A DNA stretch of 64,000 nt from a virus. Below the pieces are notes generated by a model, which had not been told where the DNA came from, did not search any database, and was given only the letters and a program-made list of their open reading frames with translations. This document shows, piece by piece, positions 1 through 64,000 of the stretch. A program made the translations under genes and the position numbers. Every line of letters begins with the position of its first letter. Within the stretch, counting starts at the first letter, position 1. The stretch covers positions 6,253-70,252 of IMG/VR virus record IMGVR_UViG_3300009184_000041, one strand, 5' to 3'.

Positions 1-1086
1 CCGCAACAAATTGAAACTTTTAACGAAGGTCAGAGCACAATTACCACAGTGACCGATGCTCCAGCGGCCGTGCCGGAAACATTTGAAGCCGGTGGCGGTG
101 GTGGCAATCAAGGCACAATCACTAGAGTAACGTACCAACCCGAAGACGTTCCGCCCACTGTTGATCCTGCTGCTGGTGAAGCTGACTCAGCCGCCAACCC
201 ACAACAAAGCACAGTGAACATTGGCACAGATGAGAATCGTGGTGGTAACCTTGAAGCAGCCACACTGCAACGAGCACGAGAACAACAGGCCATACAAGCA
301 CAGTTCCAAGCACCTGCTGATGGCGACTGGCGTGTGCGACTCAAACTGGCTCCCAGTGCTACCTATCTGTACATGGATGACAACAATAAACTATTGGCTC
401 CGTTGAAAGCCAGCAATGGTGTGGTGTTTCCATACATGCCCAGCATACAAACCAGTTACAATGCTGACTACTCAGAAACAGCACTCACACACAGCAACTA
501 CAAAGGTTATTTCTACAACAGCAGTCATGTTGGTGATGTGCAAATCACAGGCATATTCACAGCACAAGACACAAGAGAAGCCAACTATTTGTTGGCAGTG
601 ATACACTTTTTTCGCTCAGTGACAAAAATGTTCTACGGTCAAGATCCACAGCGTGGCGCTCCGCCGCCACTGGTATACATTCAAGGTCTAGGCGAATATC
701 AATTCAACAATCAACCTTGTGTGGTCAAGTCATTCTCATACAGCTTGCCCAGCGATGTTGATTATATTCGCACCAAGCCCAACAACTACAACATCAATCT
801 AAACAACAGACTGGTCAAGTCACAAAACGCACCAGCCAACAGCATTGCATCTGTGGTCAATCGTTTGAAAAATGCACTGCTGCCCAAAGGGGCATTGCCC
901 AGCGTGGGTGCGCAAGAACTAACGGTTGAACAAAGTGTGACCAACATAGCCAACGACACTTATGTTCCCACCAAGATAGAAATACAGATAACTTTATTGC
1001 CTATACAAACACGCAGTCAACAAAGTCAACAGTTCAGTGTGAGAGATTTCAGCAATGGTAAACTGTTAAGCGGAGGGTTCTGGTAA
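1..1086 (+). CDS. Putative baseplate/tail-tube-like structural protein (5'-truncated by the window edge)
   Basis: Frame is open from base 1 with no upstream stop. C-terminal part (GVVFPYMPSI...ITGIFTAQ...GAPPP...PCVVKSFSYSLP) resembles gp19/gp48/gp54 tube-fold proteins; directly precedes the gp53-like gene. Confidence 0.6.
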   Translation, partial: PQQIETFNEGQSTITTVTDAPAAVPETFEAGGGGGNQGTITRVTYQPEDVPPTVDPAAGEADSAANPQQSTVNIGTDENRGGNLEAATLQRAREQQAIQAQFQAPADGDWRVRLKLAPSATYLYMDDNNKLLAPLKASNGVVFPYMPSIQTSYNADYSETALTHSNYKGYFYNSSHVGDVQITGIFTAQDTREANYLLAVIHFFRSVTKMFYGQDPQRGAPPPLVYIQGLGEYQFNNQPCVVKSFSYSLPSDVDYIRTKPNNYNINLNNRLVKSQNAPANSIASVVNRLKNALLPKGALPSVGAQELTVEQSVTNIANDTYVPTKIEIQITLLPIQTRSQQSQQFSVRDFSNGKLLSGGFW

Positions 1087-1385
1087 TGGCCAACTATGAT
1101 GCAACCAGCCCGTATTTTAACACAGGGTACAGCCAGTTCTTTTTGGATGTCATGGTCGACAGACCTTTCCCCCAGGAAAGCGATGATCTAAAGTTCAAAT
1201 TGAATCTCACATATCAGTATAGACCTGACTTGTTGGCACATGATTTGTATGGCGATGCCAGATTATGGTGGGTGTTCTATCAACGCAATCCCAACACACT
1301 GACCAAACCTCCTTTGGATTTTGTGGCCAATACAGAAATATATCTGCCCAAAATTACCACACTTAAATCTGCACTGGGGTTCTAA
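1086..1385 (+). CDS. gp53: Baseplate wedge subunit, T4 gp53-like (LysM-like)
   Basis: Motif YQYRPDLLAHDLYGDARLWWVF...N, 99 aa, located in the baseplate cluster; TAATG coupling to the upstream gene. Confidence 0.75.
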   Translation: MANYDATSPYFNTGYSQFFLDVMVDRPFPQESDDLKFKLNLTYQYRPDLLAHDLYGDARLWWVFYQRNPNTLTKPPLDFVANTEIYLPKITTLKSALGF

Positions 1386-1388
1386 TCA

Positions 1389-4346
1389 ATGGCAACTTAT
1401 AGACCAGCAGTACCACCAACCTTGCCAGACAACGCTGAACAGCAACGTCGACAAATTGGTGACTATCAAGTACAAACACCAAAAAATTCTGTAACTGGGC
1501 AAGGGTTTGTGAATGATACCAACACAAACATTTTAAACACAATTGCACCCAATCGTGCCAATGATGACAACCCACAAACACAGAACCAAGGTGCCACTGC
1601 TGCCAGCACTCAAGGACCTGCTAACACTTCGCCAGGCGCCGATGTGTCGGGCACACTGAACACAAAAACAGAAGTAATACCGCAACCCAACGTACTAGAC
1701 AGATTTGCCAGTTATACCTGGCAAGCCAGTGTGTACTTGATGAGTACCAGGCAATATCTTCAACTGTTGCGCAGTAAGAAAAAAAATATCAATGGTTATA
1801 ACCTGTTGTTTCAAAGCGGCGGCGCACCTCCCAATACCGGCGGGTTTTTAGGAGCCCTTGGCCCAGGACAACAAAGCAGCACCGGAGGTGACGGCAGCGT
1901 GAACACAGCACCACCAGGCGGTGTGTTGGGAACCAACAGTGTGGATCGTGGTCGCAATCCTGCGTTTCCTGTGGACTTTTATATTGATTCAATCACCATT
2001 GACAATTTATTGCCAGGACGCCAAACAAAAAGCCCGCACATGGTAACTGATTTGAAATTCACAGTGATTGAGCCAGGCAATATTTCACTGTTGGATAGAA
2101 TACACAAAGCAGTGCAGGACATGGGGCAAGTCAGTGAAAAAAATCAACCTATAAATTATACTGCGGCAGCGTATCTCATGGTCATACGCTGGTATGGCTA
2201 TGACCAAAATGGTGTGTTGGTCCCTGTGGGCGCAGCCGATCCCAACACAGGATTGACTGACCCCAACGCTGTGGTTGAAAAATTTATACCTTTTTTGATC
2301 AAAAAAATCAAATGGCAAGTGACTTCAAAACTGGTATCATATGATTTTGACTGCGCACCTATCAATCAAATGGTAGCTGGCGGGACTCGTCGTGGTACCA
2401 TACCTTATGACGTGCAACTCACTGACGGCAATGTGGGGAAACTACTGGGCGGGGATTTAGTGTATGCATCTACTGCACCTCCCACGGCTCCAGCGGATGC
2501 ACCAGGAGCAAGCACCACGCCCAACACTGATGCCTCTGGACGCCAGACTGCGGCCACTGATTCTAGAACTTTTGCCAATCAAGCGCAACAACGTATGCCA
2601 GTTAAATCTACGCAAGCATCAGTGCGGGCGGTAGACAACGCCATTGATGCCGCAGCAGCACCCCCCAAAGCCAATGCAGCCTCGTCAGCTCAAAACACAG
2701 TCAAACAAGGATTGGTAGGAGCTATGAATGCATATCAACAATACCTAGTTGATGAAAAAATATACGAGATTCCGGATACCTATGAAATTGTTTTTGTAGA
2801 AGATGCTCAAGGGCGGCAGCCAATTCGCGACGCCAAAATTAGTAACCCTTCAAATAGGATAGTGGCGCAAGATCAAACAGCAATGAAACCTGGGCCAACA
2901 CAAGTAGGAGGCCAAGCGTTTAACGAAGCTGCCAATGTCATGGACATCAGCAATCGCAACTGGAGTATCACCGCAGGTATGCAAATGGTACAAGTGATCG
3001 ACTTGGCCATTAGAAATTCAACTTATATTACTGACCAAGCTATATTAAATTATGATGAAAAAACTGGCTCAGAAGTTCTCAATCCCAAGTTTGATAACAC
3101 TGCCGATGCTCGTATTCAATGGTTCCAGATCAGCATGGAGGCCACTCAAGGCAGGTACGATGAAGCTAGAAATGATTATGCATACCACATCAAGTTTATT
3201 ATCAGCCCGTATGAACTCATTGACTTTGACAGCAAATATTTTCCATTGACTAAGTTTCGGGGAGTGCATAAAAGTTACCCATTTTGGTTCACTGGGCAAA
3301 ATACCGCAGTGATAGATTACAATGCAAACTTTGATGGATTGTACAACATCACTGTCACAGGCACACATGCTGATGACAGCGCAGCGGCCAAACTGCGTAA
3401 AAAATATTTGTCCAGCATGCGAGACATTCCCAAATACACCTATGCTCCGGCCAGCAATGCCAGTCGTCAGGGTGCTGACCGCAAAACCAACGAAGTCAGT
3501 GCCAGCGCCGCTGAATATTTGTACAGCCCTGGAGACATGGCCATTGGCAAACTTCGTATCATTGGTGATCCTGCCTGGATACAACAAGGCAGCTTGGCCG
3601 GCGGTGTGAACGCACAAGAATTTGGATACTCGGCATTTTTGCCCGACGGAACAATCAACTTTGATGCCAGCCAAGTCATGTTTGAAATAGCATGGCAGCG
3701 CCCTGAAGACTATGATCTTGGTACCGGCCTGGCAGATCCTTACGCACGCCCAGGCAATGAAGCACGACAACCATTGCAAAGCACAGTGTATAGAGCCTAC
3801 AAAGTGGTCAGCGAATTCAAAGGCGGAAAATTTGAACAAGCACTGGAAGGCACACTGTATATGTTTCCAGTGCCGTCTGGCAAAAACACCGCAGCAGCCA
3901 CACCCAATCAAAGTGCTGCTGAAGATTCTCGATTGGCTAGACAAAATGCTCAAGCAACCACCACAAGGACCAACACCGGCGGCGGACAAAGCTCAGCGGC
4001 ATTTGCTAACATAGATCCAAGAAGAATTGACAAGGCTCTTGACAACGGTGCTGGGTCGGCCAGTGCAATTACCACAGATAAGCTAAGAGCAACATCAACA
4101 GCGGCAAGACTCAGTGGCACAAAACCAGCACCGTCTCCTGCGTTGGCAGTGACCAACACAGCCTCATCTGGAGGGTCATCGTTGCCTGCACCAAATGTCT
4201 CCAATTTGTCAGCAGCCAAATCGGTCACTAGCAATGGGCAAACAGTTGGTGGGATTTTTAGTGTATTTGCCCCTGTTAATACACCTAAAAAGATAGCTGA
4301 TAATGCAAATCGTGGCGGCACACAGCCAGGCGCACACGAATACTAA
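1389..4346 (+). CDS. Putative baseplate hub protein (gp27-like) with low-complexity insertions
   Basis: 985 aa between gp53-like and gp5-like genes; C-terminal 'LRIIGDPAWI...YRAYKVVSEFKGGKFEQALEG' is typical of phage hub proteins. Confidence 0.55.
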   Translation: MATYRPAVPPTLPDNAEQQRRQIGDYQVQTPKNSVTGQGFVNDTNTNILNTIAPNRANDDNPQTQNQGATAASTQGPANTSPGADVSGTLNTKTEVIPQPNVLDRFASYTWQASVYLMSTRQYLQLLRSKKKNINGYNLLFQSGGAPPNTGGFLGALGPGQQSSTGGDGSVNTAPPGGVLGTNSVDRGRNPAFPVDFYIDSITIDNLLPGRQTKSPHMVTDLKFTVIEPGNISLLDRIHKAVQDMGQVSEKNQPINYTAAAYLMVIRWYGYDQNGVLVPVGAADPNTGLTDPNAVVEKFIPFLIKKIKWQVTSKLVSYDFDCAPINQMVAGGTRRGTIPYDVQLTDGNVGKLLGGDLVYASTAPPTAPADAPGASTTPNTDASGRQTAATDSRTFANQAQQRMPVKSTQASVRAVDNAIDAAAAPPKANAASSAQNTVKQGLVGAMNAYQQYLVDEKIYEIPDTYEIVFVEDAQGRQPIRDAKISNPSNRIVAQDQTAMKPGPTQVGGQAFNEAANVMDISNRNWSITAGMQMVQVIDLAIRNSTYITDQAILNYDEKTGSEVLNPKFDNTADARIQWFQISMEATQGRYDEARNDYAYHIKFIISPYELIDFDSKYFPLTKFRGVHKSYPFWFTGQNTAVIDYNANFDGLYNITVTGTHADDSAAAKLRKKYLSSMRDIPKYTYAPASNASRQGADRKTNEVSASAAEYLYSPGDMAIGKLRIIGDPAWIQQGSLAGGVNAQEFGYSAFLPDGTINFDASQVMFEIAWQRPEDYDLGTGLADPYARPGNEARQPLQSTVYRAYKVVSEFKGGKFEQALEGTLYMFPVPSGKNTAAATPNQSAAEDSRLARQNAQATTTRTNTGGGQSSAAFANIDPRRIDKALDNGAGSASAITTDKLRATSTAARLSGTKPAPSPALAVTNTASSGGSSLPAPNVSNLSAAKSVTSNGQTVGGIFSVFAPVNTPKKIADNANRGGTQPGAHEY

Positions 4347-4354
4347 GGATAGAG

Positions 4355-5857
4355 ATGTCAACAGAAATACAACGCAGTACAGGTAAACCGTCAAACTATA
4401 AACTGGATCGTGGCGGAACGCCAGCGGAGTTTGGGCCATTTGTTGGCATAGTGAAAAACAACGTTGACCCCACTCGTGCTGGACGCTTGCAAGTATACAT
4501 TGAAACATTTGCTGGCGGCAACCCTGATGATCCAACCAAATGGACCACAGTGAGATACCTGCCAGGTTTCTACGGGTATACTCCAGCAGGAAAAACTGCA
4601 GATAACAATGTTGGTGACTACACCCAAAATCAAAATGCCTATGGCATGTGGTTCACACCGCCAGACATTGGTATCACAGTGTTGTGTGTGTTTGCCAATG
4701 GTGATCGACAACTAGGGTACTACATTGGTGTTGTTCCTGACGATGGGTTAGGACACATGGTACCTGCCATTGGCGGCAGCGCAAACTATGTCACTGGTAA
4801 TAAAAATCAAGAAACTTATTTTGCAGACAATACACTGCTGCCAGTAATTGAAGTAAACACCAACAATGAAAAATTAATAAACTCAGACAACTTTTTTAGA
4901 CAACTCAAACCAGTTCATAATGTGGTAGCCGGCGCCATGTTCCAACAAGGACTCAATGGAGACATTGAACGTGGTCCTATTCGCTCAAGCAGTCAACGAG
5001 AAACTCCCAGTACAGTATTTGGTATCAGCACCCCGGGTATTCCGGTATACCAAGGTGGCATGAAACCCAATGATATCCGAAAGAAAATTCAAAACAATGA
5101 AATCAGACCCGACCAGGCACAAGTGACAGGCCGCATGGGAGGTCACACACTTGTGATGGATGATGGCGACCTGGAAGGCAACAATGCCCTGTTCCGTTTG
5201 CGCACACCTAAAGGTCATCAGATCACAATGAATGACTCGGGCAACTTTTTTTACATCACGCATGCCAATGGGCAGACTTGGTTGGAGTTTGGCGCAGAGG
5301 GCACAGTGGATGTGTTCTCAACCAACTCGGTGAACATACGCACCAATGGTGACATCAACCTGCATGCTGACCGTGACATCAACATGTATGCTGGCGGCAA
5401 TATACAGGTCAAAAGTGAAAAAAGCACCACCATGGAAGCTGTCACCGACTTGAACATCACTGCGCAGAAAGATTTTAAAATCTACAGCAAAGCCACACTG
5501 GGAGTCAAGGCAGATGGTACCATGGCGTTACAAAGCGCAAGCGGTTCGTGGGCCGGCGGCAGTGATTTGAAGTTCACAGCTGGTGGAATAGACTTAAATG
5601 GGCCAACAGCACCCACAGTTGAAAAACCCAAACCCATTGCCAAAATCATGCTGGATGACACAGCTTTTGACACAGCCAAAGGTTGGCAAGTCAAAAGCAA
5701 AGCACTAGAAACCATTGTGCCCAGGGCGCCCACACATGAACCATATCCTTATCATAACAAAGGTGTTGATGTCAAAATCAAATTTGAAGAAGGCAAACCC
5801 AAACCACCGCCAGGTGCAGTGCCAGTGCCTGCTGGAGTAACCATCAAAGCACTATGA
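4355..5857 (+). CDS. gp5: Baseplate central spike, gp5/VgrG-like (OB-fold plus beta-helix)
   Basis: N-terminal GIVKNNVDPTRAGRLQVYI...PPDIGITVLCVF (gp5 OB-fold). RTPKGHQITMNDS and repetitive 'NIRTNGDINLHADRDINMYAGGNI' indicate a beta-helix. No lysozyme domain evident. Confidence 0.8.
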   Translation: MSTEIQRSTGKPSNYKLDRGGTPAEFGPFVGIVKNNVDPTRAGRLQVYIETFAGGNPDDPTKWTTVRYLPGFYGYTPAGKTADNNVGDYTQNQNAYGMWFTPPDIGITVLCVFANGDRQLGYYIGVVPDDGLGHMVPAIGGSANYVTGNKNQETYFADNTLLPVIEVNTNNEKLINSDNFFRQLKPVHNVVAGAMFQQGLNGDIERGPIRSSSQRETPSTVFGISTPGIPVYQGGMKPNDIRKKIQNNEIRPDQAQVTGRMGGHTLVMDDGDLEGNNALFRLRTPKGHQITMNDSGNFFYITHANGQTWLEFGAEGTVDVFSTNSVNIRTNGDINLHADRDINMYAGGNIQVKSEKSTTMEAVTDLNITAQKDFKIYSKATLGVKADGTMALQSASGSWAGGSDLKFTAGGIDLNGPTAPTVEKPKPIAKIMLDDTAFDTAKGWQVKSKALETIVPRAPTHEPYPYHNKGVDVKIKFEEGKPKPPPGAVPVPAGVTIKAL

Positions 5858-7566
5858 GTACATTTGTATTTGATCTTAACAGTTTGAGTGGAATCAGCAG
5901 TTCAGCAGCATCTTTTGAGTCTGGTCTAGCGTCAGGTACTCCTGATGATAAACTCACGTATTCAGGCAATGACCCTATTGTTTGGGATAGAGTAAACAAC
6001 GAGCGCCTGCGCAGAGGATTAAGCCCATTGCCCAATCCCAGACCCATAGATGATGGCCGAACATATCCCACTGGCCGCGGCGGAGCAGTTGCCACCACCC
6101 AGTCTGACAGGCCATTAACCGAAGAAGAAAAAGCCAGGGCTGCTGCCATAGCCAAAAATTTTGGTCTGCCTGATCCCAACGCAGCCGCAAAAACATTTGA
6201 AGTCAGCTGTCCTCCAGGTACAACCAGAGAACAGGCTTTTAAAATATTTCAAGACCAGGCCAAGACAGGCGGCCTAAATGGTTTTACATCGGGCGATATA
6301 CTCAACGCACAGACTCAAGCAGCCGACGGATTAGCATCTGCCCAAGCACAATTATCTCAAGGATTGGCTGGATTTCCTGGGTCAGACAAAGGTGCATTGA
6401 ACTCGTTTAAAAGTATTGCAGACACTGCCAAACAATCACTGGCAGCAGGCACCACTGGCAGTTTGCAATCTAGAATCACCAATGGTGGATCAATACTGCA
6501 ACAAACAGCAGGCAAAATAGGAAGTTTGTTTGGTGCACCAGTTACCAATGGTATCAACACAGCTGACTTTGCAAAAACAACCACGGCATTGGTACCAATG
6601 GCCGGGCTTGGCACCACTGATGTTCGTGCCACAGTGGCCGCAGTGGGTACTTCTACAGGGCAAGACTTTAGTCAGTTTACCAATTCAGTAGGAGTAGGTA
6701 AATTTGGATTCAACGCCACACAACTAGAAACAGCAGGCCTTCTCAAACCCGGAACAGCAAGTACATATCTTGCCAGCGGCTCAAATCAACTAACAGATGT
6801 ATTAAAAAGTCCTGCGGTGTGGACCGGCAAAGGTGGCATCAACAATCTTGACAGTTTGTTGAGCAATCCTGCAGCACAAAATTTAACGCAACAAAACTTA
6901 ATGAGTTCGGGACTGGCAGCCGCAGGCACACTTGGTGTGCCTATCAACAGTCTTATTCCCAAAGATCTGTCTGGAATATCAGCAAACTTTGCCAAATCGT
7001 CTGCAGAAAGTGCAGATTGGTTACGAGGCAAATTGCCAGCAGACAAGCAGGCAGATTTTGACAAACGTTTTGCTGATGCAAAATTTGCTATTGGTACAGC
7101 GGAACAAAAACTAAATGATTCTATTAAGCAAGAAGCTCCTCCAGGAGAAGCCACTGACACAGTCAATAGAGACACACTAACAGGTGCTGTGAGTCGAGTG
7201 TTTGGCAATGACAAAATTCCTTCTATAGACTACAATGGCCCGCCGCAACCCCCAAGCACACTGGTAGCAGAATTTAGACGATTGAATACTTTGTCTAAAG
7301 AACAACAAGTTAAACTAGTCAATCTTTCTGGTCAAGAAATTACGTCAAAAACTGTGGATCCGTTGATTGCACAGTACGATGCCATTCGCAAATATTTAGA
7401 TAAGTTGGTCAAAGACTTTGAAAGTTTGAAAAAAGATTTACTGGCACAGCCTTATACATATGATCTCACCAGTGAAGTTGATGCAGTATTGGCCACAATA
7501 CTAGGATTAATATCAGACATTTCAAAATTGTTTATTCCAAATCTGCGTAAATCCAAAGCAAATTAA
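5854..7566 (+). CDS. Tail/baseplate-associated protein with a possible degenerate lysozyme-like domain
   Basis: 570 aa between gp5 and gp25; segment GKFGFNATQLETAGLLKPG...WTGKGGINNLDSLLSNPAAQ recalls phage lysozyme-like domains; helical C-terminus. Confidence 0.4.
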   Translation: MSTFVFDLNSLSGISSSAASFESGLASGTPDDKLTYSGNDPIVWDRVNNERLRRGLSPLPNPRPIDDGRTYPTGRGGAVATTQSDRPLTEEEKARAAAIAKNFGLPDPNAAAKTFEVSCPPGTTREQAFKIFQDQAKTGGLNGFTSGDILNAQTQAADGLASAQAQLSQGLAGFPGSDKGALNSFKSIADTAKQSLAAGTTGSLQSRITNGGSILQQTAGKIGSLFGAPVTNGINTADFAKTTTALVPMAGLGTTDVRATVAAVGTSTGQDFSQFTNSVGVGKFGFNATQLETAGLLKPGTASTYLASGSNQLTDVLKSPAVWTGKGGINNLDSLLSNPAAQNLTQQNLMSSGLAAAGTLGVPINSLIPKDLSGISANFAKSSAESADWLRGKLPADKQADFDKRFADAKFAIGTAEQKLNDSIKQEAPPGEATDTVNRDTLTGAVSRVFGNDKIPSIDYNGPPQPPSTLVAEFRRLNTLSKEQQVKLVNLSGQEITSKTVDPLIAQYDAIRKYLDKLVKDFESLKKDLLAQPYTYDLTSEVDAVLATILGLISDISKLFIPNLRKSKAN

Positions 7567-7568
7567 CC

Positions 7569-7576
7569 TATAAATA
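7569..7576 (+). promoter_or_regulatory. T4-type late promoter TATAAATA
   Basis: Exact TATAAATA, 5 nt before the gp25 ATG. Confidence 0.75.
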
Positions 7577-7581
7577 TCAAC

Positions 7582-7956
7582 ATGACCACATTCATCGGCT
7601 TCAACACCATCAATCAAAACAAAAAGTTTACTCTGACAGATTTTGATTTGATTCAGCGTGACCTGTTGAATGCATTTAGTATTCGACAAGGTGAACTGCC
7701 CGGTCGTCCAGGGTACGGCACAGTGCTATGGGATTTTTTGTTTGAAAATCAAATAGAACAATTACAACAAGATATCCGTGCCGAAGTACAACGTATGGCA
7801 GGTGGCGATCCCAGACTAACTATCAACGATGTACAAGTGTATCCGCAAGACAATGGTATTTTGATACAGTTACAAATCACCATTGTAAACACCACTAACG
7901 CTGAAATTCTCAGCATATTCTTTGACGAACAAACTCGCAGTGCCAGCTACGTATAA
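7582..7956 (+). CDS. gp25: Baseplate wedge subunit gp25-like
   Basis: DLLNAFSIRQGELPGRPGYGTVLWDFLFE...DPRL motif, 124 aa. Confidence 0.88.
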   Translation: MTTFIGFNTINQNKKFTLTDFDLIQRDLLNAFSIRQGELPGRPGYGTVLWDFLFENQIEQLQQDIRAEVQRMAGGDPRLTINDVQVYPQDNGILIQLQITIVNTTNAEILSIFFDEQTRSASYV

Positions 7957-7975
7957 CTACGCCGTTTTTATTATC

Positions 7976-7983
7976 AATAAATA
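7976..7983 (+). promoter_or_regulatory. Late promoter variant AATAAATA
   Basis: 7/8 match to TATAAATA in the intergenic gap before gp6. Confidence 0.55.
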
Positions 7984-8002
7984 AAGCACGGACAATACAA
8001 AA

Positions 8003-11000
8003 ATGGCAACAACCACAAGACAAACAGCAATATTTGGCGTAGAAGATTGGAAACAAATCTACCAAACCTACCGCGAAGCTGATTTTCAAAGTTACGATTT
8101 TGAAACTCTTCGTAAAAGTTTCATTGACTATTTGCGCCTGTACTACCCTGAAACATTCAATGACTACATTGAATCGTCAGAATTCATTGCCTTGCTGGAC
8201 GTCATGGCATTCATGGGTCAAGCACTGGCATTCCGCACCGACTTAAACACTCGTGAAAACTACATTGACACTGCTGAACGTAGAGACAGTGTCACACGAT
8301 TGGCCAATTTAGTAAGCTACACAGCCAAACGCAACACAGCCGCTGAAGGTTATCTAAAAGTGTTCAATGTCACAACAACTGAAAATGTTGTGGATTATAA
8401 TGGTGTAAATTTGAGTAATGTCACAATCAACTGGGCGGATCCTACCAATCCAGATTGGCAAGAGCAGTTTACTGCCATCATCAATGCCAGCCTAGTAGAC
8501 AGTCAGCGTGTGGGTCGCCCAGGCAATCGTCAAACCATCTTGGGTGTAAACACTGCTGAATATGCTATCAACTTGGTGCCAGGATTTTTGCCTGTGATTC
8601 CTTACAATGCCACTGTGGATGGAATCAACATGCCTTTTGAGGCCATGACATCAACTTCAGCAGGCAGAGACTATGTGTATGAGCCGGCGCCAACGCCCAG
8701 CACAAGTTTTAACGTGCTGTACAGAAATGATCAACTGGGCTACCAATCAGCCAACACAGGTTACTTCTTTTTGTTCAAACAAGGTGTGCTGCAAAATCAA
8801 GACTTTAACCTAGCTGAACGCATTGCTAACCGTACTGTGGACATCAACATTGAAGGTGTTAACAACCAAGATCGTTGGTTGTTCCAGCTAGACAATGTGG
8901 GCAACATTGCACGAGAATGGCAATTTGTGGAAAACGTTTATACTGCCGCCGCTCAACGCAACAATGTGTTACAGCCTATCTACAGTGTAACTTCCAGGGC
9001 CAACGATCAAATCACCATGGTATTTGGTGATGGTGTGTTTAGCGAAATTCCTGTGGGCACTTATCGTGCTTATGTACGTGCATCAAACGGGTTACAATAC
9101 ATCATCAACCCTGAAGAAATGCAAAACGTAGTTTTGCCCATCAGTTACACTGACCGAAACGGCAACTTGCAGACTATCACATTCACCTGCGGCATCACAC
9201 GCCCTGTGTCAAACAGCCAAGCACGTGAACCTATTGCTGAAATCAAACAACGTGCTCCTGCACGTTACTACACACAGAACCGCATGGTCAACGGAGAAGA
9301 CTACACTCTTTTTCCATACACTCAGTACAACAGCATTATTAAATCAAAAGCCCTGAACCGTGCCAGCATTGGTACCAGCCGCTATCTTGATCTTGTGGAC
9401 AACACCGGCAAGTACAGTTCAACCAATACATTTTCAAGTGACGGCGGACTGTGGCGTCAAAATATTTTACCAACCATTCTGTTCTCGTGGACCAACCGCA
9501 ATGAGATTGCAGACGTAATTACCAATCAGGTGCAACCGGACATTGGTAGCGCAACAGTTCGACAGTTTTACTATGCCAACTTTCCACGTATTACATCTAC
9601 AACTACTCCCAATGGGATAACATGGTTGCCCAACTATCAATGGCATCAAAGCACCACATTGGCCAATGAAACCACTGGATATTTTACCAATGCCACTGGC
9701 ACGCCAATTCCCATTGGCGTTACAACTACTACAATGTTCCAGTATGCTATTGTGGGCAGTTTGATCAAATTTGTGCCGCCCACAGGCTATTACTTTGACC
9801 GCAACAACAAACTGGTACAAGGTAGCCCAACCCGTGCAGACGAACGACTAGAAATCTGGGCCAGCCCGCAGCAAATTGTAGGCGACGGCTACAACAACGG
9901 TGTAGGTAACTTGACTACAGGCGCTGGCCCTGTGACTATCAACAACTTTGTGCCCACTGGCGCACTGGTAGACACTATTATTCCGTTGTTTGTAACAGAC
10001 TTGCCCAATGCAGTTGAACAAGCCATGGCCGAACAAATTTTGTTGTATCGCAATTTTGGTCTTGGCTACGACAGCAATGGAGATATCACTGGCACTCCTT
10101 ACACTTGGTATCTTATCACACAGCAAAATCTTGATGCATACTCACAGACCAACTCTGCGCCCTGGAGCCAACAATTTGCCGGTGACACATCTGGCGCCAA
10201 CAAAGATGCCAGTTGGATGGTACAGTTTGTTGTGCAAAATCAAAATTACACAATCACATTTCGTGGATTGAGCTACAACTTTGGGTCAGTGTTGCAAACA
10301 CGTTTCTTCTTTTACGAAGATCAACTGGTATATGACAGCCGCACAGGCACAATCATCAAAGACTTTATCAATGTGCTGTCAGTGAATACCCAGCCAGACA
10401 GTACCAACCCTTTGCCTGGCGACATCTATACCACAATCATTGGCCAGCCTGTAGAAAGCGACGGCTATGTTGACGACTTCCAGGTGTTGGTAAGCTATCG
10501 TGATTCAGACAATGACGGCGTACCTGACAATCCTGACTTCTTTGACGAAATAGTTGGAACTGCTACCGCAGCTGGTCCATATGTGTTCTTGCAACAAACT
10601 GTGGATTTTGATAACTTGCAACGTTATTTGCTGGTAGAACAAGACAGAGTGACATACGACTATGGCACATTGGATGAAATTGAACTGGCCAAAACCGAAT
10701 GGACGCCAGGCCAGGTATTCTACGCCTACAATGAAGATGCATTTTATGAACTCAGTATCAGTACCACTGGTGTCAGAACCATTGTTGCAGTCAGTGGATG
10801 GATTGCAAAAATTGGTAGACAAAATTTGTACTTTCAGTATCGCCACAACTCACCATTGACCAATCGTATTGATCCCGGATCTACCAACATCATTGACTTG
10901 TATGTGGTCACACAGAACTACTACACAGCATATCAAAACTGGTTGCGTGACACCACAGGCACAGTGATAGAACCAGCTGTCCCTACCATCAATGAACTCA

Positions 11001-11458
11001 GTACCGAATACCAGTCGCTAGAAGATTATAAAATGATTTCAGACAACATTGTGGTCAATTCAGTGATATTCAAACCATTGTTTGGTGCCAAGGCAGCCGC
11101 AGAACTTCGTGCCACAATCAAAGTGATCCGTGCGCAAAATTCAAACGCCAGCACCAGCGAAATCAAAAGTTCAGTGCTGGCAGAGATGAACAACTATTTC
11201 TCCATTGACAAATGGAACTTTGGAGACACATTCTACTTCAGTGAGTTGGCAGCATATTTGCACAGCCAGCTGGGCACAATTATCAGTTCAGTGGTACTAG
11301 TGCCCTTGGACCAACAAAAGAGTTTTGGTGATCTGTATGAAATCCGCAGCCAACCAAACGAAATTTTTGCCAATGGTGCTACCATTGACAATATTGATGT
11401 AATTGAAGCATTGACCAGCACCAACTTGCGTACTGCCCCAGGCAGCGGAGTAATTTAA
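8003..11458 (+). CDS. gp6: Baseplate wedge subunit gp6-like (extended)
   Basis: DFETLRKSFIDYLR...FNDYIESSEFIALLD...ENYIDTAERRDSV; FGDGVFSEIP; EIKQRAPARYYTQNRMVNGEDY. Confidence 0.85.
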   Translation: MATTTRQTAIFGVEDWKQIYQTYREADFQSYDFETLRKSFIDYLRLYYPETFNDYIESSEFIALLDVMAFMGQALAFRTDLNTRENYIDTAERRDSVTRLANLVSYTAKRNTAAEGYLKVFNVTTTENVVDYNGVNLSNVTINWADPTNPDWQEQFTAIINASLVDSQRVGRPGNRQTILGVNTAEYAINLVPGFLPVIPYNATVDGINMPFEAMTSTSAGRDYVYEPAPTPSTSFNVLYRNDQLGYQSANTGYFFLFKQGVLQNQDFNLAERIANRTVDINIEGVNNQDRWLFQLDNVGNIAREWQFVENVYTAAAQRNNVLQPIYSVTSRANDQITMVFGDGVFSEIPVGTYRAYVRASNGLQYIINPEEMQNVVLPISYTDRNGNLQTITFTCGITRPVSNSQAREPIAEIKQRAPARYYTQNRMVNGEDYTLFPYTQYNSIIKSKALNRASIGTSRYLDLVDNTGKYSSTNTFSSDGGLWRQNILPTILFSWTNRNEIADVITNQVQPDIGSATVRQFYYANFPRITSTTTPNGITWLPNYQWHQSTTLANETTGYFTNATGTPIPIGVTTTTMFQYAIVGSLIKFVPPTGYYFDRNNKLVQGSPTRADERLEIWASPQQIVGDGYNNGVGNLTTGAGPVTINNFVPTGALVDTIIPLFVTDLPNAVEQAMAEQILLYRNFGLGYDSNGDITGTPYTWYLITQQNLDAYSQTNSAPWSQQFAGDTSGANKDASWMVQFVVQNQNYTITFRGLSYNFGSVLQTRFFFYEDQLVYDSRTGTIIKDFINVLSVNTQPDSTNPLPGDIYTTIIGQPVESDGYVDDFQVLVSYRDSDNDGVPDNPDFFDEIVGTATAAGPYVFLQQTVDFDNLQRYLLVEQDRVTYDYGTLDEIELAKTEWTPGQVFYAYNEDAFYELSISTTGVRTIVAVSGWIAKIGRQNLYFQYRHNSPLTNRIDPGSTNIIDLYVVTQNYYTAYQNWLRDTTGTVIEPAVPTINELSTEYQSLEDYKMISDNIVVNSVIFKPLFGAKAAAELRATIKVIRAQNSNASTSEIKSSVLAEMNNYFSIDKWNFGDTFYFSELAAYLHSQLGTIISSVVLVPLDQQKSFGDLYEIRSQPNEIFANGATIDNIDVIEALTSTNLRTAPGSGVI

Positions 11459-14400
11459 TGGCACGAACCAGATCAGTTGATTTTTTACCAGAGATTTTTA
11501 GAACTCCAGTTAACAAGCAGTTTTTGGCTGCCACACTGGATCAAATGGTTCAAGAACCCAAGTTTAAAAAGACACAGGGTTTTATTGGACGCACTGTGGG
11601 TCCAGGGGTCAACCCCAATGACAAGTATGTGGTTGAACCCAGCGAAGTACGTCAAGAGTATCAGTTAGAACCTGGTGTTGTGAGTTTGGTACCAGACACA
11701 AAAACAATTAAAAATGTCATTACCTATCCAGGCATGAATGATGCCATTGGATTTCAAGGTGGCAATGAGAATCGTGCTGACCAGCTGTACAACAGTGAAT
11801 ACTATACCTGGGACCCATTTGTTGACTATGACAGTTTCATCAACTTTAGCCAATACTTTTGGTTGCCCAGCGGTCCAGAAACTGTGGATGTTGCTGCACT
11901 TGGTGTGCCCACCAATGACAATTTTGTAGTCAATAGAGAAAATGGCGTTTACACTTTTTCAGGATTGGCCGGCGATAACCCCATTATAGATCTAGTGCGT
12001 GGCGGCAGTTACACATTCCAGGTGGCACAAAACGCCAAAGAAACTGTGAACTACCGTGTGACCAACAATGGCATCACGTCTTATCAAATTGATTTTCAAC
12101 CCAACCCAACACTGACCCTGACTCGTGGCAATACCTATGTGTTTAACATCACACTCAATGGTGTTTATCCATTCTGGATCAAAACTGCCCTGAGTCTTGG
12201 CACCGCTGATGCCTACAACTCTGGCGTATTACGCAATGGTAGCAGTTTTGGTCTTGTGACATTTACAGTGCCACAAGATGCTCCTGACACACTGTATTAC
12301 GTTAGTGAAAATCAAACCAACTTGCGCGGTACTATCAACGTTGTTGATGGTACTCCAGGAACTGGCCCTGGATTTTGGATTCAGACATCTCCGGGTGTGG
12401 CAGGTGTTGTACCAACCACTCCTAATATCAGCAACCGAGATGTGTATGGCGTTGCCAACAATGGCGAAGATCTTGGTGTTGTGTCTTTTAACGTACCACA
12501 AAAAACAGCGCAACAATTCTACTATGATCTTCCTGATGTGGGGCCAATTGATTTGTTGACAGAATTAAAATTTGACCAAATCAACAATCAACCTTTGGAG
12601 CAGTTTATCGCCACATATGGCGGTATTGATGGCACCACATATCTTGACACTCGCACTTTAGTTTTTACAAATCCCATTGCCGACGACACCGATGGCGGTT
12701 GGTTAATAACTTCATTCTATGACCCATTGCCTAGATTAGATTCACAAAATGGTCAAGTGGGCAGTTATGACACAGTAAACTATGACCAAACTGACGTTGT
12801 ACCTATTGCAGACCGATATCAAGTGTGGCAAATCAGTATTGTAAATCGCAACGGCGTTGATTACATCAGCTTGTCTAAAATTGCTGATGTTGGACTCAAT
12901 CAAAAGTTCACCATCAGTTACGGCAATACCTATAGCAATACCAGCTGGTATAAAAACTCCACAGGATATTTTCAACGCATACCTCTGTTGACAGCAGTAT
13001 TCAACGAACTGTATTATCAAGACGGGACAGACCCTGCAATATTTGGTCGAATCAGATTGTTGGATCAAACAGAAACCAGCACACTTTTTATTGATCAAAT
13101 TGTTGGCCAAAAGAACTATACCAGTCCCAATGGGGTGACATTTACCAATGGACTCAAAGTACGTTTCACTGGTGATGTGTTGCCAGTGAATTACGGGTCA
13201 GGCACAACTACATTTACTTGTACTGCTACACAAGCAGGCAGTAACTATATCACATGCAGTTCAACCGCAGGGTTGTACGAAGGTGAGGAGATTGTATTTT
13301 CAGGTACCACTGCTGGCGGTATTGTGGCAGGTGTAACATATTATATTAAAACCATATCAGCCAATGGTATACAGTTTTCAATAGCCACAGTGGCTGATGG
13401 GGCAACTTTTGAATTGAGCACTGCCACAGTGGTAGGATTTACTGCTGTGGCATTTGCCAACAATGAATTTTATGTGGCAGGAGTGGGCACAGCAATTGAA
13501 TTGCTGCCAGTGCGGAACTTTATCACTCCTGAAACTTATGTGGTTGATGCTAAAGATAGCACCATTGCATCTGAACCTGGTGAAGTGGATTACCTTACTA
13601 TTGATCGTGCCAGCAAAGATCTAAACGCTTGGACTCGTAGCAATCGCTGGTTCCATGTGGATGTTATTCAAGCCAGTGCTGCTTACAACAACACCGTGAC
13701 CACACTGGACAACAACTATCGTGCCAAACGACCCATCATTAACTTTAGACCAAACATTAGATTATACAACTTTGGTACTCAAGGCAAGGACCCAGTTGAT
13801 ATCATTGACTTCTCAGCAACTGATGCATTCAGCAACATTGAAGGCAGTACAGGATACAGTGTAGATGGATACACATTTGTTGATGGCACACGAGTAATTT
13901 TTGCTGCTGACGCAGATCCTGATGTACGCAATAAGATTTATGTGGTGCAGTTTATCACACCAGACAGTGTGGCACCATTGATTGCACAACCTATTATTAA
14001 TCTTGTAGTGGCCAGTGACGGAGTAGTGTTGGTTGATCAGACCACAGTTTGCCTCAACGGTACCACGCAAAAAGGTTTGTCATTTTGGTACGATGGTGTT
14101 GAATGGACCGAAGCACAACAAAAAACTGGTGTACAACAAGCACCATTGTTTGATGTGTATGACTTGTCTGGCATCAGTTTTGGCAACCGAGCCAAGTATC
14201 CATCCAGCACATTTACGGGCAGCAAGTTGTTTAGTTACGCCGTGGGCGACACAGGCATACTTGATCCTATTTTACAATTCCCACTACAATATTTGAACAT
14301 CAACAACGTTGGTGATATTGTGTTTGAAAACAATCTCTACAAAGATACATTCTTGTATGTAGAAGACAATGTTTCTATTACATCAGACATCAGTTCAGGT

Positions 14401-17400
14401 GTGGCCAGAGAATATGTAGACCGTACAGTGTTTGACAAACTCATTGGTTGGCAAACTGCTGCTGCAACCAGCCAACAATACCAACAATTTAAATTTACCT
14501 ATACTGGTCAATCATTAAAGTTAGATGTAGCAGTAGGAACCACTACAGTATTGCCTCCAATTAAAATTTATGTAAGCTCAGAATTTATTCAACCCAGCAA
14601 ATACAGTTATATTGTAAGCACTGACAGCACTAGTATTACTTTAACTGATACATATTTGCCCACAGATGTTATTGAAGTATTGGTATTGAGTGATCAAACC
14701 AGTGCTACTGCGTTTTATCAAGTACCGATCAATTTACAAAACAATCCGCTGAACAACAACAGTCCTAGTTTTACACTGGGTACTATTCGTACTCAATATG
14801 AAACCATCTGCGAAAACTTATCTAGCAAATTAGTGGGCCCAATCAATGGTGCCAACAACACCAGAGACCTGAGCAATATTGTGCCTTACGGCGCTACTAT
14901 ACTGCAACAAAGCGCACCTATGACCCTGGCCGGATATTTCTTGCGCAGCGAAGCATACAATATTTTTTCAAGTTTGCAGTTCAACAGCCAAGAATATTTG
15001 AAATTCAAAGGTCAACTACTGAACGCCGCCACTCAACAAGTGGTACAGAATCAAACTGCCGGTGAAGTACTCGATACTGCCTTGGCAGATATCACATTGG
15101 GACGAGTAGAATCACAGCCATTCTACTGGAGCGACATGATTCCCGCAGGGTCTGTATATCAACAAACTTCATACACTGTGTCAAATACCACATCAACAGT
15201 ATTTGATACCATACAAGTTTACAACTACACTTCGGCCAACTACTTTGGTATGAATGTTTATTTGAATGGTGTTATTCTTTTGCGCGATAGAGATTACATA
15301 GTGGCCACTGACGGTCCTCGCATCACAGTGCTGGTAGATCTTGTGCTGGGCGACCAACTGCTATTGAAAGAATACAATGCAACTTATGGTAGTTTTGTTC
15401 CAAACACTCCTTCTAAACTGGGCTTGTATCCTGCTTACCGCCCAGAGATTGAGGTACAAAAAACCAGCAATGGAACTCAAACTGTTATCATTGGTCACGA
15501 CGGTAGTGTAACAAAAACGTTTGGCGATATTCGCGACAGTGTGCTGCTAGAGTTTGAAACACGCATTTTCAACAATCTCAAACTGGACGGCAATCCTGTG
15601 CCACTGTCAGTCACTGATGTGTTGCCAGGGCAATTTAGAACCACCGGTTACAGCATCAATGATATCAACAACATATTGGCAACAGACTTTTTGAGTTACG
15701 TGGCCTGGAACAAACTAGATTATCGAACACAAAACTATTCTGTTGCCAATGAGTTTTCTTGGAACTACAGCAGCAGCCAAAGCAAATTAGACAATGCCAC
15801 ATTACCAGGTGCCTGGCGTGGTATCTATCGCTACTACTACGACACCCAACAACCTGAACTAACTCCTTGGGAAATGTTGGGATTCACAATTCGTCCTGAC
15901 TGGTGGATTGACAACTACGGCCCTGGACCTTACACACAAGATAACTTGGTGCTATGGGATGATTTAGAAGCTGGTTATGTAGCAGATCCAGTGGCACCTT
16001 ACTACTTGCCCAAATATGCTCGCCCAGGATTGACCACGGTGATACCCACAGGTACAGAAGGCGAGCTGATCAGTCCTTTTGACAGTGTGGTAGGAAACTA
16101 CAACGAAAATACTTTCCGTAAGAGTTGGGCTGTGGGCGATGGTGGTCCTGTAGAAGCATCATGGTGGAATTCAAGTGCATATCCATTTGCTGTCATGCGA
16201 CTGTTGGCATTGACTCGTCCTGCTAAATTCTTTGCACTTTTTGCTGATCGTGATTTGTACAAGTTTGATACTGATTTAAATCAATATCTCTACAACAATC
16301 GTTATCGTCTCAATGCCAAAGACCTTGTGATCTATGGCAACGGCATCAGCAAAGCCAGTTACATCGATTGGATTGTAGATTACAACCGCCAAAGTGGTTT
16401 AGATAGCACCGCTGACCTCACGGCTGATCTTGGAGCATTGGACGTTAGATTGTGCTATAGAATGGCCAGCTTTTCAGACAAACAATATATCAAAATATAC
16501 ACTGAAAAATCCAGTCCTAACTCAACCAACACAACTTTTTTGATTCCCGATGAAAGTTATGATTTGTTGTTGTACAAGAATCAACCATTTGACCGTGCCA
16601 GTTATTCGTCAGTTGTGGTACAAAAAGTTGCAGGCGGATATGCAGTGTTTGGTTACAGCACCACGCAACCGTATTTTAATGTGATACAAAGTCAATACAC
16701 TGGACAACTACAGACTTACAGTGCTGGAGGTGCAACAGTTCGTGTGCCCACCTTCTACACCAATACAATAACACAGATACCTTACGGTTATATTTTTGCA
16801 GACGAAACGTCAGTGTCAGATTTCTTGTTGAGTTATGGCAAATATTTAGAACGCCAAGGTTTGACTTTTGAAGATGTTGTCAATGGTTATATTTTGACCT
16901 GGGGGCAAATGGTCAATGAATTCCTATACTGGAGTCAACAAGGATGGGACGAACAGGCACTGATCAATCTCAATCCATTGGCGTTTAAACTCAGCATTTC
17001 TCGTGATCAGGCCGTGGTCGACAGCATTCAAGCACAAACTGCTGATAACATATTGTTGGACCAAAACAAAAAAGAACTGCCAACTCGCAATTTGATTATT
17101 ACTCGAATTGACAATACCTTTACTTGCGAACCTGCCACAGATCAAACATTGAGCTATATTGATTTGAAATACACTTCCTATGAGCACATGATTGTGTTAA
17201 ACAATGCCAGTGTTTTTGGTGATTTGATTTATCAACCTACCACTGGTGCTCGTCAAAGTCGTTTGAATCTAGTTGCTGTAACTTCAACCGAATGGAATGG
17301 CAATGTGGATGCACAAGGCTTTATTCTCAATCAAAACAATATCGAAGAGTGGAATTCATATTCCACATATACCAAAGGGCAGATTGTCAAATACAAAGGG

Positions 17401-20400
17401 GCATATTGGTCAGCGGCCAGTATTATACAGCCTACCATGGTATTCAACGCCAACGACTGGTTGGTCAGCGACTACACACAGATTGAACTGGGTCTGCTGC
17501 CTAACTTGGCCAACAAAGCAAACCAACTGCAAAACAGTTACAACATCAACACAGCCAATCTTGAATCAGACAACGACTTGTTGAGTTATGGATTGATTGG
17601 GTTCCGCCCTCGACAATATATGACATCTCTGAACCTTGACGATGTCAGCCAGTTAAACGTATACAGACAATTCCTTGGCAGCAAAGGTACCATACTCAGC
17701 GCCGAGTTGTTTGCACAGGCCAACCTTGGCAAAGAATCTGCTGATTACAGTATCTATGAGAACTGGGCTGTACAACGTGCAGTGTACGGAGCCAATGCCA
17801 ACCGCAGTTTCTTTCAGTTGCGATTGAATCGTGCATTGTTGGATTCCAATCCCAGTTTGGTACAGATTATCAATCCGCAAGAAACCAGCCAAGCAGATCA
17901 AACAATTTTAGTGTCAGACATCTGGAGAGAAAGTTATAACATTACTTCCCCAGATATACTGCCCACTACTACCACACTGCCTACAGACACTGCATTACCA
18001 AGTGCAGGCTATGTAAATCTTGACGATGTTGATATCACAGTGTTTGACATTGACAATTCAGACAGTCTGGCCGCTAACATTGACAGCATCGGAGTTGGCA
18101 CCAATATTTGGGTTGCCAAAACCAATGCATACGATTGGGCAATTTATAGATCACAAGCAGTACCTGGAGTTATTGCACACGTTTGTGACAATTTAGACGG
18201 CACCAGTTTGGTTATTTTTACAAAACAACATGGACTTGCTGTAGATAATAAATTAATCATACGTTTCTTTGATGCTGAAGTCAATGGTGTTTACACTGTT
18301 CTCAGCGTGGTAGATCTCAACACAGTTACTATTGCATTTAGTTTTGTGGGTGATCGTACCGTGGTCAACGGCACAGGTCTTGGATTTACACTGGAAACGC
18401 AGCGTGTGGCACAGGCCAGCGATGTTTTGAATCTACCATATGCCAACACCATTGCCCCGGGTGCCAAAGTTTGGGTGGACGATAATGGCGCGGGCTTATG
18501 GACTGTGTTACAAAAACAAGAAGTGTTTACTGAACTGCTGGGGTTAAGCCCATCAGAAGTAGACGAAGGCGAACAATACGGTAGCGCAGTAGCACAAGCA
18601 CAAAATCGCTTTGCTGCCTTGGTAGGCAGTCCACGATATCGTTTCCCTGTGGGTGCAACAAAATGGAACATTGCCAACGAATACGTAGAAGATGCCATTG
18701 TGTATGTGCCAGATCCTTATCAAACTGAATTTTACATTGCCAATGTTGGCGGAACACCTGCACCTGTACCACAAGGCATCAGCATTTACAATACCGCATA
18801 CTGGACTCCTTACTCATTGAATACATTGCCCAAACGTGGTGGTATGTACGTGTATGTCAAGAGTGACAGCAATGTATACGCACCAATCAGTCCACTGGCA
18901 CCTCTGGATTCTGTACTGAGTCTAGCCGTCACAGACAAGAGTGGCGGATTGTATGATGGCGAATCGGCTGCTCGTGGTTATGGTACCAGTGTGGACTTTG
19001 GCAATCAATCCTGGGCAGCAGCCGGTGCACCCGGCAGTTTGGGTGCCAATGGTATGCCCAACAATGGATATGCTGTGGTCATCTACAAAGACCCACAACT
19101 GTCCGCACCGGGTAATATCCCTTACGGACAGTGGCAACTACTTACATCTCCAAACTCAATCACTGCGCCTGAAGAATTTGGTCAAAATGTTGCTGTGAGC
19201 TTGGACGAACGCTGGCTGTATGTTGGTGCGCCAGGCGCCAATGCAGTGTATGCATATGGTCGAGTTGACTGGGAACGTCAACGTTTGCAAACTCTAGGCG
19301 ATGGCGCAACCACAAGTTATTTCATTGGCGATACAATCAAAATTGATGCCAACACACAACTGACTGTGAGTGTTGCTGGTGATGAACAAGTGCTGGGCAC
19401 CAATTACACAGTGGTCAACTCATTCACTGCGGTGGTGTTTGCCACAGCGCCTGCTGCGGGCGACGCAATCGAAATCATTAGAACCAGCCGTAAACTGCTG
19501 GACTATCAAGTGTATTATGGAGTGGCAGGCACTGGCGGGTCAGGATCAAATGCAACTTTTGTTGTGACTCGTGTCAGAGGAACAGTCACAGTCAGCATTG
19601 AAAACGGCGGTACAGCTTACACCACAGGCAATACCATAACAATTCCAGCAGCAAGTTTTGGTGGCGGCTCAAGTCCGGCTAACAATATAACTTTTACCAT
19701 CACAGCAAACAGCGGAGTTATTGTTGCAATCAATGGAACACCAAGCTACACTCCGCCTCCATTGACAGTGTCATTCTCGTTGAATGAATACTTCTACACT
19801 GTGGACAACTTGTACAGTTTTTCAGTGTTAGTTGATGATGTGTTACAACGTCCTGAAATTGACTACATCTTCAGTGGCGACAGCACCTTGGGCAATGACC
19901 TAACATTCTTGAATTCTCCAGCAGCTGGTTCTACCATACTGGTACGTGCCGAAGGGTACTTTCAGTATGCAGGCACAATCTCCAATGCTGGCAGTGTAGC
20001 AGGCGATGACTTTGGTTACTCAGTCAGCACCAGCACAGACGGTCGACAAGTGCTGATCGGAGCACCCAACAACACAGTCAATGGTGATGTTGAAGCCGGC
20101 ACTGTGTATGTGTATGACCGAGATGTTCAACGTTTTATCTACGGCACTGATGCATCAAGTGTGACATTCACTGTGTTAGGCTCAGTGTCTGCACCAGTCA
20201 GTGTGTTGGTCAACAACACATTCCTGGTCAACGAGCAAGCAGCCGCTCCCAATCAAACCAACACTTTTGCGGTAAGTGGTAATACCATTACTATTCTAGC
20301 TGATCTGCAAGTGGGCGATATCATTGAAATTGAAACCAATAGATTCAGTCTGGTTCAAGAAATAGCTCAAGACACTGTGGCAGAGTTTAGTAACTATGGC

Positions 20401-23400
20401 TATGACACTGACCTGTGCAGTTACAATTGCAGTCTGTACGTAGGTGCACCCAACAGCAGTGTACAACAATTCAAAGCTGGTGCAGTTGAACGTAGTGTCA
20501 ATCAAAGTCGCGCATTTGGTATCACTACCAACACAGTGGCCAATGCAGTGCTGACCAGTGGAAACACACTACGAGTCAACAATCAAGATGTTGCGGTACC
20601 TGGTTCTTGGAATAATTCAACTGTGTATGCTACAAACACTGTGGTGTATAACACTGACAACAGTGTAACTACCATTTACTTGAGTCTGCAATCAGTACCA
20701 GCAGGCACAGCACTGACCAATACTTCATATTGGAAAACAATTACCACCACCACAATCACTGCCAGCGCACAAGTGCGCAGTTTAGCCGCACAAATCAATG
20801 CGGAGGTGCCCAATGTACAAGCCACAGTTGATGCCACAGGGTACTTGACCATTGCTGTTAAAAATTCAGCTGCTGCACCTGTGGGCAACAAATTAAATGT
20901 AGCTCCGGGTTCTGTTGGCACTGCATTTGCTGATCTTGTTTTTGAAACATTTGTGTTTACACAAACTATTGTGAGTCCATATCCTGTGGACTTTGCTGGA
21001 TTTGGAACCAGTGTCAGCATTGATGACAGTGCTGTGAATTTGGTAGTTGGATCACCGCGTGGCACACTGTATTTGATCACGGTGTGGGACTTGAATACCA
21101 CGGTGTGGGATGAAGGTGCTACAGATTTCTTTGATCAAGTGCTTCAAAGTGGAGCAGTTTACACCTATGACTTGTTGTCAAGTTCCAGCTCATCAGTGGC
21201 CAATCCTGACAAGTTTGTGTTTGGCCAACAAATTGATAATCCAGACATACAATCATATGATCAATACGGTGCTGCTGTTGACTACACCGACGGGGTGTTG
21301 TTTACCGGTGCACCAGGCAACGAATTAGAAGACAGTACAATGTTGGCCAACTATGGCCGCGTGTTTGTCAGCAGCAATGACGCTCGCACCCCTGCGTGGA
21401 CAGTATTGAGAGAAGAACGCCCAGTGGTGGATATTAGACTGTTGAATTCTGTGTATTCTTATGATAGAATCACATCAGCCACCACACAGTACTATGACTT
21501 CTTTGACCCATTACAAGGAAAAATTCTTGGCGCAGCCCGTCAGAATTTAGACTATATTGGAGCAGTGGATCCTGCCAGTTACAATGTGGGACCAGTTGGT
21601 ATTCGTGGCACCACCTGGGGCCAAGACCGCGTGGGCGAAACTTGGTGGGATACCAGCACAGTGAGATTCATTGATCCCAACCAAGATGACATTGTGTATG
21701 CCAGCCGCCGTTGGGGACAAACATTCCCAGGCAGCAGTGTAGATGTTTATCAATGGATTGTTAGTCCAAACACTCCTTCAAACTACGTTGGTGAAGGCAT
21801 ACCATTGAACACCGTCAGTTACGTTGTAAACACAGTGCTGAGTAAAAATGGAGTGTTTACCACAGAATATTATTTCTGGGTCCGCGGCATTACCACAACT
21901 GCCACACAAAAAGGCAAAACATTGCCAGTGAGCACTGTGGCTAATTATATTGAGAACCCCAGAGGATCAGGCATTGCCTATTTGGCACCCATCAATTCCA
22001 GTACCATTGCACTGTATAATGCTGGTGATTTTATTGAAGCCGAAGATACAATTATTAGCATTGAATTTGACAAAGAACTTACCAACGATAACGTTCATGT
22101 TGAATACGAGTTAATTGCACAAGACCGTGAAGACTCATTTATTAGCAGTAACTTGTATCGCAAAATGCAAGACAGTTTCTGCGGGGTAGACACACAAGGT
22201 AACCTAGTGCCAGACATTAATCTTGGTGTGGCAGAACGATATGGTGTACAATTCCGCCCACGTCAAAGCATGTTTGTGGATAGATTTGCCGCACTAAAAA
22301 ATTATCTAACTCGTGTTAATTCAGTGTTGTCTTTGTATGCAATTTCTGAAAGTCGTCAATTTAATTTGCTAAACAGCAGTGAGCCTGAACCCAGTGCAGG
22401 ATCTGGCGAATGGAACAAGCGTGTGGCCAACTTGGAAATTTTAGGCTTCCAAAATATTAACATTGTGCCGTTGGGTTACAAATATCTAGTGGTCAGCGAT
22501 TCAAGCAACCGAGGATTGTGGACAATTTATCAAGTTGAACAACGAGTTACTATTGCCGGCACAGTAAGAGTATTGCAATTGACTCGTGTGCAAAATTATG
22601 ACACAGCTCAGTACTGGAGTTATATTAACTGGTATCTACCAGGGTATAACAGCAGCAGCAAAATTATTGCTGAAGTTTCTTCAGTGTCAGCATTAAACAC
22701 CCTGGATGTTACTGTAGGCAGCAGTGTCAAAGTCACTGCCAATAGCCAAGGTAAGTTTGAGATCTATCTTCGTACTGACACTGGATTTGACCGCGTGGGA
22801 TTACAAGATGGCACAATTGAATTTTCTGCAGAATTATGGGATTATGCTATCGGACGATTTGGGTTTGACGTTGAAGTATTTGATGCACAGTACTATGATC
22901 AAGAGCCAGTGATTGAAACTCGTAAGATTATCCAGGCCATCAATGAAGAACTGTTCATTGATGATCTACAGATTGAACGAAACCGTAGTTTAACGTCAAT
23001 GTTCAACTTTGTGCTCAGTGAATTTGCTGCACCTGAGTGGTTGATTAAAACGTCATTGATTGATGTTGAACACAGAATTCGTAGTTTGACTCCTTTCCAA
23101 AACTACAGCCGTGACAACCAAGAGTTTGTGTTGGACTACATTCAAGAAGTCAAACCTTACCATGTGCAAATTCGTGAGTTTAACTTGCGATACAACGGTT
23201 TTGATCAATGGTTTGGAGATATGACTGACTTTGATGTGCCAGCATACTACAATACCAGTTTGCAAGTTCCGCAGTTCACCAGCCCAATATTGTTGCCATA
23301 TGATCACGGTACGGCATTCAACTCTGAGACCAATGTTCTCAGCGACTTGCCATCTAATTCCACAGTGTGGAGTTCATGGCCATACAGTCAATGGTTTGGA

Positions 23401-26400
23401 AATTATTTGTTGAGATTGGATTCTGTTGATCTGATTGAAACAGGGTCTGGCTATACTGAACCACCTGAGATTGAAATTATAGCCAACCCCAATGATCCTG
23501 CTCCATCAGTTGCTGCAGAGGCAGTTGCAGTGTTAAATGGTCAAGGACAAGTTGTTGGCGTAAATGTTACTGTCAATGGATCAGGATATAGATCAACTCC
23601 CACAATCACATTTGTTGGTGGGAACGGCACAGGTGCTGTGGCCTACCCAAGAATGACCAATGATGTTGTTCGACAGTTCCGTACAGTAATCAAGTATGAT
23701 AGATTCCAATATCAAACCACAATCCAGACCTGGAGCAGTGAAGGTACTTACGAAAACGGAACTTTGGTTCGCTATGACAATCGTGTATGGTCCGCACTCA
23801 ATGCTGACGGAAGTTCAGCAGTGGTGGGCCCAACGTTTGATTTAGAAAACTGGCAATTGGTCAATGCAGCCACCTACACCTATCCTGGCAGCACACAAGC
23901 AACTGGTTTAACCGGCGTAGACCGTACCATGGGCCTGTATGTGCCTGGCGCCAATGAGTACGGACTAGAACTACCGCTGTTGGTAGATGGTGTTGACTAT
24001 CCTGGTGTGCAAGTTTGGGGCGATTACTTCACAGGCACACAAACACTGGATGCCAACTATCAAAGCGAGTTTGCTGACATATATCTTGGAGAGCGTTTCT
24101 CAGATATCAATGTTGATGGTGGTGAGTTTATCGGGCCTTACGAAGGTCATGCGCCAGAAGAATTGGTCAATGGATCAGAGTATGATACAATGGATATGCG
24201 TATATACACTCGGCCAGGTTCTGACTGGCAGAACGACGGCCACGGATTCCAAATTGGCACAATTCGTTACACTTTTGAACCAGGCATTACATTTGATTAC
24301 AGTTGGGCAGGAGTTGTTGACCATCCATTCAATTTGATCGTGTCTAACTTGACCACGGGCCGTGTGCTTGTTCCAGAAATTGATTATAGTATAAATTGGG
24401 TCAATCAATCAGTAACAGTGATTAATAATGTCGATGCTTTTGATATTATCAGCATTGATGTGTATGAAATTGGTGGCGGTAGCCAACTGTTTAGAGAAAA
24501 CTACTCTGGTGCCGAAGTCATAGCAGACAACAACGTTATAATTTTACCAGTAAGATATGCCGAAATAGTTGAGGCATACGTGTTCATCAACGGCCAACAA
24601 GTGGCATTGCCAGAGTTGCAACCATATACCACTAGTCAAGTTTGGAATCAAAACAACACATATCAATCCATTGATATTGTGTTCAACAACAATGAAATCA
24701 CAGTGACCAGCAGCACAGCAGTATACAATGTGTTGACCTGTAACAACACCAGTGCATTAACAGTGGGACAACCTATTGTATTTTCTGGCACAGTGTTTGG
24801 GGGAATAGTGTCTGGACAAAAATACTATGTGCAAAGCATAGTCAATAGCACACAGTTTTATATTACTACCATTGCAGGTAGTGATACTCCATTGACCCTG
24901 ACCACAAATTCAGGCACAATGACTGGTACTCCTGAAGGCAGTTACTACAGAGCCATTCAAACCGTTCCTGCTGGCATTGTATTAACCAACACTAACTATT
25001 GGTTACCTTTTGTACCATCCGTTCAGACCAAATTGACAATCACCGCAACGGTCAGTGCCACTGATGGTATAGCAATTGTGGTGCTCGGCAATGCTACAAG
25101 TGTTGCAGTGTCGGACACTCTGGCACAAGGCAATGCTATTGTATTGTTGGGATCTACTGCTTTGTTGAGTGTGGGACAAACTGTAACATTTTCGGGATAC
25201 AGCCTAGGCGGTGTGTTGACCGAGACTAATTACAAAATCTTAACCATTGTTGATGACTCAATGAGTGCCATTACCATAACAGAAGATGGCACCACAGAAG
25301 TTGCATTGATTGACGATCAAGCCAGTTGGATAGGAGAACTGTCTGCAAAATTTGTTCCAGTAAATTATCAAAGTTGGAGCACGCCGGTGATTGAAACATT
25401 TGTTGTCAATCAAGAAGTGATTGACAACAGTGCAATCACATTGTCTCAAACTCCAATTGCTACCAATCCTGCCAATATGATTGTGATGATCAATGGAAAT
25501 AGAATATTAGGTCCAAGTGGCATAGAATGGATTGGTGACGGTACTACTTCTAGCTTTGGGTTGCCACAGCGTTTTGGTAGTAGTTTTTCGCAGGCTTCAA
25601 TCGATGCAACCAACGATATTCAGGTATGGGTTGATGGTATACTACAAAAACAATCATTTGGTGCAGAGATTGGCACTTACAGTGTCACAAACTACGATGG
25701 CAGCAATACCCCAGGTCGTCAGGTAATATTTGACACTGTGCCTGCCAGTGGTGCAGTAATCCTAATTTCTGTAAGCACGTTGGCACAGTGCGAGTTTGCT
25801 TATGATCCCTCAGCACCTGCGTTTACTTCATTGTTGCAAATCTCATCTACTTTAAACTTGGATGATGTTATTGAAGTTGTTACTTGGAATGATACCAGCC
25901 AACAAAATGCATTGACACTGACATTTGCTGGCCCAGTACAAACAGGTATAACAATTTATCAAGCATACGACGAAACTGATTACGACAGTCCAACGCTGAA
26001 TGATCCAACACAACCATTGCCTGGCGAGTTTGCTTTTGAAGTAGGAACATCGAGCCCAACTAACGATTTTGATTTGTTACGCAACAACATTGATGCTAGT
26101 AGATTATGGGTAACGCTGGATGGCGCAAGACTGTTTGAAGGCAGCGATTATACCATTCAAGGACAATATCTAATACTGGCCCAGGGAGCCATTGATACTA
26201 ATCAAATATTGATTGTGACTGAATTCACTAATTCAGTAGTGCCCGAATCGTTGGCGTTCCGCATATTCCAAGACATGCGTGGTGTGCAAGCCACTTACCG
26301 AATGACTGCAAGCACTACCACAGTGTTGACACAATCACTTAGTGCAACAGCTGATATAATTTATGTAGAAAATGCAACAAGGCTTACCGAACCTGATTTA

Positions 26401-26967
26401 CCTGCTGGAGTATTTGGAATTATAACAATTGATGGTGAGCGTATCATGTATCGTTATAGAGATTTGGTAACAAACACAATATCTGGTTTACAACGCGGCA
26501 CCGCCGGTACCGCAGCGGCCAGTCATAATATAGGCGCAATAGTATATGACATTGGTCGTGGTAATTTGTTGAATATAAATTATCAAGATTACGTGGTAAA
26601 AGACTCTGGCATGGGCGATGGCACCACGGCAGTGTTCTACGCACCCAATATTGATATTGCGGATTTTGGTGATTCTAGTACAGTGTATGTGGAAAGCATT
26701 GAAGTTTATGTTGGCGGAGTTCGCCAATACAACTATAGTGATACCACAGCTGATAGTCAATATCGTTGGATTGTGTCATTGTTTGAACCTTTGGCCGTTG
26801 AATTCATAGTAGACGATACATATCCTGCTCCGGCAGCCGGCAGTGCAGTGACTATCTTGCAACGCCGGGGCAAGACCTGGTACGAGCCAGGCATTGGCAC
26901 CCCCAGTGACGGTATAGCACTGCAAGAAACCAACACTGTGGCCGCAAGGTTTTTGTGTGACAGATAA
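11458..26967 (+). CDS. Giant (5169 aa) mosaic baseplate/virion protein with FG-GAP propeller repeats, CBM5/12-like and cupredoxin-like modules
   Basis: Uninterrupted 15.5-kb ORF coupled (TAATG) to gp6. N-terminal 'FLPEIFRT..NKQFL' and 'YIQEVKPYH' are wedge (gp7-like) signatures. Seven (F/Y)G-x-(S/D)-V...GAP repeats and several W-x5-Y-x2-G-x2-V modules. Confidence 0.75.
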   Translation: MARTRSVDFLPEIFRTPVNKQFLAATLDQMVQEPKFKKTQGFIGRTVGPGVNPNDKYVVEPSEVRQEYQLEPGVVSLVPDTKTIKNVITYPGMNDAIGFQGGNENRADQLYNSEYYTWDPFVDYDSFINFSQYFWLPSGPETVDVAALGVPTNDNFVVNRENGVYTFSGLAGDNPIIDLVRGGSYTFQVAQNAKETVNYRVTNNGITSYQIDFQPNPTLTLTRGNTYVFNITLNGVYPFWIKTALSLGTADAYNSGVLRNGSSFGLVTFTVPQDAPDTLYYVSENQTNLRGTINVVDGTPGTGPGFWIQTSPGVAGVVPTTPNISNRDVYGVANNGEDLGVVSFNVPQKTAQQFYYDLPDVGPIDLLTELKFDQINNQPLEQFIATYGGIDGTTYLDTRTLVFTNPIADDTDGGWLITSFYDPLPRLDSQNGQVGSYDTVNYDQTDVVPIADRYQVWQISIVNRNGVDYISLSKIADVGLNQKFTISYGNTYSNTSWYKNSTGYFQRIPLLTAVFNELYYQDGTDPAIFGRIRLLDQTETSTLFIDQIVGQKNYTSPNGVTFTNGLKVRFTGDVLPVNYGSGTTTFTCTATQAGSNYITCSSTAGLYEGEEIVFSGTTAGGIVAGVTYYIKTISANGIQFSIATVADGATFELSTATVVGFTAVAFANNEFYVAGVGTAIELLPVRNFITPETYVVDAKDSTIASEPGEVDYLTIDRASKDLNAWTRSNRWFHVDVIQASAAYNNTVTTLDNNYRAKRPIINFRPNIRLYNFGTQGKDPVDIIDFSATDAFSNIEGSTGYSVDGYTFVDGTRVIFAADADPDVRNKIYVVQFITPDSVAPLIAQPIINLVVASDGVVLVDQTTVCLNGTTQKGLSFWYDGVEWTEAQQKTGVQQAPLFDVYDLSGISFGNRAKYPSSTFTGSKLFSYAVGDTGILDPILQFPLQYLNINNVGDIVFENNLYKDTFLYVEDNVSITSDISSGVAREYVDRTVFDKLIGWQTAAATSQQYQQFKFTYTGQSLKLDVAVGTTTVLPPIKIYVSSEFIQPSKYSYIVSTDSTSITLTDTYLPTDVIEVLVLSDQTSATAFYQVPINLQNNPLNNNSPSFTLGTIRTQYETICENLSSKLVGPINGANNTRDLSNIVPYGATILQQSAPMTLAGYFLRSEAYNIFSSLQFNSQEYLKFKGQLLNAATQQVVQNQTAGEVLDTALADITLGRVESQPFYWSDMIPAGSVYQQTSYTVSNTTSTVFDTIQVYNYTSANYFGMNVYLNGVILLRDRDYIVATDGPRITVLVDLVLGDQLLLKEYNATYGSFVPNTPSKLGLYPAYRPEIEVQKTSNGTQTVIIGHDGSVTKTFGDIRDSVLLEFETRIFNNLKLDGNPVPLSVTDVLPGQFRTTGYSINDINNILATDFLSYVAWNKLDYRTQNYSVANEFSWNYSSSQSKLDNATLPGAWRGIYRYYYDTQQPELTPWEMLGFTIRPDWWIDNYGPGPYTQDNLVLWDDLEAGYVADPVAPYYLPKYARPGLTTVIPTGTEGELISPFDSVVGNYNENTFRKSWAVGDGGPVEASWWNSSAYPFAVMRLLALTRPAKFFALFADRDLYKFDTDLNQYLYNNRYRLNAKDLVIYGNGISKASYIDWIVDYNRQSGLDSTADLTADLGALDVRLCYRMASFSDKQYIKIYTEKSSPNSTNTTFLIPDESYDLLLYKNQPFDRASYSSVVVQKVAGGYAVFGYSTTQPYFNVIQSQYTGQLQTYSAGGATVRVPTFYTNTITQIPYGYIFADETSVSDFLLSYGKYLERQGLTFEDVVNGYILTWGQMVNEFLYWSQQGWDEQALINLNPLAFKLSISRDQAVVDSIQAQTADNILLDQNKKELPTRNLIITRIDNTFTCEPATDQTLSYIDLKYTSYEHMIVLNNASVFGDLIYQPTTGARQSRLNLVAVTSTEWNGNVDAQGFILNQNNIEEWNSYSTYTKGQIVKYKGAYWSAASIIQPTMVFNANDWLVSDYTQIELGLLPNLANKANQLQNSYNINTANLESDNDLLSYGLIGFRPRQYMTSLNLDDVSQLNVYRQFLGSKGTILSAELFAQANLGKESADYSIYENWAVQRAVYGANANRSFFQLRLNRALLDSNPSLVQIINPQETSQADQTILVSDIWRESYNITSPDILPTTTTLPTDTALPSAGYVNLDDVDITVFDIDNSDSLAANIDSIGVGTNIWVAKTNAYDWAIYRSQAVPGVIAHVCDNLDGTSLVIFTKQHGLAVDNKLIIRFFDAEVNGVYTVLSVVDLNTVTIAFSFVGDRTVVNGTGLGFTLETQRVAQASDVLNLPYANTIAPGAKVWVDDNGAGLWTVLQKQEVFTELLGLSPSEVDEGEQYGSAVAQAQNRFAALVGSPRYRFPVGATKWNIANEYVEDAIVYVPDPYQTEFYIANVGGTPAPVPQGISIYNTAYWTPYSLNTLPKRGGMYVYVKSDSNVYAPISPLAPLDSVLSLAVTDKSGGLYDGESAARGYGTSVDFGNQSWAAAGAPGSLGANGMPNNGYAVVIYKDPQLSAPGNIPYGQWQLLTSPNSITAPEEFGQNVAVSLDERWLYVGAPGANAVYAYGRVDWERQRLQTLGDGATTSYFIGDTIKIDANTQLTVSVAGDEQVLGTNYTVVNSFTAVVFATAPAAGDAIEIIRTSRKLLDYQVYYGVAGTGGSGSNATFVVTRVRGTVTVSIENGGTAYTTGNTITIPAASFGGGSSPANNITFTITANSGVIVAINGTPSYTPPPLTVSFSLNEYFYTVDNLYSFSVLVDDVLQRPEIDYIFSGDSTLGNDLTFLNSPAAGSTILVRAEGYFQYAGTISNAGSVAGDDFGYSVSTSTDGRQVLIGAPNNTVNGDVEAGTVYVYDRDVQRFIYGTDASSVTFTVLGSVSAPVSVLVNNTFLVNEQAAAPNQTNTFAVSGNTITILADLQVGDIIEIETNRFSLVQEIAQDTVAEFSNYGYDTDLCSYNCSLYVGAPNSSVQQFKAGAVERSVNQSRAFGITTNTVANAVLTSGNTLRVNNQDVAVPGSWNNSTVYATNTVVYNTDNSVTTIYLSLQSVPAGTALTNTSYWKTITTTTITASAQVRSLAAQINAEVPNVQATVDATGYLTIAVKNSAAAPVGNKLNVAPGSVGTAFADLVFETFVFTQTIVSPYPVDFAGFGTSVSIDDSAVNLVVGSPRGTLYLITVWDLNTTVWDEGATDFFDQVLQSGAVYTYDLLSSSSSSVANPDKFVFGQQIDNPDIQSYDQYGAAVDYTDGVLFTGAPGNELEDSTMLANYGRVFVSSNDARTPAWTVLREERPVVDIRLLNSVYSYDRITSATTQYYDFFDPLQGKILGAARQNLDYIGAVDPASYNVGPVGIRGTTWGQDRVGETWWDTSTVRFIDPNQDDIVYASRRWGQTFPGSSVDVYQWIVSPNTPSNYVGEGIPLNTVSYVVNTVLSKNGVFTTEYYFWVRGITTTATQKGKTLPVSTVANYIENPRGSGIAYLAPINSSTIALYNAGDFIEAEDTIISIEFDKELTNDNVHVEYELIAQDREDSFISSNLYRKMQDSFCGVDTQGNLVPDINLGVAERYGVQFRPRQSMFVDRFAALKNYLTRVNSVLSLYAISESRQFNLLNSSEPEPSAGSGEWNKRVANLEILGFQNINIVPLGYKYLVVSDSSNRGLWTIYQVEQRVTIAGTVRVLQLTRVQNYDTAQYWSYINWYLPGYNSSSKIIAEVSSVSALNTLDVTVGSSVKVTANSQGKFEIYLRTDTGFDRVGLQDGTIEFSAELWDYAIGRFGFDVEVFDAQYYDQEPVIETRKIIQAINEELFIDDLQIERNRSLTSMFNFVLSEFAAPEWLIKTSLIDVEHRIRSLTPFQNYSRDNQEFVLDYIQEVKPYHVQIREFNLRYNGFDQWFGDMTDFDVPAYYNTSLQVPQFTSPILLPYDHGTAFNSETNVLSDLPSNSTVWSSWPYSQWFGNYLLRLDSVDLIETGSGYTEPPEIEIIANPNDPAPSVAAEAVAVLNGQGQVVGVNVTVNGSGYRSTPTITFVGGNGTGAVAYPRMTNDVVRQFRTVIKYDRFQYQTTIQTWSSEGTYENGTLVRYDNRVWSALNADGSSAVVGPTFDLENWQLVNAATYTYPGSTQATGLTGVDRTMGLYVPGANEYGLELPLLVDGVDYPGVQVWGDYFTGTQTLDANYQSEFADIYLGERFSDINVDGGEFIGPYEGHAPEELVNGSEYDTMDMRIYTRPGSDWQNDGHGFQIGTIRYTFEPGITFDYSWAGVVDHPFNLIVSNLTTGRVLVPEIDYSINWVNQSVTVINNVDAFDIISIDVYEIGGGSQLFRENYSGAEVIADNNVIILPVRYAEIVEAYVFINGQQVALPELQPYTTSQVWNQNNTYQSIDIVFNNNEITVTSSTAVYNVLTCNNTSALTVGQPIVFSGTVFGGIVSGQKYYVQSIVNSTQFYITTIAGSDTPLTLTTNSGTMTGTPEGSYYRAIQTVPAGIVLTNTNYWLPFVPSVQTKLTITATVSATDGIAIVVLGNATSVAVSDTLAQGNAIVLLGSTALLSVGQTVTFSGYSLGGVLTETNYKILTIVDDSMSAITITEDGTTEVALIDDQASWIGELSAKFVPVNYQSWSTPVIETFVVNQEVIDNSAITLSQTPIATNPANMIVMINGNRILGPSGIEWIGDGTTSSFGLPQRFGSSFSQASIDATNDIQVWVDGILQKQSFGAEIGTYSVTNYDGSNTPGRQVIFDTVPASGAVILISVSTLAQCEFAYDPSAPAFTSLLQISSTLNLDDVIEVVTWNDTSQQNALTLTFAGPVQTGITIYQAYDETDYDSPTLNDPTQPLPGEFAFEVGTSSPTNDFDLLRNNIDASRLWVTLDGARLFEGSDYTIQGQYLILAQGAIDTNQILIVTEFTNSVVPESLAFRIFQDMRGVQATYRMTASTTTVLTQSLSATADIIYVENATRLTEPDLPAGVFGIITIDGERIMYRYRDLVTNTISGLQRGTAGTAAASHNIGAIVYDIGRGNLLNINYQDYVVKDSGMGDGTTAVFYAPNIDIADFGDSSTVYVESIEVYVGGVRQYNYSDTTADSQYRWIVSLFEPLAVEFIVDDTYPAPAAGSAVTILQRRGKTWYEPGIGTPSDGIALQETNTVAARFLCDR

Positions 26968-26971
26968 CACG

Positions 26972-26979
26972 GATAAATA
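26972..26979 (+). promoter_or_regulatory. Late promoter variant GATAAATA followed by SD-like AAGGA
   Basis: ggataaataaaggaccATG directly after the giant gene's stop codon. Confidence 0.55.
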
Positions 26980-26986
26980 AAGGACC

Positions 26987-27136
26987 ATGGCAAATACATC
27001 ACAAGATCAGAACAAACCACAGACTCAACCATCTGCCCCACGTCGTCCTAACGAAACAGGCAGCATAAGTGTTCAGGCTCACATGCGCATTTTTGATCCA
27101 AAAACTCAAAAAACTTACGTGGAGGGACGAGCATGA
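26987..27136 (+). CDS. Small 49-aa protein missing from the ORF track (MANTSQDQNKPQ...SVQAHMRIFDPKTQKTYVEGRA)
   Basis: AGGA SD before the ATG, late promoter upstream, ATGA overlap with the next gene; fills the gap exactly. Confidence 0.75.
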   Translation: MANTSQDQNKPQTQPSAPRRPNETGSISVQAHMRIFDPKTQKTYVEGRA

Positions 27137-27741
27137 TTATTCAGCCCGGACTGTGCAAAATTGAAGGATTTGTAAAGATACACGATCCCAATACTGGTGA
27201 AGTGCTGGTGGACAAAAAGAACGCTATTCACTACGAAAATATCAGTTTGGCCATGGCTCAAACTTTAAGTGATCGCAACACCGGGTACATTTATCAAATG
27301 GCATTTGGCAACGGCGGCAGCTCAGTAGACCCCACTGGTGTTATCACATATTTGCCCCCAAATACCACAGGTCAAAATGCTGACTTGTACAACGAAACTT
27401 ATGCCAAGGTAGTTGACGACAACTCAGCAGCTGACACAGACCCTGAAAATAACAAAATGACTCCGTTGCACACCAGCGGTAATGTTTACAGTGACATTCT
27501 TGTGACATGTTTGTTGGACTACGGCGAACCGCCAGAACAACAAGCATTTGATAATTCAACCAATTTCAGTGGTGAATTTGTGTTTGACGAACTTGGATTA
27601 AAAACATGGAATGGGTCAGTAGATAATTTACGCTTGATTACACACGTGATTTTCCATCCTGTACAAAAGAGTTTGAATCGTCAGATTCAAATTGATTACA
27701 CCCTGCGTATACAGACGCTGAGTAACATAAATGCTGTATAA
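27133..27741 (+). CDS. Putative virion structural protein (baseplate/fibre attachment)
   Basis: 202 aa; MAFGNGG...FDELGL...LITHVIFHPVQKSLNRQIQIDYTLRI resembles phage tail/baseplate proteins; lies in the structural cluster. Confidence 0.55.
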   Translation: MIIQPGLCKIEGFVKIHDPNTGEVLVDKKNAIHYENISLAMAQTLSDRNTGYIYQMAFGNGGSSVDPTGVITYLPPNTTGQNADLYNETYAKVVDDNSAADTDPENNKMTPLHTSGNVYSDILVTCLLDYGEPPEQQAFDNSTNFSGEFVFDELGLKTWNGSVDNLRLITHVIFHPVQKSLNRQIQIDYTLRIQTLSNINAV

Positions 27742-27744
27742 ATA
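27737..27744 (+). promoter_or_regulatory. T4-type late promoter TATAAATA
   Basis: Exact match overlapping the upstream stop codon; followed by AGGAA SD and the tail-fibre ATG. Confidence 0.75.
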
Positions 27745-27765
27745 TAGCAACTAGGAACCTTTGAC

Positions 27766-29553
27766 ATGGCATATACAATCAATCTAACAGACGGCACAGT
27801 TTTTGCTACCATCAGTGATGGTACCATTAATACATCAAGTTCGATGATCTTGGTGGGCAAAAACTATGCTGGATACGGTGAATTTTTGGACGAAAACTTT
27901 ATCCACCTGTTGGAAAATGGTTCAAATACCACTGCACCAGCATCGCCCTTGACAGGACAACTTTGGTGGGACAAAACCAATAACTTGCTAAAAGTTTACA
28001 ACGGTTCTATTTTCAAAACAATTTCGGCTGCCACGGCTTCCGCTAGTCAGCCCGCCAGCAATGTAACAGGTGACTTGTGGTATGATACCACAAATCAACA
28101 ATTGAAAGTTTATACTGGCGCGGCATTCTTGGTTGTGGGTCCAGGATATTCCAGCGCACAAGGCACATCAGGTGCCATTCCTGAAACCATCTTAAATTCA
28201 GTTGGTGCTACACGATACATTACCAGTTTGTATGTGAACAACGTGCGTGTGGCCATAGTCTATGATGGTGCAAGTTTTACCCCCGAGGCAGCATTAGTTG
28301 TGGCATTCCCAACCATCTATCCCGGTGTAACATTGAGTGCAAGTGTATCTGGCGCAGTATTTGCTGGATCAGCTACTAACGCACAGTTGCTGGACAGTTT
28401 GGACAGTAGTCAATTCATGCGTACTGACACAAACACTTCTACCACTGGTATTTTGCGTGTGCAAAACAACACTGGATTATTTGTTGGTGCTGCCAACGTA
28501 TTCAACGTCAATACCACTGCTACAGACGCCAACATCAAGAGCAATATTTCTGGTGGTAATTTGATCATTCAAGCCAATGTGTCAGGCACAACATACAATG
28601 TAGCAACTGCATTAGGTGCCAGCGGGACATTTGCAATTGCCAACGCTGGTACTGTAGGAACAACACTGACAGTGACTGGCAACAGTTCAGGTGGCAACTT
28701 GACCACAGCAGGACAAGTAAGTGCAATTGGCAATGTCACTGGTGGCAATATTATCACTGCGGCCTTGATACAAGGCGCCACAGTCAGTGCCACAGCCAAC
28801 GTTCAAGCTGGTAACTTACGCACCGCAGGACAAGTGAGTGCTACAGGTAATATCACATCAGCAGCCAACATTGCAGGTACTTATTTCTTGGGCAACGGCT
28901 CACAACTCACAGGATTGAGTTTGGGTGTTAGTGTTACTAAATTTGAAAATGGTACAACAGAAGGCAATGTTGGTGCACCAAACGGCAACATTGCATTTAC
29001 TGTGGCCGGAACTGCCAACGTGCTGGTACTTACAACCGGTACTGCATACTTTGCCGGCAACGTCAGCACAATTGGTATTGAGAAAACTGGAACCAACGCA
29101 ATTGGTAATATTGGCTCCAGTAGCAATTACTTCAACCGTGTGTTTGCCACTGCTACCACAGCACTTTACGCTGACGTTGCAGAACGCTTTGCAGCCGACG
29201 AACTGTTGGAACCTGGTACAGTGGTTGAATTGGGCGGCACAAAAGAAATCACTCGTTCAACACAAGATTTAAGCGAAAATGTATTTGGTGTTATAAGTAC
29301 AAGACCAGCCTACACCATGAACGGCGGAGCCGGCGAAGATGACACTCATCCAGCAGTTGCAATGACCGGACGAGTTCCTGTAAAATGTGTGGGCACAGTA
29401 CGCAAAGGTGATCGACTTGTGAGTGCTGGCGAAGGTGTTGCAAGAGCAGCCCTGCCAGGAGAAGCCACAGCATTCAATGTGATTGGTCGCTCATTGGAAA
29501 ACAAACATACCCCAGAACTAGGAACAATCGAAGCGATTGTAACGATCAAATAA
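27766..29553 (+). CDS. Tail fibre with a C-terminal autoproteolytic intramolecular chaperone (peptidase G2/IMC-like)
   Basis: N-terminal LVGKNYAGYGEFLDENFIHLLEN and GQLWWD/GDLWYD repeats. C-terminal YADVAERF...GTVVELGG...GVISTRPAYTMN...VAMTGRVPVK...KGDRLVS. Confidence 0.75.
   Translation: MAYTINLTDGTVFATISDGTINTSSSMILVGKNYAGYGEFLDENFIHLLENGSNTTAPASPLTGQLWWDKTNNLLKVYNGSIFKTISAATASASQPASNVTGDLWYDTTNQQLKVYTGAAFLVVGPGYSSAQGTSGAIPETILNSVGATRYITSLYVNNVRVAIVYDGASFTPEAALVVAFPTIYPGVTLSASVSGAVFAGSATNAQLLDSLDSSQFMRTDTNTSTTGILRVQNNTGLFVGAANVFNVNTTATDANIKSNISGGNLIIQANVSGTTYNVATALGASGTFAIANAGTVGTTLTVTGNSSGGNLTTAGQVSAIGNVTGGNIITAALIQGATVSATANVQAGNLRTAGQVSATGNITSAANIAGTYFLGNGSQLTGLSLGVSVTKFENGTTEGNVGAPNGNIAFTVAGTANVLVLTTGTAYFAGNVSTIGIEKTGTNAIGNIGSSSNYFNRVFATATTALYADVAERFAADELLEPGTVVELGGTKEITRSTQDLSENVFGVISTRPAYTMNGGAGEDDTHPAVAMTGRVPVKCVGTVRKGDRLVSAGEGVARAALPGEATAFNVIGRSLENKHTPELGTIEAIVTIK
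28678..28880 (+). repeat. Protein-level ~17-aa repeats (GNxxGGNLxTAGQVSAT) in the fibre shaft
   Basis: GNSSGGNLTTAGQVSAI / GNVTGGNIITAALIQGATVSAT / ANVQAGNLRTAGQVSAT / GNITSAANIAGT. Confidence 0.7.
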
Positions 29554-29566
29554 TTAGGAACGAGAT

Positions 29567-30523
29567 ATGACATATTCAAGTGGCGGCTTAATTCAAGCAG
29601 CAGATTACAATGGTTTTGTAAGTACCAACGTGGGTGCCAATCTCAATGCAACGCTGAACACCGCATACGGACAAACTGCAATAGCTACTGTGGCTGCGGC
29701 AGGAACTGTCACTGCCACTCAGTGGGCCAGTTTGGTCAACAGCACTGCCAGCATGGGCGCACATACAAATACCACAATCACTGCAAGAACAGCACCCACC
29801 ACTGGCGCTACCATCAACGTGTTGGCCGCTGTCAACACTGATTTGACCAACATCTATAACAATCGCTACAATGCTTTTGCAGTGGGAACTCAATACACTG
29901 CCTGGACTGGTACAAATAGCAAAACCGCAGCCACATCAGGTGCAAACTGGGCCATTACATTTACCAACACAGTGACATTTGCATCATCTGCTGCCGCCCA
30001 GTATTTTTTCAATGCTGGCGGACTTATCAAAATTGATGTGGCAAAGAGTTCAACTGGTGCCACAGGTGACCCAGAATGGAATGATTTGGCCACCACCTTG
30101 TGCGGTGACATTTGGATTTCTGGACTGGCCACTGCACATACCATAGCTAGTGTTTCATACACAGGTACAACCAAAGTGGGCGGCACAGGTTTACCGACCA
30201 CACTGAGCACCGGCACTGGTTGGGACGCTCTTGTAGCCGGCGCCGCTGCTACCATTGTTTACAAACAGTTTGCTGATACTGCTCCTTACACCAGTAATTT
30301 TATTCAACATAGCATTGCCAAAAATGCAGGATCAACTACATTGACCATTACTACATTGTGGCAAGCAGCCGACGCTGAAAGTGACCCAATCACAGGCGGC
30401 ACAGCAGCCTCGGGTGCCACACCCGGCACAGCACCTTGCACCATTGTAACATACTACCCACCAGAAACCACTAATCTCTCCAACACCTGGGGCACTCCCA
30501 CTGTGGTTGCCACAACAGTCTAA
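29567..30523 (+). CDS. Thr/Ala-rich virion structural (fibre-like) protein
   Basis: 318 aa; MTYSSGGLIQAADYN...YGQ...VTATQW...FFNAGG; AGGAA SD; last gene before the terminator. Confidence 0.6.
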   Translation: MTYSSGGLIQAADYNGFVSTNVGANLNATLNTAYGQTAIATVAAAGTVTATQWASLVNSTASMGAHTNTTITARTAPTTGATINVLAAVNTDLTNIYNNRYNAFAVGTQYTAWTGTNSKTAATSGANWAITFTNTVTFASSAAAQYFFNAGGLIKIDVAKSSTGATGDPEWNDLATTLCGDIWISGLATAHTIASVSYTGTTKVGGTGLPTTLSTGTGWDALVAGAAATIVYKQFADTAPYTSNFIQHSIAKNAGSTTLTITTLWQAADAESDPITGGTAASGATPGTAPCTIVTYYPPETTNLSNTWGTPTVVATTV

Positions 30524-30528
30524 CCAAA

Positions 30529-30555
30529 AGGGGCCACAGCCCCTAGACTTTTCTT
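30529..30555 (+). terminator. Intrinsic terminator-like hairpin ending the structural operon
   Basis: Stem-loop AGGGGC-CACA-GCCCCT, preceded by an A-run and followed by agacTTTTcTTc. Confidence 0.6.
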
Positions 30556-30572
30556 CACTTTCTCTGTATAAT
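30544..30572 (+). promoter_or_regulatory. Sigma70-type promoter, TAGACT-17 bp-TATAAT
   Basis: -35 at 30544-30549, -10 at 30567-30572; ATG follows 5 nt later (30578). Confidence 0.7.
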
Positions 30573-30577
30573 GCATT

Positions 30578-30886
30578 ATGAATACTGATGCCCTAGTTGC
30601 TCACGCACGAGCAAGATTTGATCACGCAGCCGCACGACGGGTGCTGAAAGAAAAATATCAAGCAAAAATGGTGTTTGCCCATGGCGGCGGAATGTGGCGT
30701 GCTGGACCTGAATTGCTGACTGTGTTATTGGCCTGCGCACAAGACAAAGATGTTGTGATACTAGACTTGTACGAAACCCCAGTAAGGATCACAGTGACAG
30801 ACTTGTTTGCTAAGGCGCACGAACGTTGGCAAGAACAAATGAACGCATGGCAGGTAGAATGGCAAGATTTAAATCAAAAACGTTGA
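30578..30886 (+). CDS. Hypothetical protein (102 aa), first gene of the modification operon
   Basis: ORF directly after the promoter; TTGA overlap with the next gene. Confidence 0.7.
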   Translation: MNTDALVAHARARFDHAAARRVLKEKYQAKMVFAHGGGMWRAGPELLTVLLACAQDKDVVILDLYETPVRITVTDLFAKAHERWQEQMNAWQVEWQDLNQKR

Positions 30887-31680
30887 GTCAAGGTGTGTTG
30901 ATCTTTGCATTCAACAACGAAGCAACAGATTACATTGCCATGGCTGCTTGGAGTGCTCGAAACATTCGCAGGCATCTAAACCTGCCAGTGGCCTTGGTCA
31001 CCGACGATCCAGTGGCAGCCGCACAGTATGATTTTGAACACATCATTTCAACTGTGCCTGACACTGGTGGGTCACGATACTTTGCTGATTATGATGCCAC
31101 AGTGACTTGGCACAATGCCGGACGCATTAATGCTTACGAACTGTCGCCGTTTGAACAAACCTTGGTGCTGGATGCTGACTATGTGATAGCCAGTGATAGA
31201 TTATTGCAAGTACTAGAACTACCACAACAGTTTGCAGCCTTCAAGGATGGATTTGATCCCAGCAGTATGACCAATCTTGACACATTTGGTGCGTACAATA
31301 TGCCCATGTGGTGGGCCACTGTGATGATGTTCCGTCGTGGCAACATCAGCCAATACATATTTGATAGTATGCAAATGATACGCAACAACTGGCAACACTA
31401 CCGTGACTTGTATGGCATTCATCAAAGCAACTATCGCAATGACTATGCCTTGAGCATTGCCCTGGGCTTGGTAGCAGGTGCTGAACAATCAGTGCATGAG
31501 ATATTTTTTCCCATGCTCAACGTCATGCCAGATCATGGATTGACCTGGGTAGAACAAGATCATTATGAAATTGAATACACCAACACTGAAGGTCGACTCA
31601 AAACTCTGAGTTGGGCTGGATTAGATTTTCATGCCATGTGTAAAAAACACTTGGAGGTGATAGTTGCAGCCCATGGATGA
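30883..31680 (+). CDS. GT-A fold glycosyltransferase (GT8-like)
   Basis: GVLIFAFN...YELSPFEQTLVLDADY (DxD)...RNDYALSIA; likely TTG start at 30883 overlapping the upstream stop. Confidence 0.7.
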   Translation: MSQGVLIFAFNNEATDYIAMAAWSARNIRRHLNLPVALVTDDPVAAAQYDFEHIISTVPDTGGSRYFADYDATVTWHNAGRINAYELSPFEQTLVLDADYVIASDRLLQVLELPQQFAAFKDGFDPSSMTNLDTFGAYNMPMWWATVMMFRRGNISQYIFDSMQMIRNNWQHYRDLYGIHQSNYRNDYALSIALGLVAGAEQSVHEIFFPMLNVMPDHGLTWVEQDHYEIEYTNTEGRLKTLSWAGLDFHAMCKKHLEVIVAAHG

Positions 31681-32434
31681 ACAAGGTTACTTAATTGTTG
31701 CTGTCAACAGCGACACAGTGGATTATCAGGACTGTGCCCGTACCTTGGCCAAGACCATACGCTACTGGGATCCGTCAGCACGGATCTGTTTGATAACAGA
31801 CAGCGAATACACCGATCCCATATACGACCATCACAGACAACTAGTGCCGCAGGCCAATCCATTTGCCAATGACGCACAGTTATTCAAACTTACCCCATTT
31901 CGTGAAACCATCAAACTAGAAGCAGACATGTTTGTTGTAAGTCCCATTGCACACTGGTGGACGCAGTTTAGACACAAAGATGTTGTGATCTCAACAGGCT
32001 GTAGAGACTGGCAGGACCGTGTGAGCACAGCAAGACACTATCGCCGTGTATTTGATGCCAACAACTTGCCCGATGTTTACAATGCCATCACATACTGGCG
32101 GCGCAGTGAAACTGCTCGGGAGTTCTTTGGCTGGGTCAGCAACATATTTGCCAACTGGGCAGAGTTTAAGAAACTGTTAAAGTTTCCAGATGAGACGCCG
32201 TCCACTGACCTGGTATATGCCATGGCAGCAGAGATCATGGGCAGAGATCGTGTGACCTTGCCATTCAGTACATATCCACGAATTGTGCATATGAAACGAC
32301 ACATAGCAGGGACGCACACTGAAGCCTGGACTCGAGAACTAGTTTGGGAATATCAAGACATGCGCCTGCGTGTGCAAACTGTAGCACAAACAGGTGCGTT
32401 TCATTACAATGTCAAAGAATGGCGAGCACAATGA
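31664..32434 (+). CDS. GT-A fold glycosyltransferase (GT8-like paralog)
   Basis: GYLIVA...LTPFRETIKLEADM (ExD)...STDLVYAMA...HMK...FHY. Confidence 0.65.
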   Translation: MQPMDEQGYLIVAVNSDTVDYQDCARTLAKTIRYWDPSARICLITDSEYTDPIYDHHRQLVPQANPFANDAQLFKLTPFRETIKLEADMFVVSPIAHWWTQFRHKDVVISTGCRDWQDRVSTARHYRRVFDANNLPDVYNAITYWRRSETAREFFGWVSNIFANWAEFKKLLKFPDETPSTDLVYAMAAEIMGRDRVTLPFSTYPRIVHMKRHIAGTHTEAWTRELVWEYQDMRLRVQTVAQTGAFHYNVKEWRAQ

Positions 32435-32823
32435 AAAAAGTGTTTGTGAATGGCACATTTGATATCTTGCACCGCGGGCATTTGGAACTGTTGACATTTG
32501 CACGAAGTCAAGGCGACTGGTTGACAGTGGCCATTGACAGTGACCGGCGAGTACAACAATTAAAAGGCCACAGTCGGCCCATAAATGACGCAACAGAACG
32601 TGCCAACATGTTGCAACATTTGCGAGCCGTGGATCAAGTCTTGATATTTGACACTGATGCGGAATTGGTAGAATTTATACAACAACATGACGTCATGGTC
32701 AAGGGCAGTGATTACCGCGGTCGACCAATTGTGGGCCAAGACGGTTGCAAACAACTAATATTTTTTGAGGTAGTCAATGGATACAGCACAACAAACAAAA
32801 TACAAGATATTATTAATCGGTGA
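32431..32823 (+). CDS. rfaE: Nucleotidyltransferase, RfaE/HldE domain II-like
   Basis: NGTFDILHRGH (HxGH), VAIDSD..V..LKG..RPI, VKGSDY, GYSTT; ATG at 32431 (ATGA overlap). Confidence 0.85.
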   Translation: MKKVFVNGTFDILHRGHLELLTFARSQGDWLTVAIDSDRRVQQLKGHSRPINDATERANMLQHLRAVDQVLIFDTDAELVEFIQQHDVMVKGSDYRGRPIVGQDGCKQLIFFEVVNGYSTTNKIQDIINR

Positions 32824-33532
32824 TGCCTGTGAGGACATCTACACATACGGATACGTAAACCGCATCAGTCCAGAAGCACCTGTGCCTATCTTTGAACCAC
32901 ATTCGACCATATACCGAGATGGCATGGCTGGAAATGTTCGAAAGAATCTAGAAGCATTGGGGTGTGAGGTTGACTTCATACGTGGCAAAACTAGCCGAAA
33001 GAAACGCCTGATTGATGAACGTACCAAACAACAACTACTGAGACTTGATGAGGATGCTGTCAGTGAGCCTGTTACATTTGAAACAGCCATACCTCCCATA
33101 TACGATGCCATTGTGATCAGTGACTACAACAAAGGCACAGTCAGTTACGAACTAATTGAAGAACTGGTTGACGAAGTTGATGTGCCCATTTTTGTTGACA
33201 CAAAGAAAACAGATCTAGCAAGACTAGCCGGTTGTTATGTGAAGATCAATGCACTGGAAAAAAGTCGTGCAACAAGTTTTCCTGACCCAGAACATTTGAT
33301 TGTCACACACGGCGGCAATGGTGCTTTTTGGAATGGTTGGGTATATCCTGCTGAAATTGCAGGCGATGTTGTTGATGTATGTGGTGCAGGTGATACGTTT
33401 TTGGCAGCACTTGCGTACAAATTTCTAGTGACAAACAACATGCCCACCGCAGTAAAGTTTGCAAATCAAGCCGCAGCCGTCACGGTGCAACATGTGGGCG
33501 TTTATGCACCAAGATTGGACGAAATCAAATGA
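32777..33532 (+). CDS. rfaE: PfkB-family sugar kinase, RfaE/HldE domain I-like
   Basis: IGDACEDIY..G.VNRISPEAPVP, ISDYNKG, DVCGAGDTF. Confidence 0.85.
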   Translation: MDTAQQTKYKILLIGDACEDIYTYGYVNRISPEAPVPIFEPHSTIYRDGMAGNVRKNLEALGCEVDFIRGKTSRKKRLIDERTKQQLLRLDEDAVSEPVTFETAIPPIYDAIVISDYNKGTVSYELIEELVDEVDVPIFVDTKKTDLARLAGCYVKINALEKSRATSFPDPEHLIVTHGGNGAFWNGWVYPAEIAGDVVDVCGAGDTFLAALAYKFLVTNNMPTAVKFANQAAAVTVQHVGVYAPRLDEIK

Positions 33533-33888
33533 CAAGACTGACAGGCAGAGTAGAAAAAGGGTGGGGCTCAGAAGAAATTTGGGCAACCAATGATCAGTAC
33601 TGCGGCAAACTAATGCGGTTTAACACTGGCGCACGTTTCAGCATGCACTTCCATGCAGAGAAAGATGAGTCTTGGTATGTGCTCGACGGGCTGTTCCGAG
33701 TGGTGTTTATTGAAACAAAGGATGCCAGTCAACACGAAGCCATACTCAAACCTGGTACTACCTGGCGCAATCGTCCACTACAACCACATCAGTTGATCTG
33801 TATCGAAGCCGGTACTATCATTGAAGTCAGTACACCAGACTCAGTAGAAGACAACTACAGAGTAATGCCCGGAGATAGCCAAAAATGA
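33529..33888 (+). CDS. Cupin-fold sugar isomerase-like protein
   Basis: VEKGWGSEEIW...YCGK...FSMHFHAEKDESWY...PHQL...EVST.D...DNYRV. Confidence 0.75.
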   Translation: MTRLTGRVEKGWGSEEIWATNDQYCGKLMRFNTGARFSMHFHAEKDESWYVLDGLFRVVFIETKDASQHEAILKPGTTWRNRPLQPHQLICIEAGTIIEVSTPDSVEDNYRVMPGDSQK

Positions 33889-34202
33889 AATATATAATTG
33901 ACATTGACGGTACCGTATGTAACAATACCAACGGCAATTATCATGATGCTGTTCCGTTCGCGGATAGGATTGATCATTTTAACCGACTGTTTGATCAGGG
34001 TCATGAAATACACTATTGGACAGCCAGGGGAGGTAATACCGGCACTGACTGGACTGTCCTGACCGCACAACAATTTGCTGACTGGCAAGTAAAGTACACC
34101 AGTTTGAGTATGCACAAACCAACTTATGATATTTGGATTGATGACAAAGCAATCAATGTAGAAAATTATTTTGTAGAGAACGCAGCCAACGATGACACCT
34201 GA
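33885..34202 (+). CDS. HAD-superfamily phosphatase (capsule-biosynthesis type)
   Basis: DIDGT motif I, WTARG motif II, KP..DIWIDDKA motifs III/IV. Confidence 0.8.
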   Translation: MKYIIDIDGTVCNNTNGNYHDAVPFADRIDHFNRLFDQGHEIHYWTARGGNTGTDWTVLTAQQFADWQVKYTSLSMHKPTYDIWIDDKAINVENYFVENAANDDT

Positions 34203-34527
34203 AGAATTTTGGTCTATATTACATGCAGTGCCCGAACCCGCACAGCCATTTTATCGCTTGTACCACAATAACCAAGGCCGGCCACTATTCTACAGCATGG
34301 AGGATCGGCCTGGTACATACATTGAGATTGATCAAGAGACATTTGCTCGTAGCGCCACTAATGTGCGTGTAAAAAACGGTCGGTTAATAGAAATAACGTG
34401 GGCAACCACAACAAAATTGGTCCCTGGCAACTCTGGATCCCCTTGTCATCCTGACAATGTCGCTGTAATCGTTGCTGAGGACCAACCTCATATCAAATGG
34501 AGCAAACGCACATATGAATCAAATTGA
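34192..34527 (+). CDS. Hypothetical protein (111 aa)
   Basis: Overlap-coupled ORF in the operon; no motif recognised. Confidence 0.6.
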   Translation: MTPEEFWSILHAVPEPAQPFYRLYHNNQGRPLFYSMEDRPGTYIEIDQETFARSATNVRVKNGRLIEITWATTTKLVPGNSGSPCHPDNVAVIVAEDQPHIKWSKRTYESN

Positions 34528-35440
34528 CATTGCAGACTTGGACTGTGTATACCTAAGTTATGATGAACCTGAAAAAGAAGAGTTTTGGGTACGGATCAAA
34601 AACATGGTACCATGGGCCACCAGAGTTGATGGCATCAAAGGTTCTGATGCAGCACACAAAGCCGCAGCCACAGCCAGCACCACTGAACGTTTTATCTTGA
34701 TTGATGGTGACAACATTCCAGATGCAGCCTTCTTCAATCAAACACTGACGTTTGACACGCCAGACTGGGAACAGGCAGTGTTTCGTTGGCGTGCCAGAAA
34801 TCACATCAACGGACTCATGTACGGCAATGGTGGCTTGAGTTCATGGACCCGTGAGTTTGTGTTCAACATGCGCACACATGAAGCCACTGATGGACGTGTG
34901 GAAACAGAAGTGGAGTTTTGTTTTGATCCCTTGTACTGGCCCATGTATGACTGCTACTCGACTACGTATCCTAATGGGTCAGCATTTCAAGCATGGCGTG
35001 CTGGCTTCCGTGAAGGCGTAAAAATGTGCCTGAACCGAGGGGCAAAGCCCACAGTGGAAGAATTTCAACAACAAGTACATCAACGCAACCTAGATCATTT
35101 GACCATATGGCACAACATTGGTGCTGACGTCAACAACGGTCAGTGGGCCATGGCTGGCGCTAGACAAGGCACATACATGACCATGCTCACAAACTGGGAT
35201 CACCGACTGGTACAAGACTTTGATGCTCTAGCCGAGATATGGGAAACTGTAAAAGATGCAGAACCAAGGCTGTTGGGCGGGCGTGTGGCAGATGATTTGC
35301 ACGGTCAACTGGACTTGCCCATGGCCATATTTGAAGGCGAACAAAGTCGGTTTTTCAAACAACACTATCGATCAAACTGGCACAATCGTGGTCTCATGGT
35401 TAGAGAGATTGATGTTATCAGACAGCAAGAAGGCTGGTAA
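34514..35440 (+). CDS. GT-A fold glycosyltransferase-like protein
   Basis: VYLSYDEP...RVDGIKGSDAAHKAAA...FILIDGDN (DxD)...NGLMYGNGG...AWRAGFREGVKM; likely start 34514. Confidence 0.6.
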   Translation: MNQIDIADLDCVYLSYDEPEKEEFWVRIKNMVPWATRVDGIKGSDAAHKAAATASTTERFILIDGDNIPDAAFFNQTLTFDTPDWEQAVFRWRARNHINGLMYGNGGLSSWTREFVFNMRTHEATDGRVETEVEFCFDPLYWPMYDCYSTTYPNGSAFQAWRAGFREGVKMCLNRGAKPTVEEFQQQVHQRNLDHLTIWHNIGADVNNGQWAMAGARQGTYMTMLTNWDHRLVQDFDALAEIWETVKDAEPRLLGGRVADDLHGQLDLPMAIFEGEQSRFFKQHYRSNWHNRGLMVREIDVIRQQEGW

Positions 35441-36375
35441 TGTATATTTTAGGATGTACAAGTGATCGTATATGGAATATTCCAGCATTGATTCAATACC
35501 TTACACACCGCCAATGCCAACCGATTATCATTGATATCCAGCCCGAAGCAATATGTTTACATAATCTTGGATTGTATGATATACTAGATTGTTTTAATTT
35601 TGAATCAGTGACCATACACACTTGGAATCCGCTTGAAACACATCCTCAATATACCGTTAAGTATAAAGGTAAAAACTTTTGGTTTGATCGTCAAGCAGAT
35701 ATAACAGATACTCAACGTGAATACACTGGGGCAAAAACTTTTTTGTGCTTGTACCATAGGCCCACTGCCGGACGACTAGCACTAGCTGGATACCTACAGC
35801 AATATTATGCCAATTCGAGCCTTATTCATTTTAGCACTAGTACAACATATGACAATCTTATTCAATTTGAGTTTGATAAACTACTAAGTTGGCATTTGCC
35901 AAGTGTATCAAATGCAAGTAAATTATTGTCACAGTTGCCTATATTATTATTGTCTAATAATCAGTACACAAGCACTCAAGGATATTTTTATAATGATCCG
36001 TTAACTAACTTATATCGTGATATTTTAATTGATGTGGTAGTAGAAAGTCATGTGATTGGTAATACATTTTTTCCTACAGAAAAAACTGTAAGACCTATGT
36101 TGTTAGGAAAACCTTTTTTGGCATTTGCCAGTGTTGACTATTTGGCATATTTGCGTCAAATGGGATTTAGAACTTTTGCAGATTTTTGGTCTGAAGATTA
36201 CGACGGCTACGAGGGAAGAGAAAGATTGGTTAGAATGTTAGCAGTCATAGATGAAATATCTGCTCTGACTGCTAACCAGCGAGAAACAATGTTTTGGGAC
36301 ATGCAATATACTTTGCAACATAACCGCCAGATACTATTACAACAATCTTGGAACAATACCATTACAAAAATATGA
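35440..36375 (+). CDS. GT10-like (TEKTxxP family) putative glycosyltransferase, copy 1
   Basis: Y...LIDVVVES...FPTEKTVRPMLLGKPF...LRQMGFRTF..FWSEDYD...HN; visibly AT-rich. Confidence 0.55.
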   Translation: MYILGCTSDRIWNIPALIQYLTHRQCQPIIIDIQPEAICLHNLGLYDILDCFNFESVTIHTWNPLETHPQYTVKYKGKNFWFDRQADITDTQREYTGAKTFLCLYHRPTAGRLALAGYLQQYYANSSLIHFSTSTTYDNLIQFEFDKLLSWHLPSVSNASKLLSQLPILLLSNNQYTSTQGYFYNDPLTNLYRDILIDVVVESHVIGNTFFPTEKTVRPMLLGKPFLAFASVDYLAYLRQMGFRTFADFWSEDYDGYEGRERLVRMLAVIDEISALTANQRETMFWDMQYTLQHNRQILLQQSWNNTITKI

Positions 36376-37769
36376 ACAAAGGTGACGAATCAGTAGACAA
36401 CAAAAGCAAGTTTCTTAGCTCTGCCGAGCTGATGAAGGAACAACTGGGTCCTGCACTGTGCCTGGCAAAATGGAAACAGGTAAGTTTGCATTTACCCACC
36501 GGGCTCAACAACAGTTGTTATCATCCTCCCTTGCACCCAATTAATCCTGCAGAAATTGCAATAGATGTGTCAGCATTGCACAACACCGCACACAAAAAAC
36601 AACAACGCCAAATGATGTTGACAGGAGAAAAACCCACGGAATGCCAGTACTGCTGGAACATGGAAGATGCGGGCAAACTAAGTGACAGACACTATCGTTC
36701 AGGCGAGCCCTGGGCCTCAATGGATTTTGAATCAATAAAGACGAGCACAGGAGAAGAAAATGTTATCCCCAGTTATGTTGAAGTTAATTTTAATCACGCT
36801 TGTAATCTTAAGTGTAGTTATTGTAGCCCTCAGTTTTCGAGCTCATGGGCAGATGAGGTTGCACGACTGGGCGCTTTTCCTACTAGCAGTCCACACAACT
36901 CTCCTGATCATTTTATGGGCCAGCGTAGACCAATTCCAGTCAGAGACACCAACCCTTATGTTGAGGCCTTCTGGCAATGGTGGCCAGACTTGTACCCTCA
37001 CCTAAAACATTTTCGCATGACTGGTGGTGAGCCATTGCTGGACAAAAATACCTATCGTGTGTTTGATTACGTGTTGGCCATGCCTAATCCTCAACTACAT
37101 TTGAATGTCACAAGTAACTTTTCAGTAGATGAAAAGTCATGGCAAAAGTATTTGACCTATGTCAAAGCCATATGCGATGGACGCATTGAACACTTCATGC
37201 AGTATGTGAGCCTGGATGGTTGGGGCGAGCAAGCAGAGTACATGCGCCATGGCCTGGACTTTGACTTGCTGTGGGATCGAGTAAATCAATTCTTAACTGA
37301 AGTACCCAACTACTCAAGTCTTACATTTATCATCACAATGAACAACTTGAGTGTCACGAGTTTAGACAAACTGTTTGCTGGCATACTGGGCTTGAGAAAA
37401 GTGTACAGCACGGACTATCAACGTGTGTGGTTTGACACACCGGTGTTGCGCGAGCCTGCCTGGCAGAGTCTACAGATATTGCCCGAAAGTTATGCTGAAC
37501 GACTGGAATGGCTATGGGCTTGGATGGTGCGACAGATTGAAACTGAAGAGGCACCGTTCAAAGGATTCAAAGATTACGAACTGCACAGATTGGATCGTGA
37601 CATTGCTTGGATGCGATCAGCACAGTTAGAAAATCACCATCAAGCCAAGGCAGACTTTTATCGTTTCTTCAGTGAACATGATCGTCGCCGTGGCACAGAT
37701 TTCTTGAAGACATTTCCTGAAATGCGATCATGGTGGGAGGAGTGTGCATACCATGCTAGGCAATCGTAA
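36372..37769 (+). CDS. Radical SAM enzyme with N-terminal Twitch-like domain, copy 1
   Basis: CNLKCSYC and TGGEP; N-terminal CLAKW...SCYH...CQYCW; ATGA start at 36372. Confidence 0.85.
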   Translation: MNKGDESVDNKSKFLSSAELMKEQLGPALCLAKWKQVSLHLPTGLNNSCYHPPLHPINPAEIAIDVSALHNTAHKKQQRQMMLTGEKPTECQYCWNMEDAGKLSDRHYRSGEPWASMDFESIKTSTGEENVIPSYVEVNFNHACNLKCSYCSPQFSSSWADEVARLGAFPTSSPHNSPDHFMGQRRPIPVRDTNPYVEAFWQWWPDLYPHLKHFRMTGGEPLLDKNTYRVFDYVLAMPNPQLHLNVTSNFSVDEKSWQKYLTYVKAICDGRIEHFMQYVSLDGWGEQAEYMRHGLDFDLLWDRVNQFLTEVPNYSSLTFIITMNNLSVTSLDKLFAGILGLRKVYSTDYQRVWFDTPVLREPAWQSLQILPESYAERLEWLWAWMVRQIETEEAPFKGFKDYELHRLDRDIAWMRSAQLENHHQAKADFYRFFSEHDRRRGTDFLKTFPEMRSWWEECAYHARQS

Positions 37770-38856
37770 AGTCATTGTGGATGAGTGGGCCGAAGTATGG
37801 GACTTGCTCAAGACACATGCAGATGGCAGTTTCTGGCAATGGTCAGACGTTGTGCTTGACCCAGACAATATTTACATTGTTGGGCGTGTGATATTAAAAG
37901 ACAACTGGACAGAAATAACAGAGTGGGCACGCCGGTATCCTGGACGCATTGTGTTTTCAAATCCTGCCGAAGGCAGTGAAACCATACTGTTGCAACTCAC
38001 ACGCCTGCGCATCAAAGAACAAGTTCGCCGGGGCGACATCTTGTTGTTGACATCAGGCGACTTGGAACCAGGCTGGAACTATTGCAAAACAGACTGTTAT
38101 TTCTCCAACATTGTGGAGTATTTGGAAAACTTACATGCGCATGAGTCTTATCCCGAAGTGTATCACAAAATCAACAAGCCTTACGACTTCCTGTTCCTAA
38201 ATGGCCGGCTACGTCCACATCGCAAGTATCTAATAGATGCCATGCGTGATCGACAGTTGCTGGATCGAGCACTGTGGACCAATCTCAATGACCGTGTGGA
38301 AATGGCCTGGAGTAGTCAGTTACCAATCAGCAACTCAGAACCCGTACGATTGTTGCCCCCACAATACGAGATTGATCGCGCACTGCCTAATATGGACACA
38401 GTCCCCACAGGATTTGTAAAACATCATTTGTTTGGCAACACCTGGGGCGATGCCGAAGTCAATCCTGCTGCCTACATTGACACTTACTTCAGTGTGATTA
38501 CAGAGACTATATACGACTATCCTTATACATTCCGTACTGAAAAGATTTGGAAACCCATGATCATGTGCCATCCGTTTGTGGCAGCAGCCAACCGCGGTTA
38601 TTATAGGGATTTACACAGTGCAGGATTCCAAACATTCGGGCACCTGATTGATGAAAGTTTTGATCAGATCGATGATCCCCGAGATCGTGCCAATCGCATT
38701 GTTGACACAGTAGCAGATATATGTTACAATGGTGCTGCCAGTTTCTTGGAGAGTGCTAGATCCGTTTGTAAATACAACTATCAACAACTTCGCGAACACA
38801 ATCGTCGTGAACGTGCAGAACTCCCAGAACGTTTGGCCCAATACATCAATGAATGA
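37753..38856 (+). CDS. GT10-like (TEKIxKP family) putative glycosyltransferase, copy 2
   Basis: FLFLNGRLRPHR...YIDTYFSVITET...RTEKIWKPM...GFQTFGHLIDESFD. Confidence 0.55.
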   Translation: MLGNRKVIVDEWAEVWDLLKTHADGSFWQWSDVVLDPDNIYIVGRVILKDNWTEITEWARRYPGRIVFSNPAEGSETILLQLTRLRIKEQVRRGDILLLTSGDLEPGWNYCKTDCYFSNIVEYLENLHAHESYPEVYHKINKPYDFLFLNGRLRPHRKYLIDAMRDRQLLDRALWTNLNDRVEMAWSSQLPISNSEPVRLLPPQYEIDRALPNMDTVPTGFVKHHLFGNTWGDAEVNPAAYIDTYFSVITETIYDYPYTFRTEKIWKPMIMCHPFVAAANRGYYRDLHSAGFQTFGHLIDESFDQIDDPRDRANRIVDTVADICYNGAASFLESARSVCKYNYQQLREHNRRERAELPERLAQYINE

Positions 38857-40186
38857 TTTAGAATTTAAACAACAGGTGTTAGATCCTGTATCCGCAAGTT
38901 TTTGTGCAGCGAAGTGGTACAATGCTACCATTTGGTTAGGAAGTGGGCAGACCACAAGTTGCCATCACCCGCCAGCCCATTTGATTGACGTTGATAAAGT
39001 CAATAACAACTCTAGGCTGCTGCACAATACTGATCAAAAGAAAGCGGACCGGCAACAGATGTTGGCTGGTGAACGCCCAGCAGGCTGTGAATACTGCTGG
39101 AAGATTGAGGACATGGACACCAACGCTGTGAGTGACCGTGTGTACAAATCAAAAATTTACCCCATAGAGGCACTACATGAAGCAGTTAAAACTCCCGTCA
39201 CCGATGACGTTAATCTTAGAACACTGGAAATCAGTTTCGATCGCACTTGTCAATTTGCTTGTTCTTATTGCAATCCTGCTTTTAGTTCCACTTGGGTCAA
39301 TGATATACGCCAGCATGGACCCTACAACGGGTTGGTTAGCGATGGCCGGAACCATTTTACTCACACTCATGATAGCAGTCAACTTTATAAATTCGGTGAG
39401 ACTAATCCTTACGTGGAAGCTTTCTTCGACTGGTGGGAACGAGACCTCCACCATACCCTCCAAGAACTCCGAATAACCGGCGGTGAGCCCTTGATGTCAG
39501 GCTACACCTGGAAACTGATAGAGTGGTTCAAAATCAATCAAGGGCGCAGTACCACACGCCTGGCTATTAATTCAAACTTGGGAATCGAACTGCCTAAAAT
39601 GATGGAGTTTGCTGATGCCATACGCACTCTCCCAGACGTTGAGTTATACACCAGTATGGAAGCTACATGGACGCAGGCTGAGTACATACGCGATGGCCTG
39701 GACTTTGATCAGTGGTTTGGCAATATGCTGTATTTGCTGGAAGGCGACTTTGTCAACAAGATACATGTTATGGGCACAATCAATGCTTTGTGTTTGACCA
39801 CTTTGGTCAATAACTTGAACATGTTGTTGGCCTTTAAACAAAAATACGGTCGTGACCGAGTGAACTTTACACTGAACATTTTGCGTTTCCCCAGTTTCCA
39901 AAGTGCGCTGGTATTACCAGACAATCTGCGCAATCAATATCGATTGCAATTACAGGCTTGGTTGTTTCACAATCAAGATAATCCTTGTTTGCACGAACAC
40001 GAAGTAAATCATGTGCAACGTCTGATTGATTATTTGGACATAGTAAAAACTCCACACTCAGAAGCATTTGAGCTGCCTAAACTGTTGAATGATTTTAAGC
40101 AGTTCTACACACAATATGATCAACGCCGTGGCAAGAATTTTACAGCAACATTTCCGTTATTGGCAGATTGGTACCATACTCTCTGA
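38849..40186 (+). CDS. Radical SAM enzyme with N-terminal Twitch-like domain, copy 2
   Basis: CQFACSYC, TGGEP; FCAAKW...SCHH...CEYCW; closest paralog of copy 1. Confidence 0.85.
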   Translation: MNDLEFKQQVLDPVSASFCAAKWYNATIWLGSGQTTSCHHPPAHLIDVDKVNNNSRLLHNTDQKKADRQQMLAGERPAGCEYCWKIEDMDTNAVSDRVYKSKIYPIEALHEAVKTPVTDDVNLRTLEISFDRTCQFACSYCNPAFSSTWVNDIRQHGPYNGLVSDGRNHFTHTHDSSQLYKFGETNPYVEAFFDWWERDLHHTLQELRITGGEPLMSGYTWKLIEWFKINQGRSTTRLAINSNLGIELPKMMEFADAIRTLPDVELYTSMEATWTQAEYIRDGLDFDQWFGNMLYLLEGDFVNKIHVMGTINALCLTTLVNNLNMLLAFKQKYGRDRVNFTLNILRFPSFQSALVLPDNLRNQYRLQLQAWLFHNQDNPCLHEHEVNHVQRLIDYLDIVKTPHSEAFELPKLLNDFKQFYTQYDQRRGKNFTATFPLLADWYHTL

Positions 40187-40189
40187 GCC

Positions 40190-40825
40190 ATGTTAAAAGC
40201 AACAATCATTTATTTGCCTGGTGCTGCCGGCAATATGTTATATAAAACATTAACTCTCAGCGAAAAAACAATCACTGGCACAGCTGGCAAAGATCTCAAC
40301 GAATATAATAAAAAACTAACTGCGGAAGAAAAGTTCAATCGATATTCAGTATGGGACAGTTACAATTGGAAAAAAGAAGAGACAAAAGATTGTTTAAATT
40401 TTAAACTGGGGTTGGTCGATTTTTATCATTATGAACAATGCCAGCTATGGCTGATAGATCATTGGCATCCTGTTGAATTCTACAATCAATACACGACAAA
40501 TATTTTGTGGGGCGATGTTTTCTATGAAAAAGTTATTTTAATTCAAGTTAATCCAGGCCACAGAGAGTTTTTGATAAACAATCAAACTGCCAAACAATAT
40601 TGCCTTGACTTTGATGATGAGTATCAACACCAACTCAAACTACAGAATATGTTTCAAGATCGACTGCTAGTGATTCCGTTTGATAGTTTTTTTGATAAAC
40701 AGGCATATCTGGACCAAATTATCCTATTGGACACAAAATTAAATTTAGAACTAGATATGGACCTGGTTGCAAAACTATGGCAAAATTGGTTTCGGGAAAG
40801 TTTTCGTCTGTGGAGATCTCAATGA
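40190..40825 (+). CDS. Hypothetical protein, possibly P-loop/sulfotransferase-like
   Basis: N-terminal IIYLPGAAGNML; AT-rich; lies between rSAM genes. Confidence 0.45.
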   Translation: MLKATIIYLPGAAGNMLYKTLTLSEKTITGTAGKDLNEYNKKLTAEEKFNRYSVWDSYNWKKEETKDCLNFKLGLVDFYHYEQCQLWLIDHWHPVEFYNQYTTNILWGDVFYEKVILIQVNPGHREFLINNQTAKQYCLDFDDEYQHQLKLQNMFQDRLLVIPFDSFFDKQAYLDQIILLDTKLNLELDMDLVAKLWQNWFRESFRLWRSQ

Positions 40826-42084
40826 GTGATTACAAATATAACAGTACAAATTTAGTAAAGCCAGTAGCTCTCACAGAACGTGAAGAATTTTTGCTAACAG
40901 ATTCAAAAACATTCTGCATTTATCCATGGATACATCTACACGCTTACCCTACTGGGGAGGCATATCCTTGTTGTCATGCTGAAATGGGCATAGGACAAGT
41001 TGGTAATTGTCGCAAAAATACCTTAGAAAAAATATGGACTGACACTCCCATGCAACAACTGCGTGAGGACATGTTGACAGAAACTCCAAATGCCACTTGT
41101 GGTCGTTGTTACGAGCAAGAACAATCTGGATTCTTTTCGGGCCGTAAAAGTGCTAATAAACATCACGGGCATCACATCAAAAAGTTAGATGAGAATCCGT
41201 TTGAAATGACTTATTGGGATATTCGTTTCAGTAACCTGTGCAATTTAAAATGTCGCAGTTGTGGGCATATATTCAGTAGCCAATGGTACCAAGACCAAGC
41301 ACGATTGGTAGGTGGTAAATGGAAAGAGCAGAACTCAGTATTGAATTATGCAGGACGTACTGAAACTGACATGTGGCAACAGTTAGAAACACACCTGGAT
41401 TATGTAGAGCAGATTTACTTTGCTGGCGGCGAGCCATTGCTGATGGAAGAACATTACCGCATCTTAGAGGAGTTGGTTCGAAGAAAACGCTTTGATGTAC
41501 GATTGATCTACAACACAAACTTCACACACACTGAACTCAAAGGCAAAAGTGTGTTTGAGTACTGGAAACAATTTGATAGTGTAGCAGTAGGTGCAAGCCT
41601 GGACGACTCGGGCACACGAGGCGAATACATTCGCAAAGGCACAGACTGGGCAGTGGTAGAACAGAATCGCAGAGACATGTTGCGTATATGTCCCGAAGTA
41701 GACTTTTATATCAGTCCCACATTAAGCATTATGAATGCATGGCACCTGCCAGACTTTCACCGCAACTGGACAGAACGTGGGTTGATTCGAGCACAAGATC
41801 TAAATGTAAATATCTTGCAAGATCCATTGTATTATAGAATTGACATTGCACCTGCAGAATACAAAGAAGAATTAAGTACAAGATACTTGAATCATATCAT
41901 GTGGTTGCAAGATCAGGATCCATTGGGCCGTGCCACACAAGGATTTGAATCGGCCATTACTTTCATGATGGCCACAGACAACACTCATCTAATAGACACA
42001 TTTTGGCGCAAAACACATGAACTTGATGAGATCAGAAAAGAAAATATCATGGAAGTAATTCCAGAATTGGCAGCACTCAAATGA
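40822..42084 (+). CDS. Radical SAM enzyme with N-terminal Twitch-like domain, copy 3
   Basis: CNLKCRSC, FAGGEP; FCIYPW...PCC...CGRCY. Confidence 0.87.
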   Translation: MSDYKYNSTNLVKPVALTEREEFLLTDSKTFCIYPWIHLHAYPTGEAYPCCHAEMGIGQVGNCRKNTLEKIWTDTPMQQLREDMLTETPNATCGRCYEQEQSGFFSGRKSANKHHGHHIKKLDENPFEMTYWDIRFSNLCNLKCRSCGHIFSSQWYQDQARLVGGKWKEQNSVLNYAGRTETDMWQQLETHLDYVEQIYFAGGEPLLMEEHYRILEELVRRKRFDVRLIYNTNFTHTELKGKSVFEYWKQFDSVAVGASLDDSGTRGEYIRKGTDWAVVEQNRRDMLRICPEVDFYISPTLSIMNAWHLPDFHRNWTERGLIRAQDLNVNILQDPLYYRIDIAPAEYKEELSTRYLNHIMWLQDQDPLGRATQGFESAITFMMATDNTHLIDTFWRKTHELDEIRKENIMEVIPELAALK

Positions 42085-43298
42085 ACATACCACATGACAA
42101 ATTCTGTGTACTGCCTTGGGTCAGCATCGAAGCCTCACCAATAGGTACTGTGCGTCCTTGCTGTCTAGCCGATGATGAAATCCTAGACAATGAGGGCAAC
42201 AAGTTTGAATTGAGTACTGCTGACTTTGCTGATATACAAAACAGTGGCCACATGCGCCGACTACGTGAACAGTTTCTTGCAGGAGAACGTCCACAAACTT
42301 GTCGCAAGTGCTGGAATGAAGAACGTGGCGGTCGCACTAGTAAACGTATGCATACCTTGGATAGACTCAAGCATAGTATTGCAGACACTGAATGGACAGC
42401 GGATGCCAAACCCTTGATGTTTTTGGACTTGAAGCTGGGCAACATTTGCAACTTGAAATGCCGTATATGTGGCTCATGGTCCAGCAGTCAGTTTGCCACA
42501 GAAGAAATCAATCAACTACCACGCGAACAACAAAAGTCAAGTCATGCATACCAAATGTTACGTGCTGGCGCCTGGCCCAGAGAGAACGCTCAGTTCTGGC
42601 AACAGATTGACAGTGTGTTGACAGACATTCACTACATTGAATTCACAGGTGGCGAGCCGTTCATGATTGACGAGCACTTTGACATGTTGCAAGGCATGGT
42701 TGATCGTGGTATTGCACACCAGGTTGAAATACACTACAACACCAATGGCACACAATATCCTGCCAGAGGCGAAGCAATTTGGCGGCACTTTAAAACTGTA
42801 GAAATTGCATTCAGTATTGATGACATTGGTAGCCGATTTGAATATCAACGTAGCAATGCCAATTGGCAGGAAGTCTGCGCAAATCTAGATCGTTTTAGAG
42901 ATCTCAAAGAATGCCACAAAAACATAGTGCTTCAAATTTGCACCACAGTGAACGTGTTCAATGTGCGTTACCTAGATCAAGTGGCCCAATGGATTGATCA
43001 AAATAAAGAAAGTTTTAATTTTGTGTATTGGAACATGATGCACGATGCATGGTATTTTAGTATTGCCACACTGCCTGACACAGCCAAGGCTGCGATTACC
43101 AAACATCTACGCTCAGCAGATGTACCACCACAATACCGTGAGGAGTTTGATCGTATTGTGGACTTTATGAACACTGGTGCGTCAACAGATGGTTTCATGT
43201 TGCGTATGAAGATTGCAGACCTAGATCGCAAGCGCAATCAAAACATGTGTGATGTGGCTCCCGAATTGGCCTCTCTAATAGATTATGTTAAAACGTAA
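42081..43298 (+). CDS. Radical SAM enzyme with N-terminal Twitch-like domain, copy 4
   Basis: CNLKCRIC, FTGGEP, YNTNG; FCVLPW...PCC...CRKCW. Confidence 0.87.
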   Translation: MNIPHDKFCVLPWVSIEASPIGTVRPCCLADDEILDNEGNKFELSTADFADIQNSGHMRRLREQFLAGERPQTCRKCWNEERGGRTSKRMHTLDRLKHSIADTEWTADAKPLMFLDLKLGNICNLKCRICGSWSSSQFATEEINQLPREQQKSSHAYQMLRAGAWPRENAQFWQQIDSVLTDIHYIEFTGGEPFMIDEHFDMLQGMVDRGIAHQVEIHYNTNGTQYPARGEAIWRHFKTVEIAFSIDDIGSRFEYQRSNANWQEVCANLDRFRDLKECHKNIVLQICTTVNVFNVRYLDQVAQWIDQNKESFNFVYWNMMHDAWYFSIATLPDTAKAAITKHLRSADVPPQYREEFDRIVDFMNTGASTDGFMLRMKIADLDRKRNQNMCDVAPELASLIDYVKT

Positions 43299-43332
43299 AC
43301 TGATTTATTGTAACAGGAATTGAAAAGATATT

Positions 43333-44298
43333 ATGAAACAGGTATTAGTGTGTGGTGCAGGTGGGTTTATAGGCAGCCATCTTGTGCGCAGTCTAAAAGC
43401 ACAAGGGCACTATGTGATCGGTGCTGACCTCAAACTACCGGAGTTTAGTACAACTGCGGCAGATGAGTTCTATCAAGTTGATTTACGCAATCAACAACAA
43501 GTCACCAAGTTGATTACGCCCAACATGGATGAAATATATCAATTGGCTGCAGACATGGGCGGCGCTGGATTTGTGTTTGTAGGTAACAATGACGCAGACA
43601 TCATGCACAACAGTGCCCTAATCAATTTAAATATCCTGCACGAGATTGCATTTAAAAAGACTCCCAAGATCTTTTACAGTAGTAGTGCTTGCGTCTACCC
43701 AGAACACAATCAACTGGATGCCAATGATCCGTTGACCGCAGAAGCCAGTGCATATCCTGCTGACCCTGACAGTGAATATGGTTGGGAAAAATTATTCAGT
43801 GAGCGACTGTATCAAGCATTTGCCAGAAACTACGGTATAGATGTACGCATAGCTAGACTGCACAATGTGTTTGGTCCCGAAAGTACTTGGCAGGGCGGTA
43901 GAGAAAAAGCACCTGCTGCCTTGTGTCGCAAAGTGGCTGAGAGTCAAGGCACAGTAGAAGTCTGGGGCCCAGGCACACAAACACGCAGTTTCATGTACAT
44001 TGATGATTGTATTGAAGGTATACACCGACTCATGGCCAGCGATTATTCCCAACCTATCAACATAGGTTCTAACAGAATGATATCTATTAATAATCTGGTA
44101 CAGTTAATCAGTAACATAGTCCGCAAGCCGGTGTCTATTAGCAACATACCTGGGCCCATGGGTGTGATGGGACGCACTAGCGACAACACACTTATCCGTC
44201 AAGTATTGAACTGGGCACCACCAGACAATCTTGAATCTGGACTAGAAAAAACTTACCGCTGGATTGAGTCAGAACTTGCGGCTTCAATTGCTTTATGA
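43333..44298 (+). CDS. NAD-dependent epimerase, GDP-mannose 3,5-epimerase-like
   Basis: GAGGFIG, QLAADMGGAGF, SSSACVYP, YGWEK, GGREKAPAALCRKV. Confidence 0.85.
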   Translation: MKQVLVCGAGGFIGSHLVRSLKAQGHYVIGADLKLPEFSTTAADEFYQVDLRNQQQVTKLITPNMDEIYQLAADMGGAGFVFVGNNDADIMHNSALINLNILHEIAFKKTPKIFYSSSACVYPEHNQLDANDPLTAEASAYPADPDSEYGWEKLFSERLYQAFARNYGIDVRIARLHNVFGPESTWQGGREKAPAALCRKVAESQGTVEVWGPGTQTRSFMYIDDCIEGIHRLMASDYSQPINIGSNRMISINNLVQLISNIVRKPVSISNIPGPMGVMGRTSDNTLIRQVLNWAPPDNLESGLEKTYRWIESELAASIAL

Positions 44299-45236
44299 AC
44301 AAACTCAAATTGTTGTCTTGGAAAGATGCCCAACCGACATTTTATCAACTGTATTGGCAATCATCTCTAAATCCCTATTTTGATTTAGTCTGGTTAGATG
44401 ATCAACCGACTGGACATAGCTCTAAAAATAGCATAGTAATAATACGTCCATATATTGATGGCTGGCAAGAAAAAATAACACAATATCAGGCACAAGGGTT
44501 CAAAGTGATTCTTGAAGATTTGTGGGAACTCCCAATTGATAGTATCATAGATAATAACGTGTTAACCTTGAGATCTAAAAATTTTTTTAGAATAAATGAA
44601 AGTTTATGGTGGCATTATTTAAATTTTGATCAATATGTTCCTACCGGGCAAAAGTCAAAGAAGTTTTTGTTGTTGATGCGAATGAGAAAGACTCACAGAG
44701 ATCGTGTATACAGAAATCTAAATTCAATTTTAGATCAAAGTGTTTACAGTTATGTTGATAGAGGAAAAACACTAGCATCTGACATTGCAGAGACCAATCC
44801 AAATTGGCAACGCCATTTTGATCCTGCTTGGTATGACTCTACGTATTTTAGCGTAGTAGCTGAAACATTAATGCAAACGCCAACTTTTGTTACGGAAAAA
44901 ACTTACAAACCAATAGCATATTATCACCCATTTGTAGTGGTTGGCTCAGCAGGTACATTGGCTCATGTTCGTGATCAAGGGTTCGAAACGTTTAGTCATA
45001 TAATTGATGAAAGTTATGATTTTGAACAAGACAATACTCAGAGGTTGATGCAAGTGTGTGATATTGTGTTTGATCTAACAAAACAACTAGAAAAAAATTC
45101 AATGCTGTTTCAAGATTCATTAACACAGCAAAAACTTCAACACAATCACAATACATTTTTTAATCGCAGCCTAGTAGAAAAATTGTTTTGTGATGATATA
45201 CTAACACAAATTTTAAACTTTGTTGAGGCACCATGA
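44295..45236 (+). CDS. GT10-like (TEKTxKP family) putative glycosyltransferase, copy 3
   Basis: FLLLMR...HR...WYDSTYFSVVAET...FVTEKTYKPIAYYHPF...GFETFSHIIDESYD; AT-rich. Confidence 0.55.
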   Translation: MNKLKLLSWKDAQPTFYQLYWQSSLNPYFDLVWLDDQPTGHSSKNSIVIIRPYIDGWQEKITQYQAQGFKVILEDLWELPIDSIIDNNVLTLRSKNFFRINESLWWHYLNFDQYVPTGQKSKKFLLLMRMRKTHRDRVYRNLNSILDQSVYSYVDRGKTLASDIAETNPNWQRHFDPAWYDSTYFSVVAETLMQTPTFVTEKTYKPIAYYHPFVVVGSAGTLAHVRDQGFETFSHIIDESYDFEQDNTQRLMQVCDIVFDLTKQLEKNSMLFQDSLTQQKLQHNHNTFFNRSLVEKLFCDDILTQILNFVEAP

Positions 45237-46510
45237 GTCTATGCATGGCACCTTGGGTGCATACTTACTTGAGTCCACAAACAGAACGGCGCATGTGTTG
45301 TGCGTCACGAGAACCTGCACAAAACTTTGAGCAGTATATAGACACAGCCGCAGGCTCTGGTGAATACCGTCCCATCACACTAGAACAACACTGGAACTCG
45401 CCACACATGATGAGTGTGCGCAGTAGAATGATGGCCGGCGAAACGCTACCCGAGTGCGAAGTATGCAATGACAAACTGTTAAACACTGACGTTTACCGCA
45501 CATATTTTTGGCAGTTGTTCAAACATAAGTATCCTGACATCTGGGAAACCACCGACACAGCAGGTCGCACCACAATGCAACCTGTGAGTTGGGATTATAG
45601 ATTTTCAAACTTGTGCAATTTCAAATGTCGTACCTGCGGTGACATGTTGAGTAGTGCATGGGAAACAGAACAAAAGCAGCACAACATGGTTGACTGGTCT
45701 AATCCCAAAAATGCCTGGATGAGGCCTGAAGTGCGTCGAAACATAAGTGCATTTCAAGACAGTCAAATTGAGGCGGAGTTTGCCGAGGCAGTGGAACAGC
45801 ATCGTGTTGAAGAAGTATACTGGGTAGGTGGCGAGCCCTTGATGTACGAACAACATTGGCGTTACATGCGCCGCATAGTTGAATTAGGGGATGGACCAAG
45901 AGTATATGCTAGATACAATACAAATTTATCCAGAGTGGATTATCGAGGTATTAACTTATATCGCGATATTCTCAGTGGGCTGCGTGATTGGCAGATATGC
46001 GCAAGCCTCGACGGTACAGGCGCGATTGGCGAATACATTAGAACAGGCCTTGACTATGATCAATGGCTTGACAATTTTGGTGCGGCAGTTGCGATCCAAC
46101 GTAACAGACGTCAAGTACGAATTGACTTTACGCTCACTCTGCCCGGAATGTTCGAAGTTACACGCATTAGACAACTTGCCCACGAATTCGGAGTCGAAGT
46201 CCTTGCTAAAGTAATATTCTCATTCACGCCAGACATTGTGATGAGCCCATTGGCCTTGCCTAGACATCTATTAGACCCTTGGATAGATGAACTAGTGCTC
46301 CAAGTAGACGGTGCATTGCGAGATATCCTTGTGCAGTTAAAGACACGCCCTACTTTTGAAGAACAATGGCCCAATCAGTATGCAAAAGGCCTTGCAAAAG
46401 GTCGGGCTCGTGTGTTACAATTAGAAAGCATACGCACACAGTCAATCACAATGGAACAAATACTTGCTGATCGTCCCGCGGTGCTAGAATGGTGGAACAA
46501 CATTGCTTGA
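45233..46510 (+). CDS. Radical SAM enzyme with N-terminal Twitch-like domain, copy 5
   Basis: CNFKCRTC, VGGEP, YNTN; LCMAPW...MCC...CEVC. Confidence 0.87.
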   Translation: MSLCMAPWVHTYLSPQTERRMCCASREPAQNFEQYIDTAAGSGEYRPITLEQHWNSPHMMSVRSRMMAGETLPECEVCNDKLLNTDVYRTYFWQLFKHKYPDIWETTDTAGRTTMQPVSWDYRFSNLCNFKCRTCGDMLSSAWETEQKQHNMVDWSNPKNAWMRPEVRRNISAFQDSQIEAEFAEAVEQHRVEEVYWVGGEPLMYEQHWRYMRRIVELGDGPRVYARYNTNLSRVDYRGINLYRDILSGLRDWQICASLDGTGAIGEYIRTGLDYDQWLDNFGAAVAIQRNRRQVRIDFTLTLPGMFEVTRIRQLAHEFGVEVLAKVIFSFTPDIVMSPLALPRHLLDPWIDELVLQVDGALRDILVQLKTRPTFEEQWPNQYAKGLAKGRARVLQLESIRTQSITMEQILADRPAVLEWWNNIA

Positions 46511-47528
46511 TAGAATTGAAATAGATCTGCGTGGCGCAGATAATCTAACGCTGTATATAGATGTCATAGACAACAGCCTCAGTCGCAAATGGCTGGCGGC
46601 ATTGAACAACATCTTGCGTAGTGATTTACACCTAGAAAAGAATTATTGCTGGTTGGGTTGGACCGAAAGCGAACGTACAGCTGAGTACATAATAGATCAA
46701 ATCAACCACAGTATTCAACACATCAACTCAGCCAATATAGGTTACACCATTGACGATCATTTCACAGTAGAAAGCACAATACAAGACAATTTGGATGTGG
46801 ATCATGAGCGCATGAATCGGTTGCATCGGTACTTTGAAGATCTACAAGGGCATTCGGGACACATGAGCTCCTATTGGCAACGTGCAGATGCTGCCACACG
46901 CTGGCACATACGTCAACTCAATTTGCTGTGTCATGAATACGAAAGTCTTGTGTTGAGCATGCGCAAAGTTGTACAAGCGCCCGAATGGCGTAGACCCAGT
47001 CAACTCATGTGCTGGCTCGATGCACCGCGATTTGCGTTAGACACAGAAGATTATGAACTGTTTGGCATAGACACACTCAACAGAAACATGGGCGGAGTTT
47101 ATGTAGGAGTCAACAAAGCAGTGAGCAAAGCACACTGGGAAGTGTTCAATGATGAAGGCCGCAGTGTAGATGAGTTAATAACCACCAGCCTACGTAATCA
47201 AACTGAAGCCGCTGGAGACTTTGACATAGAGTGGGCTAGAGATCCCGGTGCATATCATTGGCAAATTAAAAAACTAGCAGACTTTCGTGCATGGTTGACC
47301 AACAACGGGTTTGATCCCGAAGACCGGAGTCTTACCATTGGACATCCAAAAGTAGCACAGGTTAATTTGACAAAGAGTTTTGGCACACTGGATTACAATC
47401 AAGTTTGGCAACAGATTGCCGCTGGTCTTGATGTGTATAAAATACGGACCAGTGATGCTGAGGCTACATATGAATATCGTTGGAGCGATGCAGACTATGC
47501 TGAACAGCAAATAAGGAGATTGGGATGA
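46503..47528 (+). CDS. Hypothetical protein (341 aa)
   Basis: Overlap-coupled ORF with motifs LHRYFE and LNLLCHEYES; no family recognised. Confidence 0.65.
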   Translation: MLDRIEIDLRGADNLTLYIDVIDNSLSRKWLAALNNILRSDLHLEKNYCWLGWTESERTAEYIIDQINHSIQHINSANIGYTIDDHFTVESTIQDNLDVDHERMNRLHRYFEDLQGHSGHMSSYWQRADAATRWHIRQLNLLCHEYESLVLSMRKVVQAPEWRRPSQLMCWLDAPRFALDTEDYELFGIDTLNRNMGGVYVGVNKAVSKAHWEVFNDEGRSVDELITTSLRNQTEAAGDFDIEWARDPGAYHWQIKKLADFRAWLTNNGFDPEDRSLTIGHPKVAQVNLTKSFGTLDYNQVWQQIAAGLDVYKIRTSDAEATYEYRWSDADYAEQQIRRLG

Positions 47529-47626
47529 ATTGGATACGCAGACTTTGGGCAAGAATCACACTGGAAATTCGTTATCGTAAAAAATTAAAAGAACTTCGCA
47601 AACGAGATCCGTTTATCTACAAATGA
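47525..47626 (+). CDS. 33-aa basic micropeptide ending DPFIYK (SxtK/DUF5989-like), missing from the ORF track
   Basis: MNWIRRLWARITLEIRYRKKLKELRKRDPFIYK*; ATGA overlaps at both ends; AGGAG SD upstream. Confidence 0.7.
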   Translation: MNWIRRLWARITLEIRYRKKLKELRKRDPFIYK

Positions 47627-49098
47627 ATATATTAGGTATCAGTGCCGGCTATCATGATGCCGCTGCCTCTGTTGTAAACACTCAGGGCGATATATTGTTT
47701 GCTGGCCATGCAGAACGCTACAGCAAACGCAAAAACGATGCCGAACTATGCAATGGCCTGCTAGACGATGTGTTAGAGTATGCTCCAGACGTAGTCGCAT
47801 ATTATGAACGTCCCTGGGCCAAACAACTACGCAGACTCTACAGTGGCGAAGGTATACAGTGGAATAAACTAACTGTTCGACAAGTTTTAAAAGGTGTAAC
47901 TGACTGGATTGAACCTGACAAGATTGTTAGTTACAATCATCATCTCAGCCATGCAGCTGGTGGCTTTCAAACAAGTCCATATGATCGCGCCACTGTGGTG
48001 GTAATAGATGCTATAGGTGAGTGGGACACAATCACAATCTGGGGAGCAGAGTATGACAAGCAAGGACGAGCACAGTACCGGCGACTGTGGGCACAACGAT
48101 ACCCTCACAGCCTGGGTCTCTTTTATAGTGCAATTACTAAGCGTGTGGGCCTACACCCACTAGATGAAGAATACATTACCATGGGCATGGCTGCGTATGG
48201 TAGTGATCATTACAATCATGTGATGGAAGCAGTGTTGATTCGTGACCCATACGAAATAGAGTTTGGTCAAAACTTACACGCCGGAGTCAACGACACATTC
48301 ATGGGTGGTCTAGACGATGCGGACATTGCTGCCAGTGCTCAACGATTGTTAACACGTTTGATAGGCAATGTCATGCGTAGGGCCAGAGACTTTGGATGGT
48401 CAACAAATCTTGTGTATCAAGGTGGTGTTGCACTCAACTGCGTGGCCAATAGACAACTAGGAAAATATTTTGAAAACATCTGGATCATGCCCAACCCTGG
48501 AGACGCAGGGTCAAGTCTCGGAGCCGCTGCCCTTGCGTATGGTAAACGTTTGCATTGGCACAATGCGTACCTTGGTCACGATATCGCTGGCACTTATCCT
48601 GTTGATCGTATTGTCAGTACTTTACTTGGTACTGGCATTGTTGGAGTGGCCTCTGGCAAAGCTGAATTTGGTCCCAGAGCACTGGGTAACCGAAGCCTAC
48701 TCGCCGACCCGCGTGGCGCAGAAATCAAAGACCGAGTAAATGAAATCAAACGCAGACAAAAGTTTAGACCCTTCGCCCCTGTCATACTGGCTGAGATGGC
48801 TGATGACTATTTTTACATGCAGCCTGGCTGGCATACTCACAGTTATATGCAGTCAGTCGCTGGTTGCCGCCAACCTGATGTTTACCCTGCTATATGTCAT
48901 GTTGATGGCACCAGTAGAGTACAAACGGTGGCGAAAGATGGATCAGGAATAAGACAGTTGTTGGAAGCATGGTATGCTCGAACAGGTTGTCCCATGTTGC
49001 TCAACACCAGTCTCAACATACGCGGTGAACCCATGGTCAACGATCGTGCAGACGCTGATCGTTTTGAAACACAGTATGGTGTAAAAGTCTTGTCATGA
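47623..49098 (+). CDS. O-carbamoyltransferase (NodU/CmcH/TobZ family)
   Basis: GISAGYHDAAA, ERYSKRKND, HHLSHAA, GGVALN, GDAG, EFGPRALGNRS, FRPFAP, HVDGTSRVQTV, LNTSLN. Confidence 0.92.
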   Translation: MNILGISAGYHDAAASVVNTQGDILFAGHAERYSKRKNDAELCNGLLDDVLEYAPDVVAYYERPWAKQLRRLYSGEGIQWNKLTVRQVLKGVTDWIEPDKIVSYNHHLSHAAGGFQTSPYDRATVVVIDAIGEWDTITIWGAEYDKQGRAQYRRLWAQRYPHSLGLFYSAITKRVGLHPLDEEYITMGMAAYGSDHYNHVMEAVLIRDPYEIEFGQNLHAGVNDTFMGGLDDADIAASAQRLLTRLIGNVMRRARDFGWSTNLVYQGGVALNCVANRQLGKYFENIWIMPNPGDAGSSLGAAALAYGKRLHWHNAYLGHDIAGTYPVDRIVSTLLGTGIVGVASGKAEFGPRALGNRSLLADPRGAEIKDRVNEIKRRQKFRPFAPVILAEMADDYFYMQPGWHTHSYMQSVAGCRQPDVYPAICHVDGTSRVQTVAKDGSGIRQLLEAWYARTGCPMLLNTSLNIRGEPMVNDRADADRFETQYGVKVLS

Positions 49099-49322
49099 AA
49101 TCAGCAAAACAACATCTAAAAGATTCGCAAATGGGCTACTGGACTCATCTGGCACACAGCTTTCGACAAAGCAATAGGCTGATAGCCATTGCTGTCAAAA
49201 GTTACATACATGGCATATTGCCTTGGTTCTTTGCCAACCGTGGACCTGTGGGGGTGTTCAAGATCTACAGAGAGATCCGTAACCAGCGCCACATTAGAAA
49301 AATACTAGACGGTCAAAGGTAA
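49095..49322 (+). CDS. Small protein, DUF6356-like
   Basis: HL....MGYWTHL...........SYIHGILPWFF pattern. Confidence 0.55.
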   Translation: MKSAKQHLKDSQMGYWTHLAHSFRQSNRLIAIAVKSYIHGILPWFFANRGPVGVFKIYREIRNQRHIRKILDGQR

Positions 49323-50350
49323 GTTTCTAATCCGCCCTGGCGTCGGATGTCTTGGGTGCAACAACTGATACCACCATCCCAGAAGTAACTGTGTCGCAGT
49401 TCACTAATGATGGGTTCTATACGATGCCGACGGCAGTAGTCAAACACTTCTCGATTGTAGGCACTGAAGATCACATGCGACTCGTCCAACACCAGGCAGT
49501 TGACATCAAACACAGTCTCAGCAACAAAACCAGTCCACTTGGTCAAATAAGTGTTCACAAAGTCTGTGAACTCGGGTGTGGGAGTTTGTCCTTGCACATA
49601 CCAAGCACCTGGTGATTGTTCATACTTGAACTTGCCAACTTCCATGGCAGCCCATATTGAACTATCCCATATCTTGCAAACATCCCAACCAGGAAAGTCC
49701 CCTGCCAAGTTCAAGTTTACATCGTGTTTGCTTGACAACAGAACGCCTGGCTTGAGAATAGCAAACACAGCATCACCGTGTCCGTCTGTGATGGCTTCGT
49801 GTATTCTATATTCAGGACCTAACACATTGTCCACAATCCAACGAGTTTGATCCGGACGCAAGAAGTCTGAATTGTCAAAAAATACATCACGGCCCACACG
49901 CACAATACAACTTGCCGAAGCACCGTTTAAGATGCAGTTCTCATCCCAGCCTGTGGGACCATGTGGATTGATTACTGTGCCACCAGATTGTGAATATTCT
50001 GTGCATAAATCATCAAGTTCCGGCATGGCCAGCACACGCAACAATTTGTCACCCAGTGTTATCTGCCAGTCTCGTGGGGTCAGTGGCGGCAGTGGCGCAC
50101 CACTGCCCTTCATTTGATCACGCTGAAAATTGTGTTTGTCGGGCAAGTCAGGTCTACGCACCCGAGCACCATAAGTCTCAATGGTCTTTTGCAAGTTGGC
50201 AAGGTCTTCTTCTGTTTCAGCAAGAATCTGCTGTAGTTGATTGCGCACTTGTGCGTTTTCAATAAAGTCAAAATAGTCTGGTGTGTATGCACGGCCCACA
50301 ATGACTTCTTCCAGTGGTTGCCAACTTGTGTATGAGTTAATGGGATTCAT
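49313..50350 (-). CDS. Amidinotransferase (glycine / inosamine-phosphate amidinotransferase family), copy 1
   Basis: NSYTSWQPLEEVIVG, PRD, GHGD, DGGISCCT: the catalytic Asp/His/Cys pattern of the pentein fold. Confidence 0.85.
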   Translation of the reverse strand: MNPINSYTSWQPLEEVIVGRAYTPDYFDFIENAQVRNQLQQILAETEEDLANLQKTIETYGARVRRPDLPDKHNFQRDQMKGSGAPLPPLTPRDWQITLGDKLLRVLAMPELDDLCTEYSQSGGTVINPHGPTGWDENCILNGASASCIVRVGRDVFFDNSDFLRPDQTRWIVDNVLGPEYRIHEAITDGHGDAVFAILKPGVLLSSKHDVNLNLAGDFPGWDVCKIWDSSIWAAMEVGKFKYEQSPGAWYVQGQTPTPEFTDFVNTYLTKWTGFVAETVFDVNCLVLDESHVIFSAYNREVFDYCRRHRIEPIISELRHSYFWDGGISCCTQDIRRQGGLETYL

Positions 50351-51494
50351 TGATTTCCTTGATTAGGGTATTTAAACGGTCGGTCTTGCTGGCTTGAAAT
50401 AACTGCTGGTTGTGTTCAATGTCCGCACGACACAATTCAAACAGTTGTGGTAAATCTGGCTGAGTAAAAAATATAGATCGAGTCAATGCCTGCCAACGTT
50501 GTGTAGCATTGAGCTCCAAGTCATAACTGTTGTCCAACACTGAGTCAAACACACGATATCCCAGATCACGCAATACCTGTAGACTGCCCGCAGGGCCTGC
50601 AATAAAAAACATTTGTCCATGTTTGATGGGTTTGAACGTTTTTTCAGTTAAAAATGTTCCACTAGTACCAATGTCAAAGTGTGTTTCCATCACAATGTTG
50701 CAATAACTGTTGATATGATATTTGGATATCAGTGTGCTGTGATTGTTGCGTTGATCAAAATCCAGTTCATCACTGATGTAAGGTGCATGTTGTAAAAACT
50801 CTTCTGTGCGTGTGCGCAGTCTAGCAATAGAATCAATTTCAATAGCACACTCTGCATCTACAAATTCTCCAGTCTCGCAGTAACTCCAATACGAGTTATC
50901 TAGTATTCCGTTGTGTCGCAAATCTGCCATGGCCATGGCACGCCAACTCTTGTGCAGTCTGTTGAGCACAGTAAAGTCACGCTCTCTTGGGTTATGATGT
51001 ATCCTTAATGCAGGACTAGCACGATTGCGTTGATAGTACCAGAGTTCAAAGTCTGCAAAGTACACAAAGTTTGATAATTCTTTGGCAGCAGTATTGCCAC
51101 TAACAAATTTGTAACAGTTGTTGCGCAAATTATGTTTGGTGCATAATTCGTCTAATCTAGATTTGATATGGGACGGGTCATCGCCTTCGTGGTAGTAAAA
51201 TAACACACGCACATCATCAAAAAACAATCCGGCACGTATGCGTTCAGGCAAGAGTTCAAAGTAATCAATGCCGAAGTCGAAGAACCCCAATCCCACAGGA
51301 TACAATGCATCAGACGGCCATTCAGAATTGATGTCCGTGATGTTTAGTTCGACCCCATGAGCAACACAATATTCTTGCAGTCGCAAAGGCACAGTATAAG
51401 GATAATGCTGATCAAAGTCACGGCTTTGCGTTTGAGCCAGTGCAGGATATATCTTACCCCCGACTATTCGGTCCGCTATCAAATTCAATGTCAT
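50337..51494 (-). CDS. GT10-like (TEKTFKP family) putative glycosyltransferase, copy 4
   Basis: FTVLNR...SYCNIVMET...FLTEKTFKPIKHGQMF...LGYRVFDSVLDNSYD. Confidence 0.55.
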   Translation of the reverse strand: MTLNLIADRIVGGKIYPALAQTQSRDFDQHYPYTVPLRLQEYCVAHGVELNITDINSEWPSDALYPVGLGFFDFGIDYFELLPERIRAGLFFDDVRVLFYYHEGDDPSHIKSRLDELCTKHNLRNNCYKFVSGNTAAKELSNFVYFADFELWYYQRNRASPALRIHHNPRERDFTVLNRLHKSWRAMAMADLRHNGILDNSYWSYCETGEFVDAECAIEIDSIARLRTRTEEFLQHAPYISDELDFDQRNNHSTLISKYHINSYCNIVMETHFDIGTSGTFLTEKTFKPIKHGQMFFIAGPAGSLQVLRDLGYRVFDSVLDNSYDLELNATQRWQALTRSIFFTQPDLPQLFELCRADIEHNQQLFQASKTDRLNTLIKEINESH

Positions 51495-52641
51495 TTAACA
51501 TGCCCTGAAGTTCTTGCCATAATATTTGTTCAAACCCGCCGCCGTAAAAGTGATTCCAGTTGTGTTTGACAATGTCCCATGCGCTGTCAAATATGGCTTG
51601 ACGATATTCTCCCAACTCATCCAACAGTTTCAGCGTGTGCGCAATCTTTTCTATACGCTTTGAATCATCTGGTTCATCATCATAACTTTCGTCCCACAAG
51701 TCACCAAACGTTTGGAATCCATAACTGCGCAGATACCGCAAACTGCCTTGTGTGCCCACAATCACAAACGGCATACCCAGGGCAATGGGTTTGAATGTCT
51801 TTTCAGTCAAGTGGTGTCTGCGTCCTGTGGCCACAGTTTCGGTAACCAAGTATAACAGACTCTCAGCAGATTGGTCAAACAAACTGAGCCAACATGAATG
51901 CATGGGATGATCGGTTTCACCCTCAAAGTTTCGTGGCAATGATTGTTGGGCAAACACTGTTTCAATGTCAGGATACTTGTTTTTAAGAGGTTGTACAGCA
52001 TCTAGTATGGCAATGTTTTCTGCAGGGCACACAGCAGGGCATGACACGTGATTGTTGTGCATGCCTAATTTAAAAATCCAGTACAGCATTTCCAATCTAT
52101 GCTTGCGCTCTCCGGCCACAATGCGATTGGGTGCTAAAAAAGTACGAGTGATTTGTCGTTGTTTGGGCGGAGTAATTAAAAAAGTCTTGTCATATCCGCG
52201 ATACCAATCCAGTGCTGCCCAACCGTGAAAAAAATAATAGTAATGTTGCCAACCAAATTTTTTACACACTGTATCTACAGTGTCACTGTCACGTTCACTG
52301 GTAATAATTGCGCCGACTGTTCGATTGGTCTTTAAGGATTTGCTGTAGCCAGAATCTAAAGCCATCTGATTCAATTGATTGCGACGATCTATCACATTGT
52401 GTAAACTTTGATTTTTCACTACAACTTCTTCAAACGTAGGCATGTGTACGTTCAAATGAATAGGCTCTTGATCCCATAATAGTGTATAATTGTGTTCAAC
52501 TAGATCATCGCTGCCATAATTAACTAGACTGTCAGGATCTGTTCTACCAAAAGGTTCACACCACCATAATCTCACACCAGGGTGATGACGTTTGATCCAA
52601 GGCCAGATTGTGTTATCATAAATCTCATCTATTCTAAGCAT
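51454..52641 (-). CDS. GT10-like (TEKTFKP family) putative glycosyltransferase, copy 5
   Basis: FLAPNR...HR...SLLYLVTET...LTEKTFKPIALGMPF...GFQTFGDLWDESYD. Confidence 0.55.
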   Translation of the reverse strand: MLRIDEIYDNTIWPWIKRHHPGVRLWWCEPFGRTDPDSLVNYGSDDLVEHNYTLLWDQEPIHLNVHMPTFEEVVVKNQSLHNVIDRRNQLNQMALDSGYSKSLKTNRTVGAIITSERDSDTVDTVCKKFGWQHYYYFFHGWAALDWYRGYDKTFLITPPKQRQITRTFLAPNRIVAGERKHRLEMLYWIFKLGMHNNHVSCPAVCPAENIAILDAVQPLKNKYPDIETVFAQQSLPRNFEGETDHPMHSCWLSLFDQSAESLLYLVTETVATGRRHHLTEKTFKPIALGMPFVIVGTQGSLRYLRSYGFQTFGDLWDESYDDEPDDSKRIEKIAHTLKLLDELGEYRQAIFDSAWDIVKHNWNHFYGGGFEQILWQELQGMLNDIEFDSGPNSRG

Positions 52642-54643
52642 GTTTGACGTATTTTATTTTAGTGATGGGCGTAAGCCAAATTTGTTCCCACACGAGCGAT
52701 CGGTGGATTCCGTCCAGCATGCACAGAAGTTGAGCCGCACACGATTTTTCTGGATTGTCCATTACTTAGCGGATTACACAGACTGGGACTGGCTTTTTGA
52801 ACCCCTACCCTGGCAAGCAGATCAACGGCATGCCTGGGCCAGTCAATGGCAGTCAGATTCGGGCACATACCTTGTGCCATGTGCAGGCTATGAACACACA
52901 AACTATCACACAGATCGTGTCATAACAAGACTCAGCAGCCGTGATGGTTGGCACATACCCTCAAACATAGACACAGACAGTTTTGACTTTTCATGGCATC
53001 CTTTGCCCAGCGATCACTATCGGCATCACTTTCCCACACAATGGCAGACAGCAGGCGGACCTGTGTATAATTCGGGCGCTGACACAATCAAAATGGAAAC
53101 CGCCCAGTATGCAGTAGCAAGGCCTACCAAAAAGTGCTGGACTGTGCCTGCAGGAGTTGAACCTGTAGATCAGTCATGGCACCCAAATCCTTTTGATCCA
53201 CCCTACCGATATCAGTTCGGCACACAGCATCAACGCACTGGTGGCCCAGTTTACACTGTGCCTGGTGCAACAGAAGTAAAATATGTGGATCAGATACGTG
53301 CCACAACCAACAGAGTGGCCACTGCCGTATATGAAATAGATCACATGTGTGGGTCAGCAGGGCAAATATCTGGTACCACACGCACTGTGCGTTACTTTGA
53401 CAACTACAGAGATACCTTGATACGCATTGCCAAGAGCATAGGTACCGAACATGAGTTTGTGTGGGTATGCTCAAGTATTTGTGATTACACTGGCTTTGAT
53501 TTTTCGTGGCATCCTGAGCAATGGCAGGCCACAATGTTGCATGTGTTCCGATCTAACGATCAAAAGTTTGGTGATACATTCTTCATGCATGTGCCTACCT
53601 TTGCTGTGAGAGCAGAAAAGAAAGAACTGCTGGAATGGTATGACATAAACTTTGTTGACGTCAGTGTGCCACGCAATGCCATGCCTGTGATTGTGCATAG
53701 CGGTGACAGTCAAGTTGACGCTGTAAAGAACATAGAGTGGACAGGACCCTTGGCCACCTTTACCAACTACGATTACGTGCCCGGCGATCTTGTGACTGTG
53801 CCACTGTGGCGTGAACAAACCAAAGCCATTGTGCCCATCAGTGACGGTGCTGGCACAGTTGTAGTGCCACGTACCGCTGTGCCTTATATCAAAACACAGT
53901 TGTATGACTACGCTCATATAGACCGTACACAACGCCTGCTGAAAGATCCCCTGCTGGACATTGTGTTCATCAGCAATGGTGAAATAAATGCCGACATTTA
54001 CTTTGAACATTTGGAATACACAGCCCACGACGCAAATCATAAAAATCTCATGCATCATGTGTCGGGCGTGAATGGCCGTGTGGCAGCATATCAAGCGGCT
54101 GCCAGACAAAGCACTACGCCTTGGTTTTTTGCTGTGTTTGCCAAACTAGAAGTCACTAGAGATTTTGACTGGTCCTGGCAACCTGATCGCATGCAACAGC
54201 CCAAACACTATATTTTTCATGCACACAATCCTGTGAACGGATTGGTATATGGGCACCAAGCCATGATTGCTTACAACAAGCAGCTGGTGTTGGAGAATAC
54301 TGGGCAAGGATTAGACTTTACCTTGGACCAACCACATGAAGTTGTGCCCATTGTGTCGGGCACAGCCATGTATCATGATTCAGACTGGATGTGCTGGCGT
54401 ACTGCATTCCGTGAAGTGCTCAAGCTCATGAGTGGTCCGCCGGATGTAGAAAACGAATATCGTTTACAGCAATGGCTCCTGGTTGATACCACAGAAGGGC
54501 AATGGAGTCGCAAAGGTGCAGAAGATGGTGTGGAGTACTATGACTCAGTTGCGGGCGACTTTGCGGCGCTGAAAAAGAGTTATGAGTGGGAGTGGTTGGC
54601 CACGTATGCGTTTGTCAAACGGAATCTATTAACGAATCAATAA
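52640..54643 (+). CDS. Multi-domain GT-A-like protein, paralog of 34514..35440, with degenerate repeats
   Basis: C-terminal DIVFISNGE...SGVNGRVAAYQAAA...NGLVYGH...CWRTAFREVLKL; five (F/W)D(F/W/Q)SW.P-type motifs. Confidence 0.6.
   Translation: MFDVFYFSDGRKPNLFPHERSVDSVQHAQKLSRTRFFWIVHYLADYTDWDWLFEPLPWQADQRHAWASQWQSDSGTYLVPCAGYEHTNYHTDRVITRLSSRDGWHIPSNIDTDSFDFSWHPLPSDHYRHHFPTQWQTAGGPVYNSGADTIKMETAQYAVARPTKKCWTVPAGVEPVDQSWHPNPFDPPYRYQFGTQHQRTGGPVYTVPGATEVKYVDQIRATTNRVATAVYEIDHMCGSAGQISGTTRTVRYFDNYRDTLIRIAKSIGTEHEFVWVCSSICDYTGFDFSWHPEQWQATMLHVFRSNDQKFGDTFFMHVPTFAVRAEKKELLEWYDINFVDVSVPRNAMPVIVHSGDSQVDAVKNIEWTGPLATFTNYDYVPGDLVTVPLWREQTKAIVPISDGAGTVVVPRTAVPYIKTQLYDYAHIDRTQRLLKDPLLDIVFISNGEINADIYFEHLEYTAHDANHKNLMHHVSGVNGRVAAYQAAARQSTTPWFFAVFAKLEVTRDFDWSWQPDRMQQPKHYIFHAHNPVNGLVYGHQAMIAYNKQLVLENTGQGLDFTLDQPHEVVPIVSGTAMYHDSDWMCWRTAFREVLKLMSGPPDVENEYRLQQWLLVDTTEGQWSRKGAEDGVEYYDSVAGDFAALKKSYEWEWLATYAFVKRNLLTNQ
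52651..52679 (-). promoter_or_regulatory. Candidate sigma70 promoter, TTGGCT-17 bp-TAAAAT, inside the + strand gene
   Basis: On the - strand; -10 ends 9 nt before the ATG at 52641. Confidence 0.35.
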
Positions 54644-55712
54644 CATACTCAACTTCCAAGTCTGTCAGTTCAGGATAGATAGGAAGTGAAAGGCATCTAC
54701 GTGCCAGACTGCTGCCAGCACTTAGCAAATCCGGACACGGATAGTGTTGATATGCTGGCAATTCATGCATGGGTGTTGCATAGTGTACTCGGGTTTCAAC
54801 ACCACGCAAGGCAAGATTGCGTTGTAAGATGTCTCGATTGTCCGCATGGATCACAAACTTGTGAAAGCAATGTGTTTCAAAGTTTGAATCATCAATTAAA
54901 CAAGTGACATCTGGATGTTTTTTTAACATTTCCACCCAGTGATAAGCAATGGTGCGTCTGCGTTGTTGCCACTGATCAATGTAGCGAGTTTTTACCAACA
55001 TCTGCGCACAGTCAATCTCACTCATTCTGCTGTTGGTGCCTGTCTCAGCATGATTGGTACGCTTGCCATTGCTGACCCAGTTCCGAGCAAACTCCATCAA
55101 GTTGCGACTGGCAGTGACTATGGCACCACCATTGCCATAGTTGGCTAGATTTTTTGTGGGGTCAAAACTGATGGCGCAATCGCCCGCACGTTGACATTTG
55201 TTGCTGAGCCAATGTTGTGCACCATCTTCTATAATGGGATGAGTTAATGACCACACACTTTGTTTCATTTCGTTAAGTGCTTGACCATACAACCCCACAG
55301 CACAAATAGCTTGTATATCTGTGCTGTGCGCAAGTTTGGTCATGTCCATGATGCCATATTGATCGGTGTCCACAATGTGCAGGTTCCACCCTGCTCGAAC
55401 AAATGCGTTGAGGGTGGCTGGATACGTCAAGGTAGGTACAGCCACTGTAGGTGTGTCAGGTCGACCTGCTTGCAGCATGTGCCACTCAGCAATGATTTCC
55501 AAGGCCTGTGTGCCAGAGTGGCAGGTCACAGCGTAGGGTTGGTGGTTGCGACGAGCCAGCCAATCTTCAAATTCATAGGTATAGTTACCACTCATGAGTT
55601 GACCTGAACGCAACACAGTATCTGTTGCGTCCAAGACCTCGGTGCGGAGATTGTTATACTGTCGTCGGATTCCAATAAACGGAACTGTTAAGCCATTCAA
55701 TTTATTCTCCAA
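54615..55712 (-). CDS. DegT/DnrJ/EryC1/StrS PLP-dependent sugar aminotransferase
   Basis: HSGTQAL, IIEDGAQ, SFDPTKNL..YGNGG, GTNSRMSEI, SLPIYP. Confidence 0.9.
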   Translation of the reverse strand: MENKLNGLTVPFIGIRRQYNNLRTEVLDATDTVLRSGQLMSGNYTYEFEDWLARRNHQPYAVTCHSGTQALEIIAEWHMLQAGRPDTPTVAVPTLTYPATLNAFVRAGWNLHIVDTDQYGIMDMTKLAHSTDIQAICAVGLYGQALNEMKQSVWSLTHPIIEDGAQHWLSNKCQRAGDCAISFDPTKNLANYGNGGAIVTASRNLMEFARNWVSNGKRTNHAETGTNSRMSEIDCAQMLVKTRYIDQWQQRRRTIAYHWVEMLKKHPDVTCLIDDSNFETHCFHKFVIHADNRDILQRNLALRGVETRVHYATPMHELPAYQHYPCPDLLSAGSSLARRCLSLPIYPELTDLEVEYVIDSLIDSV

Positions 55713-56716
55713 AATACACCATTCTCTCCTCTGTTGGGGAATAAATCTTTAGGTGTATCTTCTCGGTGTACGTCTAGCGTAAAGCAATGCCAACCTCCGT
55801 CCCAGAAACTTCTAGTTCGTAGATCAAAAAAGTGAACGGTAATACCACGTTTGTCTAGCCATTGAGTCAAAGGAGGATAATCTTTCATAGCAACAACATT
55901 CTTTTCATCAAGCACTAACATATTAACTTCAAATACTGTTTCTCTAAAGTTACCTATCCAATTTTGTGCTACTGTTTGTAAATGTTGGTCAAATGCTTTA
56001 TTTCCGTCTATTGATAAGTCATTGGCCGTCCATTTTTTTGTATGTCGAAAATTATGTAAATTATTAGGAATTTTAAATACTTCCCATCCTGGAAAACTTT
56101 GACTATAGTCAGTTTTATAATGGGTTGATACAATCAGACCAGGCGACACCGGGCAGAAAACACCATCACTGTGTCCGTCGGTGTTGGATATGTTAACTCT
56201 ATATTTACGCCCAAGTTGATTAACTAGACACTCACAAACAAACCCCCAAACATGTTTGTGACTCTCAATATCTATAATTATATCTTTACCTAGTCTCACC
56301 AGTGCTGGTGGGTGTACACAATTTATAGGTTGATCTTTGGGTGTCAATACATCTAACCCCTGTTGTTGATAATACTCTAACCAATGATACCATGGATCAA
56401 TTTTTAAATTATTATGTAAACTATATAGAGTTTTGTCTAACACCAAGTAATCATCTCTTGGTGTTACTGGAGGCTTGGACAATGTACCATTATCATTGAT
56501 ATGATTATCAATGCTTGTAAACACAGGTCGTCTTACTACAATTCCTCTTGATTCTAAAAATGTCTGTAGCCGCCTGGTGTCTTCTTGAGTCCACGCAGTT
56601 ATTTGTCTAAATGGGTCAGCAATCTCGTTGGGCAAATGATCGTAATACGACTCTGGATAGCAGTCACCAAGCCATACTTCTCGAAGTGGTGTAAATCCAA
56701 AGTTCGAATTGATCAT
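55697..56716 (-). CDS. Amidinotransferase, copy 2
   Basis: PLREVWLG, TPRDD, GHSDGVF, WDGGWHCFT; AT-richer than copy 1. Confidence 0.85.
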   Translation of the reverse strand: MINSNFGFTPLREVWLGDCYPESYYDHLPNEIADPFRQITAWTQEDTRRLQTFLESRGIVVRRPVFTSIDNHINDNGTLSKPPVTPRDDYLVLDKTLYSLHNNLKIDPWYHWLEYYQQQGLDVLTPKDQPINCVHPPALVRLGKDIIIDIESHKHVWGFVCECLVNQLGRKYRVNISNTDGHSDGVFCPVSPGLIVSTHYKTDYSQSFPGWEVFKIPNNLHNFRHTKKWTANDLSIDGNKAFDQHLQTVAQNWIGNFRETVFEVNMLVLDEKNVVAMKDYPPLTQWLDKRGITVHFFDLRTRSFWDGGWHCFTLDVHREDTPKDLFPNRGENGVFWRIN

Positions 56717-57675
56717 TTGCCAGCCCAGTAAACGCTATTTGTAAGCCACTCATAATACTTTTGGAATCCTTGTTCTACGTCTACTTTGGGATCAAAACTC
56801 AAGATGGTTCTAGCTCGATCAATGTTTAATGCGCCACGGCTGGGAAAGTCTGCGTCCTTGTCACGCACTTCAATAGTGCCTTTGCCCACAATCTTCACAA
56901 TCATTTCTGCTGCTTCCAACAGACTCACTGAATGTGACTTGGTAATGTTGAATGTCATGTTGCGGCACATGATGCGTGTGGCGGCAGCAACAATGCCATC
57001 GGCAGCATCATCCACATAGGTAAAGTCTAAGGTTTCATTTGCTCCATTAACTCGGAGCACTCCGCCGCGCATTGCTGTGAGCATGAATTTGGCAACGACT
57101 CGGTCTTCAACATCAAGTGGCCCATAAACAGCACTGGGACGGATAATAACATACTCAAAGCCACAACGGCGACTATAATCTTTGACAAGGTCTTCTCCAC
57201 ATAGTTTCATTATTCCATACTGTCCTTGCGGACGGCATTCGTCATCTTCCAGCACTTGGTCTTCAAAGTCTCCGTACACCATACTGCTACTGATGTACAC
57301 AAATCGTTCAATCCGGTGTTTTTTGGCACTCTCAAGCAAGTTGATCAGGCCACGCATCATGACATCTGCGCCATGAGCAGGGTTGGCATTGACCACTTTC
57401 TGTCGGGGAAAACTGGCACAGTGGATAATAACTTTTGGCTGTTCTTTACCAATCACATAGTCCACAGCGTCTGTGTTTGTGATGTCTGTGTTGTACACAG
57501 GATGATTGTTGATCTTGGCCAAGCGTTCGGCCATCAAGTAGTTTATTTCTGCTTGTGGAATGATACCATAAGTGGTCTTGGTATCCATGATCATGGTTTT
57601 CTCACCACGTGCTTGTAGACGTTGTACTATGTTGTGACCAATAAGGCCAAGGCCGCCTGTTACTAAAAATGTCAT
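56713..57675 (-). CDS. NAD-dependent epimerase/dehydratase (extended SDR)
   Basis: TGGLGLIG, ISSSMVYG, YGIMK (YxxxK), RPSAVYGP, DFTYVDD. Confidence 0.88.
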   Translation of the reverse strand: MTFLVTGGLGLIGHNIVQRLQARGEKTMIMDTKTTYGIIPQAEINYLMAERLAKINNHPVYNTDITNTDAVDYVIGKEQPKVIIHCASFPRQKVVNANPAHGADVMMRGLINLLESAKKHRIERFVYISSSMVYGDFEDQVLEDDECRPQGQYGIMKLCGEDLVKDYSRRCGFEYVIIRPSAVYGPLDVEDRVVAKFMLTAMRGGVLRVNGANETLDFTYVDDAADGIVAAATRIMCRNMTFNITKSHSVSLLEAAEMIVKIVGKGTIEVRDKDADFPSRGALNIDRARTILSFDPKVDVEQGFQKYYEWLTNSVYWAGK

Positions 57676-58391
57676 ACTAGATTTCTTTCTTTTATAAATG
57701 GTACAATCACTTGTTCAACAAACAATTTGTGTTGTGGGTTGCTGGGATGGTAGTCATTAGGTACTGGGAATTCCAAGCCAGAATGATCTCTACACCATTC
57801 GTATTCTCCAATAACTGGCAAAAAATTTGTAAAATCAATTTCGTTATAAAGATGAGCAGTGTCGGCAAAAGTTTTTACATAGTCGGGTATAACCTCTCCA
57901 GTATACGTAGTCATAAAATATTTAATTCCGTGTTGTTTTAAAAACCACTGAGTACGTAGTATATGTTCAAGTGTATAAATCAATGACCCGGTCCGAGTGT
58001 GAAACTCTGTATAGTATAGTTTGGCATGATGCATTTTCCACCCATTATTCGCAATGGCCCAAGCACCCGGGCTATCTTTTATAAATTTTATGGGATTTTC
58101 CATCCACCCATCTTCTTTTAACACTTCAGGTACTCGTTGAACGTAGAAATCATGTCTATCGGGACCCGACCACATGATGCCCACCAATATGTCTTCAACG
58201 GCAGTGTGTTTCAATGTCTCTGTGACTTGATATATCACTCTGCGACTGATCAAGCCATTTCCCTGACTGCCCATTGCTGTGCTGATATGTTCATAGTCAG
58301 GCAGTGTAATGGCAAGGTGTTTAGGCCAAGTTTTAGCCCATGGACTCTTACATTCGCTAAAACTGCACCCGCCTGTGATCAAAGTTTTCAT
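57672..58391 (-). CDS. SGNH/GDSL-like hydrolase or acyltransferase
   Basis: GGCSFS (block I), GSQGN, DYHPS (block V); AT-rich. Confidence 0.6.
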   Translation of the reverse strand: MKTLITGGCSFSECKSPWAKTWPKHLAITLPDYEHISTAMGSQGNGLISRRVIYQVTETLKHTAVEDILVGIMWSGPDRHDFYVQRVPEVLKEDGWMENPIKFIKDSPGAWAIANNGWKMHHAKLYYTEFHTRTGSLIYTLEHILRTQWFLKQHGIKYFMTTYTGEVIPDYVKTFADTAHLYNEIDFTNFLPVIGEYEWCRDHSGLEFPVPNDYHPSNPQHKLFVEQVIVPFIKERNLV

Positions 58392-58711
58392 TTGAATTTC
58401 AACCTAAAAAATGTTTGATTGGGTTCACTAAGTCGGGCCATGATTCGATATCGATGACCGTAACTGCTGTGATCTGCTTGACGTATCCAATAAGGTGATT
58501 CCACAGCATGAGCCATCACAAACTGGCCTGCTTCACTTTCTTGCCATTCCCAAATTGGCTGTGCCGCATACAAGTCTGGATCTTCAACATCGCCCATGGT
58601 GAACTCATACACACAGACGTCACTAAAACGCACTACCTGGTCATCGACGATTTTGTATTCTGGGTCTTGGTATTGTTTGTATTCAGAGTATTGATTGCGT
58701 GTTGTTGACAT
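58388..58711 (-). CDS. Hypothetical protein (107 aa)
   Basis: FTMGDVEDPDLYAA...FFRLKFK; first gene after the promoter. Confidence 0.7.
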   Translation of the reverse strand: MSTTRNQYSEYKQYQDPEYKIVDDQVVRFSDVCVYEFTMGDVEDPDLYAAQPIWEWQESEAGQFVMAHAVESPYWIRQADHSSYGHRYRIMARLSEPNQTFFRLKFK

Positions 58712-58716
58712 GCAAC

Positions 58717-58745
58717 ATTGTAACAGATTACTCTGCTAATGTCGA
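58717..58745 (-). promoter_or_regulatory. Sigma70-type promoter, TCGACA-17 bp-TACAAT, with extended -10 TG
   Basis: - strand reads tcgaca ttagcagagtaatctgt tacaat gttgc ATG. Confidence 0.65.
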
Positions 58746-59408
58746 TGCCATTGGAAAAATAGCAGCAATGGCTTCTGCACAGGCTCTAGCAACTTCTTGG
58801 TGCTCTTTTTGTGTGCCATTTGCACTGCGCAATTCAATAAAGTGAATCCAACTACGTAGTGTGCCATTCATGTACAAGCGACTGCTCATCATGCCCTCGG
58901 GCAACACAGCACGAGCCTGTTCCTTAGCAATGCCATTTTCTATAGCCCAGTTGTAGGCTTCCAAGGCAGCAAGTTTAACACGAGTCTGAGCACGTTCCCA
59001 ATCTGAGATCAAATTACGTGCGTCAGGATTGTCGGCTATAACTTCTATGCTGTTCTGTCTGTTCTTGGTGTCTTGGAGTCTGGCTTCGCGTAGTACGAAT
59101 TCAAGATCCTTTGTTGGGTCAGCATAACGTTGCGAAAACTCTTGGAAGCTGAAGCTTCTGTGTCTGAGGATTTGCCGCGCAATATCTCTTGTTGTTGTAA
59201 TTTCCATGCAAGCACTGACCATTTCAAGGGGGCTCCAGTGCTGGTGTCGAACAAGATACCGGATAAGTTTTTCGCTAGTGTCTGTGTTGAATTGGTTGGA
59301 GGGATTGGACACACGGGCGCAGTACGCAATAAGTTCTTGTGCATCGCCAATGCCTTGAGTTGCAAATTCTTCGGTAGGTTGACTATAGCTGAGTAAACGA
59401 ACATTCAT
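58728..59408 (-). CDS. thyX: Flavin-dependent thymidylate synthase
   Basis: ARVS, HWSPLE, RQILRHRSFSFQEFSQRY, EQARAVLP, QKEH. Confidence 0.95.
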   Translation of the reverse strand: MNVRLLSYSQPTEEFATQGIGDAQELIAYCARVSNPSNQFNTDTSEKLIRYLVRHQHWSPLEMVSACMEITTTRDIARQILRHRSFSFQEFSQRYADPTKDLEFVLREARLQDTKNRQNSIEVIADNPDARNLISDWERAQTRVKLAALEAYNWAIENGIAKEQARAVLPEGMMSSRLYMNGTLRSWIHFIELRSANGTQKEHQEVARACAEAIAAIFPMASTLAE

Positions 59409-59707
59409 AAGTCTTTTAATAGTTTGTCTGTTTCGGGTTGTACAATAGTAGCGATAGCACCAACATCAAGAATAAAATCAACATCGCGTACTTCTTCACC
59501 GAGGTCAGTCAAGGTTCTTGTCATCACAGTTTCAATTTCTTCTATGTCAAGTCCCTGACGTCGTAGCAAGTCAAGATTAATAGTTCGTTGTCGCTTACCA
59601 TGTAACTTGACTATGACTTTTTTGATACACTCAAGTGGAACATCTGTGATGTCTACATCGTCAATGATGTGTTCCCAGCGTTCCAAGAACTCATCACTGA
59701 ACTGCAT
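59405..59707 (-). CDS. Hypothetical protein (~100 aa)
   Basis: Likely start MQFSDEF at 59707; overlaps the thyX start codon. Confidence 0.65.
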   Translation of the reverse strand: MQFSDEFLERWEHIIDDVDITDVPLECIKKVIVKLHGKRQRTINLDLLRRQGLDIEEIETVMTRTLTDLGEEVRDVDFILDVGAIATIVQPETDKLLKDL

Positions 59708-60428
59708 CAGCCGCTGCCTTCTTGCGACTGCGTGTTTTAGCGGCAGCGGGTTCAACGGCAGTGTCCACAGGTACAGTTTTAGCAGACTTCATGTTCACAG
59801 CAGGAAACATCTTCTGTGCTTCTTTTTTCATTCTGGCTGCTTCGGCAACCAGGCCCTTGGCATCAGCTTCCATGCGTTTGGCCTGGGCCAGCATGTTGGC
59901 CGCAAGTGATTGGTCATCTAATGCGCCATCAGCAGGTGCTGTGAGTGGAGCAACCAAGGCTTCTGCATCACTCATGCGACCTTCTTTGAATGCTTTTTCT
60001 GCTTTGCGTTTGGTAGCAGGATCAACAATGCCGGCGCTGGCATCAAGTTGTTGCATGCGTTTGAGAGCATCAGCACCTGATTCCATTTCTTTCACAATGC
60101 GATTGAGTTCGTCCAGTTTGACATTGCTCTGTGCTGTGGGAGTGACAATCACCTGGTTGGTTTGAATTTTCTTCAGCATGCCTTCGTTGTGCAAGGCTTG
60201 TAAGATAACTCTGCCATCGGGCAACAGGTTACGATGCAACACATCAGCCAAGTTGGGTGAGGCCTGTCCGGGCGCTGATTCCAAAATGTTCATAATGGTG
60301 TTATGAAAGTGAGTGGGCAATGTCTCAGGATAGATTACCAAGCACATGTGTTCTTCGCCGGGCAGTTCTCTAAATATGATTGCAACCTTGCGGTCACCGT
60401 GTCGTCCTATATGTTTCAACATTGTCAT
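59694..60428 (-). CDS. Hypothetical protein (244 aa) with a coiled-coil C-terminus
   Basis: MLKHIGRH...CLVI...; GGAG SD; Ala/Lys-rich helical tail. Confidence 0.7.
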   Translation of the reverse strand: MTMLKHIGRHGDRKVAIIFRELPGEEHMCLVIYPETLPTHFHNTIMNILESAPGQASPNLADVLHRNLLPDGRVILQALHNEGMLKKIQTNQVIVTPTAQSNVKLDELNRIVKEMESGADALKRMQQLDASAGIVDPATKRKAEKAFKEGRMSDAEALVAPLTAPADGALDDQSLAANMLAQAKRMEADAKGLVAEAARMKKEAQKMFPAVNMKSAKTVPVDTAVEPAAAKTRSRKKAAADAVQ

Positions 60429-60634
60429 TCTCCTTGTGTGGGTTCAGCTGGTTGTTGTGCTTCAGCTTGTTGTGCCAACTGTGCTTGTGTAGCAGTCAAG
60501 AAAGCCGTGAGCTTGTCATAGATGCTGCCTACACTGCTCATTTCAGCAGCCTTGAAAGCGCCACGTTCTGTAGCGGCTTCAATTAAGTTTTTGAGTGATG
60601 CCATATCGGCTAGGGTTAGTGATGCGTTTTCCAT
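60425..60634 (-). CDS. Hypothetical protein (69 aa)
   Basis: Likely start MENASLTLADM at 60634; ERGAFKAAEMSSVG..YDKL. Confidence 0.65.
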   Translation of the reverse strand: MENASLTLADMASLKNLIEAATERGAFKAAEMSSVGSIYDKLTAFLTATQAQLAQQAEAQQPAEPTQGE

Positions 60635-60639
60635 GCAAA

Positions 60640-60647
60640 TATTTAAG
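60640..60647 (-). promoter_or_regulatory. Late promoter-like CTTAAATA
   Basis: TAAATA core 5 nt before the ATG at 60634, the same spacing as at gp25. Confidence 0.45.
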
Positions 60648-60671
60648 GCAACGGAATGTTGGTGGAATATT

Positions 60672-60881
60672 TTATGGTGTATTTTGGAAGAACTGTTCGG
60701 CACGTTGCTGTGCTTCTGCTTGATCAGCGGCCCACACTGTGACCATGGCGATCGAGCCCACAATCTCTAAATCAAACGGCACTGCACCTGTGAATCTAAA
60801 CTCTTCAGGAACAGGCACTCGAACCACAAACTGTTTCAGCCCACGGATACGATCCAGCACTTGCTTGATGGGTTCAGTCAC
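60672..60881 (-). CDS. Hypothetical protein (69 aa)
   Basis: Likely GTG start (VTEPIKQVLDR) overlapping the upstream micro-ORF stop. Confidence 0.55.
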   Translation of the reverse strand: MTEPIKQVLDRIRGLKQFVVRVPVPEEFRFTGAVPFDLEIVGSIAMVTVWAADQAEAQQRAEQFFQNTP

Positions 60882-61002
60882 GTTTGTGCCAGTCTCTGCG
60901 CACAATACGTGCTTCTTCAATGCAACGAGTCACAATGGGCCGCACATATGGTGCTGCCAATCCTGCTACAAATCCGTACACAAACCATTCAAATTCAATC
61001 AC
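60874..61002 (-). CDS. 42-aa putative membrane micropeptide, missing from the ORF track
   Basis: MIEFEWFVYGFVAGLAAPYVRPIVTRCIEEARIVRRDWHKRD*; GTGA overlap with the upstream stop; fills the gap. Confidence 0.6.
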   Translation of the reverse strand: MIEFEWFVYGFVAGLAAPYVRPIVTRCIEEARIVRRDWHKRD

Positions 61003-61220
61003 ACCACTCGTCCTATCACAGCATACATCAGACCGTCCATCAAGTGCTCGTATGGCTGTCCTTGTCTGCGCAGATAGTAAATCTGTTCAACCAGTTCTTT
61101 AGCATTGGCATTGCCTTCAGGGGGCAATGCACCGCGTGATTCTAATTCTTCTAACAAATCTTCGGTATCAAAATCTACTAGATCTACGTCAACTTCTACT
61201 TCGGTGTACACTGTTGGCAT
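60999..61220 (-). CDS. Hypothetical acidic protein (73 aa)
   Basis: EVEVDVDLVDFDTEDLLEELESRG; abuts the upstream gene; AGGAG SD. Confidence 0.7.
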   Translation of the reverse strand: MPTVYTEVEVDVDLVDFDTEDLLEELESRGALPPEGNANAKELVEQIYYLRRQGQPYEHLMDGLMYAVIGRVV

Positions 61221-61469
61221 TCAAAACTCCTTCATGCGCTTAACGTCTTTGTGCTTGACAATTACAACATTCTTTACAACACTTTCGTATTTAATGGGCA
61301 AATCCAAGTGTATGCTGATCCTGGGTCCTTCCACAGGACTGATCAAGGTATCGTTGCCCACAGTGCCTGCAAAAGGAATACCATTCCAGTGACCAAACAC
61401 CCTGTCGCCTATCAAGTACTCAGGCCGGTAACCAATACGTTCAAAGTATTCTGTTTGATTGCCCATCAT
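61221..61469 (-). CDS. Hypothetical protein, SH3-like beta-barrel
   Basis: YLIGDRVFGHWNGIPFAGTV...IHLDLPI. Confidence 0.65.
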   Translation of the reverse strand: MMGNQTEYFERIGYRPEYLIGDRVFGHWNGIPFAGTVGNDTLISPVEGPRISIHLDLPIKYESVVKNVVIVKHKDVKRMKEF

Positions 61470-61537
61470 CTACCCAGTGCAAAGCCTGCAACAAATCCAA
61501 TTATCATACCTACAATCATACCCAAAGCAAATATCAT
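61466..61537 (-). CDS. 23-aa single-TM micropeptide, missing from the ORF track
   Basis: MIFALGMIVGMIIGFVAGFALGR*; strong GAGGAG SD; ATGA overlap with the next gene. Confidence 0.6.
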   Translation of the reverse strand: MIFALGMIVGMIIGFVAGFALGR

Positions 61538-61548
61538 TGTCGCTCTCC

Positions 61549-62853
61549 TCAATCCTTCTTGTTCTCGTCATAGTAGGCATGTGTGCCCCAGGGTGGAACA
61601 ATGGTTGTGGTGCCATGCAAGATCCATGTAGTGTCACAGTATTCAGCGTCACCCCAAGAACCAAACGGATATCCGTCTGTGAACACAATGAGTCGGCGTG
61701 GTGTGATCTCTTGATCTTTCAAGTAGGTAAAGATACAATCAAAATCAGTACCACCACCACCTTTGACTTCGTAGTCAATCATTGAATCCAAATTGTCCGA
61801 GTCATATTGTGCAGGATTGTAGCAGTCAGTGTCAAATGTGACAACATGGATTTTGTATGCTGGGAACGAGTCCATGATGCCTTGGATCTCACTCAAAAAG
61901 TCTTTCAACATTGACTCTGAGATCGAACCAGACGCATCCAACATCACAGCAATGTCAATCATTTCGTCGGGCTTTTGTCCGGGCATCACAGCATCCATGT
62001 GCCAACCTTTGCGGCTGGCCCGCATCCAGGTGTAGTCGGCTTTGATGGTGCTCTCCAAGTTCATGCGCAACAATTCACGCCAGTTCATCTGGGGTTCTGT
62101 CAGCTGTTGGATTAGTCGCTTGACGCCTGCGGGCAAGTTGCCAGCACCATCCACAGTAGCGGCAGCTGCCAGCATGGCTTCTTTGATCTCGTCCTTGATG
62201 GCCTGCTTTTCTTCAGCAGTCAATTTGGGACGACCCTTGCCTTCTTCATCACCTTCTTCATCACCTTCGCCGTCACCGTCCAAGTGCTCGTCGATCATTT
62301 GATCCAGCAATTTGCCGATGTCGATCTTTGTTGCATTTTGGTACAAAGCATCATACACTTCTTCTGAACTCATGCCGTCATACTTGCGATCATACAAACA
62401 AGGCACTGACGTGATCTTCTCACCCACATTGTGTTTGACCAAATCACCGTTCACACAATAGTCATTGGCAATGTTCCACAACTGTGGGTCACGATCACCG
62501 CGGCGTCCAAAGTGATCATATACACAATGCAACACTTCATGTCCAAACAAAAACTCAATTTCTTTGGGACGCAACATCTCAATGAAGCGAGTGTTGTAGT
62601 AAAAATTACGTCCGTCTGTTGCGGCAGTGGCACACCACTCATCAGCATTGACCAGCTTCAAACGTGTTGCAAGGTTGCCAAAGAAACTTGCTTTCAGCAA
62701 CAGGCCCACACGGGCTGAAATCAATTTTTCACGCACCACACGATCCAGTTTGACGTCCATGGGACCGATCAAGTTGGCAAACTTCTTTGCGTCATCTTTT
62801 GTGGCAGTGGTGCCGGCTGTGGCATGTAGTATGTCAGGGTTAAAATAGTGCAT
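61549..62853 (-). CDS. Putative metallopeptidase with vWA domain (DUF2201-like)
   Basis: TAATDG, HEVLH (HExxH), WNIANDY.VN, DASGSI (MIDAS), GGGGTDF, FTDG. Start is probably MHYF at 62853 (AGGAA SD), because the ATG at 62874 lies only 2 nt from the -10 box. Confidence 0.85.
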   Translation of the reverse strand: MHYFNPDILHATAGTTATKDDAKKFANLIGPMDVKLDRVVREKLISARVGLLLKASFFGNLATRLKLVNADEWCATAATDGRNFYYNTRFIEMLRPKEIEFLFGHEVLHCVYDHFGRRGDRDPQLWNIANDYCVNGDLVKHNVGEKITSVPCLYDRKYDGMSSEEVYDALYQNATKIDIGKLLDQMIDEHLDGDGEGDEEGDEEGKGRPKLTAEEKQAIKDEIKEAMLAAAATVDGAGNLPAGVKRLIQQLTEPQMNWRELLRMNLESTIKADYTWMRASRKGWHMDAVMPGQKPDEMIDIAVMLDASGSISESMLKDFLSEIQGIMDSFPAYKIHVVTFDTDCYNPAQYDSDNLDSMIDYEVKGGGGTDFDCIFTYLKDQEITPRRLIVFTDGYPFGSWGDAEYCDTTWILHGTTTIVPPWGTHAYYDENKKD

Positions 62854-62876
62854 GCGATTCCTTGTTTGTTTCATGT

Positions 62877-62905
62877 ATTATAGCACGAGTTGAATTAATG
62901 GTCAA
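62877..62905 (-). promoter_or_regulatory. Near-consensus sigma70 promoter, TTGACC-17 bp-TATAAT
   Basis: - strand reads ttgacc attaattcaactcgtgc tataat. Confidence 0.8.
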
Positions 62906-62920
62906 TGTAGTACTTGAGTG

Positions 62921-63229
62921 TTACAGATACTTTAGTATAAACCACGACTGTGAGGCTTCATTGTAGAAGTCCAAATGCACTTGGTAATCATAGTGATAGC
63001 CTGCTGGTGCTGTGCCCCATTGATACCCGTCCAACACGCTGCCAGGTCTAGGCTGATTGGGCTCCAGGCCACGATGGTCACGTGCGGTAAAACCCAGTTC
63101 ACGCCGCATGATGTGCCGCATGCGTATGGTCTGACCAAAGTCCTCAGCCAAGCGGTCCAGCACCTGAGCCCAGTCTTCAGGGTTGTGAAAGATGATGAGA
63201 TTCTTCTTTGTGGTTACCCGATAAGACAT
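62921..63229 (-). CDS. Hypothetical protein (102 aa)
   Basis: RRELGFTARDH...HLDFYNEASQSWFILKYL. Confidence 0.65.
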   Translation of the reverse strand: MSYRVTTKKNLIIFHNPEDWAQVLDRLAEDFGQTIRMRHIMRRELGFTARDHRGLEPNQPRPGSVLDGYQWGTAPAGYHYDYQVHLDFYNEASQSWFILKYL

Positions 63230-63561
63230 TATGCAGTGCCTGAATGTGCCAATTCAAAGAACATTAGTTCTTTGTCCGAAGCCACGTAGATTCGGTAGTT
63301 GCGATACTCGGTGCTGTAAGCCCACTGTAGATTTAAGTCTTCCGGTTGATGACTTGAAGGTACCGTGTCATTCAGTTGTTCAGCAATTTCATTCTGTATC
63401 TTGACATCTGTACTCCAACCATATGTGCGGTTGAACCAACGTCGGGCTCGATCAAACTCCAGCACACCACTGCTGTATGTGCCCTTGGGAAACTCAATGG
63501 TGTACCGGTAGATCTTGCTCCAACTGTTGCGACCATTTAGTTTGACAATTTCGTATTTCAT
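63229..63561 (-). CDS. Hypothetical protein (110 aa)
   Basis: RRWFNRTYGWS...WAY...RIYVASDKELMFFEL; TAATG coupling. Confidence 0.65.
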   Translation of the reverse strand: MKYEIVKLNGRNSWSKIYRYTIEFPKGTYSSGVLEFDRARRWFNRTYGWSTDVKIQNEIAEQLNDTVPSSHQPEDLNLQWAYSTEYRNYRIYVASDKELMFFELAHSGTA

Positions 63562-63563
63562 AC

Positions 63564-63606
63564 AAAAAGGGTGGCGCAGCCACAGCCCTTGCAGACTGCG
63601 CCACCC
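63564..63606 (-). terminator. Intrinsic terminator with 11-bp perfect stem and U5 tract
   Basis: - strand GGGTGGCGCAG-(16 nt)-CTGCGCCACCC-TTTTT. Confidence 0.75.
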
Positions 63607-63614
63607 ACCCCCAA

Positions 63615-64000
63615 TCAGCTGGCTTGCAAAATGTACTTGCCGTAGCGAGCATGGAACTCGTCAAAGCACTTGATCTTGGTGGGTTGCATTGGCAACAAGT
63701 AAGTTGTCAACGCAATTCTAGCACCCAACACCACCAGTTCAGTTTCAAAGTTCTTCATCATGTATGTCAAAAAGTTATTGCTCATTTCATGGAACTCTTT
63801 GTCGCCAACTTTCTTTTGCTCCACAGCATCTTTGAGTTCGTAGCACATGGAGATAACCAAACTGTACATGGCACTGACTTCTTTGACATTCAAGTCAGTG
63901 ACCTTGCCACTCAAGATGTCTGCGGGCTGGGGCATCTTGCCAGACACTTTGCGGTGAGCCTTGAACTTGACAGCAAGACCCTCGCCCACAGTACCTGCAA
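63615..64000 (-). CDS. C-terminus of a MoxR-like AAA ATPase (5'-truncated)
   Basis: Frame open to the window edge; AGTVGEGLAVKFKAHRK..MP.P.DIL.G resembles the lid domain of phage MoxR-type ATPases; lies near the vWA gene. Confidence 0.6.
   Translation of the reverse strand, partial: AGTVGEGLAVKFKAHRKVSGKMPQPADILSGKVTDLNVKEVSAMYSLVISMCYELKDAVEQKKVGDKEFHEMSNNFLTYMMKNFETELVVLGARIALTTYLLPMQPTKIKCFDEFHARYGKYILQAS

Follow-up and report, generated by a model that had tools for sequence, protein, structure and literature searches.

Cassettes related to the one described here have been reported at the level of annotation in cyanophage S-SCSM2R (PMC12801897) and in pelagimyophages (PMC7029224); the former source places the S-SCSM2R amidinotransferase ORF266 in the virion proteome of that phage (PMC12801897). 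Our own comparisons found that sub-modules of the present locus recur, together with sugar enzymes, in unrelated phages as independent recurrences: glycosyltransferases, a DegT-like gene, a radical SAM gene and an amidinotransferase gene lie together in S-SCSM2R, four N-twitch radical SAM genes are interleaved with two GT8 genes and one GT4-like gene in Vibrio phage K566, a marine single-virus contig groups an amidinotransferase, the peptide, a carbamoyltransferase and an N-twitch radical SAM enzyme, and in Ralstonia phage RsoM2USA three DUF6071 genes flank radical SAM, peptide and carbamoyltransferase genes. The locus analysed here lies within a 64,000-nucleotide stretch of an IMG/VR virus record (hereafter the window), whose phage origin is borne out by a baseplate wedge protein matching phrog_10646 (E 7e-277). 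Our favoured reading, to which we give a probability of about 0.45, is that it encodes a lineage-wide, entirely soluble cytoplasmic system for building and tailoring a glycan, most likely one that decorates the fibres of the phage itself.

Results

Thirty packed ORFs (g01-g30, Table 1) fill positions 30578-58711 of the window, most neighbours overlapping by 1-17 bases or being separated by 3-34 bases. The first-pass annotation had counted about 30 contiguous genes, which agrees with this layout, and had missed a 31st gene of 33 codons that fills the gap between g20 and g21 exactly. The block carries on from the structural genes on the same strand without a break, while g22-g24 and g26-g30 occupy the opposite strand, co-directional with thyX and the nucleotide-side genes. 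No membrane segment was found among g01-g30, the Kyte-Doolittle maximum for any 19 consecutive residues being 1.44; therefore, the cluster itself carries no flippase, polymerase or polyprenyl-phosphate transferase, and all of its proteins are predicted to be soluble.

Table 1. Features of the cluster, in window coordinates.
Feature	Coordinates	Strand	Assignment	Basis or remark
g01	30578..30886	+	conserved hypothetical, 102 aa	first gene past fibre genes
g02	30826..31680	+	family-less paralogue of g03, 284 aa	E 1e-8 vs g03
g03	31664..32434	+	family-less paralogue of g02, 256 aa	phrog_1903 (unknown function) E 5.8e-10
g04	32344..32823	+	HldE domain II-like nucleotidyltransferase, accessory	PF01467 E 6e-17
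g05	32777..33532	+	HldE domain I-like sugar kinase, accessory	PfkB E 4.9e-18
g06	33529..33888	+	small cupin, accessory	Cupin_2 E 8e-6, WbuC cupin E 2.7e-5, both below cut-off
g07	33885..34202	+	small HAD-like phosphatase, weak match, accessory	HAD_PNKP E 0.0097
g08	34192..34527	+	conserved hypothetical, 111 aa	49-59% identical in G002-G004
g09	34472..35440	+	GT-A-like via g25 C-terminal domain, 322 aa	BLASTP vs g25 residues 474-649, E 2e-4
g10	35440..36375	+	GT-B TEK-family paralogue, variable	aligns with g23 and g24
g11	36348..37769	+	N-terminal-twitch radical SAM	NF033640 321 bits
g12	37744..38856	+	GT-B TEK-family paralogue	multiple alignments with paralogues
g13	38729..40186	+	N-terminal-twitch radical SAM	NF033640 290 bits
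g14	40190..40825	+	family-less, variable, 211 aa	between g13 and g15
g15	40777..42084	+	N-terminal-twitch radical SAM	NF033640 389 bits
g16	42081..43298	+	N-terminal-twitch radical SAM	NF033640 341 bits
g17	43333..44298	+	extended SDR, GDP-fucose-synthase-like, variable	Epimerase E 1.5e-45
g18	44295..45236	+	GT-B TEK-family paralogue, variable	multiple alignments with paralogues
g19	45233..46510	+	N-terminal-twitch radical SAM	NF033640 267 bits
g20	46503..47528	+	conserved, family-less, 341 aa	in 31/32 g19-seeded loci
micropeptide	47525..47626	+	basic, 33 residues, MNWIRRLWARITLEIRYRKKLKELRKRDPFIYK	ORF overlaps g20 stop and g21 start
g21	47623..49098	+	TobZ/NodU-family carbamoyltransferase	Carbam_trans_C E 1.9e-47, Carbam_trans_N E 3.7e-35
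75-codon ORF	49095..49322	+	doubtful standing	convergent gap; in just 6/117 loci
g22	49313..50350	-	amidinotransferase	most conserved gene of block
g23	50337..51494	-	GT-B glycosyltransferase, TEK family	AlphaFold2 model pLDDT 91
g24	51454..52641	-	GT-B TEK-family paralogue	multiple alignments with paralogues
g25	52640..54643	+	multidomain, 667 aa	GT-A domain ~residues 435-580; N-terminal W-H-P repeats
g26	54615..55712	-	DegT/StrS-family sugar aminotransferase	PF01041 E 8e-54
g27	55697..56716	-	second amidinotransferase, accessory	AGAT E 1.6e-8
g28	56713..57675	-	extended SDR, 4,6-dehydratase-like	Epimerase E 3e-42
g29	57672..58391	-	DUF6071 protein, accessory	PF19547 31.1 bits vs cut-off 27
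g30	58388..58711	-	conserved hypothetical, 107 aa	directly downstream of thyX, same strand

Synteny in large relatives, proposed earlier as a check, was found in three near-complete genomes of 340-364 kb (G002-G004), in which a giant ORF is followed by the fibre genes, then by g01-g03, g08-g09, g11-g13, g15-g16, g19-g26, g28, g30 and thyX, and in many IMG/VR contigs with the same gene order behind the fibre genes; because of this shared order the cluster is more than a chance assembly. Its carriers form an abundant, very common clade of uncultured freshwater (lake-water) jumbo myoviruses. Among the genes that match no family, g01 has orthologues 57-62% identical and in the same position in G002-G004, g08 is likewise present there, g30 was seen in 61 of 80 loci and g14 in one of 80. 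The paralogue g02, which has no Pfam, PHROG or PDB support, is kept in relatives, and g03 has 4036 environmental relatives, the 120 listed being all "hypothetical protein" at most and devoid of Pfam domains. The HldE/cupin/HAD genes, the second amidinotransferase g27 and the DUF6071 gene g29 are accessory parts. Of these, g04-g07 hold the same position as in the window in one locus only (L130), g04 being variable among relatives and the g05 kinase being found in one of five related records, elsewhere in that genome.

The split HldE, cupin and HAD families assigned in the first-pass annotation stand, the HAD match being weak, but curated equivalog cut-offs are not reached: g04 scores 115.8 bits against TIGR02199 (cut-off 181.5), g05 133 bits against TIGR02198 (345), and g07 matches the capsule phosphatase model TIGR01689 at E 1.3e-4, below its cut-off. 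Two SDRs had been claimed and both g17 and g28 match the Epimerase family; g17, present in three of 32 g19-seeded loci, gives 117 bits against NF047922 (cut-off 500) and g28 118.9 bits against dTDP-glucose 4,6-dehydratase TIGR01181 (365). The expected DegT/StrS aminotransferase is g26 (183.6 bits), whose highest-scoring equivalog, PseC, gives 128.7 bits (cut-off 423.5). Indeed, no cluster protein reached any NCBIfam equivalog-level cut-off, and for this reason the sugar and its nucleotide carrier are guesses. The two predicted amidinotransferases were recovered as matches to AGAT, StrB1, HsvA and SxtG chains, with best E-values of 1.4e-15 for g22 (AGAT; HsvA 2.4e-12, StrB1 5.7e-11 and SxtG 2.5e-9 in PDB phmmer searches) and 1.6e-8 for g27; neither gave a Pfam match even at E <=5, and in neither does the third AGAT-triad residue align clearly. 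The motifs DGH.D and GG..C.T.D occur in 82 of 82 sequences; g22 is 80-96% identical across 80 loci, and of the 23 g19-seeded loci that extend far enough to include it, 21 do. In turn g27, 30% identical to g22, is missing from this position in G002-G004, and similar genes lie elsewhere in two loci (L110 and L132). The product of g29, earlier called SGNH, matches only DUF6071.

All five radical SAM proteins announced earlier reach the N_Twi_rSAM model NF033640 (267-389 bits, cut-off 170) and keep CxxxCxxC, GGEP and four N-terminal cysteines; SPASM matches cover residues 9-78 of g16 and 47-112 of g15, the latter preceding the radical SAM core (150-278), and g13 is 51% identical to a gene of RsoM2USA. 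The twitch of this functionally unassigned family is N-terminal, so the BtrN-like oxidation followed by transamination that had been proposed finds no backing. About nine glycosyltransferases had also been claimed; seven hold, of which five are GT-B paralogues of the TEK family and two are GT-A proteins, but g02 and g03 were tied to no glycosyltransferase family by any tool. An invariant block E..TEK..P..F..G..F..D is common to g10, g23 and g24 of the TEK family, and g10, g12 (22 of 32 g19-seeded loci), g18 and g24 (77 of 80 loci) are paralogues of g23, whose modelled fold is GT-B: VIA-align places it with Helicobacter pylori alpha-1,3-fucosyltransferase 5zoi (Z 12.2, 258 aligned, rmsd 4.7). 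In g25 (AlphaFold2 pLDDT 76, pTM 0.42) residues 435-580 give VIA-align Z 10-11.7, and Foldseek matches include Mimivirus R699, LH3, ArnC and PBCV-1 A64R; its Atlas relatives are without exception viral hypothetical proteins. Its relative g09, with no Pfam or PDB sequence match, is 74-78% identical in G002-G004.

The NodU/TobZ carbamoyltransferase announced earlier is g21, which matches both Pfam domains and scores 127 bits against the NodU equivalog (cut-off 1000). Upstream, g20 was left without a lead by Pfam, PHROG, PDB-profile and Atlas searches; it has at least 6739 environmental relatives, the 120 listed again being "hypothetical protein" at most and without Pfam domain. The micropeptide encoded between them is near-invariant (Y17, L21, D28, P29 and Y32 invariant), occurs in 103 of 117 loci, as a single copy in each genome, and, of the 63 viral contigs in which this could be tested, 57 have a carbamoyltransferase within 1.5 kb after it. 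Its modelled complex with the carbamoyltransferase scored 0.66 (runs 0.72, 0.66 and 0.00), whereas none of three controls rose above 0.00; when the tool was calibrated, 58 of the 80 solved complexes attained this mark, as did 2 of the 110 mismatched pairs. The runs shared at least 46% of their contacts, and partner pLDDT was at least 50. The model supports binding of the micropeptide to g21, and we propose it as a putative partner or substrate of the enzyme, described here for the first time.

Discussion

Since the cluster combines sugar-nucleotide enzymes with aminotransferase, amidinotransferase and carbamoyltransferase functions, and this combination is conserved, we infer a guanidino- or carbamoyl-bearing glycan; the guanidinylated and carbamoylated oligosaccharide suggested in the first-pass annotation is in this respect a fair inference, which does not extend to its radical SAM-BtrN step. 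The most likely product would be an unusual sugar chain with guanidino and carbamoyl groups, and a simpler amino-sugar route from g28 through g26 to g22 appears to be encoded. Along this route, g28 and g26 would yield a nucleotide-activated 4-amino-6-deoxyhexose, to whose amine g22 would move the amidino group of arginine, giving a guanidino sugar. The fucosyltransferase-like GT-B enzymes (g23, g24 and the paralogues g10, g12 and g18) and the GT-A enzymes (g09 and g25) could then build the oligosaccharide on a cytoplasmic acceptor, the five N-twitch radical SAM enzymes would edit its sugars by a putative chemistry, and g21 with its 33-residue partner peptide would add the carbamoyl group.

The acceptor is the least certain step. 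Fibre or virion proteins of the phage, whose genes directly precede the cluster in the same orientation, are the most likely candidates, and the host envelope may serve instead. Modification of DNA may also be considered, as the g23 model ties with the DNA-modifying T4 beta-glucosyltransferase 1c3j (Z 12.0, 290 aligned, rmsd 5.6) and the strand that g22-g24 and g26-g30 share with thyX and the nucleotide-side genes is as compatible with an early or DNA-related function as with a late one; however, G002-G004 have no match to PF00303, PF01702 or PF00145, and hence lack the ThyA-like, TGT and C5-methylase genes of known routes. The control of a Tet_JBP search gave no match in any genome. On the other hand, the conserved micropeptide within the block, together with one MAG in which N-twitch radical SAM enzymes are fused to long arrays of TPRs, suggests that the substrates may be peptides or proteins instead of sugars. 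A peptide-templated product may also be considered. Returning to decoration of the virion, two observations point in its direction: the block continues the strand of the structural genes, and ORF266, 28% identical to g22, is listed in the virion proteome of S-SCSM2R (PMC12801897).

A conserved gene block behind the fibre genes

The source record, of which the window covers 64 kb, is about 70 kb long with an estimated completeness of about 20%, and the G+C content is even over the window (0.39-0.48). Virion protein genes occupy the left half, including those of a baseplate hub (phrog_13211), a baseplate wedge (phrog_10646, E 7e-277), a giant 5169-aa ORF product and three fibre-region proteins. 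Compared with the wedges of Atu_ph07, Rak2-like and other myoviruses of 350-490 kb, the wedge protein shows 32-34% identity, and a megablast search with 20 kb of the window retrieved no close relative among isolated phages. The 5169-aa protein, conserved piecewise at 41-60% identity in three relatives, may be a giant fibre or adhesin, and may also be an acceptor of the glycan. The block itself consists of 30 ORFs (g01-g30), most neighbours sharing a few bases. From g01 to g21 they continue from the structural genes on the same strand, while g22-g24 and g26-g30 lie on the opposite strand, codirectional with thyX, and g25 is inverted relative to the flanking g24 and g26. The start codons of the divergent g24 and g25 overlap, g25 converges on g26, and this inversion is retained in every relative examined. 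The T4 late-promoter word TATAAATA occurs twice in the window, against 1.5 matches expected by chance, and not at all within the cluster; both occurrences fall in short gaps just upstream of structural genes. An HNH endonuclease gene is found near the cluster in relatives too, at shifting distance.

Coordinates of the features discussed, in window numbering
Feature	Position	Strand	Remarks
TATAAATA, first match	7569-7576		Upstream of structural gene starting at 7582
5169-aa single ORF	11458-26967	+	Between baseplate wedge and fibre genes; sole Pfam match one FG-GAP repeat
TATAAATA, second match	27737-27744		Upstream of structural gene starting at 27766
Block g01-g30	30578-58711		Filled by the 30 ORFs
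Micropeptide ORF, 33 codons	47525-47626	+	Overlaps both g20 stop and g21 start
75-codon ORF	49095-49322	+	Overlaps g21 stop, fills the convergent gap; conserved in 6/117 loci only
g24/g25 overlap	52640-52641		Divergent start codons
g25/g26 overlap	54615-54643		29 bases, convergent
thyX	58728-59408	same as g30	Thy1 E 6e-45
HNH endonuclease, 441 aa	61549-62874	-	phrog_1314, E 1e-107

The synteny in related large phage genomes that the first-pass annotation had proposed to test was found. An IMG/VR scan seeded with g22 retrieved 135 related stretches, of which the 80 kept are 80-96% identical, and within 10 kb on either side the order thyX, g30, g28, g26, g25, g24, g23, g22, g21, g20, g19, g16, g15, g13 recurs. 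Three near-complete relatives (G002-G004; 340-364 kb, one with terminal repeats) are collinear over the giant ORF, the fibre genes, g01-g03, g08, g09, g11-g13, g15, g16, (g18), g19-g26, g28, g30 and thyX. In a second scan, seeded with g19, 32 loci were recovered and g22 was present in 21 of the 23 that extend far enough past g21, L128 and L131 lacking it, as does L095; even in these loci g22 is conserved above the seed (e.g. 87% versus 80% in L123). The variable genes are g04-g07, g10, g14, g17, g18, g27 and g29. An HldE-like kinase was detected in one of five related records, elsewhere in that genome, and at the window's position only in L130. The finding is real and beyond chance, with synteny shown to be lineage-wide.

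No 19-residue window exceeds 1.44 on the Kyte-Doolittle scale in any of g01-g30; by this prediction, all the cluster enzymes are shown to be soluble and no membrane-associated step to be encoded. Searches of Pfam, PHROG, NCBIfam and PDB sequences returned no match for g01, g02, g08, g09, g14, g20 or g30, and the sole match of g03 was a PHROG family of unknown function.

Five radical SAM enzymes with an N-terminal twitch domain

The radical SAM proteins g11, g13, g15, g16 and g19 score 321, 290, 389, 341 and 267 bits, respectively, with the NCBIfam model NF033640 (N_Twi_rSAM), whose curated cut-off is 170 bits. Their alignment revealed as invariant in all five the CxxxCxxC motif (C155, C159, C162), GGEP and the cysteines C47, C65, C108 and C111, and the Pfam SPASM/twitch matches (residues 47-112 and 9-78) are located N-terminal of the radical SAM core. 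The five Twitch radical SAM enzymes recognized at first pass are thus confirmed, each with a four-Cys twitch domain preceding the core. The BtrN-like dehydrogenation ascribed to them is not supported: in BtrN, the 2-deoxy-scyllo-inosamine dehydrogenase of butirosin biosynthesis, the twitch domain is C-terminal, opposite to the order in all five, and the NCBIfam matches include no BtrN model. Membership of the BtrN type was dropped because the twitch domain is at the wrong end of the core, which leaves a conjectural likeness between radical SAM enzymes of sugar-related pathways, each having a single auxiliary Fe-S twitch domain.

A literature search under the name of the NF033640 family found no paper on it. 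The family is expanded in this lineage, with 9-11 copies above cut-off in each of the three near-complete relatives. Four to six further N-twitch genes per genome are scattered outside the cluster, and in G003 one such pair adjoins g17-like and g18-like genes. A larger set is carried by a MAG labelled as an uncultured Elusimicrobia (G007, loci L097-L101), with 91 matches at E ≤0.001, most of them above cut-off and many in tandem arrays. Six fusion proteins of this MAG that were scanned (495-1078 aa) have TPR repeats N-terminal to the twitch-radical SAM unit. TPR arrays usually bind proteins or peptides, so that these enzymes may have a non-sugar substrate.

A putative guanidino-sugar branch and its transferases

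The two amidinotransferases predicted at first pass, g22 and g27, stand. Both match solved members of the family, g22 with AGAT (E 1.4e-15), StrB1 (5.7e-11), HsvA and SxtG, and g27 with AGAT as its best match (E 1.6e-8) besides HsvA, StrB1 and SxtG chains. The likeness to these enzymes is a full-length sequence match in which the catalytic C-terminal Cys and the His-x-Asp align to the GGFHCWT and HIDATF motifs of AGAT, both motifs being present in 82/82 sequences. At the third triad residue of AGAT, Asp254, g27 has a His and the alignment of g22 starts one residue past the column. Unlike their solved relatives, however, g22 and g27 are of low identity to the family (30% to each other) and gave no Pfam match even at E up to 5. 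The identification of g26 as a DegT/StrS aminotransferase likewise held (PF01041, 183.6 bits versus a cut-off of 19.8; best equivalog PseC, below at 128.7 versus 423.5), and Pfam assigned both predicted SDRs, g17 and g28, to the extended type. The proteins g05 and g04 resemble HldE domains I and II (133 versus 345 bits and 115.8 versus 181.5), split over two ORFs, g06 is a small cupin, g07 a weak HAD match, and g29 matched DUF6071 only. None of g04-g07, g17, g21, g26 and g28 reached an NCBIfam equivalog cut-off.

Given that DegT, SDR and two GT-B genes surround the amidinotransferase, its context suggests an amino sugar as the substrate rather than glycine, an inosamine or a polyamine. We infer a route in which a 4,6-dehydratase-like SDR, the aminotransferase and an amidinotransferase would act in turn to yield a guanidino sugar, which would be transferred by the adjacent GT-B enzymes and then undergo radical editing and, finally, carbamoylation. 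A saxitoxin-like pathway was discarded, as two enzyme families are all that it has in common with the cluster.

Five proteins (g10, g12, g18, g23 and g24), here termed the TEK family, have in common a block near the C-terminus in which E, TEK, P, F, G, F and D do not vary, and matched neither Pfam (Glyco_transf_10 included) nor PDB sequences, even by family profile. The AlphaFold2 model of g23 (pLDDT 91) displays a two-Rossmann GT-B fold, for which Foldseek retrieved SdgB, T4 beta-glucosyltransferase, OtsA and SenB. In VIA-align, Helicobacter pylori alpha-1,3-fucosyltransferase (5zoi; Z 12.2, 258 aligned residues, rmsd 4.7) tied with T4 beta-glucosyltransferase (1c3j; Z 12.0, 290 residues, rmsd 5.6), T4 alpha-glucosyltransferase scoring 10.7; 46 chains reached a Z of at least 8, and nearly all of the 50 matches listed were GT-B glycosyltransferases. 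As modelled, g23 is a GT-B glycosyltransferase, sharing its fold with 5zoi and 1c3j but differing from the GT10 fucosyltransferases and T4 beta-glucosyltransferase in its 8-10% identity and the lack of a sequence-family match. The E...TEK block resembles the nucleotide-sugar motif of GT10; judged by its sequences, the TEK family is a separate, unannotated phage family. In one relative (L012, 7686-8873) the g24 orthologue has an internal stop codon.

Two further candidates are GT-A-like. The model of g25 (pLDDT 76, pTM 0.42) contains a GT-A domain at residues 435-580 (Z 10-11.7), where nucleotidyltransferases score equally, and its fold also matches Mimivirus R699 and PBCV-1 A64R; an Atlas search returned viral hypothetical proteins only, apart from a single weak lead to GT2 (0.85). 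The protein g09 is related to this domain (E 2e-4) and keeps IDGD at the place of the GT-A DxD, where g25 has AKLE. Among the approximately nine glycosyltransferase-like proteins first counted, seven are therefore supported (the five of the TEK family, g09 and g25), whereas g02 and g03, paralogues of each other, could be tied to no family.

A carbamoyltransferase paired with a micropeptide

The carbamoyltransferase g21 (491 aa) carries both Pfam domains of the TobZ/NodU/CmcH O-carbamoyltransferases well above cut-off (Carbam_trans_N 122.4 bits versus 24, Carbam_trans_C 161.4 versus 27), in agreement with its first-pass assignment. It falls below the NodU equivalog NF041651 (127.3 bits versus 1000), and is thus a member at family level only, and it differs from those enzymes too in coming with a dedicated 33-residue peptide. 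The ORF of this micropeptide is present in 103/117 loci, in one copy per genome, and its C-terminal 21 residues are near-invariant. Scanning the collection with the tail K-R-D-P-F-I-Y-K-stop yielded at least 120 stretches, 80 of which were examined. A carbamoyltransferase gene homologous to g21 (32-68% identity) begins within 1.5 kb downstream on the same strand in 57 of the 63 that extend at least 1.2 kb beyond the peptide, and an N-twitch radical SAM gene occurs in 22 of the 80, the stretches being short. Further afield, a strict motif search of seven loci retrieved the peptide only from Ralstonia phage RsoM2USA, and a marine single-virus contig has a weaker match ahead of its carbamoyltransferase gene. 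In RsoM2USA (L001) it is an unannotated small ORF at about 19026-19136, between RsoM2USA_201 and _200, ending in ..RKQDPFIYK, two genes upstream of the carbamoyltransferase. No such peptide was found within 1.5 kb of three cyanophage/pelagiphage carbamoyltransferases (28-37% identical), and tblastn against isolated phages gave no match. Modelling of the micropeptide with g21 gave a median score of 0.66 (runs 0.72, 0.66 and 0.00), the best of three controls scoring 0.00; when the tool was calibrated, the same mark was reached by 58/80 solved complexes and 2/110 mismatched pairs. Contact agreement in the runs was at least 46% and partner pLDDT at least 50, and the modelled interface joins peptide residues 9-33 to residues 10-221 of the N-terminal domain of g21, with residues 29-33 of the peptide placed against this domain. 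The models support binding of the micropeptide to g21, and the genomic data show a conserved carbamoyltransferase-peptide pair.

Recurrence in other phages

Parts of the set recur in distant phages. In RsoM2USA an N-twitch radical SAM gene (51% to g13) is accompanied by three DUF6071 genes and by one for a carbamoyltransferase (46% to g21); on the marine contig the carbamoyltransferase gene (48%) keeps company with those of an amidinotransferase and an N-twitch radical SAM enzyme; and in Vibrio phage K566 four N-twitch genes are interleaved with two GT8 genes and a GT4-like gene. In cyanophage S-SCSM2R a g22-like gene, whose product was reportedly detected in the virion proteome (PMC12801897), adjoins kdsA and kdsB. 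A separate S-SCSM2R cluster comprises glycosyltransferases, a DegT-like gene, a radical SAM gene and an 'inosamine amidinotransferase', genes of which the authors term antibiotic-synthesis genes (PMC12801897). Cassettes with glycosyltransferase, rfaE and radical SAM genes have also been described for the tail-fibre hypervariable region of pelagimyophages, host O-chain modification being favoured in that study (PMC7029224). The general kind is already in print at the level of annotation; among the papers located, as far as their accessible text goes and supplementary gene tables aside, no chemical characterisation of this enzyme set in a phage was found. Taken as genomic context, the linkage of N-twitch radical SAM genes with sugar enzymes and carbamoyltransferases is shown to be recurrent.

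A favoured acceptor of the proposed glycan

Viruses are known to encode glycosylation clusters for their own particles, as in the fibril/capsid glycosylation of giant viruses and the virion glycosylation of mycobacteriophages. Like them, the block lies near structural genes and supplies the virus with soluble sugar-nucleotide enzymes and transferases; it differs in being larger and a fixed core throughout the lineage, and in having the five N-twitch radical SAM enzymes, the guanidino branch and the carbamoyltransferase-peptide pair in addition. We favour the phage's own fibre proteins as the acceptor, because the block lies on the structural-gene strand right behind the fibre genes, because it is such a fixed core, because a g22-like protein is recorded in the S-SCSM2R virion proteome, and because known DNA base-handle enzymes were not found in the three near-complete relatives. 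A real share is left to each of three others: DNA, the host envelope and a product templated by the peptide. If the tailored cationic glycan were put on phage DNA bases, it would shield the genome from host nucleases; we consider this unlikely, and it is kept alive by the tie of the g23 fold with the T4 glucosyltransferases, which it fits as well as the fucosyltransferases, and by the half of the block that shares its strand with thyX, a gene 16 bases upstream of g30 in all relatives. The solubility of the enzymes would also suit it, as would the HldE-like pair, since in published clusters heptose is placed on 5hmC through a kinase/HAD enzyme, with a cytidylyltransferase and a GT-B enzyme, as described in a preprint on phage clusters whose 5hmC receives hexose, HexNAc, heptose or Kdo (bioRxiv 10.1101/2023.12.21.572611). 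Such DNA hypermodification clusters resemble the block in their soluble GT-B/GT-A and sugar-nucleotide genes, the heptose route included, but they also encode the enzymes that furnish the base handle, a C5-methylase with TET or a ThyA homologue, the latter for arabinosylated 5-hydroxycytosine (PMC13326640). Neither thymidylate-synthase-like hydroxylases/hydroxymethylases nor TGT/DpdA nor C5-methyltransferases were found in G002-G004 (PF00145 in 0/4 records and PF00303 in 0/3, with positive controls; the Tet_JBP search was uninformative, its control being silent in every genome), which lowers the DNA reading. Moreover, thyX looks ordinary, the HldE-like module is accessory, and some nine transferases with 9-11 radical SAM copies per genome far exceed known DNA pathways.

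The micropeptide could itself be the scaffold or precursor, as in mycofactocin, PQQ and the glycocins; mycofactocin arises from a C-terminal Val-Tyr through a SPASM radical SAM enzyme and is glycosylated afterwards. The radical SAM enzymes would then modify the ..DPFIYK tail; the Tyr or Lys of the peptide would be the target of the carbamoyl- and amidinotransferases, and the glycosyltransferases would extend it. The near-invariant, single-copy tail, the recurrence of the peptide by radical SAM and carbamoyltransferase genes in RsoM2USA and the marine contig, the modelled docking of its last five residues on g21 and the TPR fusions of the Elusimicrobia MAG are all consistent with this. Nevertheless, the pairing is specific to the carbamoyltransferase, an N-twitch gene being seen in only 22 of 80 such stretches, short as these are, Pfam scans of the cluster disclosed the conserved peptide's company to include no peptidase and no RRE or PqqD domain, a strongly basic helix on an acidic enzyme may equally be a plain structural subunit, and the radical SAM/glycosyltransferase array of Vibrio phage K566 has no micropeptide match in the 19 kb examined. 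We regard this origin of the product as distinctly unlikely. The more specific version, in which the ..RKRDPFIYK peptide is a primer, g21 carbamoylates its invariant Tyr/Lys tail, the radical SAM enzymes edit it and the glycosyltransferases lengthen it with guanidino sugars, is improbable to the same degree; if true, it would mean a glyco-peptide or cofactor-like phage product of a kind undescribed for any virus, and a first substrate for the NF033640 family. Slightly more doubtful again is a remodelling of the host envelope, whereby modified sugar nucleotides and transferases would alter O-antigen or capsule via the host's lipid carrier and export and so block superinfection or free the progeny. 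This reading has also been given for the pelagimyophage and cyanophage cassettes (PMC7029224 for the former), and the position of the S-SCSM2R g22-like gene next to kdsA/kdsB agrees with it; the cluster, however, encodes no membrane-associated step and is no hypervariable cassette, and since the block is fixed and g22 is conserved at 80-96%, a target internal to the phage is a better fit than the quickly changing surfaces of hosts. A diffusible secondary metabolite, aminoglycoside-like or of another kind, for instance an inhibitor of competitors or of host translation, seems very unlikely: despite an enzyme set reminiscent of aminoglycoside and saxitoxin tailoring (the StrB1 and SxtG matches, the TobZ/NodU family) and the label 'antibiotic synthesis genes' attached to the S-SCSM2R trio (PMC12801897), the block holds no cyclitol synthase, exporter or resistance gene, its seven to nine or so transferases suggest a polymer or the decoration of a macromolecule, and a slow multi-step product would be of little gain to a lytic phage.

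Significance and distribution of the lineage

Should the virions be decorated, as we favour, the phage would wear a chemically new coat, a cationic glycan with guanidino and carbamoyl groups made with oxygen-independent radical chemistry, in a giant-phage lineage that ranks among the most abundant in lakes. It would provide the first functional context for the large NF033640 family, place amidinotransferases at work beyond toxin and antibiotic pathways, and reveal a micropeptide-dependent carbamoyltransferase. The lineage is abundant: profile searches retrieved at least 6739 protein clusters with g20 and 4036 with g03, all "hypothetical protein" among the 120 listed for each, with no named or Pfam-bearing relative there, and an Atlas search with g20 gave no match reaching 0.85. 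Several studies contributed DNA runs, labelled freshwater or lake, in which the stretch is present, and the runs listed include no RNA run. A single-protein scan of genome contigs recovered only four loci, all in two MAGs, which are probably phage contigs or distant arrays and thus uninformative on a bacterial context. In the MAG labelled Haliscomenobacter (G006), contigs of 183 and 148 kb (L095/L096) bear the cluster and fibre genes, with g15 79-84% identical; they are probably phage contigs binned into the MAG, which hints at the host only weakly at best.
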